Shown here: one piece after another, positions 1 through 64,000 of the stretch
Layout of the letters: every line of letters begins with the position of its first letter
Position numbering within the stretch: position 1 is the stretch's first letter
Source: Candidatus Rokuibacteriota bacterium
GTDB lineage: Bacteria; Methylomirabilota; Methylomirabilia; Rokubacteriales; CSP1-6
Assembly: GCA_003221515.1 (NCBI GenBank)
Contig: QHSI01000015.1
Span: 4,895-68,894 of the forward strand
Direction of reading: 5' to 3'
Length of the DNA: 64,000 bases
Translations under genes and position numbers: made by a program
Notes under the pieces: generated by a model
The model's database searches: none
What the model was told of the DNA's origin: nothing
What the model saw: the letters and a program-made list of their open reading frames with translations, nothing else

Positions 1-1474
1 TTCGAGTCATCAGGAAGCGCTCCTCGGTGGGCAGCTGATAGGTCATCCCGAGCGCGCCGATGCCGCGCGGGATGATCGTGACCTTGTGCACCGGGTCGGC
101 CTGCGCGACCGACGTCGCCACCAGCGCGTGCCCCATCTCGTGGTGCGCGACGATGTCCCGCTCTTTCTCCGAAAGAACTCGGCTTTTCTTCTCGAGTCCA
201 GTGACGACCCGATCGATCGCCTCCTCGAAGTCGGACATCTCCACCGCGTTCTTTTCCTTGCGCGCGGCCAGCAGCGCCGCCTCGTTGACGATGTTGGCCA
301 GGTCCGCGCCCGCGAATCCCGGCGTGCGGGCCGCGATGACGCCGAGATCGACGCGCTGCGCCAGGACCACCGCCCGGGCGTGCAGTCGCAGGATGGCCTC
401 GCGACCCCGGAGATCGGGTTTGTCGACGACCACCTGACGATCGAAGCGGCCGGGCCGCAACAGGGCCTGGTCGAGCACCTCCGGGCGGTTCGTGGCGGCC
501 ATGATGATCACGCCCTTCGAGGAGTCGAAGCCGTCCATCTCGGCGAGCAACTGGTTGAGCGTCTGCTCGCGCTCGTCGTGGCCGCCCATGAAGCCGGTGG
601 CGCCGGCGCGCGACTTGCCGATCGCGTCCAGCTCGTCGATGAAGATGATGCACGGCGCCTTGTCCTTGGCCTGTTCGAACAGGTCGCGCACGCGCGCGGC
701 GCCGACGCCGACGAACATCTCGACGAACTCCGAGCCCGACAGGGTGAAGAAGGGCACGTCGGCCTCGCCGGCGACGGCCCGCGCGAGCAGGGTCTTGCCG
801 GTTCCCGGCGGCCCGACGACTAGGACCCCCTTCGGGATGCGCCCGCCGAGCCGCTGGTACTTGCGCGGGTTCTTGAGGAAGTCGACGATCTCGACGAGCT
901 CGGCCTTCGCCTCGTCGACGCCGGCCACGTCGGCGAACGTCGTCTTGAGCTCCTTGCGGTCGAAGATCTTGTGCTTCGAGCGGCCGAACGAGAGCGCCTG
1001 GGTGGGCCCGCCACCGACGCGGCGCATCAGGACCATCCAGATCGCGACCATGATGCCGAGCGGGATGACCCAGCCGAAGAAGAGGTCGCGCAGGAACGTC
1101 GACTCGATCCGTCCGGTGAACTCGACCTTGTGCTTCTCGAACTCGGCGATGAGCGGCGCCTCGTCCACGCCCGGGATGCGCGTGACCGTGAAGATGCGCA
1201 CCTCGCTGTCGGAGCCGAGCCACTGGCGGAGGCGATCCCCGGTGCCGCTCGGCCCGGTGGGCAGCGCGTCGGGCTTGGCGATCCCGCGGATCTCCTTCTC
1301 GGTCAGCGCGACCTTCTCGATCTTGTCGGCGCGGACGAGGTCGAGGAACTTCGACATGGGGAGCTCGACCGTGCGGGGGGCCTGGAGCCACGACTGGACG
1401 AACAGCAGCACCATGGCCGCGACCAGCACGTACGCGAGGGAGAACTGGATGCGCTGATTGAACCGCGGCTTCAT
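1..1474 (-). CDS. ftsH: ATP-dependent zinc metalloprotease FtsH (3' end beyond window)
   Basis: Manual minus-strand translation from ATG 1474: [15 protein letters not shown], two TM helices, Walker [42 protein letters not shown] and HEMGH zinc motif. Absent from the ORF track because it runs off the edge. Confidence 0.96.
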
Positions 1475-1492
1475 CGATGCCACCCATTGGTC

Positions 1493-1521
1493 ATGCTAGC
1501 GTCGCGCCCTCCGAGTGTCAA
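1493..1521 (-). promoter_or_regulatory. sigma70-like promoter of ftsH
   Basis: Minus strand TTGACA (1521-1516), 17 nt spacer, TAGCAT (1498-1493). Confidence 0.6.
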
Positions 1522-1539
1522 ACAATGCAGGCTCTTTTC

Positions 1540-1570
1540 GCTTGACACATCAAGCCCTTTGGCCTAAAAG
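1540..1570 (+). promoter_or_regulatory. putative promoter of the respiratory operon with overlapping inverted repeat
   Basis: TTGACA at 1542-1547, 17 nt, weak -10 TAAAAG. GCTTGA-CACA-TCAAGC palindrome covers the -35. Confidence 0.4.
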
Positions 1571-1662
1571 TTGGCCCTGACCGCACCTGTGAAACTGAGA
1601 ACAAGCTCGTCGTTCGCGAGGGCCGATCAACGCCTGCTCGCGTCGCCGGTTCGGGGGTCAAG

Positions 1663-3501
1663 TTGAGGGATTGTCGTGCGGTGCGCCGGAGCGCGTGGAT
1701 GGCTCTGGCGGTGGTCGCGTTCCTCACGCTGCTGTCGGTGCTTCCCGCCGTCGCCCAGGATGCCGCCAAGGAGCCCGCGTACCGCGCCTTTCCGCTGATC
1801 GGCTCGCGGCTGGCGGTATGGGCCGTCGCGCAGCTCCACCTGAACTTCGCCGCGTTCATCCTGGGCGTCCCGATCTTCGCCGTGATCATCGAGATCATCG
1901 GCTGGCGGACCGGCGACGCGCGGTACGACTGGCTCTCGCACGAGTTCGTCAAGCTCACGTTCGCCGCGTTCTCCACGACCGCCCTGCTGGGTGCGCTGCT
2001 CCTGTTCCTGTTCGTCGGGTACTATCCCAAGTTTTGGACGTACATGACGTCGATCTTCTTCCCGACGTACTGGGTCTACGCGCTGCTGTTCTTCGCGGAA
2101 ACTTTCACGGTCTACGTCTGGTACTACGGATGGGACTGGCTCAGCGGTCCTCGAAAGGGGATCCACGTCGGCTTGGGCGTGCTCAGCAATCTCTTCGGCA
2201 CCGCGATTCTGTTGGTGGCCAACTCGTGGGTCACCTTCATGATCTCGCCCGCCGGGATCGATGAGTCCGGCGCCCTCAAGGGATCGGTGTGGGCGGCGAT
2301 CAACAACTTCACCTGGATGCCGATCAACATCCACCGGCTCATCGCCAACATCGTGTTCGGGGGCACGATCGCCGCGGCCTACGCGGCCTTCCGCTTCCTC
2401 GGCGCCAAGACCGACGAGGAGCGCGCCCGCTACGACTGGATGGGCTACATCGGCAACTTCGTGGCGTTGTCGGCGTTCATCGTGCTGCCGTTCGCCGGCT
2501 ACTATCTGGGCCGCGAGATCTATGCGTTCAACCAGACGATGGGCATCACGATGATGGGCGGCTTCATGTCGTGGCTCTGGATCATCCAGGCGATCCTGAT
2601 CGGCGTGCTCTTCATGGGCTCGAACTACTACCTCTGGCTCGGCATGGAGCGCATCCCGGGCTCCGAGCGGTACCGCCGCTACGTCCCGATCATGATCGGC
2701 ATCCTCGCCTTCGGGTTCATGGTGTGGGCGACCCCCCGCTCGATGGTGATCACCCTCGACGAGGCTCGCGCGATGGGCGGCACGCACCATCCGGTGCTGG
2801 GCTTCCTGGGCGTCATGTCGGCGAAGAACACTGCCGTCAACATGATGATCCTCACCACGTTCCTGTCGTTCGTCCTCTATCGCCGCGCGAACCGGATCTC
2901 GACCAAGTCGTGGGTCGGTGCTGGGATGATCGTCCAGTGGGTCGCGCTGGGGCTCGCCGCCGTGGTCGTCGTCTTCTACGGCGTGTACGGGTACTTCGTC
3001 GAGTCGATGGTGAGAATAGGGTTCTCGGTCTATCAGGTGCTCGCCGTGCTCGGAGCGATCGGCGTCGTCATGGCCATCGACATCCCAATGTTCAAGGGTG
3101 CCCGCTCGACCGGGACGATCCGGTGGGGGACGATCGCCCCGCGCTCCCAGTACGTGCTGATTCTTCTGGCGGTCACCTTCACCTGGCTCATGGGCCTGAT
3201 GGGCTTCGCGCGCTCCGGCATCCGCCAGCACTGGCACGTGTACGGCGTCATGCGCGACAGCTCGGTCGACGCGGTGACGCCCGCGATCGGCTACGCCGCC
3301 AACATGATCACGATCGTCACGATCGCGTTCTTCGCGCTGGTCATGTTCATCTTCTGGCTCGGCGGCCTCGGCGAGAAGGGGATGGCGGGCGGGTCCGGCC
3401 ACCACGCCCCGGCGCCGGTGTTCGCGGGCGGGAGCGACGCGGATCCCACGCCCGCACCGTCGCGGGAGTCGACAGGGGGCCGGAGCCCCCAGCGCTCCTA
3501 G
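1663..3501 (+). CDS. cytochrome bd-like oxidase subunit I (Nitrospira-type, OR-N-like), no CydB partner
   Basis: Polytopic membrane protein. QLHLNFAAFILG and NIHRLIAN match the CydA heme-ligand His motifs; ARSGIRQHW corresponds to GRQPW. Start may be ATG 1699. Confidence 0.85.
   Translation: MRDCRAVRRSAWMALAVVAFLTLLSVLPAVAQDAAKEPAYRAFPLIGSRLAVWAVAQLHLNFAAFILGVPIFAVIIEIIGWRTGDARYDWLSHEFVKLTFAAFSTTALLGALLLFLFVGYYPKFWTYMTSIFFPTYWVYALLFFAETFTVYVWYYGWDWLSGPRKGIHVGLGVLSNLFGTAILLVANSWVTFMISPAGIDESGALKGSVWAAINNFTWMPINIHRLIANIVFGGTIAAAYAAFRFLGAKTDEERARYDWMGYIGNFVALSAFIVLPFAGYYLGREIYAFNQTMGITMMGGFMSWLWIIQAILIGVLFMGSNYYLWLGMERIPGSERYRRYVPIMIGILAFGFMVWATPRSMVITLDEARAMGGTHHPVLGFLGVMSAKNTAVNMMILTTFLSFVLYRRANRISTKSWVGAGMIVQWVALGLAAVVVVFYGVYGYFVESMVRIGFSVYQVLAVLGAIGVVMAIDIPMFKGARSTGTIRWGTIAPRSQYVLILLAVTFTWLMGLMGFARSGIRQHWHVYGVMRDSSVDAVTPAIGYAANMITIVTIAFFALVMFIFWLGGLGEKGMAGGSGHHAPAPVFAGGSDADPTPAPSRESTGGRSPQRS
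3461..3498. repeat. GC-rich palindromic repeat inside the 3' end of the bd-like gene
   Basis: cgcgggagtcgacagggggccggagccccc closely matches the intergenic copy at 25461-25498. Confidence 0.6.
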
Positions 3502-3502
3502 C

Positions 3503-4303
3503 ATGCGGGTTCCCGTCGCCGTCAAGGTCGGCGCGTTCGCGCTCTTCGTGATGGGCACCTACACGTACTACGCGAACTCGATCCCCCAGATCCAGTCGAA
3601 GCCGCCGGCCGAGCTCTCGCTCGAGGGCGGCAACGTCACCCCGGCTCAGCTCGTGAAGGCCGGCGAAGAGACCTTCAAGACGAAGGGCACGTGCGAGATC
3701 TGTCACCGGATCGGCCAGAAGGGGACTCGCGCGCCCGATCTGGCCGGTATCGGCAGTCGCGCCGGCAAGGTCAAGGCGGGGCAGAGCGCCAAGGCGTACA
3801 TCATCGAGTCGCTGCTCCAGCCGGGCGCTCATCTCGTCGAGGGCTACCCGAACATCATGCCGCAGGTCGACAAACCGCCGATCGCGCTGAACCGCTCCGA
3901 GGTCTGGGCGCTCACGGCGTTCCTCGAGTCGCTCGGCGGCACCGTCGACGTGAAGCTGGACGACATCCCGAAGACCGTGGGCGCGGGCGCGGCGGGCGGC
4001 GGGGCGACGGCCGAGCTGAAGCTGCCCGGCGACGCGAAGGCGGGCGAGGCGATCTTCACCGGCAAGGGCGGCTGCATCGCCTGCCACAAGGCCGGAAAGA
4101 TCGGCGCGTCGCCGGTCGGTCCCGATCTCTCGCAGATCGCGAAGATCCAGACGCCGGACTACCTGATGCGGAAGATCCTCGATCCGGCCGGCGCCGGCAC
4201 CGTGGCCGGATTCCCCAAGGGTGTGATGCCGCCCATGTTCGGTCAGACCCTGACCGCGAAGGACTACATGGACCTGGTCGCGTTCCTGATGACGCTCAAG
4301 TGA
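3503..4303 (+). CDS. membrane-anchored diheme cytochrome c
   Basis: N-terminal TM; CEICH and CIACH, each followed by an MP distal Met motif. Confidence 0.92.
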   Translation: MRVPVAVKVGAFALFVMGTYTYYANSIPQIQSKPPAELSLEGGNVTPAQLVKAGEETFKTKGTCEICHRIGQKGTRAPDLAGIGSRAGKVKAGQSAKAYIIESLLQPGAHLVEGYPNIMPQVDKPPIALNRSEVWALTAFLESLGGTVDVKLDDIPKTVGAGAAGGGATAELKLPGDAKAGEAIFTGKGGCIACHKAGKIGASPVGPDLSQIAKIQTPDYLMRKILDPAGAGTVAGFPKGVMPPMFGQTLTAKDYMDLVAFLMTLK

Positions 4304-4307
4304 GCGC

Positions 4308-5060
4308 ATGAACCTGCTCCGCTCACGTTTCGCCCAGGCCGTCCTGATCCTGATCGTCGCCTTCGTCGTCCTCAAGTTCGGCATTCGGCCGGCGGCGCCG
4401 TGGAGCGTCCTGACGCTCTACATGGCCATCGTGCTGCTCGCGGTGCTGGTGTTCGTGTCCTCCGACTCCGACTCGTGGCGCGACTTCGTGTGGCCGATCC
4501 GCGCGACGCTGGTCGATCCCAACCGGCGCCTGGCGCGGCTCGTGTTCCTGATCGTCCTGCCGCTCCTGTTCGGTTACTACGCGTACACGCAGGCAGCGGC
4601 CAAGCCGCAGGCGCCGCCGGAGCTGCGCGCGGTGCACCCGGCGCCGCCGGCGTCGATCCAGTTCCGCGGCAAGGAGATCCAGATCACCGGGCTCGACAAC
4701 CCGCTGCGCAAGGACCAGGCGAGCTACAAGAAGCACGTCGCCGCCGGCGCGGAGATCTACATCCGCAACTGCATGTACTGTCACGGCGACAACCTCGACG
4801 GCCGGGGTCACTTCGCGCACGGGTTCAATCCGCCGCCGGCGAACTTCCAGGATCCCGGCACGATCGCGATGCTGCAGGAGGCGTTCCTGTTCTGGCGCAT
4901 CGCGAAGGGCGGGCCGGGGCTGCCGAAGGAGTCGACGCCGTGGAACTCGGTCATGCCCGCGTGGGAAGATCGGCTGACCGAGGAGCAGACCTGGCAGGTC
5001 ATCATGTACCTCTACGACGCGACGGGGCAGCATCCGCGCCGGTGGGAAGAGGGGCATTGA
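4308..5060 (+). CDS. membrane cytochrome c (3 TM + monoheme domain)
   Basis: Hydrophobic N-terminal half, CMYCH, SVMPAW. Confidence 0.9.
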   Translation: MNLLRSRFAQAVLILIVAFVVLKFGIRPAAPWSVLTLYMAIVLLAVLVFVSSDSDSWRDFVWPIRATLVDPNRRLARLVFLIVLPLLFGYYAYTQAAAKPQAPPELRAVHPAPPASIQFRGKEIQITGLDNPLRKDQASYKKHVAAGAEIYIRNCMYCHGDNLDGRGHFAHGFNPPPANFQDPGTIAMLQEAFLFWRIAKGGPGLPKESTPWNSVMPAWEDRLTEEQTWQVIMYLYDATGQHPRRWEEGH

Positions 5061-6514
5061 TCGCCAGGCCCCTCGCCGTCGTCGCGGCCGTCGCGCTCGC
5101 GCTGGGCGCCGCGCCGTCGCGCGCCGCCGCGCAGGCGGGCGACGCCACCGCCGGCAAGGCGGTCTACGAGCGACGGTGCGCAGGCTGCCACGGCGAGAAG
5201 GGGGACGGCAAGGGCCCGGCCGCCGACCTGCTCGTCCCGAAGCCCCGCGACTTCACGATGGGCCTCTACAAGATCCGCACCACCGCCAACAAGGTGCCGA
5301 CCGACCAGGATCTCTTCCGCATCATCACGGACGGGATGCCCGGGACCTCGATGCCGGCGTGGGCGGTGCTCACCGAGCGCGAGCGCTGGAACGTGCTCGC
5401 GTACATCAAGACCTTCGCGGGCGAGAAGCTCAAAGAGGCGCCCAAGAAGGTCGAGCTACCGAAAGACGTCCCGTCGTCCGAGGCGTCGATCAAGCGCGGC
5501 AAGGAGATGTTCGAGGCGATCGAGTGTCACAAGTGCCACGGCACCGACGGACGCGGCGACGGACCCTCCCGCGCCGAGCTCAAGGACGAGTGGGGGAACC
5601 CGATCGCGCCGGCGAACCTCACCAAGCGGTGGACCTTCCGCGGCGGCGCGAGCCGGACCGAGGTCGCCACGCGCCTGGCCAACGGCGTGCTCGGCACGCC
5701 GATGCCCGCCTTCCTCGACAGCGTCGAGAAGCCCGAGGACATCTGGCACCTGACGAACTTCATCCAGTCGCTCGGGCCCGACTCGCCCCACTACGCGACG
5801 CTCGTCACCGTCACCGCGGTGACCGGCGCGATCCCGGACGATCCGAACGCGGAGTTCTGGAAGAAGCTCACGCCCAACAACATTCCGCTGATGGGGCAGG
5901 TGATCGTCGACCCGCGGAACTTCAACCCGGCGATCGACCTCGTGGCGGTGCGCGCCGCCTATAACGACCAGGCGATCGTCTTCCACCTGACGTGGGACGA
6001 TCCGACGCAGTCGGCCGACGAGCCGGCCAAGAAGCTCTTCGCCGACGCGATCGCGCTCCAGTTCCCGCCGCAGATCACCGCGGGACCGGAGCGCCCGTAC
6101 TTCCTGATGGGCGACGGCTCCGACGCCGTCTACCTGCTGCGCTGGGAGAACGGCAAGGGCGTGAGCGAGGCGAGCGCGAACGGCCCGGGCAAGATCGCGG
6201 CGATCGCCGGCGGCGAAGCGCGCGGCAACGCGGTGTTCACCAACGGCCAGTACCGGCTCGTGATCACGCGCCCGCTCGTATCGAAGGACGCGACGCGCCC
6301 GACGTTCACGCCCGCGGTGTTCGTGCCCGTCGCGTTCCAGGCGTGGGACGGCGGCGCGGGGGAGACCGGGACCAGGATGTCCGTGACCTCGTGGTACTAT
6401 CTGCGGCTGGAGGAGCCGCAGTCGAACCGCCGTTTCGTCATTCCTCCCGTCGTGGCAATCCTCACGCTGGCGGCGATGCTGGTCGTGGTGCGAATTGCGA
6501 AGGGGCGGGCATAA
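5057..6514 (+). CDS. diheme cytochrome c fused to an ethylbenzene-dehydrogenase-gamma (EB_dh/DOMON) heme-b domain with C-terminal TM
   Basis: TTG start overlaps the upstream stop; signal peptide; CAGCH, CHKCH; WDDPT..DAIALQFP..PYFLMG..AWDG motifs. Confidence 0.85.
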   Translation: MIARPLAVVAAVALALGAAPSRAAAQAGDATAGKAVYERRCAGCHGEKGDGKGPAADLLVPKPRDFTMGLYKIRTTANKVPTDQDLFRIITDGMPGTSMPAWAVLTERERWNVLAYIKTFAGEKLKEAPKKVELPKDVPSSEASIKRGKEMFEAIECHKCHGTDGRGDGPSRAELKDEWGNPIAPANLTKRWTFRGGASRTEVATRLANGVLGTPMPAFLDSVEKPEDIWHLTNFIQSLGPDSPHYATLVTVTAVTGAIPDDPNAEFWKKLTPNNIPLMGQVIVDPRNFNPAIDLVAVRAAYNDQAIVFHLTWDDPTQSADEPAKKLFADAIALQFPPQITAGPERPYFLMGDGSDAVYLLRWENGKGVSEASANGPGKIAAIAGGEARGNAVFTNGQYRLVITRPLVSKDATRPTFTPAVFVPVAFQAWDGGAGETGTRMSVTSWYYLRLEEPQSNRRFVIPPVVAILTLAAMLVVVRIAKGRA

Positions 6515-6539
6515 TCTTGAACTCAGAAGGAGCGGGACA

Positions 6540-7238
6540 ATGCGCAGGGCATTGACAGCAGTCGTGGCGGTCGCGCTCGTGGCCGGCGTCGTTTTCGTCG
6601 CCCACCGACCGGATCAGGCCGGAGCGCAAGGCGGTGGGACGATCGAAGCGGCGGTGACGTTCGCCGGCGCGCCGGTCATCGAGAAGCTCAAGGTGAACAA
6701 GGACACCGAAAAGTGCGGAACCGAGACGGCGATCGAGAAGGTCGTCGTCGGCCCCAACAAGGGGCTCGCCTACGCCGTGGTCTCCGTCGCCGGCGCCAAG
6801 GGCGCAGCGACCGCGAAGAAGGCGACGATCGACCAGCACGGCTGCAAGTTCGTGCCGCACGTCCAGGCGATGACGCCGGGCGAGGTCGAGATCAAGAACT
6901 CCGACGACATCCTGCACAACATCCACACCTACTCGACCGCCAACGCCTCCATCAACAAGGCGCAGCCGAAGTTCAAGAAGGTGATGACCGAGAAGTTCGA
7001 GAAGCCCGAGATCATCAAGGTCACCTGTGACGTCCACAGCTGGATGCTCGGGTGGGTCGCCGTCATGCCCCATCCGTTCTTCGGCGTGACCGACGCCAAC
7101 GGCGCGACCAGGATCGAGAACGTGCCGCCCGGCAAGTACAGCGTCGAGGTGTGGCACGAGACGCTCGGCAAGCAGACGAAGGAGGTCGAGGTCAAGGCCG
7201 GGCAGACCGCGAAGGTCGCCATCGAGATGAAGAAGTAG
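6540..7238 (+). CDS. exported cupredoxin-like/carboxypeptidase-regulatory-like domain protein
   Basis: SD AGGAG, signal peptide, DQHGCKFVPHV, HNIH, CDVHSWM, VWHETLG. Confidence 0.8.
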   Translation: MRRALTAVVAVALVAGVVFVAHRPDQAGAQGGGTIEAAVTFAGAPVIEKLKVNKDTEKCGTETAIEKVVVGPNKGLAYAVVSVAGAKGAATAKKATIDQHGCKFVPHVQAMTPGEVEIKNSDDILHNIHTYSTANASINKAQPKFKKVMTEKFEKPEIIKVTCDVHSWMLGWVAVMPHPFFGVTDANGATRIENVPPGKYSVEVWHETLGKQTKEVEVKAGQTAKVAIEMKK

Positions 7239-7259
7239 AGCCAGGAGGATCGACCGCGC

Positions 7260-8021
7260 ATGCTTGACTGGTGGCTACCAGAGAACGTTTCGACCTACGG
7301 CCAGGAAATCGACTGGCTCTTCCACCTCATCTATTACATCACCGGCGTGACGTTCATCCTGGTCTTCGCCACGATGCTGGCGTTCATCGTGATGTACCGG
7401 GACCGTCCGGGCCGGAAGGCGCGCTACACCCACGGCAACACCACGCTGGAGATCGTCTGGACGGTGGTGCCGGCGCTGATTCTCGTGATCCTGACGCTGC
7501 TGAGCGTCCCGGCGTGGTCGAAGATCAAGATGACCATGCCGGAGACGGACTTCATCGTGCAAGTGACCGCGAAGCAGTTCAACTGGCAAATCACCTATCC
7601 CGGCCCCGACGGGAAGTTCGGCACCGCCGACGACAAGACGCTCCTCGACGAGATGCACGTGCCGGTCAACAAGATCGTCCGGGTCCACCTGAAATCGCAG
7701 GACGTCATCCATAGCTTCTTCGTCCCGCAGTTCCGGATGAAGCAGGACGCCGTACCGGGCCGCGAGATCAAGCAGTGGTTCGAGGCGACCAAGCCCGGCA
7801 AGTACGAGCTGCCGTGCGCCGAGCTGTGCGGGTTCGGCCACTCCGGCATGCGCGGGTGGATCTACGTCCACACCGCCGACGAATACGCGAAGTGGGCGGC
7901 CCAGAACCTGACCGCGGAGGCCGCCCCGACGACCGAGGCCAAACCCGACGACAAGGCCGACGCGAAGAAGGAAGCGCCGGGCAAGGCCGAGCCCAAGAAA
8001 GAGGGGAAAGCCAAGAAATGA
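7260..8021 (+). CDS. coxB: cytochrome c oxidase subunit II
   Basis: Two TMs, DVIHSF, CuA motif CAELCGFGHSGM; Lys-rich tail; no fused cytochrome c. Confidence 0.96.
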   Translation: MLDWWLPENVSTYGQEIDWLFHLIYYITGVTFILVFATMLAFIVMYRDRPGRKARYTHGNTTLEIVWTVVPALILVILTLLSVPAWSKIKMTMPETDFIVQVTAKQFNWQITYPGPDGKFGTADDKTLLDEMHVPVNKIVRVHLKSQDVIHSFFVPQFRMKQDAVPGREIKQWFEATKPGKYELPCAELCGFGHSGMRGWIYVHTADEYAKWAAQNLTAEAAPTTEAKPDDKADAKKEAPGKAEPKKEGKAKK

Positions 8022-9769
8022 GCGCCCATAGCGCGACCGCTCACGCGCACGTCGACCACGCCCGCCACGAGCTCGGCTTCGTGCGGACGTACATCTTCTC
8101 GACGGACCACAAGATGATCGCCCGCCAGTTCCTGTTCCTGGGCCTGTTCATGATGATCATCGGCGGCCTGCTCGCGCTGATCGTCCGCTGGCAGCTGGCC
8201 TGGCCGGAGACGGCGGTGCCCGGTCTCGGTGGCATCCTCAAGGAGACCGGCGGCATCCTGGAGCCCAGCACCTACAACATGGCGTTCACCATGCACGCCA
8301 CGATCATGATCTTCTTCGTGATCATGCCGATCCTGGCCGGCGCCTTCGGGAACTTCTGCATTCCGCTGATGATCGGCGCGCGCGACATGGCGTTCCCGTT
8401 CCTCAACATGCTGTCGTTCTGGGTGACCGGCAGCGCCGGCATCATCATGCTCTCCGGCTTCTTCGTGGAGGGCGGGCACGCCGCGGCCGGCTGGACCTCC
8501 TACGCGCCGCTCTCGGCGGTCGCGTCGTACACCGGCGTGAACTGGGGCCAGAACATCTGGTGCATCAGCCTGTTCATCATGGGTGTCGGTTCCATGATGG
8601 GCTCGATCAACTACATCACGACGATCATCAACATGCGGGCGCCGGGGATGAAGCTGTTCCGCATGCCGCTGGTGGTCTGGTCGCTGTTCATCACCGCGAT
8701 CCTGCTTCTGCTGGCCCTGCCGGTGCTGACCTCGGGCGTGGCCATGCTACTGTTCGACCGCACGCTCGGCACCAACTGGTTCAAGCCGGCTGGCGGCGGC
8801 GAGCCGCTGCTGTGGCAGCACCTCTTCTGGTACTTCGGCCACCCGGAGGTCTACATCCTGATCCTGCCGGCGATGGGCATCGCGTCGGAGATCCTGCCGG
8901 TCTTCTGCCGCAAGCCGATCTTCGGGTACCACGCGATGGCCTTCTCGATGATCGGCATCGCGTTCCTGTCCTGGATCGTCTACGGCCACCACATGTTCGT
9001 CAGCGGTATGAGCCCGGCGCTTGGGATGGCCTTCACGGTCACCACGATGATCATCGCGGTGCCGTCGGCCATCAAGACCTTCAACTGGCTCGGGACGATG
9101 TGGGGCGCGCGTATGCAGTTCACGGTCCCGATGCTGAACGCGCTGGCCTTCGTCTCGATGTTCGTCATCGGCGGGCTTTCGGGCATCTTCATGGCCTCGA
9201 CGCCGGTCGACATCTACATTCAGGACACGTACTTCATCGTGGCGCACATCCACTACGTGGTCTTCGGCGGCTCGATCTTCGGCGCGTTCGCCGCGATCTA
9301 CTACTGGTTCCCGAAGATGTTCGGCCGGATGACCAATCCCTTCCTCGGCCACCTGCACTTCTGGGGCACGTTCGTCTTCTTCAACCTGACCTTCTTCCCG
9401 ATGCACATCATCGGCGTCGGCGGCCAGATGCGCCGGATCTACAACCCGACGCAGTACGAGTTCCTCGTGCACCAGCAGGGCTGGAACGTGTTCATCACGT
9501 ACAGCGCGCTCCTCCTCGGCGTCTCCCAGATCCCGTTCGTCATCAACTTCTTCTGGTCGCTCTTCGCCGGGAAGCCGGCTCCGCTGAACCCGTGGAACGC
9601 CAACACCCTCGAGTGGACGGCGCCGTCGCCGCCGCCGCACTTGAACTGGGGCCCGACGCTGCCGACGGTGTACCGCGGACCCTACGAGTACAGCTCGCCG
9701 GAGTCCAAGGAAGACTTCCTCCCGCAGAACGTGCCGCCAGTGGGCGCCGCGGGAGCGCGGCGGCACTGA
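8018..9769 (+). CDS. coxA: cytochrome c oxidase subunit I, A1 type
   Basis: STDHK, TMHAT, GARDMAFP, GHPEVY, YGHHMF, VAHIHYV; ATGA overlap with coxB. Confidence 0.97.
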   Translation: MSAHSATAHAHVDHARHELGFVRTYIFSTDHKMIARQFLFLGLFMMIIGGLLALIVRWQLAWPETAVPGLGGILKETGGILEPSTYNMAFTMHATIMIFFVIMPILAGAFGNFCIPLMIGARDMAFPFLNMLSFWVTGSAGIIMLSGFFVEGGHAAAGWTSYAPLSAVASYTGVNWGQNIWCISLFIMGVGSMMGSINYITTIINMRAPGMKLFRMPLVVWSLFITAILLLLALPVLTSGVAMLLFDRTLGTNWFKPAGGGEPLLWQHLFWYFGHPEVYILILPAMGIASEILPVFCRKPIFGYHAMAFSMIGIAFLSWIVYGHHMFVSGMSPALGMAFTVTTMIIAVPSAIKTFNWLGTMWGARMQFTVPMLNALAFVSMFVIGGLSGIFMASTPVDIYIQDTYFIVAHIHYVVFGGSIFGAFAAIYYWFPKMFGRMTNPFLGHLHFWGTFVFFNLTFFPMHIIGVGGQMRRIYNPTQYEFLVHQQGWNVFITYSALLLGVSQIPFVINFFWSLFAGKPAPLNPWNANTLEWTAPSPPPHLNWGPTLPTVYRGPYEYSSPESKEDFLPQNVPPVGAAGARRH

Positions 9770-9786
9770 TCGGGGTGGAGAGCGCG

Positions 9787-10800
9787 GTGGCGCATCGCCT
9801 CGCCCTCGCGACGCTGGCCGCGACGTGCGTGCTCATCCTGTTCGGGGGGCTGGTCACGAACACCGGCGCCGCGCTCGCGGTGCCGGACTGGCCGAGCACG
9901 TTCGGCCACAACATGTTCCTGTTCCCCTGGTCGGGGATGGTGGGCGGGATCTTCTACGAGCACAGCCACCGCCTGATCGGTGCCCTCGTCGGGGTGCTGA
10001 CGCTCGGCCTGGCGGCGGCCCTCTGGCCGCTGGGCGGTCGGCTCCGCCGCCTCGGCCTCCTGGCCGTGACCGTCGTGCTCGCCCAGGGGCTGCTGGGCGG
10101 GCTCCGGGTGGTGCTCCTGCACGACACGCTCGCGATTTTCCACGGCAGCCTGGCGCAAGCGTTCTTCGCGCTGCTGGCGGCGATCGCGTGGCTGACGGCT
10201 CCGCGCGGAGCGGTGGCCGGGCCTCCGATCGCGCGCGAGGTCCAGGGGCTCGCGCTGCTGGCGGCCGGGCTCGTGTACGCGCAGATCGTGTTCGGCGCGC
10301 TCCTCACGCACGCTGGGCGCGTCGACCTGCACCTGGCCGGCGCCGTCGCGGTGTTCGTCGTCCTGCCGATCGTCACCGCGCGGCTGCGGAGAACGGGCGA
10401 TGTGGTCGCCGTCCGCGTCTCGCGCCTGCTCCTCGGCCTGCTCGGGATCCAGCTCCTGCTCGGCATCGGCAGCTTTCTCGCGCGTTTCTCGTCGCTGTGG
10501 ATTCCCGGTGAACAGCTCACGATGCTGATCCTCCCGGTGGCTCATCGCCTCCTCGGCAGCCTCCTCCTGGCCGCGACGGTCGTCCTCGCCGTGCGGGCCT
10601 TGACTCTGGCCAAGAAAGAGGCCGAGCAAGAGAAGGGAAGCCGCCGAGCGACCGATCGGGCGCTGACGATCCACGACGCGGTAGATCGGGCGCCGCGGAG
10701 CCACGCCGTGTCTACCGGTGATCGGGCGCCGCGGAGCCGCGCCGCATCTTTCTCAGGCCACCCTCGATGCGAGCCGGCCTCGAGGCGCTCGCTCCAATGA
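9787..10800 (+). CDS. ctaA: heme A synthase (COX15/CtaA), Cys-less loop type, with repeat-containing C-terminal tail
   Basis: GGLVTNTGAALAVPDWP, EHSHRL, QGLLGGLRV, FHG, AHR; GGAG before GTG 9787. Confidence 0.85.
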   Translation: MAHRLALATLAATCVLILFGGLVTNTGAALAVPDWPSTFGHNMFLFPWSGMVGGIFYEHSHRLIGALVGVLTLGLAAALWPLGGRLRRLGLLAVTVVLAQGLLGGLRVVLLHDTLAIFHGSLAQAFFALLAAIAWLTAPRGAVAGPPIAREVQGLALLAAGLVYAQIVFGALLTHAGRVDLHLAGAVAVFVVLPIVTARLRRTGDVVAVRVSRLLLGLLGIQLLLGIGSFLARFSSLWIPGEQLTMLILPVAHRLLGSLLLAATVVLAVRALTLAKKEAEQEKGSRRATDRALTIHDAVDRAPRSHAVSTGDRAPRSRAASFSGHPRCEPASRRSLQ

Positions 10801-11723
10801 CTCCGCCGGCCCTCGACACGGCCCGCGTCTCGACCGAAGTGGTCGTCGGCGCGCTCGCGCGCGATCGCCGGCGTGTCGTCGCCGACCTCGTCGCGCTGGC
10901 CAAGCCCCGCGTCGTCCTGATGGTCATGGTGACGACGGCCGTCGGATACTACGTCGGGTTGACCGGCGCGCCGGACTACGCCCGGCTCGTCCACTTGCTG
11001 ATCGGCACGCTCCTGGCCGCTGGCGGCACGCTCGCGCTGAACCAGTACTGGGAGCGCGACGTCGACGCGCGCATGGAGCGCACGCGCGCGCGGCCGCTGC
11101 CCGACGGACGGCTGGCGCCGCTCGAGGCGCTCCTCTTCGGCGGCGCCGTCACGCTGGTCGGGCTCGCGTACCTGGGCGCACTCGTGAGCACGCTCTCGCT
11201 CGTGGTGACCGCGCTGACGACGGCGCTCTACCTGTTCGCCTACACGCCCCTGAAGCTGCGGACGCCCCTTTGCACGATCGTCGGCGCGGTGCCCGGCGCG
11301 CTGCCGCCGGTGACGGGTTGGGTGGCGTCGCGCGACGATCTCGGCGTCGGCGCCTGGGTGCTCTTCGGGATCATGTTCCTCTGGCAGCTGCCCCACACGC
11401 TCGCGATCGCGCGCCTCTACCGTGACGACTACGCGCGCGCCGGCGTGCGCCTGCTGCCGGTCGTCGACGCCGAGGGCACCAGCACCGAGCGCCAGATCGT
11501 CACCGGCTGTCTGGCCCTGCTCGCGGTGAGCCTGCTGCCCACGCTGATCGGGCTGGCCGGGCCGATCTACTTCGTCGGCGCGTTCCTCCTGGGCGCGGCC
11601 TTCGTCGTGCTCGGCGCGCGTCAGGCGCTGGCGCCGTCGGCCGGCTCCGCGCGGCGGGTGCTGCTCGCCTCGCTCCTCTATCTCCCGGTGCTTCTCGCCT
11701 TGCTGGCGTTCGACAAGGTATGA
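10797..11723 (+). CDS. ctaB: protoheme IX farnesyltransferase (heme O synthase)
   Basis: KPRV, NQYWERDVDARMERTRARPLP, YTPLK, GAVPGALPP, WQLPH. Confidence 0.96.
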   Translation: MTPPALDTARVSTEVVVGALARDRRRVVADLVALAKPRVVLMVMVTTAVGYYVGLTGAPDYARLVHLLIGTLLAAGGTLALNQYWERDVDARMERTRARPLPDGRLAPLEALLFGGAVTLVGLAYLGALVSTLSLVVTALTTALYLFAYTPLKLRTPLCTIVGAVPGALPPVTGWVASRDDLGVGAWVLFGIMFLWQLPHTLAIARLYRDDYARAGVRLLPVVDAEGTSTERQIVTGCLALLAVSLLPTLIGLAGPIYFVGAFLLGAAFVVLGARQALAPSAGSARRVLLASLLYLPVLLALLAFDKV

Positions 11724-11818
11724 CGACCGACACCCGCAACCGACAGACCGTTCGCGTGCTCCTCACGATCGTGGCGGTGCTCATGGTGGCGGCGTTCCTC
11801 GTCGGGATCCGCTGGTGA
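11720..11818 (+). CDS. 32-aa single-TM microprotein (oxidase small assembly/accessory protein candidate)
   Basis: MTTDTRNRQTVRVLLTIVAVLMVAAFLVGIRW*. ATGA overlap with ctaB and GTGA overlap with coxC. Below the ORF-track size cutoff. Confidence 0.8.
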   Translation: MTTDTRNRQTVRVLLTIVAVLMVAAFLVGIRW

Positions 11819-12486
11819 CGACGCTCACCGTCGAGCACCCGACCGACCCGCGCCGGACCAACGGGAGCCTCCCGCCGGTGCCGCCCGAAGGGGGCGGCGG
11901 CGACGGACCCGATCGTGATCCGGCGCCGCGCCGCCCGCCGCTCGACAACGTGCGGCTGGCGATGCTGTTCCTCATCTGCGCCGAGGTCATGTTCTTCGGC
12001 GGTCTCGTTTCCGCGTTCCTCGTGCTGCGCGTCACCGCCGCCGTCTGGCCGCCACCGCTCCAGCCGCGGCTGCCCGTCGGCGTGACCGCCGTGAACACGC
12101 TCGTGCTGTTCGCGTCCAGCGTGGCGATGGCGGCGGCGCGCCAGGCGCTCCGTCGCGACGACGCGCGCGCGCTCGTCCGACGGCTCGGGCTGGCCGCCGG
12201 GCTCGGCGGCGCGTTCTTGCTGGTGCAGGGCTACGAGTGGGTCCGTCTCGTCTCGTTCGGCCTCACGCTCTCGTCGGACGCGTACGGGACCACCTTCTAC
12301 TCGCTCATCGGCGCGCACGCCGCGCACGTCCTCGGCGCGCTCGTCTGGGTGGCGGTGGTGGCGCTGCTCGCCGCTCGCGGCCGGTTCACCGATGGGCGCA
12401 CCGGCCCGTTGCGGGCGTGCGCGATCTACTGGCACTTCGTGGTCGCGCTGTGGCCGATCCTGTTCGTGGCGGTGTACCTGATATGA
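11815..12486 (+). CDS. coxC: cytochrome c oxidase subunit III (first copy)
   Basis: AEVMFFGGL, NTLVLFASS, QGYEW, GAHAAHV, YWHFV. Confidence 0.92.
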   Translation: MTTLTVEHPTDPRRTNGSLPPVPPEGGGGDGPDRDPAPRRPPLDNVRLAMLFLICAEVMFFGGLVSAFLVLRVTAAVWPPPLQPRLPVGVTAVNTLVLFASSVAMAAARQALRRDDARALVRRLGLAAGLGGAFLLVQGYEWVRLVSFGLTLSSDAYGTTFYSLIGAHAAHVLGALVWVAVVALLAARGRFTDGRTGPLRACAIYWHFVVALWPILFVAVYLI

Positions 12487-12749
12487 GAGCGGGAGTCCTC
12501 GTCGCGCTCCTGCTCATGCTGGCGCCGCGGTCGGCCCAGGCGTGCGCGACGTGCATCGCGTCGCCGTTCGGGGACCAGACCTACACGTGGCCGTACCTCG
12601 GATTGATCTTGCTCCCCTTCGTGCTGCTCTCGGCCGTGCTCGGCATCTTCGCCCACTCCGCCGGCTATCGCCCGCACGTCCTGGCGCGTCGGCTGGCAGC
12701 TCGCGTCTCGGCCAAAGACGACTCTCAGATCATCAAGGAGACGACATGA
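12483..12749 (+). CDS. small exported membrane protein with N-terminal CxxC after the signal peptide
   Basis: MRAGVLVALLLMLAPRSAQA|CATC, one TM, ATGA overlaps at both ends. Confidence 0.75.
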   Translation: MRAGVLVALLLMLAPRSAQACATCIASPFGDQTYTWPYLGLILLPFVLLSAVLGIFAHSAGYRPHVLARRLAARVSAKDDSQIIKETT

Positions 12750-13363
12750 GTCACGTAGCCTCGGCGCATGGGGCGGTGGAGCCCGCCGAGTCGCCCCTCA
12801 CGCCCGAAAGCTGGGGAAAGCTCGGAATGTGGATCTTCCTCGCCGGCGACGCGGTCGGCTTCGGCACGCTCCTGGCCGGTTACGGCGCGATGCGGGCCAC
12901 CAGCGCCGACTGGCCTTCGCCGTTCGCGGTTCTCGGGATCAACCTGACGGCCGCCATGACCTTCCTGCTGATCTGCTCGAGCGTGACGATGGTGAAGGCG
13001 CTCGAGTGGCTGGGCAAGGGGGACAAGGAGCGCGCGAAGGCGTTTCTCTTCTTCACCGCGCTCGGCGGCGCGATCTTCGTCAGCCTGCAGGCGTACGAGT
13101 GGTCGCATCTGATCCACCGCGGCCTGCTCATCAGCGGCAACCCGTGGGGCGCCGCCCTCTTCGGCGCGTCCTTCTTCATCGTGACCGGCTTCCATGGCCT
13201 GCACGTCACCGGCGGCGTCATCTATCTGCTGGCGATATTGCGGGCCGTCGCGAACCGTCCCGAGCCGGCGGCCAGCTACAACGCGGTCGAGATCGCCGGG
13301 CTCTACTGGCACTTCGTCGACCTCGTCTGGATCATGGTGTTCACCTTCATGTACCTCCTGTAA
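12746..13363 (+). CDS. coxC: cytochrome c oxidase subunit III (second copy)
   Basis: KLGMWIFL, TGFHGLHV, GLYWHFVDLVW; SD AAGGAG. Confidence 0.93.
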   Translation: MSHVASAHGAVEPAESPLTPESWGKLGMWIFLAGDAVGFGTLLAGYGAMRATSADWPSPFAVLGINLTAAMTFLLICSSVTMVKALEWLGKGDKERAKAFLFFTALGGAIFVSLQAYEWSHLIHRGLLISGNPWGAALFGASFFIVTGFHGLHVTGGVIYLLAILRAVANRPEPAASYNAVEIAGLYWHFVDLVWIMVFTFMYLL

Positions 13364-13375
13364 GAGGACGAGGCC

Positions 13376-13705
13376 ATGGCGACGGCAGAGCACAAGCATC
13401 CGAACTACATGGCGATCTTCTGGTTCCTCGCGATCCTCACCGTGGTCGAGATCGCGGTGATCTACATGCCGCTGGCGAAGTTCACGATCGGCGTGCTGCT
13501 GTGCGCGCTGGCGCTCGGCAAGGCGACGATGGTCGCGATGTATTTCATGCACCTCCGCTTCGAGGCTCGCACCCTCGGCATGATCGCGGTCGTGCCGTTG
13601 CTGATCGCGACGCTCCTGATCTTCGTCCTGCTGCCCGACGGCTTCGCGGTCATGAAGCGGACGGTCGGCGTCAAGCCGGCCGCGACCGAGCCCGCCAAGC
13701 ACTGA
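13376..13705 (+). CDS. coxD: cytochrome c oxidase subunit IV
   Basis: LAILTVVE, KATMVAMYFMHL; 3 TMs. Confidence 0.9.
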   Translation: MATAEHKHPNYMAIFWFLAILTVVEIAVIYMPLAKFTIGVLLCALALGKATMVAMYFMHLRFEARTLGMIAVVPLLIATLLIFVLLPDGFAVMKRTVGVKPAATEPAKH

Positions 13706-13736
13706 GTGGGCCGCTCTGGGGCCGGCGGGGGCAGCG

Positions 13737-14105
13737 GTGGACTCCGGGCGTTTGGTCGACCGGCTCGTCCCGGCCCTGCGACGGGCAGCGCGTCTGCGCT
13801 GTCCCCGCTGCGCGGGCGCGCCGCTCTTCCGTACCTGGACTTCGATGGCCGACGCGTGCGCCCTGTGCGGGCTCCGCTTCGAGCGGGCCCAGGGCTACTT
13901 CGTCGGGGCGATCTACATCAACTACGCGGTGACGGTGCTCGTCGCGATCGTCGGTTTCCTCCTCTTGTGGGGCATCGCGGGCTTCTCGACACGAGGGCAG
14001 CTTGCGGTGCTGGTGCCGCTGGTCGCCATCTTTCCATTGTGGTTCTTCCGTTACAGCCGGAGCTTCTGGCTCGCCGTCGAGTGGTCGATCAACCCCGAGT
14101 CCTGA
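13737..14105 (+). CDS. DUF983-like zinc-ribbon membrane protein
   Basis: CPRC..CALCG, GYFVGA, two TMs. Confidence 0.75.
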   Translation: MDSGRLVDRLVPALRRAARLRCPRCAGAPLFRTWTSMADACALCGLRFERAQGYFVGAIYINYAVTVLVAIVGFLLLWGIAGFSTRGQLAVLVPLVAIFPLWFFRYSRSFWLAVEWSINPES

Positions 14106-14116
14106 GGCCGGCCGGC

Positions 14117-14863
14117 GTGGGCGCGATCGTCGCGTTCCTCGGGCTGCTGCTCACCGCCGGCCCGCTCGGCGCCTACGAGGCGGTCACGGTCAAGGACGGC
14201 GGCACGATTGCGGGCGTCGTTCGCTTCGCCGGCGCGCCGCCCAAGCTCGGCGCGATCCCGGTCAACAAGAACCGCGACGTCTGCGGCGACGAGAAGCCGT
14301 CGGAGGCGCTGGTGGTCGGGGCCGACCGCGGCGTGCGGGACGGCGTGGTGCTGATCGAGGGCGTGGCCCGCGGCAAGAAAGGCGCTGGCGACGTCATCCT
14401 CGACAACCGGAAGTGCCTGTTCGTGAGCCACGTGACCGTGGTGGCGCCCGGCGATCGCGCGCGCGTGCGCAACTCGGATCCGATCCTCCACAACACGCAC
14501 GGATTCCTGGGCCAGCCCACCGTCTTCAACCTGGCGCTGCCGAACAAGGACCAGATGATCGACATCACGAAGCGGCTGCAGAAGCCGGGGGTGGTCCGCG
14601 TGGTGTGCGACGCGCACCCGCACATGTTCGCGTGGATGATCGTGCACGACAGCCCGTACGTGGCGGTGACCGACGACAGGGGCGCGTTCCGCATCGGCGA
14701 CGTCCCGCCCGGGACGTACAAGGTCACCATGTGGCACGCCGGATACCGGCCCAAGGGATCGGACAAGGACGGCCGGCCCGTCTACGACGAGCCGAAGACG
14801 CTGACGAAGGAGCTGACGATCGCGCCGAAAGCGACGGTGACGGTCGAGTTCGAACTGAAATAG
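14117..14863 (+). CDS. second exported cupredoxin-like/carboxypeptidase-regulatory-like protein
   Basis: Paralogous to 6540-7238: DNRKCLF, HNTH, CDAHPHM, MWH. Confidence 0.8.
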   Translation: MGAIVAFLGLLLTAGPLGAYEAVTVKDGGTIAGVVRFAGAPPKLGAIPVNKNRDVCGDEKPSEALVVGADRGVRDGVVLIEGVARGKKGAGDVILDNRKCLFVSHVTVVAPGDRARVRNSDPILHNTHGFLGQPTVFNLALPNKDQMIDITKRLQKPGVVRVVCDAHPHMFAWMIVHDSPYVAVTDDRGAFRIGDVPPGTYKVTMWHAGYRPKGSDKDGRPVYDEPKTLTKELTIAPKATVTVEFELK

Positions 14864-14874
14864 AGGGGGACGTC

Positions 14875-16785
14875 ATGTTCAAGCACATCTGCGTGCCGGT
14901 GGACAACTCGGAGTATTCGAACCGGGCGATCGACCTGGCGGTCGAGCTGGGTCGGCCGGGCGGGGCGAAGCTGACCGGCGTCCACGTGTACGCCGCGCGG
15001 CTGCACGATTACCGGTTCAAGCAGATGGAGTACACGCTGCCCGAGGAATACAAGGACGAGAACGAGCTCGAGCGCCAGCGGAAGATCCACGACTCGCTGA
15101 TCGCCATGGGGCTCCAGCTCATCTCCGAGTCGTACCTGGACGTGATGGCGCGCAAGGCCGGCGCGGCCGGGCTCGCCTTCGAGTCCAAGATGATCGACGG
15201 CAAGCACTACAAGGTGCTCATCGACGACTGCCTCGCCGCCGACTACGACCTGGTGGTCATGGGCGCCCTGGGGATGGGCGCGGTCAAGGACAGCCAGCTC
15301 GGCTCGGTCACCGAGCGGTTCGTCCGCCGCGTGTCGCGCGACACGCTCATCGTCCGCAACACCGACGCGTTGAAGGACCAGCAGGGGCCGATCGTCGTGT
15401 GCCTCGACGGCTCGCCGCAGTCCTTCAACGGCCTCCAGCTCGGCGTCGGAATGGCGAAGGCGCTCGGCCGGCCGCTGCAGGCGGTGGCGGTCTACGACCC
15501 GTACCTCCACTACGCGATGTTCAACGGCATCGTCGGCGTGCTGAGCGAGAAGGCATCGAAGATCTTCCGCTTCAAGGAGCAGGAGCAGCTGCACGAGGAG
15601 ATCATCGACACCGGATTGGCCAAGATCTACCAGTCGCACCTGGAGATCGGCCGCAAGCTCGCCGCCGACTCCGGCGTCGAGCTGGCCATCACGCTCCTCG
15701 ACGGCAAGTGCTTCGAGAAGATCCTGACGTTCGTGCGCAAGGAGCATCCCTGGCTCCTCATCCTGGGGCGGGTGGGCGTGCACTCGGACGAGAACGAAGT
15801 CGATCTCGGCTCCAACACCGAGAACCTCCTGCGGCTGGCCCCGTGCAACGTGCTGCTGACCGGCGGCAAGTTCTATCCGCCGCTCGACGTGAAGGCCGAG
15901 GAGATCATCTCCTGGACCGAAGAGGCCGAGGCCCGGATGGAGCGGGTGCCGCTGCAGGTGAAGGGCGTGGCGCGCACGGCGCTGCTGCGGTACGCGATCG
16001 AGCAGGGGCACACCGTCATCACCAACAAGGTCATCGACGAGGCGATGGCGATCTTCATGCCGACCCGCCTGGCCGAGCGCATGCAGATCCTCGCCGAGGA
16101 CGTCGCGGTCGCGAAGCTGCGGGCCGAGTCCCAGCCGGCGACGGCCATCTGCTCCATCTGCGGCTACACGGTCAAAGGCCCGAACCCGGTCGTCACGTGC
16201 CCGGTCTGTCGCGCCGGCGCCGACAAGTTCCAGGTCATCTCGAAGGAGACGGTCGAGGCGATCGCCGCTCAGGAAGGCGGGATCGAGGAAGAAGAGTCGA
16301 TGCCCGGTGTCCAGGTGAAATGGTCGGCCGACGCGCGCGACGCCCTGCGCGAGGTGACCGACGCGTACCTTCGCCGGCGGGCCAAGGCCCGGATCGAGAA
16401 GTACGCGCGTTCGCGCCGGATCCCGGTCATCACCTGCCAGCTGGCGCTGCCGATGATCGAAGAGACCGTCGGGCGCGACAAGCTCGGCGCGGGCTGGGAT
16501 ACACTCCTGGCCAAGACCAAGTTCGAGCCCGCCGAGATGCCGAGCGCCCCCGCGCCGGCCGGCGGCGGCCCGGGCTTCGGCTGGACGGACGAGGCCACGG
16601 CGCGCCTGAACCGCGTGCCCGCTGGGTTCATGCGCGATATGACGCGCGAGGAAGTCGAGCGGGTGGCGGGCGCTAAAGGTGTCACGACCATCGACCTGGC
16701 GGTTTGCGAAGAAGGCATCGGGCATGCCCGCGAGACGATGAACGAGGTCATCGCGGGGTACGTGTCGAACAAAAAACCGCGATAG
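14875..16785 (+). CDS. tandem universal-stress-protein domains + three PCP_red-like domains + rubredoxin-like domain
   Basis: SD GAGGGGG. MFKHICVPVDNS and VVCLDGS USP starts; GALG-x9-GS ATP motif; W(T/S)xxA helical repeats at about 15913, 16321 and 16582; CSIC..CPVC. Confidence 0.85.
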   Translation: MFKHICVPVDNSEYSNRAIDLAVELGRPGGAKLTGVHVYAARLHDYRFKQMEYTLPEEYKDENELERQRKIHDSLIAMGLQLISESYLDVMARKAGAAGLAFESKMIDGKHYKVLIDDCLAADYDLVVMGALGMGAVKDSQLGSVTERFVRRVSRDTLIVRNTDALKDQQGPIVVCLDGSPQSFNGLQLGVGMAKALGRPLQAVAVYDPYLHYAMFNGIVGVLSEKASKIFRFKEQEQLHEEIIDTGLAKIYQSHLEIGRKLAADSGVELAITLLDGKCFEKILTFVRKEHPWLLILGRVGVHSDENEVDLGSNTENLLRLAPCNVLLTGGKFYPPLDVKAEEIISWTEEAEARMERVPLQVKGVARTALLRYAIEQGHTVITNKVIDEAMAIFMPTRLAERMQILAEDVAVAKLRAESQPATAICSICGYTVKGPNPVVTCPVCRAGADKFQVISKETVEAIAAQEGGIEEEESMPGVQVKWSADARDALREVTDAYLRRRAKARIEKYARSRRIPVITCQLALPMIEETVGRDKLGAGWDTLLAKTKFEPAEMPSAPAPAGGGPGFGWTDEATARLNRVPAGFMRDMTREEVERVAGAKGVTTIDLAVCEEGIGHARETMNEVIAGYVSNKKPR

Positions 16786-16919
16786 GCGCGGGAGAGGGGG
16801 CGGGGGGCCTCCCGGAATCCGACTGCCGCTCCGCGCAGCGGGCCAATTTACATGCGCTTGATCAGGACGACGCTGACTACACGGATTCCGGGAGGCCCCG
16901 CGCCCCCTCTCCCGCGCCT
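16784..16919. mobile_element. MITE/REPIN-like element with 38-bp terminal inverted repeats
   Basis: 16784-16821 versus reverse complement of 16882-16919: one mismatch in 38 bp; 60-nt core. Confidence 0.65.
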
Positions 16920-16969
16920 CCATGGATCCCGACGACTGAGCCCCGCGTGCCTTCACCCACGTCTTACAC

Positions 16970-18472
16970 GTGACTGATCCAGCGTCCGATCACATCGCTG
17001 CTCGCACCGGCGTCCCGACTTCGGCGGCTGCCGCGCCGCCTTCAGCGTCGGCGAGCGCGCAATCGTCGGCGTCGCCCGGCGCGCAATCATCGGCCGCGCC
17101 GGCGGGCGCCGTGAATCCGTATACGGCGTATAGCGTGTCGTGGAATTTGACTCAGCGCTGCAATCTCGAGTGCGCGCACTGCTACATGTCGGCGTTTGCT
17201 GGGGCCGATACGCGGGGGGAGCTCGGGACCGACGAGTGCCGGCGGGTGATGGACGAGATTGCGCGGGTCAATCCGCACGTGTTCTTGATCCTGACGGGCG
17301 GCGAGCCACTGTTGCGGAAGGACATTTGGGACGTGGCGGCGTACGCTGCCGAGAAGCGGTTCACGACCGTGTTCGGAACGAACGGCCTCCTGCTGCGTGA
17401 GAAGGAAGCCGCCTGTATGCGCGAGCACGGTGTGCTCGGCGCTTCGATCAGTCTGGATTCGACCGACCGTGTGAAGCACGACGCGTTCCGCCATCTGGCC
17501 GGCGCCTGGGACGGAGCGGTGCGGGCGACCCGCGTGCTGACCGACGCCGGCCTCGATTTCTCCCTGCACATGTCGGTGACCGACTGGAACGTCGCCGAGG
17601 TCCCCGCGATGATCGACCTCGCGAAGGAGCTCGGCGCCAAGGTGCTGAACTTCTTCTTCCTGGTGCGGACCGGTCGCGGTCGAGACCTCACCGACATCGA
17701 CGCCGCCGCGTACGAACGCATCCTGACGTACCTGGCGCGCACGCAGGGTGTCGGCACGGAACCGCCGTCGTTCGTGAAGCGGATGCTCGGGATGGGCGGC
17801 GGCGCGTCGGAGAAATTCGAGGACCCGTGGTCGCTGCCGGTCGGGCGCGCCGACGGGCTGCTGATCCGCGCCAAGTGCGCGCCGCACTTCCGGCGCGTCC
17901 TCTACCAGATGAACCCGTCCTCTCCGCTCCTCATGAACTACGCCCACGGCTCGTGTCCGGCCGGGAAGTACTATTGTCGAATCACGCCCGAGGGCGACGT
18001 CACGCCGTGCCCGTATATGCCGGTGTCGGCGGGGAACCTGCGCGAACGGTCCTTCGACGATCTGTGGCGCGGCGCGCCGGTGTTCGACGACCTGCGCGAC
18101 CCCAAGCTCGGTGGACGCTGCGGCGCCTGCGAGTTCTCGAAGCTCTGCGGCGGCTGCCGCTGCCGCGCCTACGCGACCCACGGCGACTACCTGGCGGAGG
18201 ATCCCGCGTGCGGCTATCAGCCGGGCGCGCACGGCGGCCGGCTGATCGACGTGCCGGCGTCGCTCACGTTCGGGCTGCCGCCCGACTATCAGTTGGAGTG
18301 GGCCGAGGACGCGCGCGAGCGGCTGCACGCGATTCCCTCGTTCGCGCGCGGGATGGTGGTGAAGGCCGTCGAGGTGTACGCGCGTGGCCGCGGCGAGACC
18401 GTCATCACGAAGGAGCTCCTCGCCGACGTCCGCTCCAAGTGGGGCGGCCGCTTCCGGCCGTCGTCGCCATGA
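16970..18472 (+). CDS. radical SAM/SPASM protein, AhbD/NirJ-like, with C-terminal PCP_red-like domain
   Basis: WNLTQRCNLECAHCY, TGGEPL, CAPH, CPAG..TPCPY, CGAC..CGGCRCRAY..DPAC; tail WAEDARERLHAIPSFARGMV. True start may be GTG 17111. Confidence 0.88.
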   Translation: MTDPASDHIAARTGVPTSAAAAPPSASASAQSSASPGAQSSAAPAGAVNPYTAYSVSWNLTQRCNLECAHCYMSAFAGADTRGELGTDECRRVMDEIARVNPHVFLILTGGEPLLRKDIWDVAAYAAEKRFTTVFGTNGLLLREKEAACMREHGVLGASISLDSTDRVKHDAFRHLAGAWDGAVRATRVLTDAGLDFSLHMSVTDWNVAEVPAMIDLAKELGAKVLNFFFLVRTGRGRDLTDIDAAAYERILTYLARTQGVGTEPPSFVKRMLGMGGGASEKFEDPWSLPVGRADGLLIRAKCAPHFRRVLYQMNPSSPLLMNYAHGSCPAGKYYCRITPEGDVTPCPYMPVSAGNLRERSFDDLWRGAPVFDDLRDPKLGGRCGACEFSKLCGGCRCRAYATHGDYLAEDPACGYQPGAHGGRLIDVPASLTFGLPPDYQLEWAEDARERLHAIPSFARGMVVKAVEVYARGRGETVITKELLADVRSKWGGRFRPSSP

Positions 18473-18897
18473 TGGACAGATTTCGGCTCGCCGCCCACGC
18501 GTACCGGACCTACGGCGTGATCTACTGGATCGGCGGCTTCTATCTCATCTGGCACGGAGTCGGGGTCCGAGGCGGTCGCACCGCGGACTCGGGCGTCGTC
18601 TGGATCGTGCTGGGGCTCGTCTTCATCGTGGTCATCCCGTATCTCCTCGCCCAGCGCCGCGCGTGGTTCGAGCGCTGGATCGTTTCGCGCCGCGATTTCG
18701 CCCGCATCCTCGTCGCGTTCATGGCCTGGCGAGCCTGGCATGTCCTGAAGGTCGTGATTCGCCCGGAGACCGCGCGCGTGTCCGCGCCCTGGGGGGGTGA
18801 GATCACCTTCCGCGTCGGCGCCTGTGTGTTCCTGATCGTGACCGTGGCCGCGTTGCTGGTGATCGCTCGGGCGGCCTGGGCGACGGAAGCCGCATGA
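18469..18897 (+). CDS. hypothetical 4-TM membrane protein
   Basis: ATGA overlaps on both sides; hydrophobic segments. Confidence 0.7.
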   Translation: MMDRFRLAAHAYRTYGVIYWIGGFYLIWHGVGVRGGRTADSGVVWIVLGLVFIVVIPYLLAQRRAWFERWIVSRRDFARILVAFMAWRAWHVLKVVIRPETARVSAPWGGEITFRVGACVFLIVTVAALLVIARAAWATEAA

Positions 18898-19751
18898 AGC
18901 GATACCGGGACATCGCCGGTGACGGTGGCTCCAACATCGTGGGCCAGGTCGAGGCCCAGCTCGGCAAGCTCCGGCAGCGCCTCGCCTCCGTCGGCGCGGT
19001 CGTCGCCGTGGTCTCCGGCAAGGGCGGCGTGGGCAAGTCGACGCTCGCCGCGAACCTCGCCTGCTGCCTGGCGCTCGACGGCTCCCGCGTGGGCGTCCTC
19101 GACGCGGATCTCAACGGCCCGACGCAGGCCAAGGTGCTGGGGGTCCGCGGCCGGCGGCTGGTCGTGACCGACGAGGGCGTCGAGCCGCCGCGCGGCGCGC
19201 TCGGAGTCAAGGTCATGTCGATGGACCTGCTGCTGGCCGCGGACGCCACGCCCCTCACGTGGGACGCGCCCGTCCAGGACGAGGCCCACACCTGGCGCGG
19301 GACCGTCGAAGCGAACGCGATCCGTGAGTTCCTGGCCGACACGAACTGGGGCACGCTGGACGCGCTCGTCCTCGACCTGCCGCCGGGCACCGACCGGCTT
19401 CTGACGATCGCCTCGCTGGTGCCGACGCTCGGTATCGTCATCGTGACGATCCCGTCCGACGTGTCCCACCTGGTCGTGCGGAAGTCGATCACGGTGGCCG
19501 CGCAGACGAAGTCCCCGGTTCTCGGACTCGTCGAGAACATGGCCGGACTCTTCCCGGGCCCCGACGCGGCGAAGCTCGCCGCGGACGGCGGGATCCCGTA
19601 CCTCGGGAGCGTGCCGTTCGATCGCGAGCTCGCCGTCTCCGCCGATCGGGGAGAGCCGCTGGTCGCCACGGCGCCGGAGCGTGAGTCGGCGCGCGCGCTG
19701 CAGCTCATCGCGCGCGCGATTCGCGCCGCGCTGGCGCCGCGCGCGGTGTGA
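18894..19751 (+). CDS. Mrp/NBP35/ApbC-family P-loop ATPase lacking the CxxC motif
   Basis: SGKGGVGKST, DADLNGP, WRG, DLPPGT, VENM followed directly by AGLFPG. Confidence 0.88.
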   Translation: MKRYRDIAGDGGSNIVGQVEAQLGKLRQRLASVGAVVAVVSGKGGVGKSTLAANLACCLALDGSRVGVLDADLNGPTQAKVLGVRGRRLVVTDEGVEPPRGALGVKVMSMDLLLAADATPLTWDAPVQDEAHTWRGTVEANAIREFLADTNWGTLDALVLDLPPGTDRLLTIASLVPTLGIVIVTIPSDVSHLVVRKSITVAAQTKSPVLGLVENMAGLFPGPDAAKLAADGGIPYLGSVPFDRELAVSADRGEPLVATAPERESARALQLIARAIRAALAPRAV

Positions 19752-19950
19752 GCTACACTCCGCGGTTCTGCCGGTGGTGCGGCCGACGGCTGGCGAGCGT
19801 GCGTGTCGAAGGCCACCGCCGGGAGCGCGAGGGTCCGTCCCCGCGACGACGTGCCCGACGCGCGATGGTTCGATCGGCGTGCGTCCCGCTACGGGAGGTC
19901 GCGTTCCCCTCGATGCGGCGGCTGCTGCGCGACTATCTCGAGAGGCGAAC
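19748..19950 (+). pseudogene. zinc-ribbon NUDIX hydrolase remnant
   Basis: RFCRWCG N-terminus joined to C-terminal pieces DDVPDARWF and LREVAFPSMRRLLRDYL in different frames; Nudix box missing. Confidence 0.6.
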
Positions 19951-19967
19951 GGGTCGAGTCGCCCTGC

Positions 19968-20675
19968 TCAGCGGCAAGCGACTCGCGGATCCGGCGTGTA
20001 CCCGGCGACCTTGTAGGTCAGCACGAAGTCGTCGGCCCAGGCCTTGGGCTTCATGGCGCCGAGCTTGGCATCACCGTCCCAGGCCAGGACGTGGGCGCCG
20101 CCCGCCAGTTGTCCGATGTTGGCACGGCCGCGCAGGTAATCGACGGCCAGCGCCTTCGGAACGAACGTGGCGGCCGTCTCGAAGACCGGCGGCTGCCCGG
20201 CCGGCGGCTCGATCTTCAGCCAGCTCACGATCACCGTGAACCCGTCGACCGTCGGCTCGTTCATCAGGTCGTCCGTCGCCATCGACCGAAGCAGGTGCGG
20301 CACGTAGCGGGAGAACATCGAGGACACCCGGTCCTGCACCGCCAGCCGCGAGAACTCAGGGCTCGGATGCTGGTCGACCACCACGTTGAGCGAGAGGTAG
20401 CGAGTATCGCCGTCCAGGTGCTTGGGCTTGTAGAAGCCGATACCCTCTGTCTTCACGTCGATCCAGGGCATGCAGTGATAGACCTTCGCGTTGAGGCTCT
20501 TGAGGGTCCCTTGATACCGCTGGCCGAGCATCTTTCCCCGGTCGGAGGTATATCGGTCGATCTCGAGGACCCGATCGGCCGGCGGCTCGGCGGCCGCCGC
20601 GCCGCCGGCGCCGAGCATGAGCACCGCCGCGACCACGAGACCCGGGAACGCTCGCCCGCGAGTGTTAGTTTTCAT
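19968..20675 (-). CDS. hypothetical exported protein
   Basis: Signal peptide, typical codon usage, start uncertain. Confidence 0.7.
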   Translation of the reverse strand: MKTNTRGRAFPGLVVAAVLMLGAGGAAAAEPPADRVLEIDRYTSDRGKMLGQRYQGTLKSLNAKVYHCMPWIDVKTEGIGFYKPKHLDGDTRYLSLNVVVDQHPSPEFSRLAVQDRVSSMFSRYVPHLLRSMATDDLMNEPTVDGFTVIVSWLKIEPPAGQPPVFETAATFVPKALAVDYLRGRANIGQLAGGAHVLAWDGDAKLGAMKPKAWADDFVLTYKVAGYTPDPRVACR

Positions 20676-20824
20676 GCCGGATTGACTCAGCATGCGCCGT
20701 GCCAACGACATCCCCTATAGATCACCGAGACTCAGCCTGCCTGCAGGCCGCCCGACAGGGTCAAACTGACGTGGCGTGACATCCGGATCGACACTCCACG
20801 GCACCTCGATTCGACGAGAGTCGA

Positions 20825-20969
20825 CTACCGCTCGAGGATCTGCTCCTGGCTCACTGTGACCGGCCGCCCGAACCAGTTCTGCTGGCGCGCCAGCGCGATG
20901 TCTTCGCGCGTCACCGTCGCGGCCTTGCCCTCGCGGTTCTTCATGTAAACGCCAGTGTTTCCGCTGCAT
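20825..20969 (-). pseudogene. broken small gene: N-terminus MQRKHWR joined out of frame to C-terminus ..MKNREGK..QEQILER
   Basis: Promoter TTGACC-17-TAGCAT and SD GGAGG precede ATG 20969; the coding-like frame switches near 20945. Confidence 0.4.
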
Positions 20970-21080
20970 GACAGGCCTCCCGGAAAATCGCGATGGCCCA
21001 TGCTACAGTCGGGCAGGAGGTTGGTCAACGGCCGTTCGTGCTAGACTCGCTCATATAGCGTCGAGGAGACTGACCGCCGA

Positions 21081-21968
21081 ATGGACGTCCTGACAATCCA
21101 ATCACGTCCCGAGGGTCTTCGCCGACCGATCTTGATCATGGCATTCGGTGGCTGGAACGACGCCGCCGAGTCGGCGACGACGGCCGCGCGATACCTCGCG
21201 ACGTCGTTCCGCGCCGACAAGTTCGCCGAGATCGATCCCGAGGAGTTCTACCACTTCGGGCTCTCGCGCCCCAACGTCCGCTTCAAACCGGGGTCCGAGA
21301 CTGAGCGCGAGATCATCTGGCCGGTGACCGAATTCTCGGTCACGCAGTCGTCGGACCTCGCGCGCGACCTCATCGTCGGCGTCGCCATCGAGCCTCACCT
21401 TCGTTGGAAGACGTACTGCCAGGCAGTCGTCGACTTGGCTCGTCGCTGCGAGGTGGCGCTGGTCCTCACGCTGGGCGCCCTCCTCGCGGAGGTGCCGCAC
21501 ACCCGACCGGTTCGCCTCGCCGGCAGCGCCTCAGATCCGGAGCTCGCGGTCCGTCTCGGCGTCCGCCCCTCACGGTACGAGGGTCCGACCGGAATCGTCG
21601 GCGTCCTCAACACGATCTGCCGCGAGCAGGGGTTCGCCACGGCGAGCCTGTGGGCCAACGTCCCGCACTACATCTCGGGCATCGAGAACCCCAAGGCGAC
21701 GCTGGCGCTCGTCCGACGGGTGCTTCCGCTCTTCGGCGCCACCCTCGACGTCAGCGACCTCGAGGAGGCCGGCAAGCAGTTCGACTCCAATTTGAAAGAG
21801 ATCGTCGCCCAGAACGCGAAGATCGCCAACTACATCAAGAAGCTGGAGTCGCGCGACGTCGAAGAGCCCGCGCCCGCCGGGCCAGTCGGCCAGAGCGACC
21901 TACCACCGGCTTCGGAGCTCGTCGCCGAGATCGAACAGTTCCTCCGCCAGCAGCGCCCGGCGGAGTGA
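21081..21968 (+). CDS. PAC2 (proteasome assembly chaperone 2) family protein
   Basis: AFGGWNDAAESAT, IDPEEFY, EPHLRW, LGALLAEVPHTRP, YEGPTGI, LWANVPHY. Confidence 0.9.
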   Translation: MDVLTIQSRPEGLRRPILIMAFGGWNDAAESATTAARYLATSFRADKFAEIDPEEFYHFGLSRPNVRFKPGSETEREIIWPVTEFSVTQSSDLARDLIVGVAIEPHLRWKTYCQAVVDLARRCEVALVLTLGALLAEVPHTRPVRLAGSASDPELAVRLGVRPSRYEGPTGIVGVLNTICREQGFATASLWANVPHYISGIENPKATLALVRRVLPLFGATLDVSDLEEAGKQFDSNLKEIVAQNAKIANYIKKLESRDVEEPAPAGPVGQSDLPPASELVAEIEQFLRQQRPAE

Positions 21969-22837
21969 GCGAAGGCCGGGCCGGCGCCGTCGCTCTCGCC
22001 CTCGTTCTTCTCACAAGTTCCCCGACCTTCGCCGATCCGGCCAGCGTCACCTGGCATCCGGCCAAGCCCCGGACCGGCGACGTGGCCTGGGTTCACGTCA
22101 AGAACGTCACCGAGGCGGCGACCGTGGAGGGCTCCGTGGACGGCCGCCCCCTCACGTTCTTCCCCTACGGCGGTGGGCACGCGGCGCTGTTCGGTATCGA
22201 CCTCGACGCGAAGCCCGGCCGCTACGCGTGGCGAGTCGGGGTGGTCGAGAAGGGGCAAGAGCCCCAGACCGCGCAGGGGGCTCTGAGGGTCCAGCGGCGG
22301 GAGTTTTCCGTCGAGCGCCTGAGCTTGCCGAAGGGCATGGTGGACCTCGACCCCGAGACCGAGCGGCGCGCCAACGACGAGAGCAAGCGCCTGGCGACGG
22401 TCTATCGGCTGATCACCCCGGAGCGGCTCTGGCGAGGAAAGTTCACGAAGCCGGTGGGAATGGCGGGAGAGGGCACCGGCTTCGGCGCTCGCCGGGTCAT
22501 CAACGGCCAGCCGCGCTCACCTCACGGCGGCTCTGACTACTCGGCGCCGCGCGGAACGCCCGTTGTGGCCGCCAACGGCGGTCGAGTCGCCCTCGTAGCC
22601 GACTTCTTCTTCCCGGGCCGGCTGGTCATCGTCGACCACGGCCTGGGTCTCTACACCCTCTACTTCCACCTGGACACGATCGTGGTCGCCGAGGCGCAGC
22701 GCGTAGAGCGCGGCCAACCGCTCGGGACAGTAGGGGCGACGGGCCGAGCCACCGGCCCCCACCTTCACTTCGGAGCCCAGATGCGGGCGGCGCGGGTGGA
22801 CCCGGCGACCCTCCTGGGCCTGGGGTTGCTCGACTAG
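21965..22837 (+). CDS. M23 family metallopeptidase
   Basis: HGGSD (HxxxD), YFHL, GPHLH; signal peptide. Confidence 0.9.
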   Translation: MSEGRAGAVALALVLLTSSPTFADPASVTWHPAKPRTGDVAWVHVKNVTEAATVEGSVDGRPLTFFPYGGGHAALFGIDLDAKPGRYAWRVGVVEKGQEPQTAQGALRVQRREFSVERLSLPKGMVDLDPETERRANDESKRLATVYRLITPERLWRGKFTKPVGMAGEGTGFGARRVINGQPRSPHGGSDYSAPRGTPVVAANGGRVALVADFFFPGRLVIVDHGLGLYTLYFHLDTIVVAEAQRVERGQPLGTVGATGRATGPHLHFGAQMRAARVDPATLLGLGLLD

Positions 22838-23070
22838 CGGCGGCGTCGCGCCTTCGCTTTCTTCTTCTTGCCCGGCGCCTTGCCCTTGGCCTTGGCCTTG
22901 GCTTTGGCCTTCGGTTTGGCCTTCTTCCGAGCCTTCGGCTTGGGCTTCGATGCCTTCGGCGCAGGCTTGGCCGCGGGCTTCGGAGGTGCAGCCGGCGCCG
23001 CCGGGATCGGCGGTGCCATGGGAGCGGGGGTCGGCGTCCAGGGCTCGGGCTCACCGAACATACGTTCCAT
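22834..23070 (-). CDS. small Lys/Ala/Pro-rich basic protein (histone H1-like)
   Basis: SD GGAGGAG before ATG 23070; KPKAKAKAKAKGKAPGKKKKAKARRRR. Confidence 0.7.
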   Translation of the reverse strand: MERMFGEPEPWTPTPAPMAPPIPAAPAAPPKPAAKPAPKASKPKPKARKKAKPKAKAKAKAKGKAPGKKKKAKARRRR

Positions 23071-23214
23071 CGTCTCCTCCATTTTCCATAGTCGCGCCTC
23101 GGCCGGCAGGGACCCAGCCCCGCGACGGCCTGTTGCGCGCACCACGTGCGGGCGGTCGGTCGGCTCGTGCTTGAATTACCCTGCGGTCGAACGCCTCACC
23201 AGCGCAAGAAGAAA

Positions 23215-24234
23215 TTAGACGGCGATCCGCGCGCGCACGCGCGCGGCCTGGGCGGTGAGCGCGCGGTTGGAGAACGCCGTGAGTGCCGACTGCGCCAGCA
23301 GGGCGCGCACGGCCCCGCGCGAGATCTTGATGGGCGCGCCGGCGCCGAGCGGATTCGGATGCGCGGCGAGCTCGGCGAGCGTGGCGAGCCCGATCAGCAG
23401 CGGCCACGCGCACGCCAGGCGCATGCGCCACTCGAGCTTGGGGATCGCGAGCGTGTAGCTCCATGCGACGTCGTAGTGTTCGAGCGCCAGCCCGAGCAGG
23501 CGGCGATAGAGCGGCCGAGCGCGGCCGGCGCCCGTCGGCGCCAGCAGGTCGCGGGGGCCGAGACCCAGCGCCGCGAGCTCGCGGGCCGGGAGATAGCAGC
23601 GGCCGTGCGCGAGGTCGCCGGGGACGTCGCGCAAGACGTTAGTGAGCTGCAGCGCCTTGCCGAAGCTCACGCCCTGCTCGCTCATCTCGCGCAGCGCCCA
23701 GTCGCCGAGGCGGGGCCGATGCGCGACGTGGAGCACCGTCCAGAACGGGCCAACGCATCCGGCCACGAGATAGATGTAGTGGTCGAGCTCCTCGAGCGTC
23801 TCGATGGCCGCCAGTTCCGCGGCGTCCTCACCCGGGAAGCGCGTGAGGTCGAAGATCATCCCCGACATCAGCGTCGCCAGGACCGCTCGCACCTCGTGCT
23901 GGTCGGACGGCGGGAGCGCCGCGACGCGCACGAGCGCTTCCGGTACGCGCTCGAGCAGGCGGCGCTCGGGGGCGGACGGTTGCTGCGGCGCGCAGGCGCG
24001 GGCCAGCGCGCCGACGTCGGCCGGCTCGCCGGCGCACGACTGCCGCAACGTCTCGAGGTGGCCGAGCCGCTCGGCGCGAACGACGAGCCGCGTGTCGGCG
24101 ATCGTGTCGGCCGCGCGCGCCAGCAGGTACGCGAGCCCGATCGGCTCGCGCAGCCCGCTCGGGAGGACCGCGAGCGAGAGATAGAAGCTTCGGCTGACCT
24201 GCCGCAGGAGGTCGCCCAGCAGGTCCGAGGGCAT
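23215..24234 (-). CDS. squalene/phytoene synthase family protein
   Basis: VSRSF, RAADTIAD, YIYLVAGCVG, LQLTNVLRDVPGD, RCYLP. Confidence 0.9.
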   Translation of the reverse strand: MPSDLLGDLLRQVSRSFYLSLAVLPSGLREPIGLAYLLARAADTIADTRLVVRAERLGHLETLRQSCAGEPADVGALARACAPQQPSAPERRLLERVPEALVRVAALPPSDQHEVRAVLATLMSGMIFDLTRFPGEDAAELAAIETLEELDHYIYLVAGCVGPFWTVLHVAHRPRLGDWALREMSEQGVSFGKALQLTNVLRDVPGDLAHGRCYLPARELAALGLGPRDLLAPTGAGRARPLYRRLLGLALEHYDVAWSYTLAIPKLEWRMRLACAWPLLIGLATLAELAAHPNPLGAGAPIKISRGAVRALLAQSALTAFSNRALTAQAARVRARIAV

Positions 24235-24235
24235 G

Positions 24236-24532
24236 TTACTCGTAGTCGAACGGTCGCTTCGGCGGGTCGGGCGAGTCCTTGGCCTTCTTCAGACCTTCCT
24301 GGAATTTGCGGTCGCGCAGCTTGCCCTTGTCGCCTTCGGCGCGGAGCTGCTCCTTGAAGCGCTCCTCGCGCTCGGCCGACCTCGACCGGAGCTTGTCGAA
24401 GGCCGCACCCAGGTCGTCGACGGAGCGGGTCGGCGGCGGCGCTTCGTGCGCGATCACCGCGCGCAGCTCCGGGTCCAGCGTCAGCTTCGCCTTGCAGCAG
24501 GGGCACTCGACCGTGAACGACGGCTCGGCCAT
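24236..24532 (-). CDS. hypothetical protein (CPCC motif + coiled coil)
   Basis: VECPCCKAKL and charged helix; promoter TTGACG-18-TAGCTT ends 6 nt before ATG. Confidence 0.75.
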   Translation of the reverse strand: MAEPSFTVECPCCKAKLTLDPELRAVIAHEAPPPTRSVDDLGAAFDKLRSRSAEREERFKEQLRAEGDKGKLRDRKFQEGLKKAKDSPDPPKRPFDYE

Positions 24533-24570
24533 GCCGTCAAGCTAGCAGCGCACCCCGGAGAGCGTCAAGG

Positions 24571-25413
24571 TACTTCTATCATTACTATGGCGCGTGGGGC
24601 GGCTGGGACGCGGCGGCGCCCGAAGACATCCGGCGCCTCTACGTCCTCAAGCAGCTCGCGTCACGTCAGCAGTGGGCGGGACGGGTCGTGCACGACGCGA
24701 TCGAGATGGCCTTCCACGTCTTCGTGGGCGGCCGCGACCTTCCGGTCGAGCCGTTCATCGCCGACGTCATCGAGCGGATGCGGGGTGACTGGCGCTCGTC
24801 CAAGGCCGGGCGCTACCGGGAGAGCCCCAAGACGGCGGCGCTGTTCGAGCACGAGTACGCCGTCGACCTGAAGCCCGAGGTGTGGCAGGCGATCTCGCGC
24901 AACGTCGCGACCTGCCTGCGCAACTTCTTCCGTCTCCCGCTGTTGACGGCGATCCGCAAGACGTCGGCGGATCACTGGTCGATCGAGCACTGGTCCAAGG
25001 TCTTCGAGTTCGAGGGCACGGCGGTGTGGGTCGCCCCCGACTTTGGATTTTGGACCGAGGAGGGACGGCTGGCGCTGGTGGACTGGAAGACCGGCGGCGC
25101 CAACCCGGACGGCGCCGCCTTCCAGCTGGGCTGCTACGCGCTCTACGCCGCCGAGGTGCTGGGGGTCGCGCCGTCGAAGGTCGATCTCTACGAGGCGAAC
25201 CTGCGCGAGCCCGAGGTGACGCAGGTCCAGTGGAACGACGAGCGCCTCGATGCCATCAAGGAGCAGGTGCGGCTGTCGATCCGCTCCATGAAGGCGTACC
25301 TCGTCGACCCGGCGGCCAACGCCGCGACGATCGCCGACTTCGAGAAGACCGAGGAGCTTCGCATCTGCCGCTGGTGCAATTTCCGGGTGGTGTGCCGCCC
25401 GGAGCTTACGTGA
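24571..25413 (+). pseudogene. PD-(D/E)xK (RecB/AddB-like) nuclease, 5'-truncated
   Basis: In-frame YFYHYYGAWGGW upstream of GTG 24688 with no start codon; APD, VDWKTG, QLGCY, C-terminal CRWC..C. Confidence 0.75.
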
Positions 25414-25498
25414 TCGGGGGGGAGTCGAGAGGGGGGGGGAGCCAACGCGTTCCGCGTGTTCGCGGGGGAGTCGAGAGGGGGGCGGAGCCCCCTTCTCC
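25414..25498. repeat. intergenic REP-like element with two GGGGAGTCGAGAGGGGGG units and a hairpin
   Basis: Direct repeat units at about 25419 and 25465; GGGGGC-GGA-GCCCCC stem. Confidence 0.65.
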
Positions 25499-25512
25499 AA
25501 AAGGAGAGCGAC

Positions 25513-26304
25513 GTGAGAGAGAACACGCTGAGGGCGATCTGGGCGCGGGGCGAGGCGGTCGTGAACGGCTGGCTGTCGATCCCGAGCTCGTTTTCCGCCG
25601 AGATCATGGCGCACCAGGGATTCGATTCGCTCACCGTGGACATGCAGCACGGCGTGATCGACTACCAGACCGCGGTGACGATGCTGCAGGCCATCTCGAC
25701 GACGCCGGTCATCCCGCTGGCCCGCGTGCCGTGGAACGATCCGGCGCAGCTGATGAAGATCCTCGACGCCGGCGTCTACGGCGTCATCTGCCCGATGATC
25801 AACACGCGGGCTCAGGCCGAGACGCTCGTCGCCGCGTGCAAATACGCGCCGCGCGGGTATCGCAGCTGGGGCCCGGTGCGCGCGTCGATCTACGCCGGTA
25901 CCGACTACGGCGACCACGCCAACGACGACCTGATCGTGATGCCGATGATCGAGACCGCGGAGGCCGTGAAGAACATCGACGACATCCTCAAGGTGCCGGG
26001 GATCGACGGCGTGTACGTCGGCCCGTCGGACCTCAGCCTGACGCTCGGCTGCAAGCCGCGCCTTGACCAGACCGACCCGCCGGTGGTGGAGGCGCAGCTG
26101 AAGATCGTCGAGGCGTGCAAGCGCCACGGCGTCGCGGCCGGCATCCACAACGGGACCGCGGCTTACGCGCTGAAGATGATCGAGGCGGGCTACCAGTTCG
26201 TCACGCTCGCGAGCGAGAGCCGGTTCATGGCGGCCAAGGCGGCCGAGGAGGTCGCGGCGGTGCGCAAGACCGGCGTGAAGGCCGGCAAGCTGCCCGCGTA
26301 CTAG
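25513..26304 (+). CDS. HpcH/HpaI class II aldolase
   Basis: VDMQHG, RVPWND, MIET, VGPSDL; SD AAGGAG. Confidence 0.92.
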   Translation: MRENTLRAIWARGEAVVNGWLSIPSSFSAEIMAHQGFDSLTVDMQHGVIDYQTAVTMLQAISTTPVIPLARVPWNDPAQLMKILDAGVYGVICPMINTRAQAETLVAACKYAPRGYRSWGPVRASIYAGTDYGDHANDDLIVMPMIETAEAVKNIDDILKVPGIDGVYVGPSDLSLTLGCKPRLDQTDPPVVEAQLKIVEACKRHGVAAGIHNGTAAYALKMIEAGYQFVTLASESRFMAAKAAEEVAAVRKTGVKAGKLPAY

Positions 26305-26718
26305 ATGGGCCTCGACGAGGCCCGCGTCCAGAGCTTTCTCGCCACGAGGGACGTCGTCGTGCTGGCGACCGTGCAGGCCACCGGCGCGCCGCTGGCGATG
26401 CCGATGTGGTTCCTGCACGAGCCGGCGGCCCTGACCATGATCAGCGTCGGCGACACGCAGAAGGTCCGCAACATCCGCCGCGACCGGCGCGTGTGCGTGG
26501 TGGCCGAGGCCGTCGGCGCCGGCGGCGAGATCCGCGGCGTGACCGTCCAGGGGCGGGCCGAGCTCCTGGCCGACGGCCCGGAGCGGCGCGCGCTCATCGG
26601 GCGCTTCCACGAGAAGTATCGCGGCCTCGAGCGGCTTTGGGCCGGGAAGGCCATGCCGGCCAACCGGGTGATGTTCCGAATCGTCCCCTCGCGCGTACGC
26701 AGCTGGGGGCTCGGATGA
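26305..26718 (+). CDS. pyridoxamine 5'-phosphate oxidase-like (PPOX) flavin-binding protein
   Basis: LATV..GAP..MPMWF, KVRNIRRDRRV. Confidence 0.8.
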   Translation: MGLDEARVQSFLATRDVVVLATVQATGAPLAMPMWFLHEPAALTMISVGDTQKVRNIRRDRRVCVVAEAVGAGGEIRGVTVQGRAELLADGPERRALIGRFHEKYRGLERLWAGKAMPANRVMFRIVPSRVRSWGLG

Positions 26719-26732
26719 GCGTCCGCTAGCGC

Positions 26733-27365
26733 GTGGCCGCCCACGACGGGACGTTCGGCGAGGGGCTCAAGGCGCGAGTGAAGGCGAACCTCGCCGGGTT
26801 CACCCGGCAAGCGATCGCCCCCGACGGTCGCCGTCCGGCGGCCGTGGCGGCGGTGCTGCTCCCCGACGATGACGGGCGCGCGTGCTTCCTGCTCACCCGG
26901 CGCACCGCGACCCTGCGTGCCCACGCCCGCCAGTGGGCGCTGCCCGGCGGCCGAATCGATGCCGGCGAAAGCTCCGAAGAGGCGGCGCTCCGCGAGCTGC
27001 GAGAGGAGGTCGGCCTGGCGGTGGACGCGTCGGCGGTGCTGGGGCTCCTGGACGACTACGGCACGCGCTCGGGGTTCATCATCACGCCGGTCGTCGTCTG
27101 GGCTGGTGAGCGGATCGAGCTGGCGCCCAATCCGGCCGAAGTCGCGCACGTCTACCGGGTGCCGCTGGCCGACCTCGACAAGCCCGACGTCCCGCGTCTG
27201 ATCTCGATCCCCGAGAGTGATCGCCCGGTGATCCAGGTGCCGCTGCTCTCGTCGCTGATCCACGCGCCGACCGCCGCCGTGCTTTACCAGATGCGCGAGG
27301 TCGTCGTCCACGGCCGGTCCACGCGGGTCGCCCACTTCGAGCAGCCTACCTGGGCCTGGAAGTAA
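26733..27365 (+). CDS. CoA pyrophosphatase (NUDIX, NudL-like)
   Basis: LTRR..LRAH, PGGRIDAGESSEEAALRELREEVG. Confidence 0.9.
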   Translation: MAAHDGTFGEGLKARVKANLAGFTRQAIAPDGRRPAAVAAVLLPDDDGRACFLLTRRTATLRAHARQWALPGGRIDAGESSEEAALRELREEVGLAVDASAVLGLLDDYGTRSGFIITPVVVWAGERIELAPNPAEVAHVYRVPLADLDKPDVPRLISIPESDRPVIQVPLLSSLIHAPTAAVLYQMREVVVHGRSTRVAHFEQPTWAWK

Positions 27366-27480
27366 CCGGCCGTTCAGGATAATCTCGCCAGACGCGGGGC
27401 CGGACCGTGCGACCGGTAGGACACGGTGAGTCGAGCCCCGAGGGAGGTTCGGGCATGCGAAGCCGGCTAGTACAATAACC

Positions 27481-28380
27481 ATGTTCACGATCATCGACAA
27501 CGGACGCGCCAGCCCGGTGGACGAGCGCGCCGGGACGGACCTCGCGAAGCGAGCCGAGGCCGCCGGGCGCCCGGTGGCCATCGATCCGGTCGAGCGCGTC
27601 GCGTACCTCGGCGTCACCGCGTCCGACCGGGCCAGGGCGCTCTCCTCGCTCGAGGCCCCCGACTTCACGCTGCCCGACCTCGACGGTCGCCTGCACTCGC
27701 TCTCCCAGCACCGGGGACGCAAGGTGCTCCTCGTCGCGTACGCATCGTGGTGAGGGTGCCGTCTCGACCTGCCGGTCTGGCAGGGGGTCTACGAGGAGCT
27801 GCGAAGCCACGGCTTCACCGTGATCACCGTGGCGCTCGACCGATCGGACGACGACGCGCGTCCGTGGATCGAGACGGCGAAGCCCACTCATCCCTCGCTG
27901 ATCGACACCCGACACGTCCTGGCCGACCTCTACAACATCGTGAACGTGCCGACGATCCTCTGGATCGACGAGGTGGGGCGGATGGTCCGCCCGAACGACG
28001 TCGCCTTCGGCACCGACACCTTCAAGCACATCACCGGGCTCGAGGCCGCGCGGCACCTCGCGGCGCTCCGCGCCTGGGTTCGAGGCGAGGCGCCAGCGCT
28101 GCCGGAGGCACGGGTTCGCACGCTCCAGTCGCTGCCGACCGAGGCGGACCAGCAGGCGCGCGCGGAGTTCGGGCTCGGCGAGTGGCTGTCCGCCAACGGC
28201 CGCCGGGAGGCGGCCGTGCGCCACTTCACGCGAGCCGGCGAGCTGGCGCCGCACGACTTCACGATCCGGCGCGGTACGATGCCGATGCGCGGGGTCGACC
28301 CGATGGGTCCGGAGTTCCGCGCGATGCTGGGAGAGTGGGTCAAGGCAGGTAACCCGTACTATCGACCTTTACCGGAGTGA
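27481..28380 (+). CDS. thioredoxin-fold/AhpC-TSA-like selenoprotein with in-frame UGA (Sec) at 27751
   Basis: Track ORFs 27481-27753 and 27820-28380 share one frame. APDFTLPDLDG..YASW-U-GCRLDLP; SECIS-like hairpin right after the UGA. Confidence 0.85.
27766..27790 (+). promoter_or_regulatory. bacterial SECIS element (putative)
   Basis: CCTGCC-GGTCT-GGCAGG stem-loop, loop G about 21 nt after UGA, resembling the E. coli fdhF GCA-GGUC-UGC apical loop. Confidence 0.75.
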
Positions 28381-29375
28381 CCATGGGAATGCTCAGTGGA
28401 AAGAACGCGCTGGTGACGGGGGCGGGGCGAGGCATCGGCCGCGGGATCGCGATCGCGCTGGCCGCGGCAGGGGCGAAGGTCGTGGTCAACGACCTCGGCG
28501 CCTCGTTGAGCGGTGAGGGCGTCGAGAACAAGCCCGCCCAGATGGTGGTCGACGAGATCGTCAGGGCCGGGGGCGCCGCGAAGCCCAACTACGGATCGGT
28601 GGCGGATTTCACGCAGGCGGCCGCGATGGTCCAGCAGGTCATCGACGCGTGGGGCCGGATCGACATCGTCGTGCACGTCGCCGGCATCCTGCGCGACCGG
28701 ATGATCTTCAACATGACCGAGGACGAGTGGGACGCGGTGATGAACGTCCACCTCAAGGGCATGTTCAACGTGGTGCGGGCTGCGTCGGTCTCGATGCGCG
28801 AGCAGAAGGGCGGCCGCATCATCAGCATGTCGTCGGTGTCCGCGCTCGGCGCGCCCGGCCAGCCGAACTACGCCGCGGCGAAGGCCGGCATCATCGGGCT
28901 CACCTGGTCCACCGCCAACGCGATGGCCAAGTACGGCGTGACCGTGAACGCGATCATGCCGAGCGGCGCCACCCGCATGATCGACTCGACGCCGCGCGGC
29001 CGGCAGGTCTTCGAGTCGACCGGCAAGTGGCCGAGCGAGCTGGCGGTCGGGACGGACCGTGACCCCGACAACGTCGCGCCCATCGTCGTCTATCTGTCGA
29101 GCGACGCCGCCGCCAACGTGAACGGCCAGGTGTTCCACGCGCGGGGCTACGGCTACACCCTGCTGGAGCAGCCCCACGCCGTGCGGCACATCAAGGCCGG
29201 CCGCCGCTGGGATCCCGAGGAGCTGGTGAAACTCTTCCCCGAGACGCTCGGCGGAAATCTCAAGGTGCCGCCCAGCATCGAGTTCGCGCAGAAGCTCGAT
29301 GAGCGTCCCGCCGACGAGTGGCGCGACCTGGGCGGCGGCCGGCGGTTCTGGAAGTCCCGGTACGAGGAGCCTTGA
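28377..29375 (+). CDS. short-chain dehydrogenase/reductase
   Basis: TGAGRGIG, AGILRD, NYAAAK. Confidence 0.93.
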   Translation: MTMGMLSGKNALVTGAGRGIGRGIAIALAAAGAKVVVNDLGASLSGEGVENKPAQMVVDEIVRAGGAAKPNYGSVADFTQAAAMVQQVIDAWGRIDIVVHVAGILRDRMIFNMTEDEWDAVMNVHLKGMFNVVRAASVSMREQKGGRIISMSSVSALGAPGQPNYAAAKAGIIGLTWSTANAMAKYGVTVNAIMPSGATRMIDSTPRGRQVFESTGKWPSELAVGTDRDPDNVAPIVVYLSSDAAANVNGQVFHARGYGYTLLEQPHAVRHIKAGRRWDPEELVKLFPETLGGNLKVPPSIEFAQKLDERPADEWRDLGGGRRFWKSRYEEP

Positions 29376-29854
29376 AACACGTCCTCATGGTCTGCCACGC
29401 CAACACCGCCCGGAGCGTGATGGCCCAGCTGATGCTGGAGCGTATGCTGGTGGAGCGTGGCGCCAACGGCGCGATACGAGTGAGCTCGGGCGGGATCGCC
29501 AACTATGCGCGCGACGGCATGATCGCCTCGCTCGACGCGCGCCTGGCGCTTCGCGACGAGGGCATCCACCTCGGCGAAGCGGATTTCGCCTCGACGGACC
29601 TCAGACGGCACCGCCACCTCCTCGCCCAGGCGGACCTGATCCTGACGATGACGGCGCTCCAGAAGCAGATGCTCGGCGCCTACGCCGAGACGAGCGACCG
29701 GCTGGTCTTCACGCTACGGGAGTTCAGCGGCGAGGACGGCGACATCGAGGATCCGGCCACGCAGGGCGAGGATGTGTTCCGCGCGTGCCGCGACGAGATC
29801 AAGCGCTGCCTCGAGAAATCCATGGAACGCCTGCTGGCCATCCTGTCCGGATGA
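29372..29854 (+). CDS. low-molecular-weight phosphatase / arsenate reductase family
   Basis: VCHANTARS (CX5R), ADLILTM, DIEDP. Confidence 0.85.
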   Translation: MKHVLMVCHANTARSVMAQLMLERMLVERGANGAIRVSSGGIANYARDGMIASLDARLALRDEGIHLGEADFASTDLRRHRHLLAQADLILTMTALQKQMLGAYAETSDRLVFTLREFSGEDGDIEDPATQGEDVFRACRDEIKRCLEKSMERLLAILSG

Positions 29855-29878
29855 CGCGGTGGACGCCGTGACGCTCGC

Positions 29879-32778
<2,900 letters not shown>

Positions 32779-32794
<16 letters not shown>

Positions 32795-33162
32795 TCCTGA
32801 TCGTCGAGGACAACGACAAGAACCTCAAGCTGGTGCGCGACGTGCTCCAGCACCAGGGCTACCAGACGATCGAGGCGGGCACGGGTGAGGACGGCGTGCG
32901 GCTCGCGCGGGAGCGCCACCCAGCCCTGGTGCTGATGGACATCCAGCTGCCGGGCATCGACGGTATCGAGGCCTTGGGCCAGCTCCGCGCCGATCCGGCG
33001 ACGCGCGCGATCCCGGTGATGGCCGTCACCGCGTCGGTGATGGCCCACGACCGGAAGAAGGTCATGGGCGCCGGATTCGACGGCTACCAGACGAAGCCCA
33101 TCCGGGTGAGGGACTTCATCGAGGCGGTACGCGAGACGCTCGACCGCCGGGCCGGAGCCTAG
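32779..33162 (+). CDS. single-domain response regulator (DivK-like)
   Basis: VEDN, LMDIQLP, TKP. Confidence 0.93.
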
Positions 33163-33170
33163 CCGCGACT

Positions 33171-34262
33171 ATGGCCGAGAAGATCCTGGTGGTCGACGAC
33201 ACGCCCGTCAACGTGAAGCTGCTCGCCGACTTGCTGACGGTAAAGGGCTACGCCGTGGTCACCGCGGCGAGCGGGGCGGAGGCCCTGGCGGCGGTGGAGA
33301 AGGATCAGCCCGACCTCGTGCTGCTCGACGTCATGATGCCCGGCATGTCCGGCTACGACGTATGCCGGAAGATCCGCGCGAACGTCGCCACCGCGATGCT
33401 CCCGGTCGTCATGGTGACGGCGCTCGATCCCGTCCAGGAGCGCGTGAAGGGCATCGACGCGGGCGCCGACGACTTCCTGAGCAAGCCCATCAACCAGCCC
33501 GAGCTGCTGGCGCGCGTGAAGTCGCTGCTGCGGATCAAGCTGCTGCACGACGAGCTGGCCGAGTGGAGCCGCACGCTCGAGCAGCGGGTCGAGCAGCAGC
33601 TGGCCCAGCTCGACCGCCTCGAGCGGCTCAAGCGCTTCTTCTCGCCCCAGCTGGCCGAGCTGATCGTGAGCGGCGACGCCGAGGATCCGCTCAAGAGCCA
33701 CCGGCGCGAGATCGTGGTGGTCTTCCTCGACCTGCGAGGCTTCACCGCTTTCGCCGAGACCTCCGAGCCCGAGGAAGTCATGGGCGTGCTGCGCGAGTAC
33801 CACGTCGCGATGGGACGGGCCATCGTGGAGCACGAGGGGACGCTCGAGCGGTTCACCGGCGACGGGATGATGATCTTCTTCAACGATCCGGTGCCGGTGC
33901 CCGACGCCGCCGAGCGCGCGGTGCGCATGGCGCTGGCGATGCGCGCGCGCGTCGACGAGCTGCTCGTGCGGTGGCGCAAGCGCGGCTACGACCTCGACTT
34001 CGGCGTGGGCATCGCCCAGGGCTACGCGACGATCGGCGCGATCGGCTTCGAGGGCCGCATGGACTACGGCGCGATCGGCACCGTGACCAACATGGCGGCG
34101 CGCCTCTGCGGCGAGGCCCAGCCCCGCCAGATCCTCGTCTCGCAGCGCGTGCTCGGCGCGGTGGAGGCGCTGGTCGAGGCGGAAGAGCTGGGCGGCCTCA
34201 CGCTCAAGGGGTTCTCCAAGCCTGTCCCCGCGTTCAACCTGCTCCGACTCCGAGCGGACTGA
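33171..34262 (+). CDS. receiver domain + class III adenylate/guanylate cyclase
   Basis: REC (LLDVMMP); FLDLRGFT, RFTGDG, GTVTNMAARL, LKG. Confidence 0.93.
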   Translation: MAEKILVVDDTPVNVKLLADLLTVKGYAVVTAASGAEALAAVEKDQPDLVLLDVMMPGMSGYDVCRKIRANVATAMLPVVMVTALDPVQERVKGIDAGADDFLSKPINQPELLARVKSLLRIKLLHDELAEWSRTLEQRVEQQLAQLDRLERLKRFFSPQLAELIVSGDAEDPLKSHRREIVVVFLDLRGFTAFAETSEPEEVMGVLREYHVAMGRAIVEHEGTLERFTGDGMMIFFNDPVPVPDAAERAVRMALAMRARVDELLVRWRKRGYDLDFGVGIAQGYATIGAIGFEGRMDYGAIGTVTNMAARLCGEAQPRQILVSQRVLGAVEALVEAEELGGLTLKGFSKPVPAFNLLRLRAD

Positions 34263-34265
34263 ACC

Positions 34266-35795
34266 TCAGATCGTGCGGTCGCGACCCGCCCAGTAGGGGT
34301 CGCGCAGCATGCGCTTGATGAGCTTGCCGGCGGTGTCGCGCGGGAAGTCGTCGGGGAAGGAGACCTCGCGGGGCGCCTTGTAGTCGGCGAGGTGCTCGCG
34401 GGCGAAGGCGCGCACCTCGTCGGCGGTGAGCGTGTGCCCCGGACGGATCTGGATCGCCGCGTGGACGCGCTCGCCCCAGTCCTCGTCCGGGACGCCGAAC
34501 ACCGCCACGTCCTCGACGGCGGGGTGCCGGTGGAGCGCGTCCTCGATCTCGGCTGGGTAGATGTTGACGCCGGCCGAGATGATCATGTCCCGCTTGCGGT
34601 CGCAGATGTAGTAGTAGCCCTCCGCGTCCACCCGCGCGACGTCGCCGACGGAGTACCACTCACCGCGTCGGGTCTGGCTCGTCGCCTCGGCGTTCTTGTA
34701 GTAGCCGTCGAACATGCCTTCGAATCGCCGGATGTAGACCTCACCGGGCTCGCCCACCGCCACCGGCCGGCCGTCGTCGTCCAGCAGCGCGAGCTCGACG
34801 TTGGGGGCCGCGCGGCCGCACGAGCCGGGCTTTCGCAGGACGTCGGCGGGCGTCAGGATCGTGTTCACGCCGAGCTCGGTGGAGCCGTAGAACTCGTAGA
34901 AGCAGGGGCCGAAGTAGCGGAGCGCCTCCTCCTTGACGCGCATGGGACAGGGCGCGGCCGCCACGACGAGGCTCTTCATCGAGGCGACGTCGTAGCGCGC
35001 GCGCACCGCCTCCGGAAGGTCGAGGATACGCTTGACCAGCGTGGGCGCCATGAACGTGCTGGTGACCCGGTGCGTGTGGATCAGATGGAGGGCCTGCTCC
35101 GGTTCGAACTTGCGCATGACCACCACGGTGCCCCCCAGCACCGTCGTGAACAGCGCGAACGAGCCGGGCGCCGAGTGATAGAGCGGGCCAGCCACCAGGT
35201 GAACCTGGCCCTCGTGCATCATGCCGAGCGCCTGCATGAGATCCAGCGTGAGCCGCGGATTCACGCCGGAGCGGAGGGCGCCCTTGGGCTTTCCGGTGGT
35301 GCCGCCGGTGTAGATCATGGAGCCGCCGAGGCCCTGCGTCGGATCCACCGCGGGCGCCTCCGGGCTCCCGCGCTGCACGAGGTCGTCCAGGCTCGACGCC
35401 CACGGTCTGCGCTCGGCGCCGGTGAGGATCCAGGTGCGGACGTTAGGGGCCCGGCTCCGGATCTGCTCGGCGATCGGTACGAACGGATCGCCGACGAACA
35501 CGACCGCGGCGTCGGAATGATCGAGGATGTAGAGCACCTCGTCGGCGACCAGGCGGTGGTTCATCGGCACCGGCAGCGCGTTGACGGCGCGGACCGCGCC
35601 GGACGCCAGCAGGTACTCGAGCGAGTTGGGGGCGTAGACGATCGCGGTCTCGCCGCGCGCGAGGCCGAGCTTGGTCAGCGAGCTGGCGAGCCGGTTCCGC
35701 CGATCGAGGAGCTCGCGCCAGGTCCAGCGACGCGCGTCTTCGACGTACGCCACGGCGTCGGGCTTCGCCTGCGCGTGAACCGCGACGACGTCCAA
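34266..35795 (-). CDS. acyl-CoA synthetase (AMP-binding)
   Basis: YTGGTTGKPKG, YGSTE, GD, DRKRDMI. Confidence 0.93.
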   Translation of the reverse strand: MDVVAVHAQAKPDAVAYVEDARRWTWRELLDRRNRLASSLTKLGLARGETAIVYAPNSLEYLLASGAVRAVNALPVPMNHRLVADEVLYILDHSDAAVVFVGDPFVPIAEQIRSRAPNVRTWILTGAERRPWASSLDDLVQRGSPEAPAVDPTQGLGGSMIYTGGTTGKPKGALRSGVNPRLTLDLMQALGMMHEGQVHLVAGPLYHSAPGSFALFTTVLGGTVVVMRKFEPEQALHLIHTHRVTSTFMAPTLVKRILDLPEAVRARYDVASMKSLVVAAAPCPMRVKEEALRYFGPCFYEFYGSTELGVNTILTPADVLRKPGSCGRAAPNVELALLDDDGRPVAVGEPGEVYIRRFEGMFDGYYKNAEATSQTRRGEWYSVGDVARVDAEGYYYICDRKRDMIISAGVNIYPAEIEDALHRHPAVEDVAVFGVPDEDWGERVHAAIQIRPGHTLTADEVRAFAREHLADYKAPREVSFPDDFPRDTAGKLIKRMLRDPYWAGRDRTI

Positions 35796-35804
35796 CCGAA
35801 CCTT

Positions 35805-36687
35805 CTACTGCGGGTAGAGGTGGCAGGCGACCAGACGACCGGACTCGGGCAGGAGCTTCGGCTCCTCGGTGGAGCACCGGGGGAGGGCGTGCGGGCAGCG
35901 CGGGTGGAAGCGGCAACCCGACGGCGGGTTCATCGGGCTTGGCACCTCGCCGGTCAGGATGATCTCGTCACGTCGCTCGTCCGGATGCGAGGGCAGCGCC
36001 GCCGAGAAGAGCGCCTGCGTGTAGGGATGCTTGGGCGCCTTCGCGAGGGTCTCGCCGTCGCCGACCTCGACGATCTTGCCGAGGTACATCACCGCGATCG
36101 TGTGGCTCATGTGGGCGACCGCGGCCAGGTCGTGGGCGATGAAGAGGTACGACACGCCGAGCTGCGCCTGGAGGTCCCGCAAGAGATTCAGGATCTGGGC
36201 GCGGATGGACACGTCGAGCGCCGAGACCGGCTCGTCGAGGACGACGACCTTGGGCGAGAGCGAGAGCGCCCGCGCGATGGCGATCCGCTGGCGCTGGCCG
36301 CCCGAGAACTCGTGGGGGAACAGATCGGCCGCGCGCTCCGGCAGCCCGACCAGCTCCAGGAGCCGCAGCAGGCGCTTGCGCACCTCCACCGACGGCAATG
36401 GCTCGTTGGTGATGAGTGGCTCCATGATGATGGAGCCGACGCGCATTCTTGGATTCAGCGACGCGTAGGGGTCCTGGAACACGGCCTGCACCGAGCGCCG
36501 GTAGACCTTCAGGCTTGGTCTTACCGCAGCCCGGCTCGCCGACGAGCCCGAACGTCTTGCCGGGGTCGATCGTGAACGAGATGTCGTCGACGGCGCGGAC
36601 CGCGCCGACCTGGCGCGAGAAGAAGACTCCCTGCTTCACCGGGAAGTGCTTGGTGAGGTTCTTGGCTTCGAGGACAGGTCCCGCCAT
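35805..36687 (-). pseudogene. peptide/nickel ABC ATPase (OppF-like), broken near 36515
   Basis: [19 protein letters not shown] joined out of frame to [23 protein letters not shown]; about 30 aa missing. Confidence 0.85.
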
Positions 36688-36699
36688 CGCCCTACACGC

Positions 36700-37683
36700 T
36701 CACCTGGACCCCGGCGCCGAGAGCCAGCAGCGGCTCGTTTGCAAGTCGGCCACCCGAAACTCGGGCGGCGCCTCCGTTCGGCAGCGATCCATGACCTTGG
36801 GGCAGCGCGGGTGGAACGCGCAGCCCGCGGGCGGCGCCGACGGATCCGGCGGCTGGCCGTCGATCGCGGTGAGCCGCTTGCGACTGTCGCCGAGCCGGGG
36901 GATGGACTCGAGGAGCGCCTGCGTGTAGGGGTGCGCGGGCGAATTGTAGATCTGCTTCACCGGGCCCCACTCGACCATCCGCCCCGCGTACATGACCGCC
37001 ACCTGGTCGCACATCTTGGCGACGATGCCGAGGTTGTGGGTGATGAAGATCAGCGCCAGATTGTGGGAGCGCTGGAGGTCGCGCAGGAGGTTCAGGTATT
37101 GCGCCTGGATGGTGAGGTCGAGGCTCGTCGTCGGCTCGTCCGCGATGAGCACCCGCGGCTCGCACGAGATCGCGATCGCCCCCACGATGCGCTGCCGCAT
37201 ACCCCCGGAGAGCTGGTGGGGATACTCGCGCACTCGCGACTCCGGCGCGGCGATGCGGACGGCTTTGAGCAGATCAAGCGCCCGGCCCCACGCGCTGCCG
37301 CGGGACGCATGCTCGTGGACGCGGATCGGCTCCGCCACCTGATCCCCGATCGTGAAGAGCGGGTTCAGCGACGCCATCGGGTCCTGGAGGATCATCGCGA
37401 TCCGCTTGCCGCGGATCCGGCGCATCTCGCGGTCGGACTTCTTGAGCAGGTCTTCGCCCTCGAAGAGGATCTCGCCCGAGACGAACCGGGCCGCCGGAGG
37501 GAGCAACCGCAGCAGCGAGAGCGCCAGGGTGGTCTTGCCGGAGCCCGACTCGCCCACGATCCCGAGCGTCCCGCCCTGGTCGAGGACCAGCGAGACGTCG
37601 TCCACCGCACGCGTGACGCGCGTGCCGCGCGCGCTCACGTAGTGCGTGGAGAGATGCCGAAGCTCGAGGAGCGGGCCGGTCAC
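36700..37683 (-). CDS. peptide/nickel ABC ATPase (OppD-like)
   Basis: GESGSGKT, LSGGMRQR, DEPT, C-terminal CAFHPRC. Confidence 0.93.
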   Translation of the reverse strand: MTGPLLELRHLSTHYVSARGTRVTRAVDDVSLVLDQGGTLGIVGESGSGKTTLALSLLRLLPPAARFVSGEILFEGEDLLKKSDREMRRIRGKRIAMILQDPMASLNPLFTIGDQVAEPIRVHEHASRGSAWGRALDLLKAVRIAAPESRVREYPHQLSGGMRQRIVGAIAISCEPRVLIADEPTTSLDLTIQAQYLNLLRDLQRSHNLALIFITHNLGIVAKMCDQVAVMYAGRMVEWGPVKQIYNSPAHPYTQALLESIPRLGDSRKRLTAIDGQPPDPSAPPAGCAFHPRCPKVMDRCRTEAPPEFRVADLQTSRCWLSAPGSR

Positions 37684-38582
37684 AGCTGACGGAGCTGTGG
37701 GTCGAGCTTTACCCGGAGCCAGTCGCCCAGAAGGTTCGCGGACAGGACCATCAGCATGATGCAGGAGCCCGGTAGCACCGTAAGCCACCAGTACCCGGCC
37801 ATCATGCCCTTCTTGCCGTCGGCCAGCATCAGCCCCCACGCCGGCTGGGGCGGCGGCACCCCGACGCCGAGGAACGACAGCGTGGCCTCGGCGATGATCA
37901 CCACGCCGAGCTGCAGCGTGCCCAGCACGATGGCGGTGTTGACCACGTTCGGCAGGATGTGCCGGCGCATGATCGTCCACTTCGAGCAGCCGGCGACGAC
38001 CGCCAGACGCACGAAGTCCCGCTCCCGGATGGAAAGGACTTCGCCGCGGATGATCCGCGCATAGCGCGTCCAGAAGACGGCCGCGAGGATGATGATGATG
38101 TTCGACACGCTCGGCCCCACGATGGCGGCCAGGAAGATCGCGAAGACGAGGACGGGCAAGGCCAGCCACGCGTCGGTGATCCGCATGATCACCTGATCCA
38201 CCCAACGGCCGAGATAGCCGGAGATGATGCCGAGGGTCGTGCCGAGGAGCCCCGCGAAGATCACCGCGGTGAAGCCCACGATGATCGAGACGCGGGCGCC
38301 GAAGATGAGCCGCGAGAGGACGTCGCGCCCGAGATGGTCGGTTCCCAGGAGGTGGTCCAGGGTCCCGCCAACCTGCCACGCCGGCGGTCGGAACCGGTCG
38401 CCCAGCACGCCGACCTCGGGATTGTGAGGCGCGATGACATTGGCGAAGATCGCGACCAGCACCACCGTGAGGATGATCAGGACCGGGATGTGCGGGAATC
38501 CTTCGGTGCGAAAGGCGGCGAGCCGCCCGGCGAAGCTCAGGGTCGCCGCCACGGGCCGGCTGTGCGCAGCGCTACCGTTCAT
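37680..38582 (-). CDS. peptide ABC permease (OppC/DppC-like)
   Basis: LGTDHLGRD, EATLSFLG. Confidence 0.93.
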   Translation of the reverse strand: MNGSAAHSRPVAATLSFAGRLAAFRTEGFPHIPVLIILTVVLVAIFANVIAPHNPEVGVLGDRFRPPAWQVGGTLDHLLGTDHLGRDVLSRLIFGARVSIIVGFTAVIFAGLLGTTLGIISGYLGRWVDQVIMRITDAWLALPVLVFAIFLAAIVGPSVSNIIIILAAVFWTRYARIIRGEVLSIRERDFVRLAVVAGCSKWTIMRRHILPNVVNTAIVLGTLQLGVVIIAEATLSFLGVGVPPPQPAWGLMLADGKKGMMAGYWWLTVLPGSCIMLMVLSANLLGDWLRVKLDPQLRQL

Positions 38583-38606
38583 AGGATCTCCTCGGACAGA
38601 TTCGCG

Positions 38607-39527
38607 CTAGCGTTCAAATCTGATCCTCGGGTCGATGAAAGCATAGAGGATGTCGACCAGGAGATTGGTGACCACGATCATGGTGCCGGCCATCAGAATG
38701 TTCGCCTGGACGACCGGGAAGTCGCGGAAGGAGATGCCCTCGAAGAGCAGCCGGCCGACCCCGGGCCAGGCGAAGACCGTCTCCACGACGATCGCCGTGT
38801 TGACCATGATGACGAGATTGATTCCGGCCAGCGTGATCACCGGAATCAGCGCGTTCTTGAACGCGTGCTTGCCGATGACGAGCGCCTCGGGCAGCCCCTT
38901 GAGCCTCGCGAGCTTCACGTATTCCGATCCCAGTACCTCGAGCATCGACGAGCGCGTGAGCCGCATGTTGTAGGCGGCAAATACCCAGCCGAGCGCGATC
39001 GACGGCATCACCAGGTGGAGAATCGTTCCGGAGCCCGACGACGGGAGCCAGCCGAGGTAGACCGAGAAGAAGAGGATCATGATCAGCCCGACCCAGAACG
39101 AGGGCATCGAGAGCCCGAGCAGTGCGAACATCTTCCCGGCGCTGTCCCACCATTTGTTCACGCGCACCGCGGCGATGATCCCCGTCGGGATGCCGAGGAG
39201 CAGCGAGAACGCCATCGCCGCGGCGGCCAGTAGGAGCGACGCCGGCAGCCGCGACATATAGAGCTCGAAGACGTCCGTGCGGTAGTAGAACGACTGGCCG
39301 AAATCGCCCCGGAGGGCGTGCGTAATGAAGCTCCAGTACTGGACCCAGAGCGGCCGATCGAGACCGAACTGCGTACGGATCGCGTCGAGGTCCGCCTTGC
39401 TCGCACCCGGCTCTGCCAGCAGCACGGCGGGGTCGCCGGTGATGCGGATGAGAAAGAAGATCGTCAGCGAAAGAAGAAAGAGCGAGAGCAGGGCGAGCCC
39501 GATCCGCTTGAGCACGAATCGCTTCAT
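38607..39527 (-). CDS. peptide ABC permease (OppB/DppB-like)
   Basis: GDFGQS, ARLKGL, DPRIR. Confidence 0.93.
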   Translation of the reverse strand: MKRFVLKRIGLALLSLFLLSLTIFFLIRITGDPAVLLAEPGASKADLDAIRTQFGLDRPLWVQYWSFITHALRGDFGQSFYYRTDVFELYMSRLPASLLLAAAAMAFSLLLGIPTGIIAAVRVNKWWDSAGKMFALLGLSMPSFWVGLIMILFFSVYLGWLPSSGSGTILHLVMPSIALGWVFAAYNMRLTRSSMLEVLGSEYVKLARLKGLPEALVIGKHAFKNALIPVITLAGINLVIMVNTAIVVETVFAWPGVGRLLFEGISFRDFPVVQANILMAGTMIVVTNLLVDILYAFIDPRIRFER

Positions 39528-39583
39528 TGCGTCTTGTCCCTCATGTCTACTCGGGGAGGTGTGACCGCCCGAAAAGTTAAAGG

Positions 39584-39611
39584 ATTATGACTGATTTTCC
39601 TTCACTGTCAA
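39584..39611 (-). promoter_or_regulatory. sigma70-like promoter of the ABC operon
   Basis: TTGACA-16-CATAAT in an AT-rich patch. Confidence 0.55.
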
Positions 39612-39675
39612 TGGCCAGACGCGTCATCCCAGGCGCTTGGAGACCGCTGCCCGCCCGAGGGAATATCGGAACTGG

Positions 39676-41046
39676 ATGGCGATCGGCTACGGCCTGGTCC
39701 GAACGCTCGCGCGGTGGGTGCTGGAGGTGTTCTACCGGCGCATCGAGATCGTCGGAATCGAGCACCTTCCGGAAGGCGGCCCCCTGATCGTCGCGGCCAA
39801 TCATCAGAACGCCCTGGTGGACCCCATGCTGCTCCTGGGCCTGGTGCCGCGGCCGATGGTTCCGGTCGCCAAAGCGCCCCTGTTCCGCCACCCGGTCATC
39901 GGCCCGTTCCTCCGGATGGTCGGTGCGCTGCCGGTTCTGCGTCGTCAGGAGGGCAATGTCGACCCCGCCCGCAACCGGGAGACGTTCGCGGCCGTGTCCG
40001 CCCACCTCGCCGCCGGTGGCGCGGTGCTCATCTTCCCCGAGGGCACGAGTCAGCCCGAGCCGACGTTGATGCCGCTCCGCTCTGGCGCGGCCCGGATGCT
40101 GCTCGAAGCCGAAGCGGCGACCGACGGCGCGCTCGGCGTCGCTCTCGTACCCATCGGGCTCGTCTACCACGAGCCGGGAACATTTCGCGCGGGGCGTGCG
40201 TTACTCACGGTCGGTGAGCCCGTCCCCACCGGAGACTGTCTCGCGCTCTACCGAAACGAGCCTGACGGCGCGGCGCATCGCCTGACCGATCGTCTCTCGA
40301 CGGCGCTCCGGCGGCAGATCGTCGAGGCTGACGACCGCGAGACCCTTCGCCTTCTCCGCGCGCTCGAGTCGATCGCCCACGCCGGCGGGCCTCCGGACGC
40401 CCGGGCCGCTACCGCCCGCACCGCGTGGATGCAGGGCGCCATGCGGGCTTATCGGCATTTTCGCGAGCACGAGCCGGCGAGAGTCGCGAGCTTCCGCGCC
40501 GCGGTCGAGCGGTATCTCTCCGACCTCGAGCGCGCCGGGCTCTCGGACCGGGGCCTGGCCCAGCCGTACTCGGCCGGCGACGTCGTGCGCTACGCCCTGC
40601 GCGCGGCCACGTCGCTCCTGCTGGCGCTGCCGGCGGCCGCTTGGGGGATGGCCAGTCACCTGCTTCCGTATACGCTGACGGCGCTGACCCTGCGTCGCAT
40701 CAAGCCGGAGCCCGACGAGGAAGCGACGTACAAGATCATCGGCTCGGCCGTGATCTACCCGCTCTGCTGGCTCGTCGAGGGATGGCTGGCCTGGAAGCTC
40801 GGTCGGGGACCGCTGCTGGCGCTCTTCGCCGTGCTGCTGGTGCCGACGGGATTCTTCACCATCGCGTGGCGCGACCGACTCGAGCGAGTCGGTCGCGACG
40901 CGCGCGGCTTCTTCCGGCTGCTCGTGGAGCGTGACCTCCGGCGGCGGCTCGGCGCGCGCCGCCAAGCGCTGCTCGACGAGCTCGACGCGCTCGCCCGCCT
41001 CGTGCCCGACGCGGTACGCGCGGCGCCGCCGGACGGGCGCGCCTGA
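39676..41046 (+). CDS. phospholipid/glycerol acyltransferase with C-terminal TMs
   Basis: NHQNALVD (HX4D), FPEGTS. Confidence 0.9.
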   Translation: MAIGYGLVRTLARWVLEVFYRRIEIVGIEHLPEGGPLIVAANHQNALVDPMLLLGLVPRPMVPVAKAPLFRHPVIGPFLRMVGALPVLRRQEGNVDPARNRETFAAVSAHLAAGGAVLIFPEGTSQPEPTLMPLRSGAARMLLEAEAATDGALGVALVPIGLVYHEPGTFRAGRALLTVGEPVPTGDCLALYRNEPDGAAHRLTDRLSTALRRQIVEADDRETLRLLRALESIAHAGGPPDARAATARTAWMQGAMRAYRHFREHEPARVASFRAAVERYLSDLERAGLSDRGLAQPYSAGDVVRYALRAATSLLLALPAAAWGMASHLLPYTLTALTLRRIKPEPDEEATYKIIGSAVIYPLCWLVEGWLAWKLGRGPLLALFAVLLVPTGFFTIAWRDRLERVGRDARGFFRLLVERDLRRRLGARRQALLDELDALARLVPDAVRAAPPDGRA

Positions 41047-41060
41047 GCCGGGGCGACGCT

Positions 41061-42044
41061 CTAGCTCACCAGGCTCTGCAGCTCGGGGATAACCCAGAGC
41101 GGCTTCCGGCCGGCGGCGACGCGCTGGATGTTGTCGAACGCGTTCCGGAACGCCTTGGACCAGTTCTCCCAGGTCGGCCCCGCCGAGTGCGGCGTGATCG
41201 TGATGTTCTCGAGCGCGAACAGCGGATGGTTCGCCGCCGGCGGCTCCTCCACCATGACGTCGAGGCCCGCCGCAGCGATCTGGCCGGAGGCGAGCGCGAT
41301 CTGCAGCGCCCGCTCGTCCACGACCGGACCGCGGCAGGTGTTGATCAGGATCGCGCTGCGCTTCATCGTCTCGAACTCGCGAGTGCTCATCATGTTGCGG
41401 GTCGCGTCGCTGAGGGGCACGTGCAGCGTGACAACGTCGGAGGTGCGCAGGAGCTCCGGGAACAGCGCGAAGCGGACCCCGAGGGCGTCTTCGGCGTCCT
41501 CGGTGAGCCGGACAACGTCGTAGTACTGCACGTGCATGTCGAAGGCCTGAGCGCGTCGCGCCACCTTCTTGCCGATGGTGCCGAGGCCGACGATGCCGAG
41601 CGTCTTCCCGGCCAGCTCGTAGACCCGCGTCTGGGCGAAGTCGCCGACCCGCCACTTGCCGGCGACGACGTTGTTGTGGTGCCACGCGAGCTTCTTGTAG
41701 ACGGCCAGGATCAGCATCAGCGTGTGTTCGGCCACTGCGACCGAGTTCGAGCCGCCGTTGTTGGCGACTGGCACGCGCGCCTGGCGCGCCGCCTCGATGT
41801 CGAGCCGGTCGTAGCCGGCGCTGATCAGCTGGATCAGCTTGAGCTTCGGCGCCCCACGGTAGAAGTCCGGCCCCATGCTCGAGCGGGTGAACCCGGTGAG
41901 GTACTCCGCGTCCTTGATGGCCGCGTCGAACTCGGGCGTGCCCTGATCGACGACCTGGAGGTCGAAATCTGCCGGCAGGAGCGAGCGGGCGATCTCGACG
42001 AGCGGCGCCGGAAGCTTCGGGGAGAGCACGACCTTGATCGCCAT
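41061..42044 (-). CDS. D-isomer 2-hydroxyacid dehydrogenase
   Basis: GLGTIG, INTCRG, LDV..EP, TPH. Confidence 0.93.
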   Translation of the reverse strand: MAIKVVLSPKLPAPLVEIARSLLPADFDLQVVDQGTPEFDAAIKDAEYLTGFTRSSMGPDFYRGAPKLKLIQLISAGYDRLDIEAARQARVPVANNGGSNSVAVAEHTLMLILAVYKKLAWHHNNVVAGKWRVGDFAQTRVYELAGKTLGIVGLGTIGKKVARRAQAFDMHVQYYDVVRLTEDAEDALGVRFALFPELLRTSDVVTLHVPLSDATRNMMSTREFETMKRSAILINTCRGPVVDERALQIALASGQIAAAGLDVMVEEPPAANHPLFALENITITPHSAGPTWENWSKAFRNAFDNIQRVAAGRKPLWVIPELQSLVS

Positions 42045-42057
42045 ACGTTGGTCTCCT

Positions 42058-42387
42058 TTACTTGAGCTTCTTCATGTCTTCGGGGAAGTTCGACGTGAAC
42101 GAGTACGACTTCACCGTGCCGTTGGTGTTGAAGCGCACGGTGAAGTCCTTGGAGATCGTGGTGGAGGCGCCGGACTGCGCGTAGAACCATCGCCACGTCA
42201 GGTCGCCGTTGTCGATTCCGGCCTGGTAGGGATCGCCGAACATCTGAGCCAACGCGGCCTTGTCGGTGATGTTGGCCTTGATCTGCGCCGCGTCGGGCGA
42301 GGGGAACTCCTTGCCGACCTTGAGGCCGCCGCAGGCGGAGGCGACGAGCACGAGGATCACCAGTCCGAGCAGCCACGCGCGGCTCAC
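42058..42387 (-). CDS. lipoprotein, SmpA/BamE-like
   Basis: Lipobox ASA-C, FGDP, WRWFY, VRFN. Confidence 0.7.
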   Translation of the reverse strand: MSRAWLLGLVILVLVASACGGLKVGKEFPSPDAAQIKANITDKAALAQMFGDPYQAGIDNGDLTWRWFYAQSGASTTISKDFTVRFNTNGTVKSYSFTSNFPEDMKKLK

Positions 42388-42400
42388 ATGCCCTCCGCTG

Positions 42401-42766
42401 TCACGCCAGCGCGACGACGCCCGCTTCCGCGAGGCGCTCGATCTCGGTCGCCGGGAGCCCGAGCTCGCCGAGGATTTCGGCGGTGTGCTGGCCGAGCAGC
42501 GGCGCTGCGCGTCGGATCGTCGCCGGCGTCGCCGAGGCTCTGACGCGAATGCTCGGCTTGCCGCGCTTGTTCCGGTTGATCGCCGCGAACGTGGCGCTCA
42601 TCCCGCTGCCACGCCACGCGCGCAGGTCGTCGCCGCGGCCGGGCCGCTCGACCTTCACGACGTCGGCGCCGAGGTCGGCCATCAGCGTGGCGCAGTACGG
42701 GCCCGCGATCACACGGGAGAGGTCGAGCACGCGGATGCCGTCGAGCATCGTCGGCGGCTCAGCCAC
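42401..42766 (-). pseudogene. CaiB/BaiF CoA-transferase with a large in-frame internal deletion
   Basis: [21 protein letters not shown] fused to the extreme C-terminus APLLGQHT; 121 aa versus about 400 typical. Confidence 0.85.
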
Positions 42767-43487
42767 GATCGAGGAAGCCCTCCGTCATCGCGTTGACCTC
42801 CGGGATGCCGGTGCGCGCGATCGCGTTGACCCGCGCCTTGACCTCGGCCAGCGCCTTGAATGGCTTGACGGCGAGGACGTCGGCGTAGGCGCGGACCTCC
42901 TTGGCGAGCGACGCGCTGGGGACCACGCGGTGCACCAGGCCCCACGTCTGGGCGTCGGCCGCCGAGTACCGGCGGCATTCCATGATGATCTCCTTGGCGC
43001 GCGCCGGACCCACGAGCCGCACGAAGCGCGTCGTGGACGCGATCCCGAGCGGCACGCCGAGATCTACTTCCGGAATCCAGAGCTGCGCCTCGGCCGCGGC
43101 CCAGCGGAAGTCGCACGCGAGCGTGAGGCCCCAGCCGCCGCCGACTGCGTGCCCGTTGATCATCGCGATCGTCGCCTGCTCGAGATTCTCCAGCAGGGTG
43201 TTGGCCCGCTCGAAGAGCCGCCGAAACTGGCTCTTGCGCTGGCCGAAGGCCGCGCGCCGCTCCGCCTCGGACATCGACGACTTGAGCCCCGCGTCGGCGC
43301 CGGACGAGAATACCGGCGGCGCCCCGGTCACGATGACGACGCGCGTGGCGGCGTCGTCGCGCAGCTCGACGAACGCGGCCGCGAGCTCGGAGAGCATCGG
43401 ATCGCTGAGGGAATTGCGCCGGTCGGGACGGTTCAGCGTGACGGTCGCAATCGAACCGTCACGCGCCAGCGTGACGTTTTCACCCAT
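42759..43487 (-). CDS. enoyl-CoA hydratase/isomerase
   Basis: [27 protein letters not shown]. Confidence 0.92.
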
Positions 43488-43559
43488 GGGCGCGGACGGT
43501 ATCACAGGCCGCGCGCCGCGCGCAATTGGACGAGGCCGCGCGTCAGGCGCGGGCGACGG

Positions 43560-44789
43560 CTACGTGAACAGCCCGAGCGACGGCTGCGTGGAGGTGAAGC
43601 CTGGGAAGAGCGCCGCGGTCGGGGCGCCGAGGTGGCGCGCGGCGACCTCGGTGAACAGCGTGCGGAAATCCGTCGTCACGGCCAGGTCGCGGCCTTCGAA
43701 CAGCTGGTGGCGTCCGAGCCCTGGCCAGCGCCCGTAGACGCGTCCGCCGCGGACGGCGCCGCCCAGGACCAGCATCGCCGTGCCGTGGCCGTGGTCGGTG
43801 CCGCGGTTGCCGTTCTCGGCGACGGTGCGACCGAACTCCGACATCGTGAGCACGCAGACGTCAGCCATTCGATCGCCGAGGTCTCGCGAGAAGGCGGCCA
43901 GCGCCTGACCGAAGTCTCGCAGGCGGAAGGCGAGCTGCCCCCGCTCGGCGCCCTGGCCGACGTGGGTGTCCCAGCCCTGCATGTCGGCGAAGGCCACCTC
44001 GAGGCCGACGTTGGCCTTGATGAGCTGGGCGATCTGGCGCATCGCATCGCCGAACGGGCCACGCGGATAATCGGCGCCGTTGGCGGGCGCGAGGCGCGAG
44101 GCATTCGCGCTCCTCAACATCTTCACCGCCTCGAAGGTCTCCCGGCCCGTCCCGTGGAGCAGGTCGTGCACGCCCTGGTCGTAGAGCGACTCGAACCCGC
44201 GACCGGCGCTCGCGTCGCCGCCGCGCACGTCGAAGCGGTCGATCGACTGCATCGAGATCGCTCCGACGTCGCCTTGCAGCGTGCGCGGCAACACCGCACC
44301 CAGCGCGACCGCCCGGAACGGCGCCGACTTCGCGGGGAGCGTCCGAGCCACGCGCGCGAGCCACCCGTCGGGCGTGCTCTTCACCCCCGGCGTGCCCGAC
44401 TCCATGTAGTCCTGGGCGTCGAAATGCGAGCGCGTGGTGTCCGGCGAGCCGCACGCGTGCACGACGGCGAGCGAATGGTTCTCCCAGAGCGGTAGCAGCG
44501 GGGCCAGTGAGGGGTGGAACGCGAAGAAGCCGTCGAGGTCGACGGCGCGGTCGCTCTCGCCCGGGCGCGGCGACCGCAGCGCGATCGACGGGCGAGCGCC
44601 GGCGTAGCCCGCGTCGCCGTGCGGCATCACCATGCTGAGCCCGTCGACCGCGCCGCGCTGGAAGACCGCGACCAGCACCTTGCCACGGGCCTCCGCCGCG
44701 CGGGCCGTGCGCGTGAGGAAGCGCGGCGCGGCCGCGTAGGCTACCAGCGCGCATCCTCCGGCCTTCAGGAGCGTCCGTCGCGTGGGCAT
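43560..44789 (-). CDS. DUF1501 protein, Tat-exported
   Basis: RRTLLK Tat motif, RGAVDGL, RSHFDAQD, GWDTH, SEFGRT, GTDHG. Confidence 0.9.
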   Translation of the reverse strand: MPTRRTLLKAGGCALVAYAAAPRFLTRTARAAEARGKVLVAVFQRGAVDGLSMVMPHGDAGYAGARPSIALRSPRPGESDRAVDLDGFFAFHPSLAPLLPLWENHSLAVVHACGSPDTTRSHFDAQDYMESGTPGVKSTPDGWLARVARTLPAKSAPFRAVALGAVLPRTLQGDVGAISMQSIDRFDVRGGDASAGRGFESLYDQGVHDLLHGTGRETFEAVKMLRSANASRLAPANGADYPRGPFGDAMRQIAQLIKANVGLEVAFADMQGWDTHVGQGAERGQLAFRLRDFGQALAAFSRDLGDRMADVCVLTMSEFGRTVAENGNRGTDHGHGTAMLVLGGAVRGGRVYGRWPGLGRHQLFEGRDLAVTTDFRTLFTEVAARHLGAPTAALFPGFTSTQPSLGLFT

Positions 44790-44826
44790 CGCCGCGTTTC
44801 CTCTCTCTCCGCCGTCACCGGGCGCG

Positions 44827-46518
44827 TCAGCGCCGCTGGAACTCCGGCGAGCCGATCACCAGCGCGGCGAGCTTGGCCACGTCGGTGTTCGCCGGCCCGC
44901 GATCGTCCGCCGTCTGCCGCGTGATTTGGGGATCCGCGAGGTGCTTCGCCAGTACCGAGCGTGTTTCCGGGCTCGCCTGATTGGCGAGGATCGCCGCCAG
45001 GAGGCGATCGAGCACCACCGCCGGGACGCTCGTGTCGGCGCCAGCGACGAGCGCCGGCAGGTCGACGGTCACGCGCTGATACCGGCCCGAGACGAGTCCG
45101 AGCGCGAAGTTCATGCGGGCGAGCAGAGCGCCGGAGTTGACCCAGACCTCGGCTCGATCGCCGTACCCGGTGGGCGGCTGGGCTTCGTAGAGCGGCTCGC
45201 CGATCTCCGCGCTGGCGCGCGCGAGGGCCATGCCGCCCTGCGCGTCCGGGCGGCCGCCGAGCGCGCGGGTCGCGCTGGCGACGAACTCGAACGGCTTCTT
45301 GATCTTGGCCCGGTAGATGTCTTCGCCGAGGAACTCGCGCGACTCGAAGATCGTCCGGAGCATCGTGGGGATGTCGCCGCCCGTGCGTGAATAGGTCGCG
45401 GCGACGCGATCGACGAGCGCGGGTGGGGGCACGTCCGACACGAAGCGCCGCACGAGCTTGGTCGCGATGAACCGCGCCGTCGACGGGTGACGGGTCAGGA
45501 TCTCGATGACCCGCTCGCCGTCCTCGCGGCCGCCGCCCGCCGGGATGCGCCGGCCGAGGACCGTCTTCTCGCCGGTGTCGTGCATCGAGGCCCTGAACAC
45601 GAAGCGCCCCTCGGCCTGCGGCCGCTCGATCGTCCAGCCCGTGAAGGCGCGGGCGACCTCGGTCACGTCCTTCTGCGAGTAACCGCCGTCGACGCCGAGC
45701 GTGTGCAGCTCCATCAGCTCGCGGGCGTAGTTCTCGTTCAACCCGGCCTTCCGGCCGCGATTGGGACCGGCGGGAATGGTGAAATCGGGCCGCGCGCTCA
45801 GCCAGTTGTCGAGATAGAAGAGCATGGCCGGATGGTGGGCGGTCGCCCGCACGAGCTCGGGAAACTTGCCCAGCGCGTAGGGGCGGATCGCCTCCCGCTC
45901 GTACGCCGAGACGTACCAGCGGACGTCGCCTTTGTTGGCGAAGACGTTGAAGTGGTTGAACCAGAAGTCGACCATGACTTCCTGGAGCTGGCGCTCGCTC
46001 GTCACGGCGCGGACCATCTTGGCCGCCTGCAGCTCGGCCGTGATCCGGGCGGGTCGCTTCTCCATCGGATAGCGCTCTTGCATCTCCTGGCGCGACATCT
46101 CCCCGCTCGCGAGCTTCGCCCGCAGCTGAGGGTCGGGGCGCGGATAGGCGTGCAGGAGCTCGGTCGTCGTCATGCGGAGCGTGGCGAGCTCGGCGAGCGC
46201 GGCCTCGGTCGCCGAGTCGTCGATCTTCTCGGGGTGCAGCTGGCGCTCGAGCCAGACGTCGAGACCGAGGGCGCGCACGCGCTCGACCTCGCCGGGGCGT
46301 GGGCCGTAGGTGAGCCGGCTCAGCGCGTGGAGCACCTCGCGGTCACCGGCGGCGCGCAGCTCCGACCGAGCCGTCGTGGCTTGCGAAGCCGAGGTGGGCG
46401 CCGCGGCCCCCGGTACCGGCGCCGGCGCGGGCGCGTTGCCGCGGTCGGCGACACGCGAGGCGGGCGCGCTGCACCCGACGAGGAAAACCGCGGCCAGGAC
46501 CGACGCCGTCCATCTCAT
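44827..46518 (-). CDS. DUF1800 lipoprotein
   Basis: Lipobox LVG-C, FWFNHF, YLDN, NENYARELMELHTLG, SPEFQRR. Confidence 0.9.
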   Translation of the reverse strand: MRWTASVLAAVFLVGCSAPASRVADRGNAPAPAPVPGAAAPTSASQATTARSELRAAGDREVLHALSRLTYGPRPGEVERVRALGLDVWLERQLHPEKIDDSATEAALAELATLRMTTTELLHAYPRPDPQLRAKLASGEMSRQEMQERYPMEKRPARITAELQAAKMVRAVTSERQLQEVMVDFWFNHFNVFANKGDVRWYVSAYEREAIRPYALGKFPELVRATAHHPAMLFYLDNWLSARPDFTIPAGPNRGRKAGLNENYARELMELHTLGVDGGYSQKDVTEVARAFTGWTIERPQAEGRFVFRASMHDTGEKTVLGRRIPAGGGREDGERVIEILTRHPSTARFIATKLVRRFVSDVPPPALVDRVAATYSRTGGDIPTMLRTIFESREFLGEDIYRAKIKKPFEFVASATRALGGRPDAQGGMALARASAEIGEPLYEAQPPTGYGDRAEVWVNSGALLARMNFALGLVSGRYQRVTVDLPALVAGADTSVPAVVLDRLLAAILANQASPETRSVLAKHLADPQITRQTADDRGPANTDVAKLAALVIGSPEFQRR

Positions 46519-47144
46519 CTGAGCGCTCCTGGCGGCGTGGTGCCGGCCGGCGGGGGCTGGACGCTGCGGTGCTGCCGTTGCTCGCGCAATCGCTCCCGCT
46601 CGTCGGGAGGCATCTGGCGCCAGCGCTCGCGGATCCGCTCTCGCTCCTCGGGGCTCATCTGACGCCAGCGTTCCTGATTGCGCTGCACGCGGTCGCGCTC
46701 CTCGGGCGACAGCGACTCCCATTGCTGATAGCGCTGGATGATCCGATCGCGCCGTTCGGGCGTCAGCTGCTGGAAACGCTCGTACTCCTTCTGGAGGCTC
46801 TGCCGCCGTTCTTCCGGCAGCTCGTTCCAGCGCTGGAAATCCTGGAGGACTCGGGCCCGCCCCTCCGGCGAGAGCTTGTGGAGGCGCTGATAGTTCTCGC
46901 GCGCCGCCTCCCGCTCCTCCGGCGTCATCGACTTCCAGCGGCGGTAGTTCTCGAGCGCGCGCGCCCGCTGCTCCGGCGTGAGCTTCTGCCAGCGCTCCAG
47001 GTTTCGCTCGGCGAGAGCCCGCTCCTCCGGGGTGAGCTTGTCCAGTCCCGGAACCGGCGCCGTCTGTCCCCATGCGCCCGCGAGCACGCCGAGCACGAGC
47101 AGCGGGCTCAGCAAGAGCGATCGCCGCGCGACGCGCCAACTCAT
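46515..47144 (-). CDS. DUF3106-like repeat helical protein
   Basis: Signal peptide; repeated RW..L(T/S)PE(E/Q)R units. Confidence 0.82.
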   Translation of the reverse strand: MSWRVARRSLLLSPLLVLGVLAGAWGQTAPVPGLDKLTPEERALAERNLERWQKLTPEQRARALENYRRWKSMTPEEREAARENYQRLHKLSPEGRARVLQDFQRWNELPEERRQSLQKEYERFQQLTPERRDRIIQRYQQWESLSPEERDRVQRNQERWRQMSPEERERIRERWRQMPPDERERLREQRQHRSVQPPPAGTTPPGALR

Positions 47145-47422
47145 CGCTCCTTCGCCTCCTTGGGCACGGCGGGCGTCCGCGGCTCCATCGTGGACAGACG
47201 CTCGAGCAAGCGCATCCGCTCGAGAATTCGCAGGCGCGCCAGCAGGCCGGAGTCGCGGGCGAGATCGACGTCCTTGAGGAGGTCCAGGTCGAGCAACATC
47301 TGCGCGTCGGGTTGGGCCGCGTCGTCGCCGGCGGCGCCCGGACGCGCGGCGACGAGCCCCGCTCCCAACAGGCCGAGCACCAGCCACACGGGTGCGAGGC
47401 GACGAGGCGTGCGGAGCGTCAT
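47141..47422 (-). CDS. small exported hypothetical protein
   Basis: MTLRTPRR signal peptide, LLDLDLLKD; overlapping start and stop codons. Confidence 0.65.
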   Translation of the reverse strand: MTLRTPRRLAPVWLVLGLLGAGLVAARPGAAGDDAAQPDAQMLLDLDLLKDVDLARDSGLLARLRILERMRLLERLSTMEPRTPAVPKEAKER

Positions 47423-47910
47423 CAGCCCGGACGCCCCGCGGCGAGGCCGTCGAGGTCGCTCATGAAGTCGAGATCTTCCTCGAGGAGATCGAGGCGCTCG
47501 ACCACCTGGTACTGCTCCAGGAGCCCGAGGTTGCGGCCGATGGCCGCTTCCTCGAAGGCTACGGGGTCGCCGGCCGTCGGGACCTGACGTCCCACGCCCC
47601 ACACCGCGACGAAGAGCAGGACGCCGGCGAGGCTCGTCGCCAGGGCCAGCGGCACGGGTTGCCACCACCACGCGCGCCGCCCACGGCGCGCCTCGAGCTT
47701 CTCCCGCAGCTCGGCGCGATAGCGCGCCCAATTCACCGCCGGCGGTTCGGCGATGGAGCGCGAGAGCTCGCCGAGCAGCTCACGGAGCTGATCGGTGTCC
47801 TGCCGGCAATCCGGGCACTCGTCGAGGTGGCGCGCGACGCGCTCGCGCTCGGCGGGTGGAAGCTCGCCGCGTAGATACGGAACGAGATCGGTCTCGGGAT
47901 GCTTCGCCAC
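47422..47910 (-). CDS. zinc-finger (zf-HC2/ZAS) anti-sigma factor
   Basis: HLDECPDC (HxxxCxxC), one TM. Confidence 0.9.
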   Translation of the reverse strand: MAKHPETDLVPYLRGELPPAERERVARHLDECPDCRQDTDQLRELLGELSRSIAEPPAVNWARYRAELREKLEARRGRRAWWWQPVPLALATSLAGVLLFVAVWGVGRQVPTAGDPVAFEEAAIGRNLGLLEQYQVVERLDLLEEDLDFMSDLDGLAAGRPG

Positions 47911-47911
47911 G

Positions 47912-48484
47912 TCAGCGCTTCTCCATGTTCTTCATCGTCTTCTTGAGCGCGTTCATCGCGCGGTGCAGGTGCACGCGCACGGTCGCCTCCGAGCACTTGA
48001 GCACCTCGGCGATCTCGTACGTCGCCAGCTCCTCCTGGACCTGGAGCACGACCGCCGCCCTCTGCCGGGGCGCCAGCCGGTCGACCGCCGCCCACAGGTC
48101 CTTCATCGTCTGCTCCCGGCCGAGCTCGTCGACCGGATCGGTGACGGGCGCCGGCTGCCGTTCGAGGAACGACTCACCCTGGTCGTCGGCGGCGTCGCCT
48201 GCCCACGGCTTCCACCACCGTCGCTTCCGCTTGTGATCCAGGCACAGGTTGACCACGATCCGGTAGAACCAGGTCGAGAATTTCGATCGGCCGCCGAAGC
48301 TGCCGGCGCTCTCATGGAGACGGATGAAGGCCTCCTGCGAGAGGTCACGCGCATCCTCCGGGTCGCGCACGATGGACCAGGCGAGACGATAGGCCCGCCC
48401 CTGGTAGCGCTCGACGAGCAGCTCGAACGCCGCCACGTCTCGCTTGGCCACTCGCTGGCAGAGCGCCTCGTCGGATGGCTCCAC
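47912..48484 (-). CDS. ECF RNA polymerase sigma factor
   Basis: DARDLSQEAF, FSTWFYRIVVN, EIAEVLKCSEATVRVHLHRA. Confidence 0.94.
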   Translation of the reverse strand: MEPSDEALCQRVAKRDVAAFELLVERYQGRAYRLAWSIVRDPEDARDLSQEAFIRLHESAGSFGGRSKFSTWFYRIVVNLCLDHKRKRRWWKPWAGDAADDQGESFLERQPAPVTDPVDELGREQTMKDLWAAVDRLAPRQRAAVVLQVQEELATYEIAEVLKCSEATVRVHLHRAMNALKKTMKNMEKR

Positions 48485-48573
48485 TCGCCTGGGTCCCCTC
48501 GTCCATCACCTTGTCACTCCTCACTCCTGGCCCGCAAGGTTCCAGGGCGGTCCGGCCTCTGGATCCTACGGGG

Positions 48574-48604
48574 TTCGACGCCCCCGAGGAGAGGGACGTT
48601 TACA
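48574..48604 (-). promoter_or_regulatory. putative ECF autoregulatory promoter
   Basis: TGTAAAC-17-CGTCGAA upstream of the ECF gene, matching the general AAC..CGT ECF pattern. Confidence 0.5.
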
Positions 48605-48673
48605 GCCAGGAGAGGGGAAAGGCCTTCGGGGAACGGCATTTGCGGAAGGTCCCCGCGCCGGCACCGCCGGTCG

Positions 48674-49381
48674 TCAGATCGCGAGCAGGGTGCCGGTGAT
48701 GTAGCGGGACTCGGGGCGCGCCAGCGTGGCGATCGCGTCGGCGACGGCCGCGACCGGCACCCAGCCCTTGCGGTCGCTGTCCGGCATCGCCGCGCGGTTC
48801 GCCGGGGTGTCCAGGGTGCTCGGGAGCACGGCGTTCACCGTCACGCCATGCTCCCCGGCCTCCTGGGCGAGCGCCTGCGTGAACGCGATCGCGCCGGCCT
48901 TGGCGACGGTATAGGCGATGAACCCGGCGGCGGGTGGCACCACCGCCCGCGACGCGATGACAACGATGCGCCCGTACCGCGCCCGGACCATGTGCGGCAA
49001 CACCGCCTTCGCCGCGCTAAACGCGCTGTTCAGATTCAGGTCGAGCATGCGGTTCCAGGTCTCGCGGTCGGTCTCGAGCAGCGAGCCCCCGGCGAAGCCA
49101 CCCACGCCCGCCACGAGGACGTCGATCGTGCCGCGGGCGCCGCTCAGGCTTCGGGCGAAGGCGGTCATCGAATCGAGGTCGGTCACGTCGACCGGCTCCA
49201 GGAGGAGGCGCGATCGGTCGGTGGCGGCGACCCGCTCGTGGAGGCGGGCGCGCTCGGCCTCGACGGCGTACGGCACCGCGACGACGGCGCCGTCGGCCAG
49301 GAGACGCAGCGTCACGGCCTGGCCGAGCGCGCCGGTGCCGCCGGTGACGACCGCCACCCGCCCGTCGAGGGGCCGGGTCAC
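48674..49381 (-). CDS. short-chain dehydrogenase/reductase
   Basis: TGGTGALG, YTVAK. Confidence 0.9.
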   Translation of the reverse strand: MTRPLDGRVAVVTGGTGALGQAVTLRLLADGAVVAVPYAVEAERARLHERVAATDRSRLLLEPVDVTDLDSMTAFARSLSGARGTIDVLVAGVGGFAGGSLLETDRETWNRMLDLNLNSAFSAAKAVLPHMVRARYGRIVVIASRAVVPPAAGFIAYTVAKAGAIAFTQALAQEAGEHGVTVNAVLPSTLDTPANRAAMPDSDRKGWVPVAAVADAIATLARPESRYITGTLLAI

Positions 49382-50265
49382 TCTGGGGACCCGTGCATGA
49401 TCGACGACCGCTGGATTTCGTCGTAGCGGACCTTGGCCACGTCGAACTCCTCGAGGCTCTCCCGCAGCTTCTTGAAGGTCTGCTCGAACGACGGGAGCGT
49501 CTTGCGCGCGCGGGTGAGCGGCGTGGTGCGCGCTAGCACGTAGTTCTTCACGTACGGATGACTGATCCCGCGCTTCTTGATCTTCGCCACGACGACGCCG
49601 AGCGCCGCGTCGGCCGCGCGAACCAGGTCGGCGCGCTCGACCCGCGCCGGCAGGCCCTTGGCGAGCGACTGCTTGAGGAACTTGTCGACCCGCCGGAGGA
49701 TCGGGGCGAACGCGCCGCCGGCGAATCGCTTGTTCTCCTCGTAGAGGAGCCCCAGCGTGATGAAGTGCGCGGACTCGAACTGGAACGTCCACTTCTCCTC
49801 GGTGGTCTCCCCCTCTTCCTCGGCGAGGGCGCGGTACATGCGGATGACCTCGAGCGCCTTCTCCTTGAGGTTGTGCGCCTTCTCGACGTTGAGCGGGAGG
49901 ACCTCGAAAACCATCTCGGGCTCCACGACGACAATGGCCGGAACGAAGTCCGCTTTCAGCTTGTCGAGGACGGCGCGCCGGTGGTTGCCGTTGGGCGTCC
50001 AGTAGACTCCGGGGCGCGGCGAGATGATCACGATCGGATCGACGAACCGATCGAGGCGCTTGATCGACTCGGTGAGGCGCTTGACGTGGGTCGGCGAGAG
50101 GTCGCGCTGGTACGGGCTGGCCTCGCACTTGGCCCGGGGCAGGAGGCAGAAGATCTGCCAGTGCTCGCCGACGGGCTCCTGGTAGAGCGCCAGGATCCGA
50201 CCGCCGTCTCGCTCGATCTGCGCCGCAAGCTCTCGCGCCGCGCGGGAAGGTTCGTTGTCAGCCAT
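49378..50265 (-). CDS. ParB/Srx N-terminal-domain protein
   Basis: YQRDLS, FVDPI, TPNGNHR, LNVEK. Confidence 0.8.
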   Translation of the reverse strand: MADNEPSRAARELAAQIERDGGRILALYQEPVGEHWQIFCLLPRAKCEASPYQRDLSPTHVKRLTESIKRLDRFVDPIVIISPRPGVYWTPNGNHRRAVLDKLKADFVPAIVVVEPEMVFEVLPLNVEKAHNLKEKALEVIRMYRALAEEEGETTEEKWTFQFESAHFITLGLLYEENKRFAGGAFAPILRRVDKFLKQSLAKGLPARVERADLVRAADAALGVVVAKIKKRGISHPYVKNYVLARTTPLTRARKTLPSFEQTFKKLRESLEEFDVAKVRYDEIQRSSIMHGSPE

Positions 50266-50851
50266 TGGTTTTCCTCAAGAGAACCATCCATTCCTGACCT
50301 TGCCGCGGTCGCACCGACCGCGGCTGAAACGCGCGCTCGACGCGGAAGCGCGCCGCGAAAAGCCGGCGCACCTCGCGTTCGGAGACCGGGAAGGGCGGAC
50401 CGGCGGCGCGACGCCGCATCGGAAAGAAGCACGCGAGGAGCCATCCCCCCGGCCTGAGGATCGCCGCCATCGTCCGCACGTATTCGGCGCGGCGGCGCGG
50501 CTCGATGGCGCAGAAGCACGTGTACTCCCAGACGCCGTCGAACGCGTGGCCGAAGTCGCGATCGAGCGTGAAGATGTCCTGCTGGACGAATTCGGCCGGG
50601 ACGCGCTCGTTCTTCGCGAGCGACCGCGCCTGAGCGACCGCCGTGGGCGAGAAGTCGAAGCCGACCGCGGCGTAGCCGTGCGCTTCGAGGTACCGGACGT
50701 CGTGGCCGCGGCCGCAACCCGGGACCGCGACCCGGCCCCGCGGCGGCGGCGTGTGCTCGACGAAGTCGACGAGCGGCGGCGCGGGCTGGCGCAGCTCCCA
50801 CCCGTCGCCGCCGCGCGTGTAGAGGTCGGTCCAGAACTCGGCGGCGCTCAC
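50258..50851 (-). CDS. SAM-dependent methyltransferase (TPMT / thiol-halide type)
   Basis: VPGCGRGHD, EYTCFCAI, GPPF. Confidence 0.88.
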   Translation of the reverse strand: MSAAEFWTDLYTRGGDGWELRQPAPPLVDFVEHTPPPRGRVAVPGCGRGHDVRYLEAHGYAAVGFDFSPTAVAQARSLAKNERVPAEFVQQDIFTLDRDFGHAFDGVWEYTCFCAIEPRRRAEYVRTMAAILRPGGWLLACFFPMRRRAAGPPFPVSEREVRRLFAARFRVERAFQPRSVRPRQGQEWMVLLRKTNG

Positions 50852-51492
50852 GCTGGCCACGTGACCCCTTCGAAATCCGCCACCACGCGCTCGACGCCGG
50901 CCGCGCGGAGCTCGGTCTCGCTGTGGGCGGTGGTCACGCCGATGACCCGCATGCCGGCCCGCCGGGCCGCCTGCACGCCCACGATCGCGTCTTCGAACAC
51001 CAGGCAGTCCGACGGCTCGATGCGGATGGCGCGCGCCGCCAGCAGGTACACCTCGGGATCCGGCTTGCCCCGGCGCACGTCCTCGGCGGTGGCCACCGCC
51101 GCGAATCGCTCGAGCAGCCCGAGCCGATTCAGCAGCAGATCGGTGTCGACGCGCGTGGCCGAGGTGGCGACGGCACACGGCACGCTCTGAGCCGCGAGCT
51201 CGTCGAGGAACGCGGAGACGCCGCGAACCGCTGGCAGCCCGTGGCGCGAGAGCCGGCGATAGTGCTCGAGCTTGCGATCGGCGAGGCGGTGCGCCTCGGC
51301 GATGTCCACGACGCGGCCGAGGAGCAGCGGGACCGCCTCGGTGCTCGGCCGGCCGATGGTCAACCGCCAGTACTCCGGCTGCGCGGGCGTCACACCGAGC
51401 TCGTCCAGCAGCGCGCGCCACGCGCCGCGGTGATGGGCGTTGGAGTCCACGAGCACGCCGTCCATGTCGAAGATGACGGCGCGCGTCCCCAA
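50848..51492 (-). CDS. HAD-superfamily phosphatase
   Basis: FDMDGVLVDS, GKPDP, FEDA. Confidence 0.92.
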   Translation of the reverse strand: MGTRAVIFDMDGVLVDSNAHHRGAWRALLDELGVTPAQPEYWRLTIGRPSTEAVPLLLGRVVDIAEAHRLADRKLEHYRRLSRHGLPAVRGVSAFLDELAAQSVPCAVATSATRVDTDLLLNRLGLLERFAAVATAEDVRRGKPDPEVYLLAARAIRIEPSDCLVFEDAIVGVQAARRAGMRVIGVTTAHSETELRAAGVERVVADFEGVTWPA

Positions 51493-51493
51493 G

Positions 51494-52123
51494 CTAGCGG
51501 AGACGATAGAGGGGCGCCAGCGCGCGGAAGGTCTCGAGCGCGGCGGAGCGGTACTGCGCCTCCGTCCAGCGCGCGGCCTCCTCGGCCTGCACGGCGCGTC
51601 CCACGATCAGCTGTCCGTCGCGCGTCCGCGTCAGCTCGTCGGCGAGCCCGGCCAGCGTCTCGGGCGTGAGCTCGGCGAGGGGCGCCGCCGGCTCCTCGTC
51701 GTGCTCGTTCTTGAACCACGCGAGGTGCTTGACGCGGCGGAGCACGGGCCCGATCTTCGGCGCGTTCTTCCGCCATGCCGCCGCCCAGCGCCGCTTGTCC
51801 GAGTGCTCGGGGCCGACCTCGAACAGGAAGCGCACGTAGCCACGCGACACGGACACCTTGAAGTGGCAATGCTGCTTGTAGCCCCGCGCGTCGGGGCCGA
51901 AGGCGACCCAGGTGTCGTCGGGCGCGTTCACGGTTCGGCGCGCGTGCTTCGCGACGTGCGCGAAGACGTCGCCGCCGACCGAGCGGCTGATCGAGGGCGC
52001 CAGGCTTCCGCCGAAGGCGTCGAGCTTCGGCCGGACGCGAGCGCGGATCTCGTCCATGCGCGGCTTGAACCCCTTCACGTCGAACACTTTGAAGTCACCT
52101 GCGACGAACGCTGCAGACGGCAT
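51494..52123 (-). CDS. DUF1054 (YktB-like) protein
   Basis: HVAKHARRTVNAPDDTWVAF..RGYK. Confidence 0.85.
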   Translation of the reverse strand: MPSAAFVAGDFKVFDVKGFKPRMDEIRARVRPKLDAFGGSLAPSISRSVGGDVFAHVAKHARRTVNAPDDTWVAFGPDARGYKQHCHFKVSVSRGYVRFLFEVGPEHSDKRRWAAAWRKNAPKIGPVLRRVKHLAWFKNEHDEEPAAPLAELTPETLAGLADELTRTRDGQLIVGRAVQAEEAARWTEAQYRSAALETFRALAPLYRLR

Positions 52124-52401
52124 CAGTACTCCCCCCCGGGCTCAGTGGTCGGCGGATCGGGCGAGCATGGAGTCGCTGGGGTTCATCGCGAAGCCGAGTG
52201 GGATGATCGACCGTCGGCGCGCGAACGTCAACATGTTTTGCGAAGACGGTGAGCTCACACAGCCCGTGTTCGTGCGACGCCTCCTTGACGCGCTCTACCG
52301 ACCGCGGGCGGAACGGCCGGGAGTTACTATAAGAGCTCGAATGGCCACTGTAAACCGAGACGCGCGGCGTCGATGACGGCGACGATACTCCGGGCCGCGG
52401 G

Positions 52402-53556
52402 TTGATCCGCGTCCTCCAGCTTCTCACCGCGACCGCGCTCGGCGGCGGGCCACGGCAGGTCTATCACCTCGTTCGCCGTCTTCCTCGCGACGAGTTCAGC
52501 GTGTGCGTCGGCGGCCCCGGGGATCGTCGCTATCGTGAAAACCTTGGCGTGCTCGGTGTCGCGCTCGCTCCGATCGACTTCGACACGCTCGGCGGCTCTC
52601 CGCTGACGCTCCGGCGCACGCTGCGGCTGATTCGCGAGTTCCGCGCTGACGTGGTTCACACGCACGGCAAGGGCGCGGGCTTCTACGGGCGGTTGGCCGC
52701 TCGTGTGGCGGGCGTACCGGCCGTCCATACGTTCCACGGCATCCACTACGAGGGTTACTCGCGCGTCGGCCGCCGCGCCTATCTCGCGCTCGAACGATCA
52801 TTGGCGCGTCTTACGCACACGGTGATCAACGTCTCGGCCAGCCAGCAGTCCGAGGCGTTCGCTCTCGGCGTGAGCCGGCCAGGGCGGAGCGCAGTCGTCG
52901 TGAACGGAATTGACGTCGATGAGCTGGACCAACGGACCGCGTGGGGTCGCGGGGCTCTCGGCTTTTTGCCAAACTCTTTGGTGCTTGGCTGTGTGGCCCG
53001 GTTCGATCCGGTAAAGCGCCACGAAGTCCTGCTCGGCGCGCTCAGGCGCCTGGCGCCGAGCCGTCCGCGCGTACGGCTCTTGCTGGTCGGCGACGGGCCT
53101 GAGCGTGACCGCCTCGAGAGAATGGCGTTGGAGCTCCCGATGCCAGAAAGCAGGATCACCTCTTTGGCCGACAGCCGGATCACGTCCTTCGGCGTGGCCG
53201 AATGGGACATCAGCCCTTACGGAGCGATGGACATCTATGTGACTGCGTCGGCCAAGGAAGGACTGCCGCTGGCGCCGCTGGAGGCGATGGCGTCCAGGCT
53301 GCCGGTCATCGCGAGTGACATCCCGGGCCACCGTGACGTTGTCGCTCACGGTGAGACCGGACTGCTCGTGCCTGCGGAGGACGACAAGGCACTGGCGGAG
53401 GCGATCGAATCCTTGCTGGACGACGGCCAGCGCCGCGCGCGGATGGGACGCGCCGGACGCGAGCGGGTGCTACGCGACTTCGCGATCGGGCCGATGGTCG
53501 AGAAGACGGCCGCGATCTATCGCGCGGCGATCATCACGCCGGGGCGTCGGCGCTGA
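52402..53556 (+). CDS. GT-B glycosyltransferase (family 4)
   Basis: GGGPR, VHTH, KRH, EGLPLAPLEAM. Confidence 0.9.
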   Translation: MIRVLQLLTATALGGGPRQVYHLVRRLPRDEFSVCVGGPGDRRYRENLGVLGVALAPIDFDTLGGSPLTLRRTLRLIREFRADVVHTHGKGAGFYGRLAARVAGVPAVHTFHGIHYEGYSRVGRRAYLALERSLARLTHTVINVSASQQSEAFALGVSRPGRSAVVVNGIDVDELDQRTAWGRGALGFLPNSLVLGCVARFDPVKRHEVLLGALRRLAPSRPRVRLLLVGDGPERDRLERMALELPMPESRITSLADSRITSFGVAEWDISPYGAMDIYVTASAKEGLPLAPLEAMASRLPVIASDIPGHRDVVAHGETGLLVPAEDDKALAEAIESLLDDGQRRARMGRAGRERVLRDFAIGPMVEKTAAIYRAAIITPGRRR

Positions 53557-53700
53557 AGCGGCGGAGGCAGTAGAGCAGGTCGCCCAGACAACGGTACAGA
53601 GCTTGCCAGTGCGTTCCTTGGTCGTCAGCGGCCACCGGCCGTCCCGACACGCCTCGCGCAACTCGCCGACGGTCAGGTTGGTGCAATAGCAGAGAAGCAT
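53534..53700 (-). pseudogene. BFD-like (2Fe-2S)-binding small protein with a 1-nt deletion
   Basis: MLLCYC..GKLCT. Adding one G at about 53593 gives CTGCLGDLLYCLRRF..*. Confidence 0.65.
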
Positions 53701-53829
53701 CGAATCCACGGGCTCCGGGAGTGGCGCGCTCACCTCGCCTCGATGCGCCACCCTACCGCGCGAATTTCCGGGGTGTCAAGCGCCGGCGGGACAGCCGGCC
53801 GGCCCGAGCTACGGTGATACAATCGGCGG

Positions 53830-54783
53830 GTGAACGACGTAGTTCTGGTCACCGGCGGCGCCGGCTTCATCGGCTCACACCTCGTGCAACGGCTCCTCAC
53901 CGACGGCGCCCGCGTTCGCGTCCTCGACAATTTCTCGACTGGCACGCGTGGGAATCTCGCCTTCGCCAAGCCCCTCCAGCGCCGGCTCACGGTCGTCCGA
54001 GGGGACATTCGCAGTCTGGCGACGGTGATCCGCGCCGCCCGCGGTACGCGGGTGATCTTCCACCAGGCCGCGATGCGCTCGGTGCCCCGCTCGGTGAAGG
54101 ATCCGCTGGGCGCGAACGCGAACAACGTGAACGGGACGCTCAACGTGCTCGAAGCGGCGCGGCGCTGCCGCGTTCCACGGGTGGTCTACGCGTCGTCGTC
54201 CTCGGTCTACGGCGCGCGACCGGAGCTTCCCAAGCGCGAGGATCAATCCCCGGCACCGGTCTCGCCGTACGCCGTGTCCAAGGCGGCCGGTGAGCAGTAC
54301 GCCGCCATCTGGACCCACCTCTACGGCGTGGAGACGGTCGGGCTGCGCTACTTCAACGTCTTCGGGCCGCGGCAGGATCCGAAATCCGAGTACGCGGCGG
54401 TGATCCCACGGTTCATCCTCTGGGGGCTGCGTGGCCGTCCGCTCGAGGTCCACGGCGACGGCAACCAGTCCCGTGACTTCACGTACATCGACAACGTCGT
54501 CGAGGCCAATCTCCTGGCGGCCAGGGCGCGCGACGCGGGGGGCGAAGCGTTCAACGTCGGGTGCGGCAGCCGCGTGAGCCTGCTCGAGATCGTCGCGCGG
54601 CTCGAGGCGATCCTCGGTCGGAGCCTCCAGCGGAAACACACCCCGGCGCGCTCCGGCGACGTGCCCCACACGCTGGCCGACGTCTCGAAGGCCAAGCGGC
54701 TTCTGGGCTACGAGCCGCTGGTGGATTTCGACGAAGGGTTCCGGCGCACCGTCGACTACTTCACGTCGTCGTTCAAGAGCTAG
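53830..54783 (+). CDS. NAD-dependent nucleotide-sugar epimerase/dehydratase (WbpP-like)
   Basis: TGGAGFIG, SSSSVYG, YAVSK, YFNVFGPRQ. Confidence 0.94.
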   Translation: MNDVVLVTGGAGFIGSHLVQRLLTDGARVRVLDNFSTGTRGNLAFAKPLQRRLTVVRGDIRSLATVIRAARGTRVIFHQAAMRSVPRSVKDPLGANANNVNGTLNVLEAARRCRVPRVVYASSSSVYGARPELPKREDQSPAPVSPYAVSKAAGEQYAAIWTHLYGVETVGLRYFNVFGPRQDPKSEYAAVIPRFILWGLRGRPLEVHGDGNQSRDFTYIDNVVEANLLAARARDAGGEAFNVGCGSRVSLLEIVARLEAILGRSLQRKHTPARSGDVPHTLADVSKAKRLLGYEPLVDFDEGFRRTVDYFTSSFKS

Positions 54784-54795
54784 GAGGGCCTCGAG

Positions 54796-56170
54796 ATGCG
54801 CCGCCTCGTCGGGTTGCTGCTCGCCGTGCTCGCTGCGGGCACGCTCGCATTTCCCGCCGCGGCGCCGGCGCAGAACCTCGTGGTGCAGGTGGCCACCGAG
54901 CCGCCGGGTCTGGACCTGACGGCGACGCCGGCGTCGGCGACCGCGGCGGTGGTCTTCTACAACGTGCAGGAGGCCCTGGTGAAGGTGGACCGCCACGGCA
55001 AGATCGTGCCGTGGCTGGCCGAGCGCTGGCACACCGCCGACAACAAGAACTACACGTTCTTCCTCAAGCACGGCGTGCGCTTCCACAACGGCCGCGAGCT
55101 GAAGGCCGCCGACGTGAAGTTCGCCATCGACCGGGCGATGAATCCCGAGACCAAGCACCCCTATCCCGGGTACTACGAGGCGATCGGCGACATCATCGTC
55201 AAGGACGACTACACGATCACCGTCACCCTCAAGGGCACCAACGCCAATTTCCTGCTCAACATGGCGCGCCAGGGTTCGGTCATGTACCCGCGCGAGGCTG
55301 TCGACACGCTGAAGAGCGAGCCGATCGGCACCGGGCCCTACAAGGTCGCCGAGTGGGTGCGGGGCGACCGCATCGTGCTCGTGAAGAACCCGGACTATCA
55401 CGTGAAGGGGCTGCCCAAGCTCGACCGGGTGACATACCGCTTCATCCCCGATCCGAACGCTGCGCTGGCCGCGCTCAAGTCCGGCGACATCGACGCCGCG
55501 ATGTTCGGCATCGGCCCCGAGCACGTGCCGGATCTGCAGAAGGACGGGCGGTTCCAGGTGATCATCGGCGAGACGACCAACGACGTGATCATGTCGATGA
55601 ACAACTCGCGCAAGCCGTACACCGACGTGCGGGTGCGGCGGGCCATCACCTACGGGGTCAACAAGCCCGAGGTGGTGAAGGGCGCGATGTTCGGTCTCGG
55701 CCGCGTGCTCGGCACCAACGTCGATCCGCTCAACCCGTACTTCGTCGACATGTCCGGCGCCATGCCCCACGACGCCGCCAGGGCCAAGAAGCTGCTGGCC
55801 GAGGCCGGCTACCCGAACGGGTTCGAGACCGTGCTGAAGGTCGCGCCGCAGTACTACTACACGGTGCGCACCGGCGAGGTGCTGGCCGACCAGCTCCAGA
55901 AGGTCGGCGTGAAGGTCAAGATCGAGCAGATCGAGTGGGGCCAGTGGCTCTCGGTTCCAGAAGCTCTTCAAGGACTCGGAAGTGACGGTCGACGACAAGG
56001 CGCGCCGCGAGCTGTACGTGAAGATGCAGAAGAAGCTCGTGGAGGACGCGCCGGTGGTGTGGCTCTACATCCACCCGCGGCTGGCCGTCACCAAGAAGGG
56101 TCTGCAGGGGCTCTGGAAGGATCTGCCGCTGCCGGCGTTCGATCTCTCCGAAGTCTCGTGGGCGAAATAG
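54796..56170 (+). pseudogene. family-5 ABC substrate-binding protein, broken near 55953
   Basis: GTGPY, DVRVRRAI. WGQWLS is joined out of frame to FQKLFKDSE..EVSWAK*. Confidence 0.85.
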
Positions 56171-56191
56171 CCGGGATCCTCTCCTAAAGAC

Positions 56192-57136
56192 GTGCGGGGG
56201 TACATCGCGAGGCGGGCCGCGGCCTTCGTGGTGACTCTTCTCGTCGTCTCACTGCTGGTGTTCGTGGTCGTGCGCGTGCTTCCGGGCGATCCCGCGCTGA
56301 TCATCATCGGCCCGGACGGCAGCCCCGAGGCGGCGGCGCGCCTGCGCGAGGCGATGGGGTTGAACCGTCCGATCGCCGTCCAGTACGCGGAGTGGCTCAC
56401 CGGCGCGCTGCGCGGCGATCTCGGGAAGTCGCTGCAGTACGACGTGCCGGTCGGGCGACTCATCGTGAGCCGCCTGCCGGTGACACTCCCGCTCGCGTTC
56501 ATGGCGGCGACCCTCATGGTGGTCACGGCGCTTCCGCTCGGTCTCTTCGCCGCCCGCCATCACCGTCGTGTCGGCGACTACCTCGCCATGGTCGTGTCGC
56601 AGATCGGCATCGCCGTCCCGGGATTCTGGGCCGGTCTGCTCCTCATCTTGTTGTTCTCCGTCCACCTGGGCTGGGTGCAGTCCGGCGGGTTCGCCGGCTG
56701 GTCGACTGGCCTCTGGCCGGGCATCCGATCGCTCCTGCTCCCGGCGGTGGCGCTCGGGCTCTTTCAGGCCGCGGTGCTCGTGCGCGCGACCCGGTCGTCG
56801 GTGCTGGACGTCCTGAGAGAGGACTACGTGCGCACCGCGCGTGCCAAGGGCGTCAGCGAGCTCTCGGCGCTCGCCAAGCACACGCTTCGCAACGCGCTGA
56901 TCCCGATCGTGACCGTGGCCGGCCTGCAGCTCGGCCAACTCGTGGCCGGCGCCATCATCCTCGAATCGGTGTTCGCGCTGCCGGGCCTGGGACGTCTGGC
57001 GCTCGGCGCCATCACCGCGCGTGACCTGCCGGTGGTCCAGGGCGTGACGCTCTTCGTCGCGTCGTCCATCGTGTTCATCAACTTCGCGGTCGATCTGCTG
57101 TACGTCGTGCTCGATCCTCGAATCCGCTATGACTAG
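56192..57136 (+). CDS. peptide ABC permease (DppB-like)
   Basis: PGDPA, GDLGKS, TARAKG, DPRIR. Confidence 0.93.
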   Translation: MRGYIARRAAAFVVTLLVVSLLVFVVVRVLPGDPALIIIGPDGSPEAAARLREAMGLNRPIAVQYAEWLTGALRGDLGKSLQYDVPVGRLIVSRLPVTLPLAFMAATLMVVTALPLGLFAARHHRRVGDYLAMVVSQIGIAVPGFWAGLLLILLFSVHLGWVQSGGFAGWSTGLWPGIRSLLLPAVALGLFQAAVLVRATRSSVLDVLREDYVRTARAKGVSELSALAKHTLRNALIPIVTVAGLQLGQLVAGAIILESVFALPGLGRLALGAITARDLPVVQGVTLFVASSIVFINFAVDLLYVVLDPRIRYD

Positions 57137-57258
57137 ATTTTTTCGGGGGCCCGTCGAGGCCCCGAAGACGTTAAGCGTGGTCGAGGGGCGCCACGGCTCC
57201 GCCGGGGCGCGCCCGAGCGTTGGGGAGTTTGGGGGGCCCGTCGAGGCCCCCCAATCAA
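57137..57258. repeat. REPIN-like element with two GGGGGCC-CGTCGA-GGCCCC hairpins
   Basis: Hairpins at 57142-57166 and 57229-57254 (second has a perfect 10-bp stem), between two co-operonic permeases. Confidence 0.75.
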
Positions 57259-57262
57259 GATA

Positions 57263-58081
57263 TTGAGACCGCGGCCGCTGAGGCACGTGACGTTTGCGAT
57301 GGGGGCGGCGATCACGGCCCTGCTGCTCGCGACCGCCGCGCTCAGCCTCGTCTATACGCCGCGCGACCCGCTGAAGATGTCGATCACCGGGCGCCTGCAG
57401 GGACCGTCCGGCCCGCATCCGTTCGGCACCGACCAATACGGGCGCGACGTGCTCTCGCGCGTGATGCGGGGCACCGTGACCTCCATCGCCGTCGGCGTGA
57501 TCGCGGTCGGGATCGGCGCGGCGCTGGGCATGTTGATCGGCATCCTCAGCGGCTACGCCGGCGGAGCGCTCGACGAAGGGTTCATGCGACTGGTCGACGC
57601 GATTCAGGGATTTCCCGCGATCCTCTCGGCGCTGCTGTTCGCCGCGGTGTTCACGCCCGGCATCGCGCTCAGCATGGTCGCGATCGGCATCGCCTTCGTG
57701 CCGGCCTTCGCGCGGCTGACGCGTGCCGGCTTCCTCGAGCTCCGCGAGCGCGAGTTCGTCGTCGCGGCCCGCGCGCTCGGCGCCCCCGACCGCCGTCTCA
57801 TCGCGCGGCACATCCTGCCGAACACGCTGCCGCCGCTGATCGTCCAGGCGACGACGAGCTTCCCCGTCGCCATCCTCGCCGAAGCGGGCCTCGCGTACCT
57901 CGGCCTCGGCACGCAGCCGCCGAATCCGTCCTGGGGGCTCATGCTCCGGGAGGCGCAGAACTTCTTGTCCATGAACCCATGGTTTGCGGTGTTTCCGGGA
58001 GGCGCGATCGCGCTGACGGTGCTGGGACTGAATCTCCTCGGCGACGGACTGCGCGACTTGCTCGACCCGAAGGCGGCGTGA
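57263..58081 (+). CDS. peptide ABC permease (DppC-like)
   Basis: FGTDQYGRD, EAGLAYLG. Confidence 0.92.
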   Translation: MRPRPLRHVTFAMGAAITALLLATAALSLVYTPRDPLKMSITGRLQGPSGPHPFGTDQYGRDVLSRVMRGTVTSIAVGVIAVGIGAALGMLIGILSGYAGGALDEGFMRLVDAIQGFPAILSALLFAAVFTPGIALSMVAIGIAFVPAFARLTRAGFLELREREFVVAARALGAPDRRLIARHILPNTLPPLIVQATTSFPVAILAEAGLAYLGLGTQPPNPSWGLMLREAQNFLSMNPWFAVFPGGAIALTVLGLNLLGDGLRDLLDPKAA

Positions 58082-58152
58082 GCACGAGCGCGAACGCAAA
58101 TGCACGAGCGCGGTCGCAGAATCGCCCGATGTTGAGCCGTCCGAGCTATAGA

Positions 58153-58182
58153 TTGACTAATCCGGAATTATATCGGTATCGT
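58153..58182 (+). promoter_or_regulatory. sigma70-like promoter
   Basis: TTGACT-18-TATCGT in an AT-rich island. Confidence 0.45.
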
Positions 58183-58257
58183 AACGGTTGATTTGGGCAG
58201 GCCCGCTGGCCGCGGCCAGCGAATTCAGCGTGATAGACCAGTGGAGAGAGCACGACC

Positions 58258-58686
58258 ATGAAGGTTTACAGTACCTGCTTCACGCTGTCGACCGAGGACC
58301 GCACCGAGATCTCGGACATCACCAAGCTGGTCCGGGACGCCGTCCAGCAGTTCGCGGTCACGACCGGTGTCGCGCTGGTGAACACGTTGCACACGACCTG
58401 CGCGCTGTTCGTCAATGAGTTTCAGAGTGCGCTCATCGACGACCTCAAGGCGCTCATCGATCGACTCGTGCCGGAGCGCGACGGCTACCGTCACGACGAT
58501 CCACGGGTGTCGGATTGCGAGCGCGGCAACGCGCACTCGCACCTCCGGGCGGCGCTGCTCGGCCGCAACATCGCGGTGGGCGTGAACAACGGTGAGCTGA
58601 CCCTCGGTCGGTTCCAGTCCGTCATCTTCGCGGAGCTCGACGGCCCGCGGAAGCGCGAGATCAGCATCCAGGTGATCGGGGAGTAG
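58258..58686 (+). CDS. YjbQ/UPF0047 family protein
   Basis: HTTCAL..NE, NAHSHL, LGRFQ..ELDGPR. Confidence 0.9.
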   Translation: MKVYSTCFTLSTEDRTEISDITKLVRDAVQQFAVTTGVALVNTLHTTCALFVNEFQSALIDDLKALIDRLVPERDGYRHDDPRVSDCERGNAHSHLRAALLGRNIAVGVNNGELTLGRFQSVIFAELDGPRKREISIQVIGE

Positions 58687-58834
58687 ACCCGCGGTCAGGA
58701 AGCGGGTGCGCACCAGACGCACAGATCGGCCCGCGCCCTGCGTTGCCGCCGCCACCACGCCGATGGACGAGGTCGTCATGGGCAACGCGGTGGGCGCCCT
58801 CGCCGTCAGGATCGTCGGCGCCGTAGGCACCGGT

Positions 58835-59010
58835 CGTGCGTAGCGGGGACCGCAGACGCTAAAGAGTCGTAGGGAAGCGGCAGGGATCCCATAGAGAGCG
58901 GCCAGTAACACGGCCTGCTCGCCCGTCCATTTCGCGAACGAGTACGGGGCGCCCCACCCAGGCCCGTCGCGTCGCTTCGAGGACCGCCACCGTCCCCCGA
59001 CGTTTAACGA
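58835..59010 (-). pseudogene. degenerate NAD-dependent epimerase fragment
   Basis: GTVAVLEATRRA, then PYSFAK..GEQ..LYGIPAASLRLFSVCGPR in shifted frames, paralleling 53830-54783. Confidence 0.5.
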
Positions 59011-59063
59011 GTTCCCTTGACCCTGGGCCAGGCTCCATGTTCACATGTTGAACAACGCGGCCC

Positions 59064-59693
59064 ATGGAAAGATCGACCGAGCGCGAGCTGGAGATCCTGA
59101 CGGCGATCGGCGAGGGGCGGCCCCTCACGCAGCGGGCCCTCGCCCAGCGCCTGGGCATCGCTCTCGGCCTGACCAATCTCTACCTCAAGCGCCTGGCCAA
59201 GAAGGGGTCCATCAAGATCACCGAGTTCCCGCGCAAGCCCGCGGCGCGCAAGCGGCTGCGCTACCTGCTCACGCCCCGGGGAATCAGCGAGAAGACGCGC
59301 CTCACCTACGAGCACATCGCCTACGCCCTCAACCTTTATCGACGGGCCCGCGAGACGCTCCGCGGGGAGCTCTCCCGTCTTCCCGAGAGCGGGATGAAGC
59401 GGATCGCGCTCTACGGCACCGACGAGGCCGCGGAGCTCGCCTACCTGACGCTGAAGGAGGCGGGTATCGAGCCCATCGCGGTGTTCGGCGCCGCGACCGG
59501 CGGGCAGTTCCTCGGCTTCACGGTGCACGCCCTCGCGGAGCTGGTCGCGGACGAATGCGACGCGGTGGTCGTCGCGACGTTCGATCGGCCCGAGGCGCGC
59601 GTCGCGGAGCTCGAGCAGGTCGGCGTCGAGCGCGACCGGATCCTGACGCTCCGACGCATCGAGCGCGGGCGGGGCGACGGCGCCTCCCCATGA
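59064..59693 (+). CDS. winged-helix (MarR-like, EPS-associated) transcriptional regulator
   Basis: TQRALAQRLGIALGLTNLYLKRL, YLLTPRG..EK. Confidence 0.88.
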   Translation: MERSTERELEILTAIGEGRPLTQRALAQRLGIALGLTNLYLKRLAKKGSIKITEFPRKPAARKRLRYLLTPRGISEKTRLTYEHIAYALNLYRRARETLRGELSRLPESGMKRIALYGTDEAAELAYLTLKEAGIEPIAVFGAATGGQFLGFTVHALAELVADECDAVVVATFDRPEARVAELEQVGVERDRILTLRRIERGRGDGASP

Positions 59694-61579
59694 AGGACCT
59701 CCGGGACTTCTCCCGTATCCTCTCGACGTACCTCCGGCCCCACTGGAAGGCTGTCTTGCTCCTGCTGGCCTCGAGCTACGTCGCGACGGCGCTGACCGGC
59801 CTCCTGCCTGTGGTCATGGCCCCGATTCTCGACCTGGCGCTCGGGTCGCCCACGCCGACCGGCGGGCCGGTCGGCTGGCGCGGGGTGAGCCTCGGCAACC
59901 TCGGCGCCACCGTGCTCCAGTGGCTCGGCCTCGGGGGCGACCTCGATCGGTTCACGGCGATCGCCGTGCTGTGCGGTGTCTTCGTGGCGGTGGGGCTCCT
60001 CAAGGGCGCGTTCGACTTCTGGAACTACATGCTGGCGCTCTGGATTCGCGTGCGGGCCGGCGCGGCCATGCAGCTCGACCTCTTCCGCCATCTGTTCGGC
60101 CTCTCGCTGTCGTTCTTCAATCGGCAGCGCACCGGCGAGCTCGTCTCCCGGCTGGACGCCGACACCCGGGCGACCAGCGCCGGGCTGGAGACCGTGACGT
60201 GCACGCTGCTCTCGGCGCCCGTGCTGATCGCGTTCTACGGCTACCTGATGGTCCGGACGAGCCCCACGCTGGTCGTCGCCGCGCTCGCGGCCGCGGCGCT
60301 CCATCTCGGGGTCACGCGCGGGATCCGCGGGCCGATCCGGCGATTCGCCACCGACCAGTTCACCGTGCTGGCCGATCTGGTGGCGCGGCTGCAGGAGGCG
60401 ATCCTCTCGGTCCGGGTCGTCAAGTCGTTCGCCGCCGAGCGGTTCGAGGCGGCCCGCTTGACGTCGACGCTGCGGAACGTGCTGCGCGTCAACGTGAAGT
60501 TCGGCCTGTACAAGCACGCCGAGGAGCCGGTGCGGATCGCGATTGGCTACATCGTCGAGGCCGGGATCGTGCTGCTGGCCGCGCGCGAGCTGCTGGCGGG
60601 TCGCCTCACCGTCGCGACGTTCTTCCTGTTCCTGTACGTCGGCCGCGCGGTGGTGGCCCAGATGAGCGCGCTGGCGGGCGCCTGCACGCAGATCCAGGCC
60701 ACGCTGGCGGCCTCCACGCGGATCGCCGGGCTCTTCGCCATCGAGCCCGAGGTGAAGGACGGGCCCGAGACCATCACGGACTTCCGCGAGGGGATCGTCG
60801 TCCGCGACGTGTCGTTCGACTACGGCGGCGAGCGGGTGCTGGAGGGCACCAGCTTCGAGGTCCGCAAGGGCGAGATCGTCGCGCTGGTCGGTCCGAGCGG
60901 CGTAGGCAAGTCGACGCTCGCCGATTTGATCCTGCGCCTGTACGACCCGGTCGCCGGCACGATCACGATCGACGGCCACGACCTGCGCGCCCTGCGCCAG
61001 GAGCCGTACCGGCGGCTCTTCGGCGTCGTGCCGCAGGAGCCGCTCCTGTTCAACGCGAGCATCCGGGAGAACATCGCGTACGGCCGCGGGGATCTCAGCG
61101 AGGCCGACATCGTCCGCGCCGCGCAGATCGCCAACGCCCACGGCTTCATCGGCGAGTTCACCGACGGCTACGACACGATGGTGGGCGACCGCGGCGTCCG
61201 GCTCTCGGGCGGCCAGCGACAGCGCGTGGCGCTCGCGCGGGCGATCGTGGGCCGTCCGCCGATCTTGCTGTTGGACGAGGCGACCAGCTCGCTCGACAGC
61301 GAGTCCGAGCGGCTCGTGCAGCAGGCGATCGAGCGCGTCATCCAGGCCGCCACGTCGATCGTCATCGCCCACCGGCTATCGACCGTGCTGCACGCGGACA
61401 AGATCGTGGTGATGAATCGTGGCCGCGTCGAGGCGGTCGGCCGCCACGCGGATCTCATGACCGCGAGCGAGACCTACAGCCGCCTGTACCGCTATCAATT
61501 CAATCCTCTTGATAACTGCGCCTCGGTCGGCGGGGCCCCAGCCCCGGGACGACCTGCGGCGCACACTACACCGAGCTGA
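59690..61579 (+). CDS. MsbA-like ABC exporter (TMD+NBD)
   Basis: GPSGVGKST, LSGGQRQR, LDEATSSLD, AHRLST. Confidence 0.93.
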   Translation: MKDLRDFSRILSTYLRPHWKAVLLLLASSYVATALTGLLPVVMAPILDLALGSPTPTGGPVGWRGVSLGNLGATVLQWLGLGGDLDRFTAIAVLCGVFVAVGLLKGAFDFWNYMLALWIRVRAGAAMQLDLFRHLFGLSLSFFNRQRTGELVSRLDADTRATSAGLETVTCTLLSAPVLIAFYGYLMVRTSPTLVVAALAAAALHLGVTRGIRGPIRRFATDQFTVLADLVARLQEAILSVRVVKSFAAERFEAARLTSTLRNVLRVNVKFGLYKHAEEPVRIAIGYIVEAGIVLLAARELLAGRLTVATFFLFLYVGRAVVAQMSALAGACTQIQATLAASTRIAGLFAIEPEVKDGPETITDFREGIVVRDVSFDYGGERVLEGTSFEVRKGEIVALVGPSGVGKSTLADLILRLYDPVAGTITIDGHDLRALRQEPYRRLFGVVPQEPLLFNASIRENIAYGRGDLSEADIVRAAQIANAHGFIGEFTDGYDTMVGDRGVRLSGGQRQRVALARAIVGRPPILLLDEATSSLDSESERLVQQAIERVIQAATSIVIAHRLSTVLHADKIVVMNRGRVEAVGRHADLMTASETYSRLYRYQFNPLDNCASVGGAPAPGRPAAHTTPS

Positions 61580-61595
61580 GCAAGGAGCTCACGGC

Positions 61596-61781
61596 ATGAC
61601 CGAATTCCTGAAGGGCAACTACGAGCTGAAGGTCGACATCGAGGAGAAGAAAGAGGACGCCGAGGCCTCCGCCACGGACGAGTTCGAGCGCAAGGCGCTG
61701 TCGCGGCTCGGCGGCTCCATCTGCTTCGTGAGCAAGAAGGGCTTCCTCTGGACCGGAGACGGAGACGCGGCCCAGTCGTGA
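61596..61781 (+). CDS. short hypothetical ORF (possibly the two ends of a longer gene)
   Basis: Strong SD AAGGAG, high-GC3 codons, GTGA overlap with the next gene. Confidence 0.55.
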   Translation: MTEFLKGNYELKVDIEEKKEDAEASATDEFERKALSRLGGSICFVSKKGFLWTGDGDAAQS

Positions 61782-62773
61782 TGGAGCTGGGACGGCGGAT
61801 CGCGAGCCGGCTGCACGACGCGACGTTCGATCGGATCGCGCAGGTCGGCCTGGCCAACGCGGCGACGCACCGCCCGCACATCCGGCGCTCGGTCCTCGAG
61901 CTGGCCAAGCTGCCGCTCGGCGCCGGCGACGCCGCGCTGGTCGTGGCCGCGGGACCGAGCCTGCACCGGCGCCGGAGCCTCGAGCGGCTGGCCGCGCGCG
62001 GCTTTCCTGGTACCATCGTCGCGGTGGACAGCGCGCTGGCCGCCTGTCTACGTAACGGCGTCGTGCCCCACGTGGTCGTCACCGTCGATCCCCACGATCG
62101 CATCGTCCGCTGGTTCGGCGAGCCGGCGCTCGCGGTGCCGTCGGCCGACGACTACTTCCGGCGCCAGGAGATGGATCCGGTCCACGCCGCCGATGAGATG
62201 GCGGCCAACCGCGCGGTCGTCGCACTGGTCGACCGGGACGGGCCGCGGCTGCGCGTCGCGGCGGCGACGTCGGCGGCGCCGTCGGTGGTGAGCCGCTGTC
62301 GGGCGGCGGGCATGGAGCTCTTCTGGTGGAACCCGATGTACGACGACTACGAACGTCCCGACAGCGTGTCGCGCGAGCTCCACCGGGAGAACGGCCTGCC
62401 GTGCCTCAACGGCGGTGGCAACGTCGGCACCGCGTCGTGGGTGCTGGCCCACGCGGTGCTCGGCAAGCGCCGCGTCGGGATCATCGGGATGGACTTCGGT
62501 TATCCGCCGGACACGCCGTACGAGAAGACGCAGTACTACCCGGAGCTGCGGGACATGCTCGGCGAGCGTTTCGGCGAGGCGTTCGTCCACTTCGAGAACC
62601 CCGTGCTCGGGGAGAAGTGGTTCACCGACCCGGCCTACTGCTGGTTCCGCGACGTCTTCCTCGAGATGGCGCGCGAGGCTCGGTGCGAGACGTTCAACTG
62701 CACGGAGGGCGGCGTGCTCTTCGGGCCCGAGATCAAGACGGTGACGCTCGAGGAGTTCCTAGACCATGGCTAA
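61778..62773 (+). CDS. DUF115 / MAF_flag10 (MptE-like) protein
   Basis: VVAAGPSL, VPHVVVTVDP, GGGNVG, IGMDF, NCTEGG. Confidence 0.85.
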   Translation: MMELGRRIASRLHDATFDRIAQVGLANAATHRPHIRRSVLELAKLPLGAGDAALVVAAGPSLHRRRSLERLAARGFPGTIVAVDSALAACLRNGVVPHVVVTVDPHDRIVRWFGEPALAVPSADDYFRRQEMDPVHAADEMAANRAVVALVDRDGPRLRVAAATSAAPSVVSRCRAAGMELFWWNPMYDDYERPDSVSRELHRENGLPCLNGGGNVGTASWVLAHAVLGKRRVGIIGMDFGYPPDTPYEKTQYYPELRDMLGERFGEAFVHFENPVLGEKWFTDPAYCWFRDVFLEMAREARCETFNCTEGGVLFGPEIKTVTLEEFLDHG

Positions 62774-64000
62774 AGTCCTGTTCGTCAATCCGGTCATCCG
62801 CGAAGAGGACGACCCTCGTCACGTGCCCTACGGGATCGCGCTGCTGGCGGCGATCATCATACGTGAGGGCCACCTCGTGCAGGTCTTCGACGCCAACGCG
62901 TGGCGGGCGTCCGACGCGGTGTTGACCCAGGTGCTGGCGGCCGACCGCTGGGACGTCGTCGCGCTCGGCGGCATCACGACCGCCTATCGCTCGATCAAGC
63001 AGATCGTGCGCCGCGCCAAGGACATCGCGCCCCAGGCGCTGGTGGTGGCGGGCGGCGGGTTCCTCACCAGCATGCCGCACGACATCATGCGCTTCCTGCC
63101 CCAGATCGACGTCGGCGTCGTCGGCGAGGCGTTCGTGTCGTTCCCCGAACTGCTCCGCCGGCTCGACGCGGGCAACCGCGACTGGGCGAAGGTGCCGGGA
63201 CTCGTGTGGCGCCGCTCCGACGGCGTGTCGCACCTCAATCCTGAGCAGCCGCTGCTCCGGGACATCGACCGGCTGCCCTATCCGGCGTGGGAGCTGTTCC
63301 CGCTCGACGTCTACTTCAAGAACAGCATGGCGCTCTACTCGGAAGAAGGCATGGGGGCCCGACGCCGGCTCGACATCAACGCCAGCTACGGCTGCTCGCT
63401 GATCTGCCGCTTCTGCTTCCATCTCGGGATCGCCGGCGATATGGAGCAGGTCGAGGAGAACGGCGAGCGCGACGTCGCCTTCGGCTACAAGCGCCTGATC
63501 CGCTATCACAGCCCGCGCTACGTAGTGAGCCTGGTCAAGTACGCGCGTGAGAAGTTCGGCGTCGACTTCATCGGCTTCCTCGATGAAAACCTCATGACCA
63601 TGCACCAGTCGTCGGGCAAGAAGTGGCTGACCGACATCGCCGACCTGTGGATCGCCGAGGGGCTGCAGCCGCAGTGCATCCGCGACGGCGTGCCGCACGA
63701 CCCCGAGCGGTGCACCGGCGTCCACTGGGGCGGGACCAGCCACGCCACGCTGTGCTCGCCAGAGGTGCTGAAGGCCATCAAGCGCGCCGGCTGCTCGCAT
63801 CTCGTGTACGGCTATGAGACGTTCTCGGCCCGCGTGATGAAAACGATCGGAAAGGGCGCCACGCCGGAGGCCAACGAGCGGTCGCTCCGCTGGACGCTCG
63901 AGGCCGGGATCCGGCCGATCCCGAACCAGATGATCGGCTTCCCGGACGAGGATTTCGATAGCCTGCGCGACAACGTGCTGGCCTGGAATCGGCTTGGCCT
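62766..64000 (+). CDS. cobalamin-dependent radical SAM protein (3' end beyond window)
   Basis: MAKVLFVNP..PYGIALLAA, GGG, VVGEA, GCSLICRFC, DEN, YGYET, MIGFP; manual translation. Confidence 0.9.
   Translation, partial: MAKVLFVNPVIREEDDPRHVPYGIALLAAIIIREGHLVQVFDANAWRASDAVLTQVLAADRWDVVALGGITTAYRSIKQIVRRAKDIAPQALVVAGGGFLTSMPHDIMRFLPQIDVGVVGEAFVSFPELLRRLDAGNRDWAKVPGLVWRRSDGVSHLNPEQPLLRDIDRLPYPAWELFPLDVYFKNSMALYSEEGMGARRRLDINASYGCSLICRFCFHLGIAGDMEQVEENGERDVAFGYKRLIRYHSPRYVVSLVKYAREKFGVDFIGFLDENLMTMHQSSGKKWLTDIADLWIAEGLQPQCIRDGVPHDPERCTGVHWGGTSHATLCSPEVLKAIKRAGCSHLVYGYETFSARVMKTIGKGATPEANERSLRWTLEAGIRPIPNQMIGFPDEDFDSLRDNVLAWNRLG

Follow-up and report, generated by a model that had tools for sequence, protein, structure and literature searches.

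A bd-like cytochrome module and an aa3 oxidase in one same-strand gene cluster of a Rokubacteria genome

The window, a 64,000-nucleotide stretch of a Candidatus Rokuibacteriota genome from soil, carries at positions 1663–19751 a run of 19 plus-strand genes that brings together a relative of the cytochrome bd subunit CydA and an aa3-type haem-copper oxidase. In order, the cluster encodes the CydA relative, three membrane cytochromes c, a cupredoxin, the set coxBA-ctaAB-coxC-coxC-coxD, a DUF983 protein, a second cupredoxin and a tail of accessory genes (a Usp/PCP_red protein, an AhbD/NirJ-like radical SAM (rSAM) enzyme, a small membrane protein and Mrp). This operon arrangement is well beyond chance, because it recurs in other genomes and phyla. 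We tentatively read the region as one respiratory unit with two electron sinks, giving this reading somewhat less than an even chance.

Both flanking genes are on the minus strand (FtsH upstream and an open reading frame (ORF) at 19968–20711 downstream). Four-base overlaps occur at five junctions (coxB/coxA, coxC1/small ORF, small ORF/coxC2, rSAM/g18 and g18/mrp), and g03/g04 and ctaA/ctaB also overlap, depending on the start codons chosen. The widest intergenic gaps measure 184 nt (16786–16969) and 91 nt (11724–11814). An earlier note on this DNA had described about 20 same-strand genes with many start/stop overlaps, a CydA-like gene without cydB followed by c-type cytochromes, and a complete aa3 set after these; every part that it named was located, the aa3 genes all by family profiles. 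Its gene list had passed over an 88-residue ORF between the coxC genes, the DUF983 gene and the two cupredoxin-like genes.

The CydA relative g01 (1663–3501; PF01654, 56 bits) comprises 612 residues from TTG 1663 or 600 from ATG 1699, the latter being the likelier start; an Atlas record begins at residue 13. It has a signal-like N-terminus and 13 hydrophobic spans by hydropathy (13–14 helices, compared with nine in CydA), and neither a CxxCH motif nor an NCBIfam match was found in it. An hhalign comparison with E. coli CydA (90% probability) is confined to helices 1–4 and equates H59 with His19 and E146 with Glu107, whereas Glu99 is replaced by an invariant tyrosine, Y139. The family profile aligns with E. 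coli CydA residues 14–196 only (helices 1–5); nothing in g01 was alignable with the Q-loop region, with helices 6–9 or with CydB, and counterparts of Met393 and Glu445 were not assignable from sequence. H59 is conserved in 80 of 81 rows of the loci alignment and in 28 of 30 representatives, E146 in 81/81 and 22/30, and H224, which opens helix 5 close to His186, in 81/81 and 28/30; when H168, H376, M385 and H525 are counted as well, each of the seven is present in 80 or 81 of the 81 rows and in 22–29 of the 30 distant representatives.

The helix 1–4 pocket with its histidine and glutamate, a W-D motif, an A-N-x-W motif and the histidine at the start of helix 5 are shared with canonical cytochrome bd (CydABX; E. 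coli 6RKO-type; G. thermodenitrificans 5doq). The partners of g01, unlike those of canonical CydA, are c-type cytochromes, and a search of the 95.4%-complete genome, in which g01 is the single CydA-like gene, found no cydB (PF02322). By sequence, g01 is not a canonical quinol-oxidizing CydA; a canonical CydA with a cydB elsewhere, which the earlier note had named as the contrary case, was not found.

On the same footing, g01 is of the published 'bd-like oxidase' type (OR-N, TO_1 or the alt-NxrC cluster) and probably of subgroup OR-N2, both assignments being made by way of published descriptions rather than reference sequences. The nearest ESM Atlas clusters to g01 are commonest in Nitrospirota. 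The cluster is named OR-N (Murali, Gennis and Hemp 2021), TO_1 (Ca. Manganitrophus) or bd-like_3 with alt_NxrC_2 (Nitrospira moscoviensis). A set of bd-like protein, alt-NxrC, two cytochromes and cupredoxin was described in Nitrospina, Nitrospira and Kuenenia in 2013 (PMC3578206), and TO_1 of Ca. Manganitrophus has the composition found here, so the module is not new. Features common to these nitrite-oxidizer and anammox clusters and the present one are about 14 helices with a CydA-like N-terminal part, no Q-loop and no CydB, a monohaem and a dihaem cytochrome c, an NxrC-like periplasmic haem b protein and cupredoxin-like proteins. The present cluster differs from them: the genome encodes neither NXR nor another type II DMSO reductase, the NxrC-like domain forms one protein with an additional dihaem cytochrome c, and the two cupredoxin genes flank an A-family oxidase and genes for haem a synthesis.

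The three genes that follow g01 contain five CxxCH motifs (2 + 1 + 2). The first, g02 (3503–4303), encodes a membrane-anchored dihaem cytochrome c (CEICH and CIACH; PF00034, 71 bits; TIGR02603, 73 bits), and g03 (4308–5060; PF00034, PF13442) encodes a monohaem cytochrome c domain (CMYCH) with three hydrophobic spans. The product of g04 (5042–6514; PF00034, PF13442, PF09459) is composed of a signal peptide, a dihaem cytochrome c (CAGCH and CHKCH), an NxrC-like EB_dh haem b domain and a C-terminal membrane anchor; its dihaem part matches PDB entry 6h5l_B (181 bits). In three of the 26 loci examined (L019, L020 and L022), g03 and g04 are fused as one ORF. The next gene, g05 (6540–7238), encodes an anchored protein with a cupredoxin-like and a CarboxypepD_reg-like domain (PF13620, 37 bits, C-terminal domain only; best PDB hint weak, 5u7n_A, E 0.84). 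Its putative type-1 copper ligands, His126 and Cys163-x2-His166-x2-Met169, are all invariant in 20 of 20 aligned sequences. The second such protein, g15 (14117–14863; PF13620), is a paralogue of g05 with 36% identity, and the His/Cys/His/Met columns are common to both.

Modelling of the complex, as the earlier note had proposed, gave g01 with g03 a median score of 0.82 (runs 0.78, 0.84 and 0.82; best of three controls 0.00), with a partner pLDDT of at least 77 and contact agreement between runs of at least 55%; the mark used for such models is passed by 116 of 157 solved complexes and by 2 of 215 mismatched pairs. The predicted g03 interface comprises g01 residues 311–379, which on the hydropathy map are the helices and periplasmic loop after helix 6, where CydA has its Q-loop. 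On this prediction, the anchor of g03 sits on the extra helices of g01.

The oxidase genes begin with coxB (7260–8021), encoding subunit II with a CuA motif (PF00116, PF02790; TIGR02866, 175.8 bits against a cut-off of 147.7) in which no CxxCH or cytochrome c domain was found. The A-family subunit I encoded by coxA (8018–9769; PF00115, 506.6 bits) has a GHPEVY stretch and scores slightly under the TIGR02891 cut-off (631 against 670.75 bits). Haem a synthase (ctaA, 9775–10800; PF02628, 47.5 bits) and haem o synthase of the UbiA family (ctaB, 10767–11723; PF01040, 173.5 bits) are followed by two subunit III-like proteins (coxC1, 11815–12486; PF00510, 78 bits; and coxC2, 12746–13363; PF00510, 64.5 bits), subunit IV (coxD, 13376–13705; PF03626, 45.3 bits) and the DUF983 zinc-ribbon membrane protein (13737–14105; PF06170, 38.8 bits against a cut-off of 22.6). 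The 88-residue ORF (12483–12749) has a signal-like N-terminus, Cys-x2-Cys and one membrane span; it has no family match, and tblastn places it at 42–84% identity in loci L009–L011, L013, L017, L025 and L083.

The final five genes are a conserved accessory set and encode no respiratory subunits. The cytoplasmic protein g16 (14875–16785) has two Usp domains, a rubredoxin-like domain and PCP_red domains (PF00582, 125 bits; PF08369, 96 bits over three stretches; PF21349), and it accompanies g01 in other phyla. The radical SAM/SPASM enzyme g17 (16970–18472; PF04055, PF13186, PF08369) is related to AhbD (haem b synthase) and to NirJ and NirJ2 (haem d1 synthesis), the families that score best (TIGR04055, 302.8 bits; TIGR04545, 297.2 bits). 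However, both scores are under the curated cut-off of 500, a PCP_red tail of the kind found in g16 is added to g17, and the distribution of g17 follows the bd-like gene rather than a housekeeping pattern: across 170 genomes, 97 have both, nine g01 only, six rSAM only and 58 neither, and rSAM is missing from genera without g01 (0/13 in genus g11 and 0/6 in genus g18). A ChdC-family gene lies elsewhere in the genome, so coprohaem decarboxylation would have another candidate enzyme besides g17. The small membrane protein g18 (18469–18897; 142 residues, two hydrophobic spans) has no family match and a counterpart in L019 at 40% identity. The Mrp/ApbC/NUBPL-type Fe–S cluster carrier ATPase g19 (18894–19751; PF10609, 216.5 bits; under the NF041136 cut-off at 209 bits) accompanies g01 in 17/17 cases in Gemmatimonadota and 4/7 in Acidobacteriota.

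As one unit with two electron sinks, the region would operate as follows. The products of g01–g04 would form a membrane complex of the bd-like oxidase (OR-N/TO_1) kind, in which g01 would retain from cytochrome bd the di-haem pocket of four helices and a single glutamate of the proton path, with CydB lost, and its extra helices would occupy the place of the CydA quinol loop, with the predicted g03 anchor resting there. Electrons may enter through the c-type haems and blue copper rather than from quinol and pass to a b558-like haem of g01 and then to the di-haem site, where O2 or a related small oxidant may be reduced. The adjoining aa3 oxidase, with no cytochrome c domain in its subunit II, would be supplied by the same membrane-tethered cytochromes and cupredoxins, and the quinol-to-cytochrome step would fall to an alternative complex III (ACIII) encoded elsewhere. 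The Usp/PCP_red, radical SAM and Mrp proteins could serve g01 specifically, in finishing or delivering its haem. The haem binding, direction of electron flow, substrate and accessory-gene role that we infer for the module are thus putative.

The two-sink reading is supported by the alignment, in that g01 aligns with E. coli CydA over the catalytic part alone and not over the quinol loop. It is also supported by the g01–g03 model interface, the g03–g04 fusions and the conservation of the core, in which g02–g04 follow g01 in 61 of the 62 loci with room, as well as by the way in which rSAM tracks g01. TO_1 reaches the 98th expression percentile in Ca. Manganitrophus, an aerobe with a poorly expressed cbb3 oxidase, and the di-haem site is, in the argument of Murali, Gennis and Hemp 2021, what defines the bd superfamily; both points favour this reading. 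The replacement of Glu99 counts against it, and the homologous cluster reported from strictly anaerobic anammox bacteria (PMC3578206 and PMC6606698) argues against O2 reduction as a universal role.

Alternatively, the bd-like complex could oxidize quinol at a new site, or otherwise collect membrane electrons. Their route to CuA of the aa3 oxidase would run over the five c haems, the haem b domain and the cupredoxin, and the complex would act like ACIII in a dedicated supercomplex; we regard this as possible but rather unlikely. Operons seldom hold two oxidases but often combine a quinol-oxidizing module with an oxidase; taken by itself, gene order therefore points to such an input role. Joined systems of this kind include ACIII–caa3, actinobacterial bc–aa3 and archaeal SoxM with its blue-copper link sulfocyanin. 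The present cluster likewise leads from a membrane redox module through small carriers (c haems and blue copper) to coxB–coxA, with a subunit II that has no donor domain of its own, which speaks for an input role. Unlike in those systems, the membrane module is a relative of cytochrome bd, not NrfD/ActC or cytochrome b, and there is no recognizable quinol site; the di-haem pocket is conserved and the quinol side is not.

The distribution of the genes bears on both readings. The order bd-like, c, c, c/b, cupredoxin, coxB, coxA holds in 33/33 loci with room (Rokuibacteriota label, 8/8; Gemmatimonadota label, 25/25), and within the window's family the bd-like gene, an orthologous coxA and rSAM are present or absent together by genus (for all three, none in genera g11 and g18); both points favour an input module. 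Overall, coxBA lies directly downstream of the module in 37 of 53 loci, with none adjacent in the nine Acidobacteriota loci or in the basal NC10 locus L019. The Acidobacteriota loci count against an input module, as does orthologous coxA (72–77% identity) that occurs without the module in eight genomes of families f5 and f6. The claim that cox linkage is conserved thus stands for the first two labels and fails for Acidobacteriota and L019. Moreover, the genome has a complete-looking ACIII elsewhere, 104 of the 106 carrier genomes in the phylum have ActD/ACIII or cytochrome b, as do 5/5 from other phyla, and ActD is equally common in genera without the module (13/13 in genus g11 and 6/6 in genus g18). 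The module is therefore no stand-in for a missing complex III, and the quinol-to-c step is already present, which favours the two-sink reading. The earlier note had offered either a second oxidase or an input module feeding aa3 in the position of bc1 or ACIII; the non-canonical CydA and the cox link in two phylum-level clades bear it out in part, whereas gene content does not back that position.

It is improbable that the NxrC-like domain of g04 docks a periplasmic dehydrogenase, with electrons passing to aa3 or uphill to the quinone pool. The EB_dh domain does resemble NXR subunit C (7b04_C, E 4.9e-9; TIGR03477, 107.7 bits, under the cut-off of 169.85), and the homologous clusters of Nitrospira, Nitrospina and Kuenenia lie with NXR genes (PMC3578206). 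Such a flow has been proposed for the homologous cluster beside nitrite oxidoreductase. However, the genome has no type II DMSO-reductase catalytic subunit (best TIGR03479 match 153 bits against a cut-off of 984.75), the EB_dh domain of g04 is its sole one, and the conserved neighbourhood holds no candidate partner.

Similarly doubtful is a g01 that has lost catalysis and serves only to anchor the aa3-feeding cytochromes and cupredoxins in the membrane, or as a platform for their assembly. The loss of Glu99, a predicted interface formed with a cytochrome anchor and the tight module–cox linkage in two phyla would suit such a scaffold, but without cofactors the seven conserved His, Glu and Met residues would be difficult to account for, Acidobacteriota retain the module with no cox genes beside it, and a dedicated haem-type accessory set co-occurs with g01. 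That the module and the oxidase are mere neighbours, neither co-transcribed nor coupled, is very improbable: the RNA data are only short contigs from relatives and the two parts are separable in deeper lineages, but no intergenic terminator-like site was found on the plus strand of the operon, the g04–g05 and g05–coxB gaps are about 20 nt each, and order and tight spacing are identical in all 33 loci of the two phylum-level clades.

The plus-strand block at 1663–19751 comprises 19 genes (g01–g19), in line with the roughly 20 same-strand genes of the earlier note. The window occupies positions 4895–68894 of contig C26 in a source genome of 5.1 Mb and 191 contigs that is 95.4% complete. The closest homologues of g01, among the 120 matches listed, are named Rokubacteria or Rokuibacteriota (Methylomirabilota) and share 84–93% identity with it. 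An FtsH gene on the 5′ side and an ORF at 19968–20711 on the 3′ side, both on the minus strand, flank the block. Five gene junctions overlap by four bases, the widest gaps measure 91 nt and 184 nt, and no terminator-like site was found on the plus strand between the operon genes.

The first gene, g01, matches the CydA family PF01654 weakly (56 bits), has no named match in NCBIfam and contains no CxxCH motif. It is followed by the cytochrome c genes g02, g03 and g04 with two, one and two CxxCH motifs, respectively, which makes up the five previously claimed. In addition, g04 carries an EB_dh haem b domain and is anchored at its C-terminus; its dihaem part resembles PDB entry 6h5l_B (181 bits) and its haem b part NXR subunit C (7b04_C, E 4.9e-9); no other EB_dh protein was found in the source genome. 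The paralogues g05 and g15 carry a CarboxypepD_reg-like tail behind an N-terminal domain in which the His and Cys-x2-His-x2-Met columns do not vary among the 20 sequences aligned. This spacing is that of a type-1 copper loop and marks both as putative cupredoxins; neither has a Pfam cupredoxin match, and the best PDB hint is weak (5u7n_A, E 0.84).

Between g05 and g15 lie coxB (with a CuA motif and without haem c), coxA, ctaA, ctaB, coxC, an 88-residue ORF, a second coxC, coxD and a DUF983 gene. The set matches PF00115 (506.6 bits), PF00510 (twice), PF03626, PF02628 and PF01040, with TIGR02866 above its cut-off and TIGR02891 slightly under (631 versus 670.75). All features of an A-family haem-copper oxidase (aa3) are found, comprising subunit I, CuA subunit II, subunits III and IV and the haem o/a synthases, so that the complete oxidase described in the earlier note, in the order coxBA-ctaAB-coxC-coxC-coxD, is confirmed. 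The 88-residue ORF (12483–12749) overlaps both coxC genes by four bases, begins with a signal-like segment and contains a Cys-x2-Cys motif and a single membrane span; seven Rokubacteria loci match it at 42–84% identity, under no family name. The operon tail consists of g16 (two Usp, rubredoxin-like domain and PCP_red stretches), g17 (radical SAM/SPASM with a PCP_red tail), the membrane protein g18 and the Mrp/ApbC-type g19. Judged by score, g17 is probably not an AhbD or NirJ equivalog: its best matches, NirJ2 TIGR04055 (302.8 bits) and AhbD TIGR04545 (297.2 bits), both fall below the curated cut-offs of 500.

The family profile of g01 aligns with Escherichia coli CydA over helices 1–4 only in hhalign (residues 8–152, 90% probability) and as far as residue 196 in HMMER (14–196), and does not match E. 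coli CydB. E. coli His19 corresponds to H59 of g01, kept in 80 of 81 loci rows and 28 of 30 representatives, and Glu107 to E146 (81/81 and 22/30); Glu99 is replaced by tyrosine, Y139 (81/81 and 27/30). H224, at the start of the fifth span and near E. coli His186, is present in 81/81 rows and 28/30 representatives, and coincides with the b558-ligand histidine exactly in 9r2g_A, one residue off in 5doq_A and four off in E. coli. M385 is, by position alone, a candidate for the haem b558 ligand Met393, and H168, H376, M385, K388 and H525 are conserved too. No region of g01 could be aligned with the Q-loop (Lys252, Glu257), which is not proof against a quinol site; the corresponding stretch consists of hydrophobic spans. 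The source genome has a single CydA-like gene (one PF01654 match) and, despite being 95.4% complete, no match to CydB (PF02322), the control being positive in nine named genomes; the claim that the module lacks CydB therefore stands. With no cydB and no alignable Q-loop, g01 appears not to be a canonical cytochrome bd quinol oxidase (qOR), and the surviving part of cytochrome bd would be a putative di-haem pocket and one proton-path glutamate, the quinol side having apparently been replaced.

Modelling of the complex, as the earlier note had suggested, predicted a pairing of g01 (alignment A2) with g03 (alignment A3, 24 rows), with run scores of 0.78, 0.84 and 0.82 (median 0.82) against 0.00 for the best of three controls, a partner pLDDT of at least 77 and a contact agreement between runs of at least 55%. 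Of 157 solved complexes, 116 pass the mark used, as do two of 215 mismatched pairs; these counts are only approximate here, the alignments being self-made. The predicted interface joins residues 26–57 (second span) and 152 of g03 to residues 311–379, 492, 494 and 522 of g01. On the hydropathy map, residues 311–379 are the spans and periplasmic loop after the sixth span, at the position of the Q-loop in CydA, and include the conserved W355, T357, P358, E367 and H376. The model supports, but does not prove, binding of the g03 cytochrome anchor to g01, on the segment that would replace the quinol side. To our knowledge, no complex of this kind has been solved.

For the module, a second oxidase and an input module are clear alternatives. 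Our tentative preference, held at somewhat short of even confidence, is that the bd-like complex would be a reductase fed by cytochrome c and copper proteins, with O2 as the most likely substrate, and would draw on tethered donors that also serve the aa3 oxidase. A rather unlikely alternative is that the bd-like complex feeds electrons into aa3. The logic of the operon and the occurrence of such complexes in anaerobic anammox bacteria favour such an input module. The earlier note had suggested that it could take the position held by bc1 or alternative complex III (ACIII) in other operons, which gene content does not back: a check of the source genome for both complexes recovered ActA-ActB-ActC-ActD, on contig C34 and not beside cox genes, and no cytochrome b (PF00033, PF13631), and within the operon no ActB, NrfD-like ActC or ActD was found. 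Among 170 Methylomirabilota genomes, ActD is present in 141, including all genera without g01 (13/13 genomes of genus handle g11 and 6/6 of genus handle g18), and cytochrome b in 92. One or the other occurs in 104 of 106 g01 carriers, the exceptions being G073 (92% complete, 500 contigs) and G033 (87% complete), and ActD occurs in five of five carrier genomes examined from other phyla; by record titles, four of these belong to Gemmatimonadota, including one Longimicrobiales, and the fifth to Acidobacteriota. As nearly all carriers have ACIII or cytochrome b, gene content gives no support to the module replacing complex III, and this role was rejected on that ground.

In the acidobacterial carrier (G173, the genome of locus L052), ActD matches lie about 18 kb away on each side of the module, at about 2.848 and 2.883 Mb of the chromosome, which suggests a respiratory gene island. 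The source genome encodes two further haem-copper oxidases: an A-family enzyme on contig C101 (L091:9389-12877) with subunits I and III fused (CoxA-CoxC) plus subunit IV, and a cbb3-like enzyme on contig C100 (L092:4539-7755), next to a Caa3_CtaG gene, whose FixO-like subunit carries two fused cytochrome c domains. It has no type II DMSO reductase, the best match scoring 153 bits where the cut-off is 984.75.

It is unlikely that the bd-like complex acts as a third, as yet unrecognised type of quinol:cytochrome c/cupredoxin oxidoreductase, forming an obligate hybrid supercomplex with aa3 and depending on a haem tailored by the radical SAM protein; if so, a cytochrome bd scaffold would have passed from the role of terminal oxidase to that of a coupling site in mid-chain. 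The radical SAM gene belongs to an accessory set that accompanies g01, not cox. Genes for Usp/PCP_red, radical SAM and Mrp proteins (14875–19751 in the window; L029–L088) stand beside the bd-like gene in three phyla, at differing positions. They come after the cox genes in Rokubacteria. In Gemmatimonadota g19, g16 and g17 sit immediately upstream of g01, and of the 17 loci that extend 9 kb to either side all 17 have each of the three. In Acidobacteriota their place is 3′ of g04 (g16 in 5/7, g17 in 3/7 and g19 in 4/7).

Across the 170 Methylomirabilota genomes, all at least 85% complete, g01 (E up to 1e-20) was found in 106 and g17 (E up to 1e-80) in 103. Cross-tabulated by hand, 97 genomes have both, nine g01 only, six g17 only and 58 neither; since kin are not independent, the figures illustrate a pattern and should not be read as a test. 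Both genes are absent from genus handles g11 (0/13) and g18 (0/6), and in genus handle g7 the only genome with either, G080, has both. By hand count, roughly 50 of the 97 genomes with both carry g01 and g17 together on a contig, separated by 3–16 kb. The tallies include five genomes flagged as unpublished (G026, G033, G052, G145 and G146), on which the conclusions do not depend, save that G033 is one of the two carriers lacking both ActD and cytochrome b. A role of g17 as the only haem b synthase of the organism was rejected because of its distribution and by a ChdC-family gene on C34.

By published descriptions, the module resembles the bd-like oxidases termed OR-N or TO_1: g01 has about 14 helices, no haem c motif and no other CydA-like gene in its operon, and is encoded beside two cytochromes c, one monohaem and one dihaem, and an NxrC-like periplasmic cytochrome b. 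The hydropathy profile of g01, a signal-like segment and 13 spans, is consistent with the 14 helices published for the bd-like oxidases and OR-N1/N2. Murali, Gennis and Hemp defined OR-N, with 14 helices in OR-N1/N2 and OR-N2 often a lone gene (10.1101/2021.01.16.426971). Lücker et al. (2013) describe a gene set common to Nitrospina, Nitrospira and Kuenenia. It encodes a bd-like oxidase of 14 helices, three of which take the position of the Q-loop, together with two cupredoxin-like proteins, a zinc-finger protein, an alternative NxrC and two cytochromes c, one monohaem and the other dihaem (PMC3578206). The cluster was within the 40 most transcribed genes in Mundinger et al. 2019 (PMC6606698), and a preprint on Manganitrophaceae, which uses the name TO_1, places its expression at the 98th percentile (10.1101/2021.11.15.468770). 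The occurrence of bd-like proteins with cytochromes c in Nitrospirota, as the earlier note had it, is borne out by these accounts (PMC3578206, 10.1101/2021.11.15.468770), and the ESM Atlas clusters nearest g01 are commonest in that phylum. Lücker et al. float both 'not a canonical oxidase' and 'alternative complex III / reverse flow' (PMC3578206); a periplasmic-donor or reverse-flow module seems to us very unlikely here. We give the same low standing to the proposal that the bd-like protein, with its conserved candidate haem ligands, serves as a scaffold only. In the literature searched, no published account of a bd-like/aa3 operon or of a link between bd-like proteins and radical SAM proteins was found.

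Species-representative genomes scanned with the 10-sequence alignment A2 contained at least 624 loci with a g01 relative, and the best 80 of these were compared with the 19 window proteins by tblastn. Within these 80, the core g02-g03-g04 follows g01 in 61 of the 62 loci that leave room for it (5.2 kb or more), g02 being undetected in the sole exception, L044, and coxB and coxA lie directly 3′ of the module in 37 of the 53 loci that leave 9 kb or more. By record label, the cox linkage stands in Rokuibacteriota (8/8) and Gemmatimonadota (25/25), and in three of four Methylomirabilota, the fourth being L019 (NC10 CSP1-5); it fails in Acidobacteriota (0/9, of which three have a cox gene at another point of the locus) and in the single records of Myxococcota, 'Cyanobacteriota' and Rhodothermota (each 0/1), and is seen in one of four unlabelled records. 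Synteny in relatives, which the earlier note had wanted tested, thus holds in the first two phyla and not in Acidobacteriota or L019. A FastTree phylogeny built on 111 g01 rows separates three phylum-coherent clades without resolution of the backbone between them, so that one and two origins of the cox link are indistinguishable. In the window's family the coxA orthologue tracks g01 (0/13 in genus handle g11, 0/6 in g18); eight genomes (G003, G004, G016, G019, G021, G026, G028 and G029) have an orthologous coxA, at 72–77% identity, without g01, so that module and coxA are separable in deeper lineages. That the bd-like module and aa3 are merely neighbours is hardly credible to us.

In three of 26 loci examined, all of Methylomirabilota type, g03 and g04 form a single ORF of 727–752 residues (L019:12545-14725, L020:12552-14807 and L022:12610-14844); this natural fusion argues that both are subunits of one complex. 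A Myxococcota MAG (L028, 3400–15500) carries the whole module (g01–g04 and cupredoxin) twice, divergently and back to back, with no cox genes within reach.

Relatives of the operon are represented in four soil RNA libraries from four studies (X2, X6, X8 and X10), in which DNA may be present. Coverage by bin is 30/30 in X2, X8 and X10 and 29 in X6. The contigs are short (about 170–450 nt) and mostly 88–95% alike, and hence come from relatives; one spans the junction coxB/coxA (X10 record 3) and one, at 100% identity, the junction g15/g16 (X2 record 14). Contigs are of a kind unable to show a single transcript, strand or level.

Bd-like (OR-N) genes are among the highest-expressed respiratory genes in nitrite and manganese oxidisers. 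Here a four-gene module, with cupredoxins and a haem-type radical SAM set, is fixed in an ordinary aa3 operon of widespread lineages of soil heterotrophs among the Rokubacteria and Gemmatimonadota, and its presence there without nitrite oxidoreductase decouples it from nitrification. The carrier organisms and their gene sets could offer a means of resolving a question that dates from 2010. Tallies of 'cytochrome bd' in surveys of such phyla may also count proteins that are not quinol oxidases. A survey of 326 Gemmatimonadota genomes gives 'cytochrome bd' in 53% and, by KEGG, petB in 23% and ACIII in <10%; bd-like proteins go unmentioned in the parts of that paper available to us (PMC9426454).

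Beyond the operon, the 20–64 kb portion of the window holds mostly ordinary-looking metabolism and ABC transport genes. At 29855–34259 a dCache-HAMP-GAF histidine kinase gene precedes one for a response regulator joined to an adenylate/guanylate cyclase domain, and a B12-binding radical SAM gene at 62763–63998, preceded by MptE-like and ABC exporter genes, is cut by the window end.

Follow-up and report, generated by a model that had tools for sequence, protein, structure and literature searches.

The window analysed here is a 64,000-nucleotide stretch from a soil Rokubacteria genome, in which a small group of genes, hereafter the module, closes a cluster of respiratory oxidase genes (Table 1). 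The radical SAM, membrane protein and Mrp genes overlap by 4 bases each and are translationally coupled. A reading of the DNA from its letters alone (the sequence-only reading) had linked the module to upstream oxidases. Such oxidases are present, but the one adjoining the module is a caa3-type haem-copper oxidase with ctaA/ctaB, whereas the bd-like oxidase lies farther upstream and is not the immediate oxidase neighbour. The order of the cox/cta genes is kept across Rokubacteria loci. The 142-aa membrane protein gave no Pfam or NCBIfam match; it is fast-evolving and restricted to Rokubacteria-like loci, being found in 67 of the 80 Rokubacteria loci with 37-45% identity in the most distant ones, and it shows no homology to the CopD-like protein that takes the equivalent position in other lineages.

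Table 1. Features of the module and of the oxidase genes upstream of it. Positions are those of the window.
Feature	Position	Strand	Evidence
bd-like CydA homologue	1663-3501	+	Pfam; part of upstream linked set 1663..6514
Two membrane cytochromes c	3503-4303, 4308-5060	+	Pfam; upstream linked set
Cytochrome c/EB_dh protein	about 5057-6514	+	Pfam; upstream linked set
CarboxypepD_reg-like gene, coxII, coxI, ctaA, ctaB, two coxIII-like, coxIV, second CarboxypepD_reg-like gene	6495..14863	+	
USP-USP-PCP_red-rubredoxin-PCP_red-PCP_red protein, 636 aa	14875..16785	+	Pfam Usp E 1.2e-36, PCP_red E 6.8e-27, RUBY_RBDX E 7.9e-9
Tandem USP domains, residues ~1-161 and ~172-332	14875..15870	+	Pfam Usp, 2 stretches; tandem-USP PDB matches 3ab7, 2jax, 3cis
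PCP_red copy 1	15913..16044	+	44.9 bits (whole-genome PF08369 scan); aligned with other copies
Rubredoxin-like knuckle (CSIC ... CPVC), residues 426-453	16150..16233	+	PF21349 35.3 bits, cut-off 26.5
PCP_red copy 2, divergent	16321..16440	+	30.6 bits alone, below the 32.5 cut-off; alignable to other copies
PCP_red copy 3	16582..16713	+	45.8 bits; best Pfam stretch, residues 570-613
AhbD-like radical SAM/SPASM enzyme with C-terminal PCP_red	17111..18472	+	Likely start GTG 17111; open frame from 16970
CX3CX2C radical SAM cluster motif, Cys 64, 68 and 71 of 500-aa frame	17159..17182	+	Invariant in alignments
Full eight-Cys SPASM motif with AhbD spacing, residues 303-414	17876..18211	+	Regular expression from PMC10452713 motif
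PCP_red of radical SAM enzyme	18299..18430	+	50 bits (genome scan); Pfam residues 444-487
142-aa membrane protein	18469..18897	+	Start overlaps radical SAM stop; stop overlaps Mrp start
Mrp/ApbC/NBP35-family P-loop ATPase, Cys-less variant	18894..19751	+	PF10609 216.5 bits

Pfam searches recovered the Usp, rubredoxin knuckle, Radical_SAM and SPASM domains that the sequence-only reading had named. In the 636-aa protein, which has relatives in 472 genome stretches, Usp scores 126.8 bits, and each USP domain carries a G-x2-G-x9/10-G-S motif (residues 130 and 298, the second with 10 residues between) that we take to be the ATP-binding USP motif G-2x-G-9x-G(S/T). The solved tandem USPs TTHA0350 (PDB 3ab7) and TB31.7/Rv2623 (2jax, 3cis) likewise have two motif-bearing domains. 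Absent from them is the extra 300-residue tail of the window's protein, with its three PCP_red domains around the rubredoxin-like knuckle.

Three PCP_red-like repeats in the USP protein and a fourth in the radical SAM protein had also been proposed, and PF08369 (Pfam gathering cut-off 32.5 bits) matches both proteins, with 93.7 bits over three stretches in the former and 45.9 bits (E 5.8e-12) in the latter; the conserved Trp codons of the four copies fall at exactly 15913, 16321, 16582 and 18299. Searched against the PDB, a profile of these copies matches the last ~50 residues of the DPOR subunit BchB/ChlB (474-524, E about 1e-7 to 1e-8; for example 3aek_B 474-524 of 525, E 9.9e-8) and two stand-alone PCP_red NMR structures, 2kru and 2l09. 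The domain common to all of these spans ~45 residues, and its conserved positions are W, A, (I/V)P, F-R, R, E, A and (I/V)T. By this comparison the sole other known home of PCP_red outside the module is DPOR, a tetrapyrrole enzyme of the chlorophyll pathway. A full-length DPOR BchB acting with BchN and BchL was ruled out, since only the C-terminal stretch of the DPOR subunit B model matches (TIGR01278, profile positions 458-509 of 512, 64.6 bits against a cut-off of 490); the rest of BchB is absent here, as are BchN and BchL. The only other PF08369 matches in a whole-genome scan are two small proteins, and by the PF08369 test the genome is non-phototrophic. PCP_red appears to be a tag common to the radical SAM enzyme, its USP partner and a Zn-ribbon adaptor described below, and would either assemble these proteins or handle a tetrapyrrole.

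The radical SAM protein is represented in the Atlas from residue 48 onward, has homologues of 446-503 aa, and gave an AF2 model with a mean pLDDT of 89.9 and a pTM of 0.87. Its best NCBIfam models are NirJ2 (TIGR04055, 302.8 bits) and AhbD (TIGR04545, 297.2 bits), in line with its earlier description as AhbD/NirJ-like; NirJ2 is another name for AhbD. However, every equivalog cut-off failed (500 for each of these two models), and the enzyme is therefore not a curated AhbD. The AhbD model gives 280, 277 and 307 bits for three relatives, from other groups, that also bear PCP_red, and its match to the window's enzyme is split by an insertion of ~50 residues. With AhbD of Methanosarcina barkeri and Desulfovibrio vulgaris, the coprohaem decarboxylase (haem b synthase), the enzyme shares CX3CX2C and a full eight-Cys SPASM motif spaced as published; a regular expression built from the AhbD motif as printed in PMC10452713 matches the window's enzyme, 23 of 26 representatives of the PCP_red clade and 41 of 87 others. 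Unlike AhbD, the window's enzyme bears a C-terminal PCP_red domain (up to four copies in some lineages), comes with a dedicated USP-PCP_red partner, and adjoins terminal oxidase genes, in aerobic or microaerobic lineages, with no ahbABCD set. A tree of the core region (113 rows) places all 26 PCP_red-bearing rows inside one 32-row clade (SH-like 94), which adjoins a 50-row clade with near-AhbD sequences. Judged by its sequence, the enzyme falls into a clade of its own, PCP_red-tailed and neighbouring AhbD.

Among solved structures, the closest are those of PqqE and of peptide maturases (SkfB, PqqE, SuiB), and many NCBIfam peptide-maturase models match with E < 1e-20. Both observations would fit an enzyme that does not act on tetrapyrroles but modifies a peptide or protein, for example a subunit of the neighbouring oxidase or a cytochrome, with PCP_red as a protein-recognition domain. 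We consider this very unlikely: tetrapyrrole families lead by a wide margin (300 bits, compared with 153 at most), the Cys residues are spaced in the manner specific to AhbD, no small precursor-peptide gene is conserved among the clustered neighbours, and both the genomic company of hemY (see below) and the occurrence of PCP_red in DPOR point to tetrapyrroles.

The genome, which is 95% complete, has adjacent hemE, hemH and hemY genes. Neither an AsnC_trans_reg2 sirohaem decarboxylase domain (AhbA/B), nor a second, AhbC-like SPASM gene, nor HemF was found in it, and its best match to HemN scores 129.8 bits against a cut-off of 325. A bona fide ChdC was not found either; the sole gene of the Chlor_dismutase family scores 26.9 against 235 and 21.8 against 253 on the HemQ equivalog models, and passes the broad Pfam cut-off (43.7 against 25) with its C-terminal half only. 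A 2026 review (PMC13564367) describes AhbD in prokaryotes of the CPD pathway that have no other AHB enzymes, and hemE-hemH-hemY without AhbA/B or a second AhbC-like gene fits that case by gene content. Since hemE-hemH-hemY are present while AhbA/B, HemN, HemF and a bona fide ChdC were not found in this genome, an oxygen-independent coprohaem decarboxylase is the best reading of the enzyme. One relative labelled Nitrosomonadales counts against this, since Nitrosomonadales use the protoporphyrin route, which would offer no obvious substrate to a coprohaem decarboxylase.

Relatives of the module carry the names Rokubacteria, Planctomycetota, Nitrospinota, Nitrosomonadales, Binatia, Dehalococcoidia and Deltaproteobacteria, and Atlas clusters are headed by Acidobacteriota, Gemmatimonadota and Nitrospirota. 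Beyond Rokubacteria we sampled 71 loci in 37 lineages. Of the 34 metagenome loci that extend 2.2 kb or more upstream, 21 (in 14 of 23 lineages) have the USP gene immediately before the radical SAM gene on the same strand, and in 10 no USP gene was found. Conservation of the genes together holds for this pair and is less constant for the Mrp gene, which is present in 21 of the 71 loci (6 of the 18 that have 4 kb or more on each side); in 4 of those 18 none of the partners was found. hemY (TIGR00562, 246 bits) occurs in 11 of the 71 loci and is adjacent in 10 lineages.

The suggested co-occurrence with bd-like oxidases was borne out, with the bd-like gene in 24 of the 71 loci. The four families of the upstream set (bd-like CydA, two cytochromes c and the cytochrome c/EB_dh protein) adjoin the module in other phyla as well, and the composition of the set is identical to that of the 'bd-like_3 / alternative NxrC' cluster of Nitrospira and of the OR-N family, as described in PMC6606698 and 10.1101/2021.01.16.426971. 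The main texts of both papers mention no radical SAM, USP or PCP_red neighbour ('radical sam' and 'universal stress', 0 occurrences each), and we found no published description of the module. Across 151 genomes of the phylum, the radical SAM enzyme and the USP protein are both present in 89, both absent from 51 and found singly in 11; the corresponding numbers for the enzyme and the bd-like gene are 88, 50 and 13, and a Zn-ribbon-PCP_red protein and the enzyme are both present in 85 and both absent from 49, although these counts overstate the association because related genomes are not independent. The module travels with terminal oxidases, the bd-like one included, so a haem-related role is the best reading, and an oxidase-linked haem role is plausible.

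The enzyme is not needed for haem in the phylum. It is absent from 56 of the 151 genomes, and the enzyme-less genomes among those listed retain a CoxI paralogue of ~50% identity and the same weak ChdC-like gene; 34 phylum genomes have the enzyme plus a strong ChdC-type gene. Dispensability, together with gain and loss alongside the bd-like gene, would suit an enzyme that makes no bulk haem b but tailors a haem or haem precursor, giving the linked bd-like (OR-N type)/cytochrome c/EB_dh complex or the neighbouring oxidase a special cofactor, with the PCP_red proteins as haem carriers. This is also consistent with a clade distinct from AhbD and below its cut-off, with a bd-like set adjoining the enzyme in a third of the loci of other lineages, and with the accessible parts of 10.1101/2021.01.16.426971 and PMC6606698, which do not establish the cofactors of OR-N bd-like enzymes. 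Nevertheless, we think tailoring improbable. In Rokubacteria the supercluster, cox/ctaAB included, is present or absent as a unit, so the bd-like gene is not singled out; elsewhere the bd-like gene was not seen in 47 of the 71 loci, many of them on short contigs. The adjacency of hemY fits ordinary haem synthesis, and the Cys motif and nearest relatives are those of a coprohaem decarboxylase.

The Cys-less SIMIBI/Mrp ATPase that had been recognised at the end of the gene run belongs to the ParA/NUBPL family by its Pfam match, and shares full-length similarity and the deviant Walker A motif (GKGGVGKS, invariant in the alignment) with the Mrp/ApbC/NBP35 Fe-S carriers. Unlike these carriers it falls under the equivalog cut-offs (MrpORP, NF041136, 209 against 450; ApbC, NF008669, 152 against 348) and has no CxxC, the motif that in this family bridges an Fe-S cluster at the dimer interface; the region is missing after ENMAG through a deletion of ~11 residues. 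Four aligned Rokubacteria-like copies have the same deletion, but 8 of 11 copies from other lineages keep the CxxC, and the Cys-less form is therefore a local, derived loss. Outside Rokubacteria, across the 71 loci, a Mrp gene in the module is always paired with a gene for a Zn-ribbon-PCP_red protein, an adaptor carrying a Cys-Pro-Phe motif; in this genome the adaptor gene is unlinked to the module. A complex model of Mrp with the adaptor scored 0.67, against 0.31 for the best of 3 controls. Of 80 solved complexes 58 attain the mark set by the model, as do 2 of 110 mismatched pairs, although this calibration is only rough because custom alignments and ATP were included. At least 89% of contacts agreed between runs, and the partner pLDDT was at least 71. 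All confident contacts in this one model lie in partner residues 1-85 (Zn-ribbon and linker), and none in PCP_red at about 113-160. The model supports binding of Mrp to its partner via the Zn-ribbon, not via PCP_red.

These results bear on the central proposal of the sequence-only reading, that PCP_red repeats are docking modules for the SIMIBI ATPase, by analogy with BchB-BchL, and build a complex, gated by ATP and redox state, in which a USP sensor and a rubredoxin donor join the radical SAM enzyme and the ATPase. Three protein types do carry PCP_red, a SIMIBI ATPase is often encoded alongside, its gene is coupled to that of the enzyme in the window, and the model has it bind one PCP_red-bearing protein. 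However, the predicted contacts bypass PCP_red, the Mrp gene was found in a minority of loci, and most copies keep the ordinary CxxC of an Fe-S carrier. In DPOR itself, the accessible part of PMC12022308 assigns the helix that reaches the substrate in trans to BchB 398-420, outside the PCP_red stretch, and states no PCP_red-BchL contact. Docking of PCP_red on the ATPase is therefore not supported, and we consider the gated complex unlikely.

We give an even chance to the interpretation that the window holds the form taken in Rokubacteria by a conserved accessory module, one that provides the respiratory cluster with haem, its enzyme being most likely an oxygen-independent coprohaem decarboxylase. 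An AhbD-type enzyme would turn Fe-coproporphyrin III (coprohaem) into haem b without oxygen, the final step of a coproporphyrin-dependent pathway otherwise encoded by hemE-hemH-hemY. SAM would be cleaved at the CX3CX2C cluster, leading to abstraction of hydrogen from the propionates, and the remaining electron may leave by way of the two auxiliary clusters. The dedicated partner would be the USP-PCP_red-rubredoxin protein of the gene immediately upstream, its tandem USP domains probably sensing nucleotide or energy state and its rubredoxin-like centre being a candidate for relaying electrons. For the Mrp-family ATPase, Fe-S cluster supply or assembly for the three-cluster enzyme is the most likely role, and this ATPase is predicted to bind the Zn-ribbon-PCP_red adaptor, encoded elsewhere in the genome, through its Zn-ribbon. 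A bolder version, to which we assign a low probability, makes PCP_red a general tetrapyrrole-handling or client-tagging domain, and the PCP_red proteins with Mrp a machine that produces haem, possibly tailored, and delivers it to the bd-like (OR-N)/alternative-NxrC complexes of nitrite oxidisers, anammox bacteria and many soil phyla.

This gene set is widely conserved and undescribed, and its enzyme most likely makes haem b without oxygen. If so, many abundant aerobic and microaerobic bacteria of soil and water would end haem synthesis with a radical SAM enzyme hitherto attributed to archaea, sulfate reducers and some Gram-positives, aided by helper proteins that had gone unnoticed as a set. 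PCP_red would also gain its first function outside chlorophyll synthesis, and there would be a handle on the cofactor supply of the enigmatic bd-like oxidase complexes of nitrifiers. With few, adjacent genes and an existing AhbD assay, the module is testable.

The four genes that run from the USP protein to the Mrp-family ATPase are all co-directional, with the start of the membrane-protein gene overlapping the enzyme stop and the Mrp start overlapping the membrane-protein stop. The sequence-only reading had proposed three PCP_red domains in the USP protein and one at the end of the adjacent radical SAM/SPASM enzyme. The table below shows that Pfam and PF08369 matches confirm each of these, and the conserved Trp codons fall exactly at the positions it gave. 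The enzyme copy spans residues 444–487 (Pfam, E 5.8e-12). In ten PDB sequences, a profile of the copies matches the final ~50 residues of BchB/ChlB, and it also matches two stand-alone PCP_red structures.

Features of the module and its surroundings (window positions unless a contig of the same genome is named; PCP_red bit scores are from the PF08369 whole-genome scan)
Feature	Position	Strand	Match or remark
bd-like CydA homologue	1663–3501	+	PF01654, 56 bits
CarboxypepD_reg-like gene, first	6495–7238	+	
CarboxypepD_reg-like gene, second	about 14100–14863	+	
USP protein, 636 aa	14875–16785	+	Pfam: two Usp, rubredoxin-like knuckle, three PCP_red stretches (E 6.8e-27)
PCP_red copy 1, USP protein	15913–16044	+	44.9 bits
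PCP_red copy 2, USP protein	16321–16440	+	30.6 bits
PCP_red copy 3, USP protein	16582–16713	+	45.8 bits
Radical SAM/SPASM enzyme	open frame 16970–18472, likely GTG start 17111	+	Pfam: Radical_SAM, SPASM, PCP_red
PCP_red of enzyme	18299–18430	+	50 bits
142-aa membrane protein	18469–18897	+	
Mrp-family ATPase	18894–19751	+	
339-aa ORF	23215–24234	-	start MPSDLLGDLLRQVSRSFYLSL
Zn-ribbon–PCP_red gene	contig C19, L081:1159–1653	+	
Small protein, weak PCP_red-like C-terminus	contig C66, L086 ~1411–1900	-	24.1 bits, under cut-off

Some 325 bases (16786–17110) separate the USP stop from the likely GTG start of the enzyme, a gap that contains no promoter-like site and no Rfam match. Read from 16970, the frame gains 47 residues rich in Ala, Ser and Pro, which are absent from homologues and from the Atlas record. 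The small protein on contig C66 has a coiled-coil-like N-terminus before its PCP_red-like end. Further along the window, the 339-aa ORF beginning MPSDLLGDLLRQVSRSFYLSL resembles, and may be, a squalene/phytoene synthase family protein.

The enzyme had been called AhbD-like, and this assignment holds in that NirJ2 (302.8 bits) and AhbD (297.2 bits) are its top-scoring NCBIfam models, yet each score is far below the 500-bit cut-off; an insertion splits the match. The protein carries a CX3CX2C motif, and its residues 303–414 contain all eight Cys of the SPASM motif, spaced as PMC10452713 gives it for AhbD of methanogens and sulfate reducers. In a set of 150 cluster representatives (50% identity), the nearest full-length relatives almost all have a C-terminal PCP_red, some with two to four copies. 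A tree of the catalytic core alone (113 of 151 rows, leaving out rows shorter than 320 aa, without CX3CX2C or with a core below 300 aa) places 26/26 PCP_red rows within a single clade of 32 rows (SH-like 94), of which the six without PCP_red may be truncated sequences. This clade adjoins a 50-row clade containing near-AhbD sequences (405–456 bits), and true NirJ2 (533 bits) is placed elsewhere. The AlphaFold2 model is confident (pLDDT 89.9, pTM 0.87) and resembles SPASM enzymes. Taken together, the family scores, Cys motif, relatives, tree and model predict AhbD-like action for a separate subfamily.

A fold search with the model gave generic SPASM enzymes and nothing else; the PDB entries searched include no AhbD structure. 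Like most SPASM enzymes, the enzyme could instead be a peptide or protein maturase, which we consider very improbable. Every known PCP_red host is a tetrapyrrole enzyme or the neighbour of one. Conserved PCP_red surface positions are common to BchB and all copies in the module. In DPOR, cryo-EM work describes a BchB helix (398–420) that reaches the pigment in trans (PMC12022308); this helix lies upstream of the PCP_red stretch. No statement on the role of BchB 474–524 was found in the parts of the DPOR literature that were searched.

The window genome is 95% complete and has hemE, hemH and hemY adjacent to one another. No sirohaem decarboxylase domain, HemF or second AhbC-like enzyme was found in it, and its sole HemN-family match is HemW-like (129.8 bits vs 325). 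A coproporphyrin-dependent route without a recognisable last enzyme fits an AhbD-type decarboxylase, and AhbD is present in such coproporphyrin-route organisms according to a 2026 review (PMC13564367). Complementarity between ChdC and the enzyme was sought across 151 phylum genomes, and no such pattern was seen (strong ChdC and enzyme both in 34, enzyme only in 61, strong ChdC only in 20, neither in 36); the comparison leaves the function undecided. Chlor_dismutase-family matches in the phylum sample fall into a full-length class (~150–209 bits) and a C-terminal-half class (~40–53 bits). In the window's family 83/89 genomes have some match and nearly all have the weak class, which could thus represent a divergent coprohaem decarboxylase or some other protein.

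The bd-like CydA homologue is followed on the same strand by two membrane cytochromes c, a cytochrome c/EB_dh protein and a CarboxypepD_reg-like gene, then by coxII, coxI, ctaA, ctaB, two coxIII-like genes, coxIV and a second CarboxypepD_reg-like gene, all upstream of the module. By Pfam, the 1663–6514 set (the CydA homologue, the two membrane cytochromes c and the cytochrome c/EB_dh protein) has the same make-up as the 'bd-like_3 / alternative NxrC' cluster that PMC6606698 describes for Nitrospira, Nitrospina and anammox bacteria. The cox/ctaAB genes have a CarboxypepD_reg-like gene on either side, and this family occurs near the module in 9/18 other-lineage loci whose flanks each reach 4 kb or more.

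The window's genome is assigned to a Rokubacteria (Methylomirabilota) MAG on the strength of 97% identity to named records, and neighbourhoods were compared within and beyond the Rokubacteria. Of 472 relatives, 80 Rokubacteria loci were kept, and these share one gene order wherever the contig reaches (enzyme 73/80, membrane protein 67/80, Mrp 62/80); these are close kin at 76–97% identity, so the uniform synteny is not counted as independent support. For other lineages, the query for scanning metagenome contigs was an alignment headed by a distant member; 80 loci were kept and nine Rokubacteria-like ones dropped, leaving 71 loci in 37 lineages at 70% identity. Representatives' names include Planctomycetota, Nitrospinota, Nitrosomonadales, Binatia, Dehalococcoidia and Deltaproteobacteria, and Atlas clusters are led by Acidobacteriota, Gemmatimonadota, Pseudomonadota and Nitrospirota. 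The counts are limited by contig ends, and metagenome gene calls are heuristic. The pairing of USP and enzyme genes proved to be kept: where at least 2.2 kb upstream is available, a USP gene lies directly upstream on the same strand in 21/34 loci (14/23 lineages) and a USP domain gene anywhere in 24/34 (17/23 lineages). In three USP-less loci, Mrp and the Zn-ribbon gene take the direct upstream place. Mrp and the Zn-ribbon–PCP_red gene, side by side in the gene maps, are each near the enzyme gene in 21/71 loci (15/37 lineages), hemY (TIGR00562, 246 bits) in 11 (10 lineages), coxI in five (three lineages) and a CopD-like membrane gene in nine (one lineage). Of the 18 loci that extend at least 4 kb on each side, four show none of the partners.

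The bd-like oxidase was found near the enzyme gene in 24/71 loci (14/37 lineages) and was not seen in the remainder, although many contigs are short. That the enzyme tailors a haem for the bd-like complex is a reading that draws on the first group of loci and is at variance with the second, and we hold it to be unlikely.

In one lineage (L115, L126, L134, L136), the USP gene has upstream of it an slr0320-like B12-binding radical SAM gene (447.6 bits vs cut-off 775), itself preceded in L126, L134 and L136 by a UbiE-like methyltransferase, and the gene after the enzyme encodes a CopD-like membrane protein of 170 aa. This protein or hemY occupies the post-enzyme position in other lineages. The 142-aa membrane protein of the window has no match in Pfam or NCBIfam, and hhalign gives no support for its being a counterpart of either (0.8% probability, 11 columns).

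The window Mrp was correctly described as Cys-less, its CxxC motif having been lost by deletion. The motif is also absent from four Rokubacteria-like copies and three others; since 8/11 copies of other lineages retain it, the alignments indicate a local loss within an ordinary Fe-S carrier ATPase family. The sequence-only reading had further proposed that PCP_red domains are docking modules of a complex that includes this ATPase. Two Mrp copies with ATP and the genome's own Zn-ribbon–PCP_red protein, given as alignments, were modelled as a complex. It scored 0.67, and the best of three controls reached 0.31. A mark of 0.67 is reached by 58/80 solved complexes and 2/110 mismatched pairs, a calibration that is only rough because alignments of our own and a ligand went into the job. 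Contact agreement between runs was at least 89% and partner pLDDT at least 71. The model supports binding of Mrp to the Zn-ribbon–PCP_red protein. However, the confident contacts of the partner are at residues 1–85 (Zn-ribbon, linker), and its PCP_red domain (about 113–160) has none with Mrp. The model tells against PCP_red as the part that docks on the ATPase, and docking of that kind is improbable. In 8/11 aligned Zn-ribbon–PCP_red copies (L081, L164, L127, L142, L165, L168, L159, L135) the linker contains a (G/S)(K/R/G)-Cys-Pro-Phe motif, which we take to resemble Cys-Pro haem regulatory motifs.

No promoter was found in 13600–20200, Rfam gave no match at the gathering threshold in 13000–21000, and the five terminators found in 13600–20200 (2.6 ± 1.9 expected) include none usefully placed between genes. 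Small module contigs occur in three soil metatranscriptome runs, all from one study. One of 321 nt is identical over 14691–15008, bridging the upstream gene and the USP start, and a 170-nt stretch over 14872–15041 has one difference; the only pieces that cover the enzyme gene are 90–95% alike, and a pile at 19004–19060 is the P-loop of other organisms. As DNA can occur in RNA libraries and the contigs show no single transcript, we draw no inference on transcription.

The reading we prefer, with the balance about even, is that the enzyme is an oxygen-independent coprohaem decarboxylase serving the respiratory cluster. AhbD needs an outlet for the electron of each decarboxylation, according to PMC10452713. 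The USP-rubredoxin protein would act as a regulator and/or electron relay for the enzyme, and Mrp would supply or assemble Fe-S clusters. No description of the module was found in the literature on PCP_red/PF08369, nothing relevant on AhbD in these phyla in the literature search, and no mention of radical SAM among the bd-like, cytochrome bd and Nitrospira matches listed; radical SAM or universal stress neighbours are likewise absent from the main texts of the bd superfamily preprint (10.1101/2021.01.16.426971) and the Nitrospira transcriptome paper (PMC6606698).

Across the 151 phylum genomes, each at least 80% complete (kin among them are not independent, and up to five are flagged unpublished, with no claim resting on these), the radical SAM enzyme is present in 95, the USP-PCP_red protein and the bd-like gene in 94 each, and the Zn-ribbon–PCP_red gene in 92. 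All four occur together in 77, none in 47 and one to three in 27. The module-less genomes listed still have a ~50%-identity CoxI paralogue and a weak ChdC-like gene. We conclude from this that the module is an accessory tied to the respiratory supercluster, and not the phylum's sole haem route.
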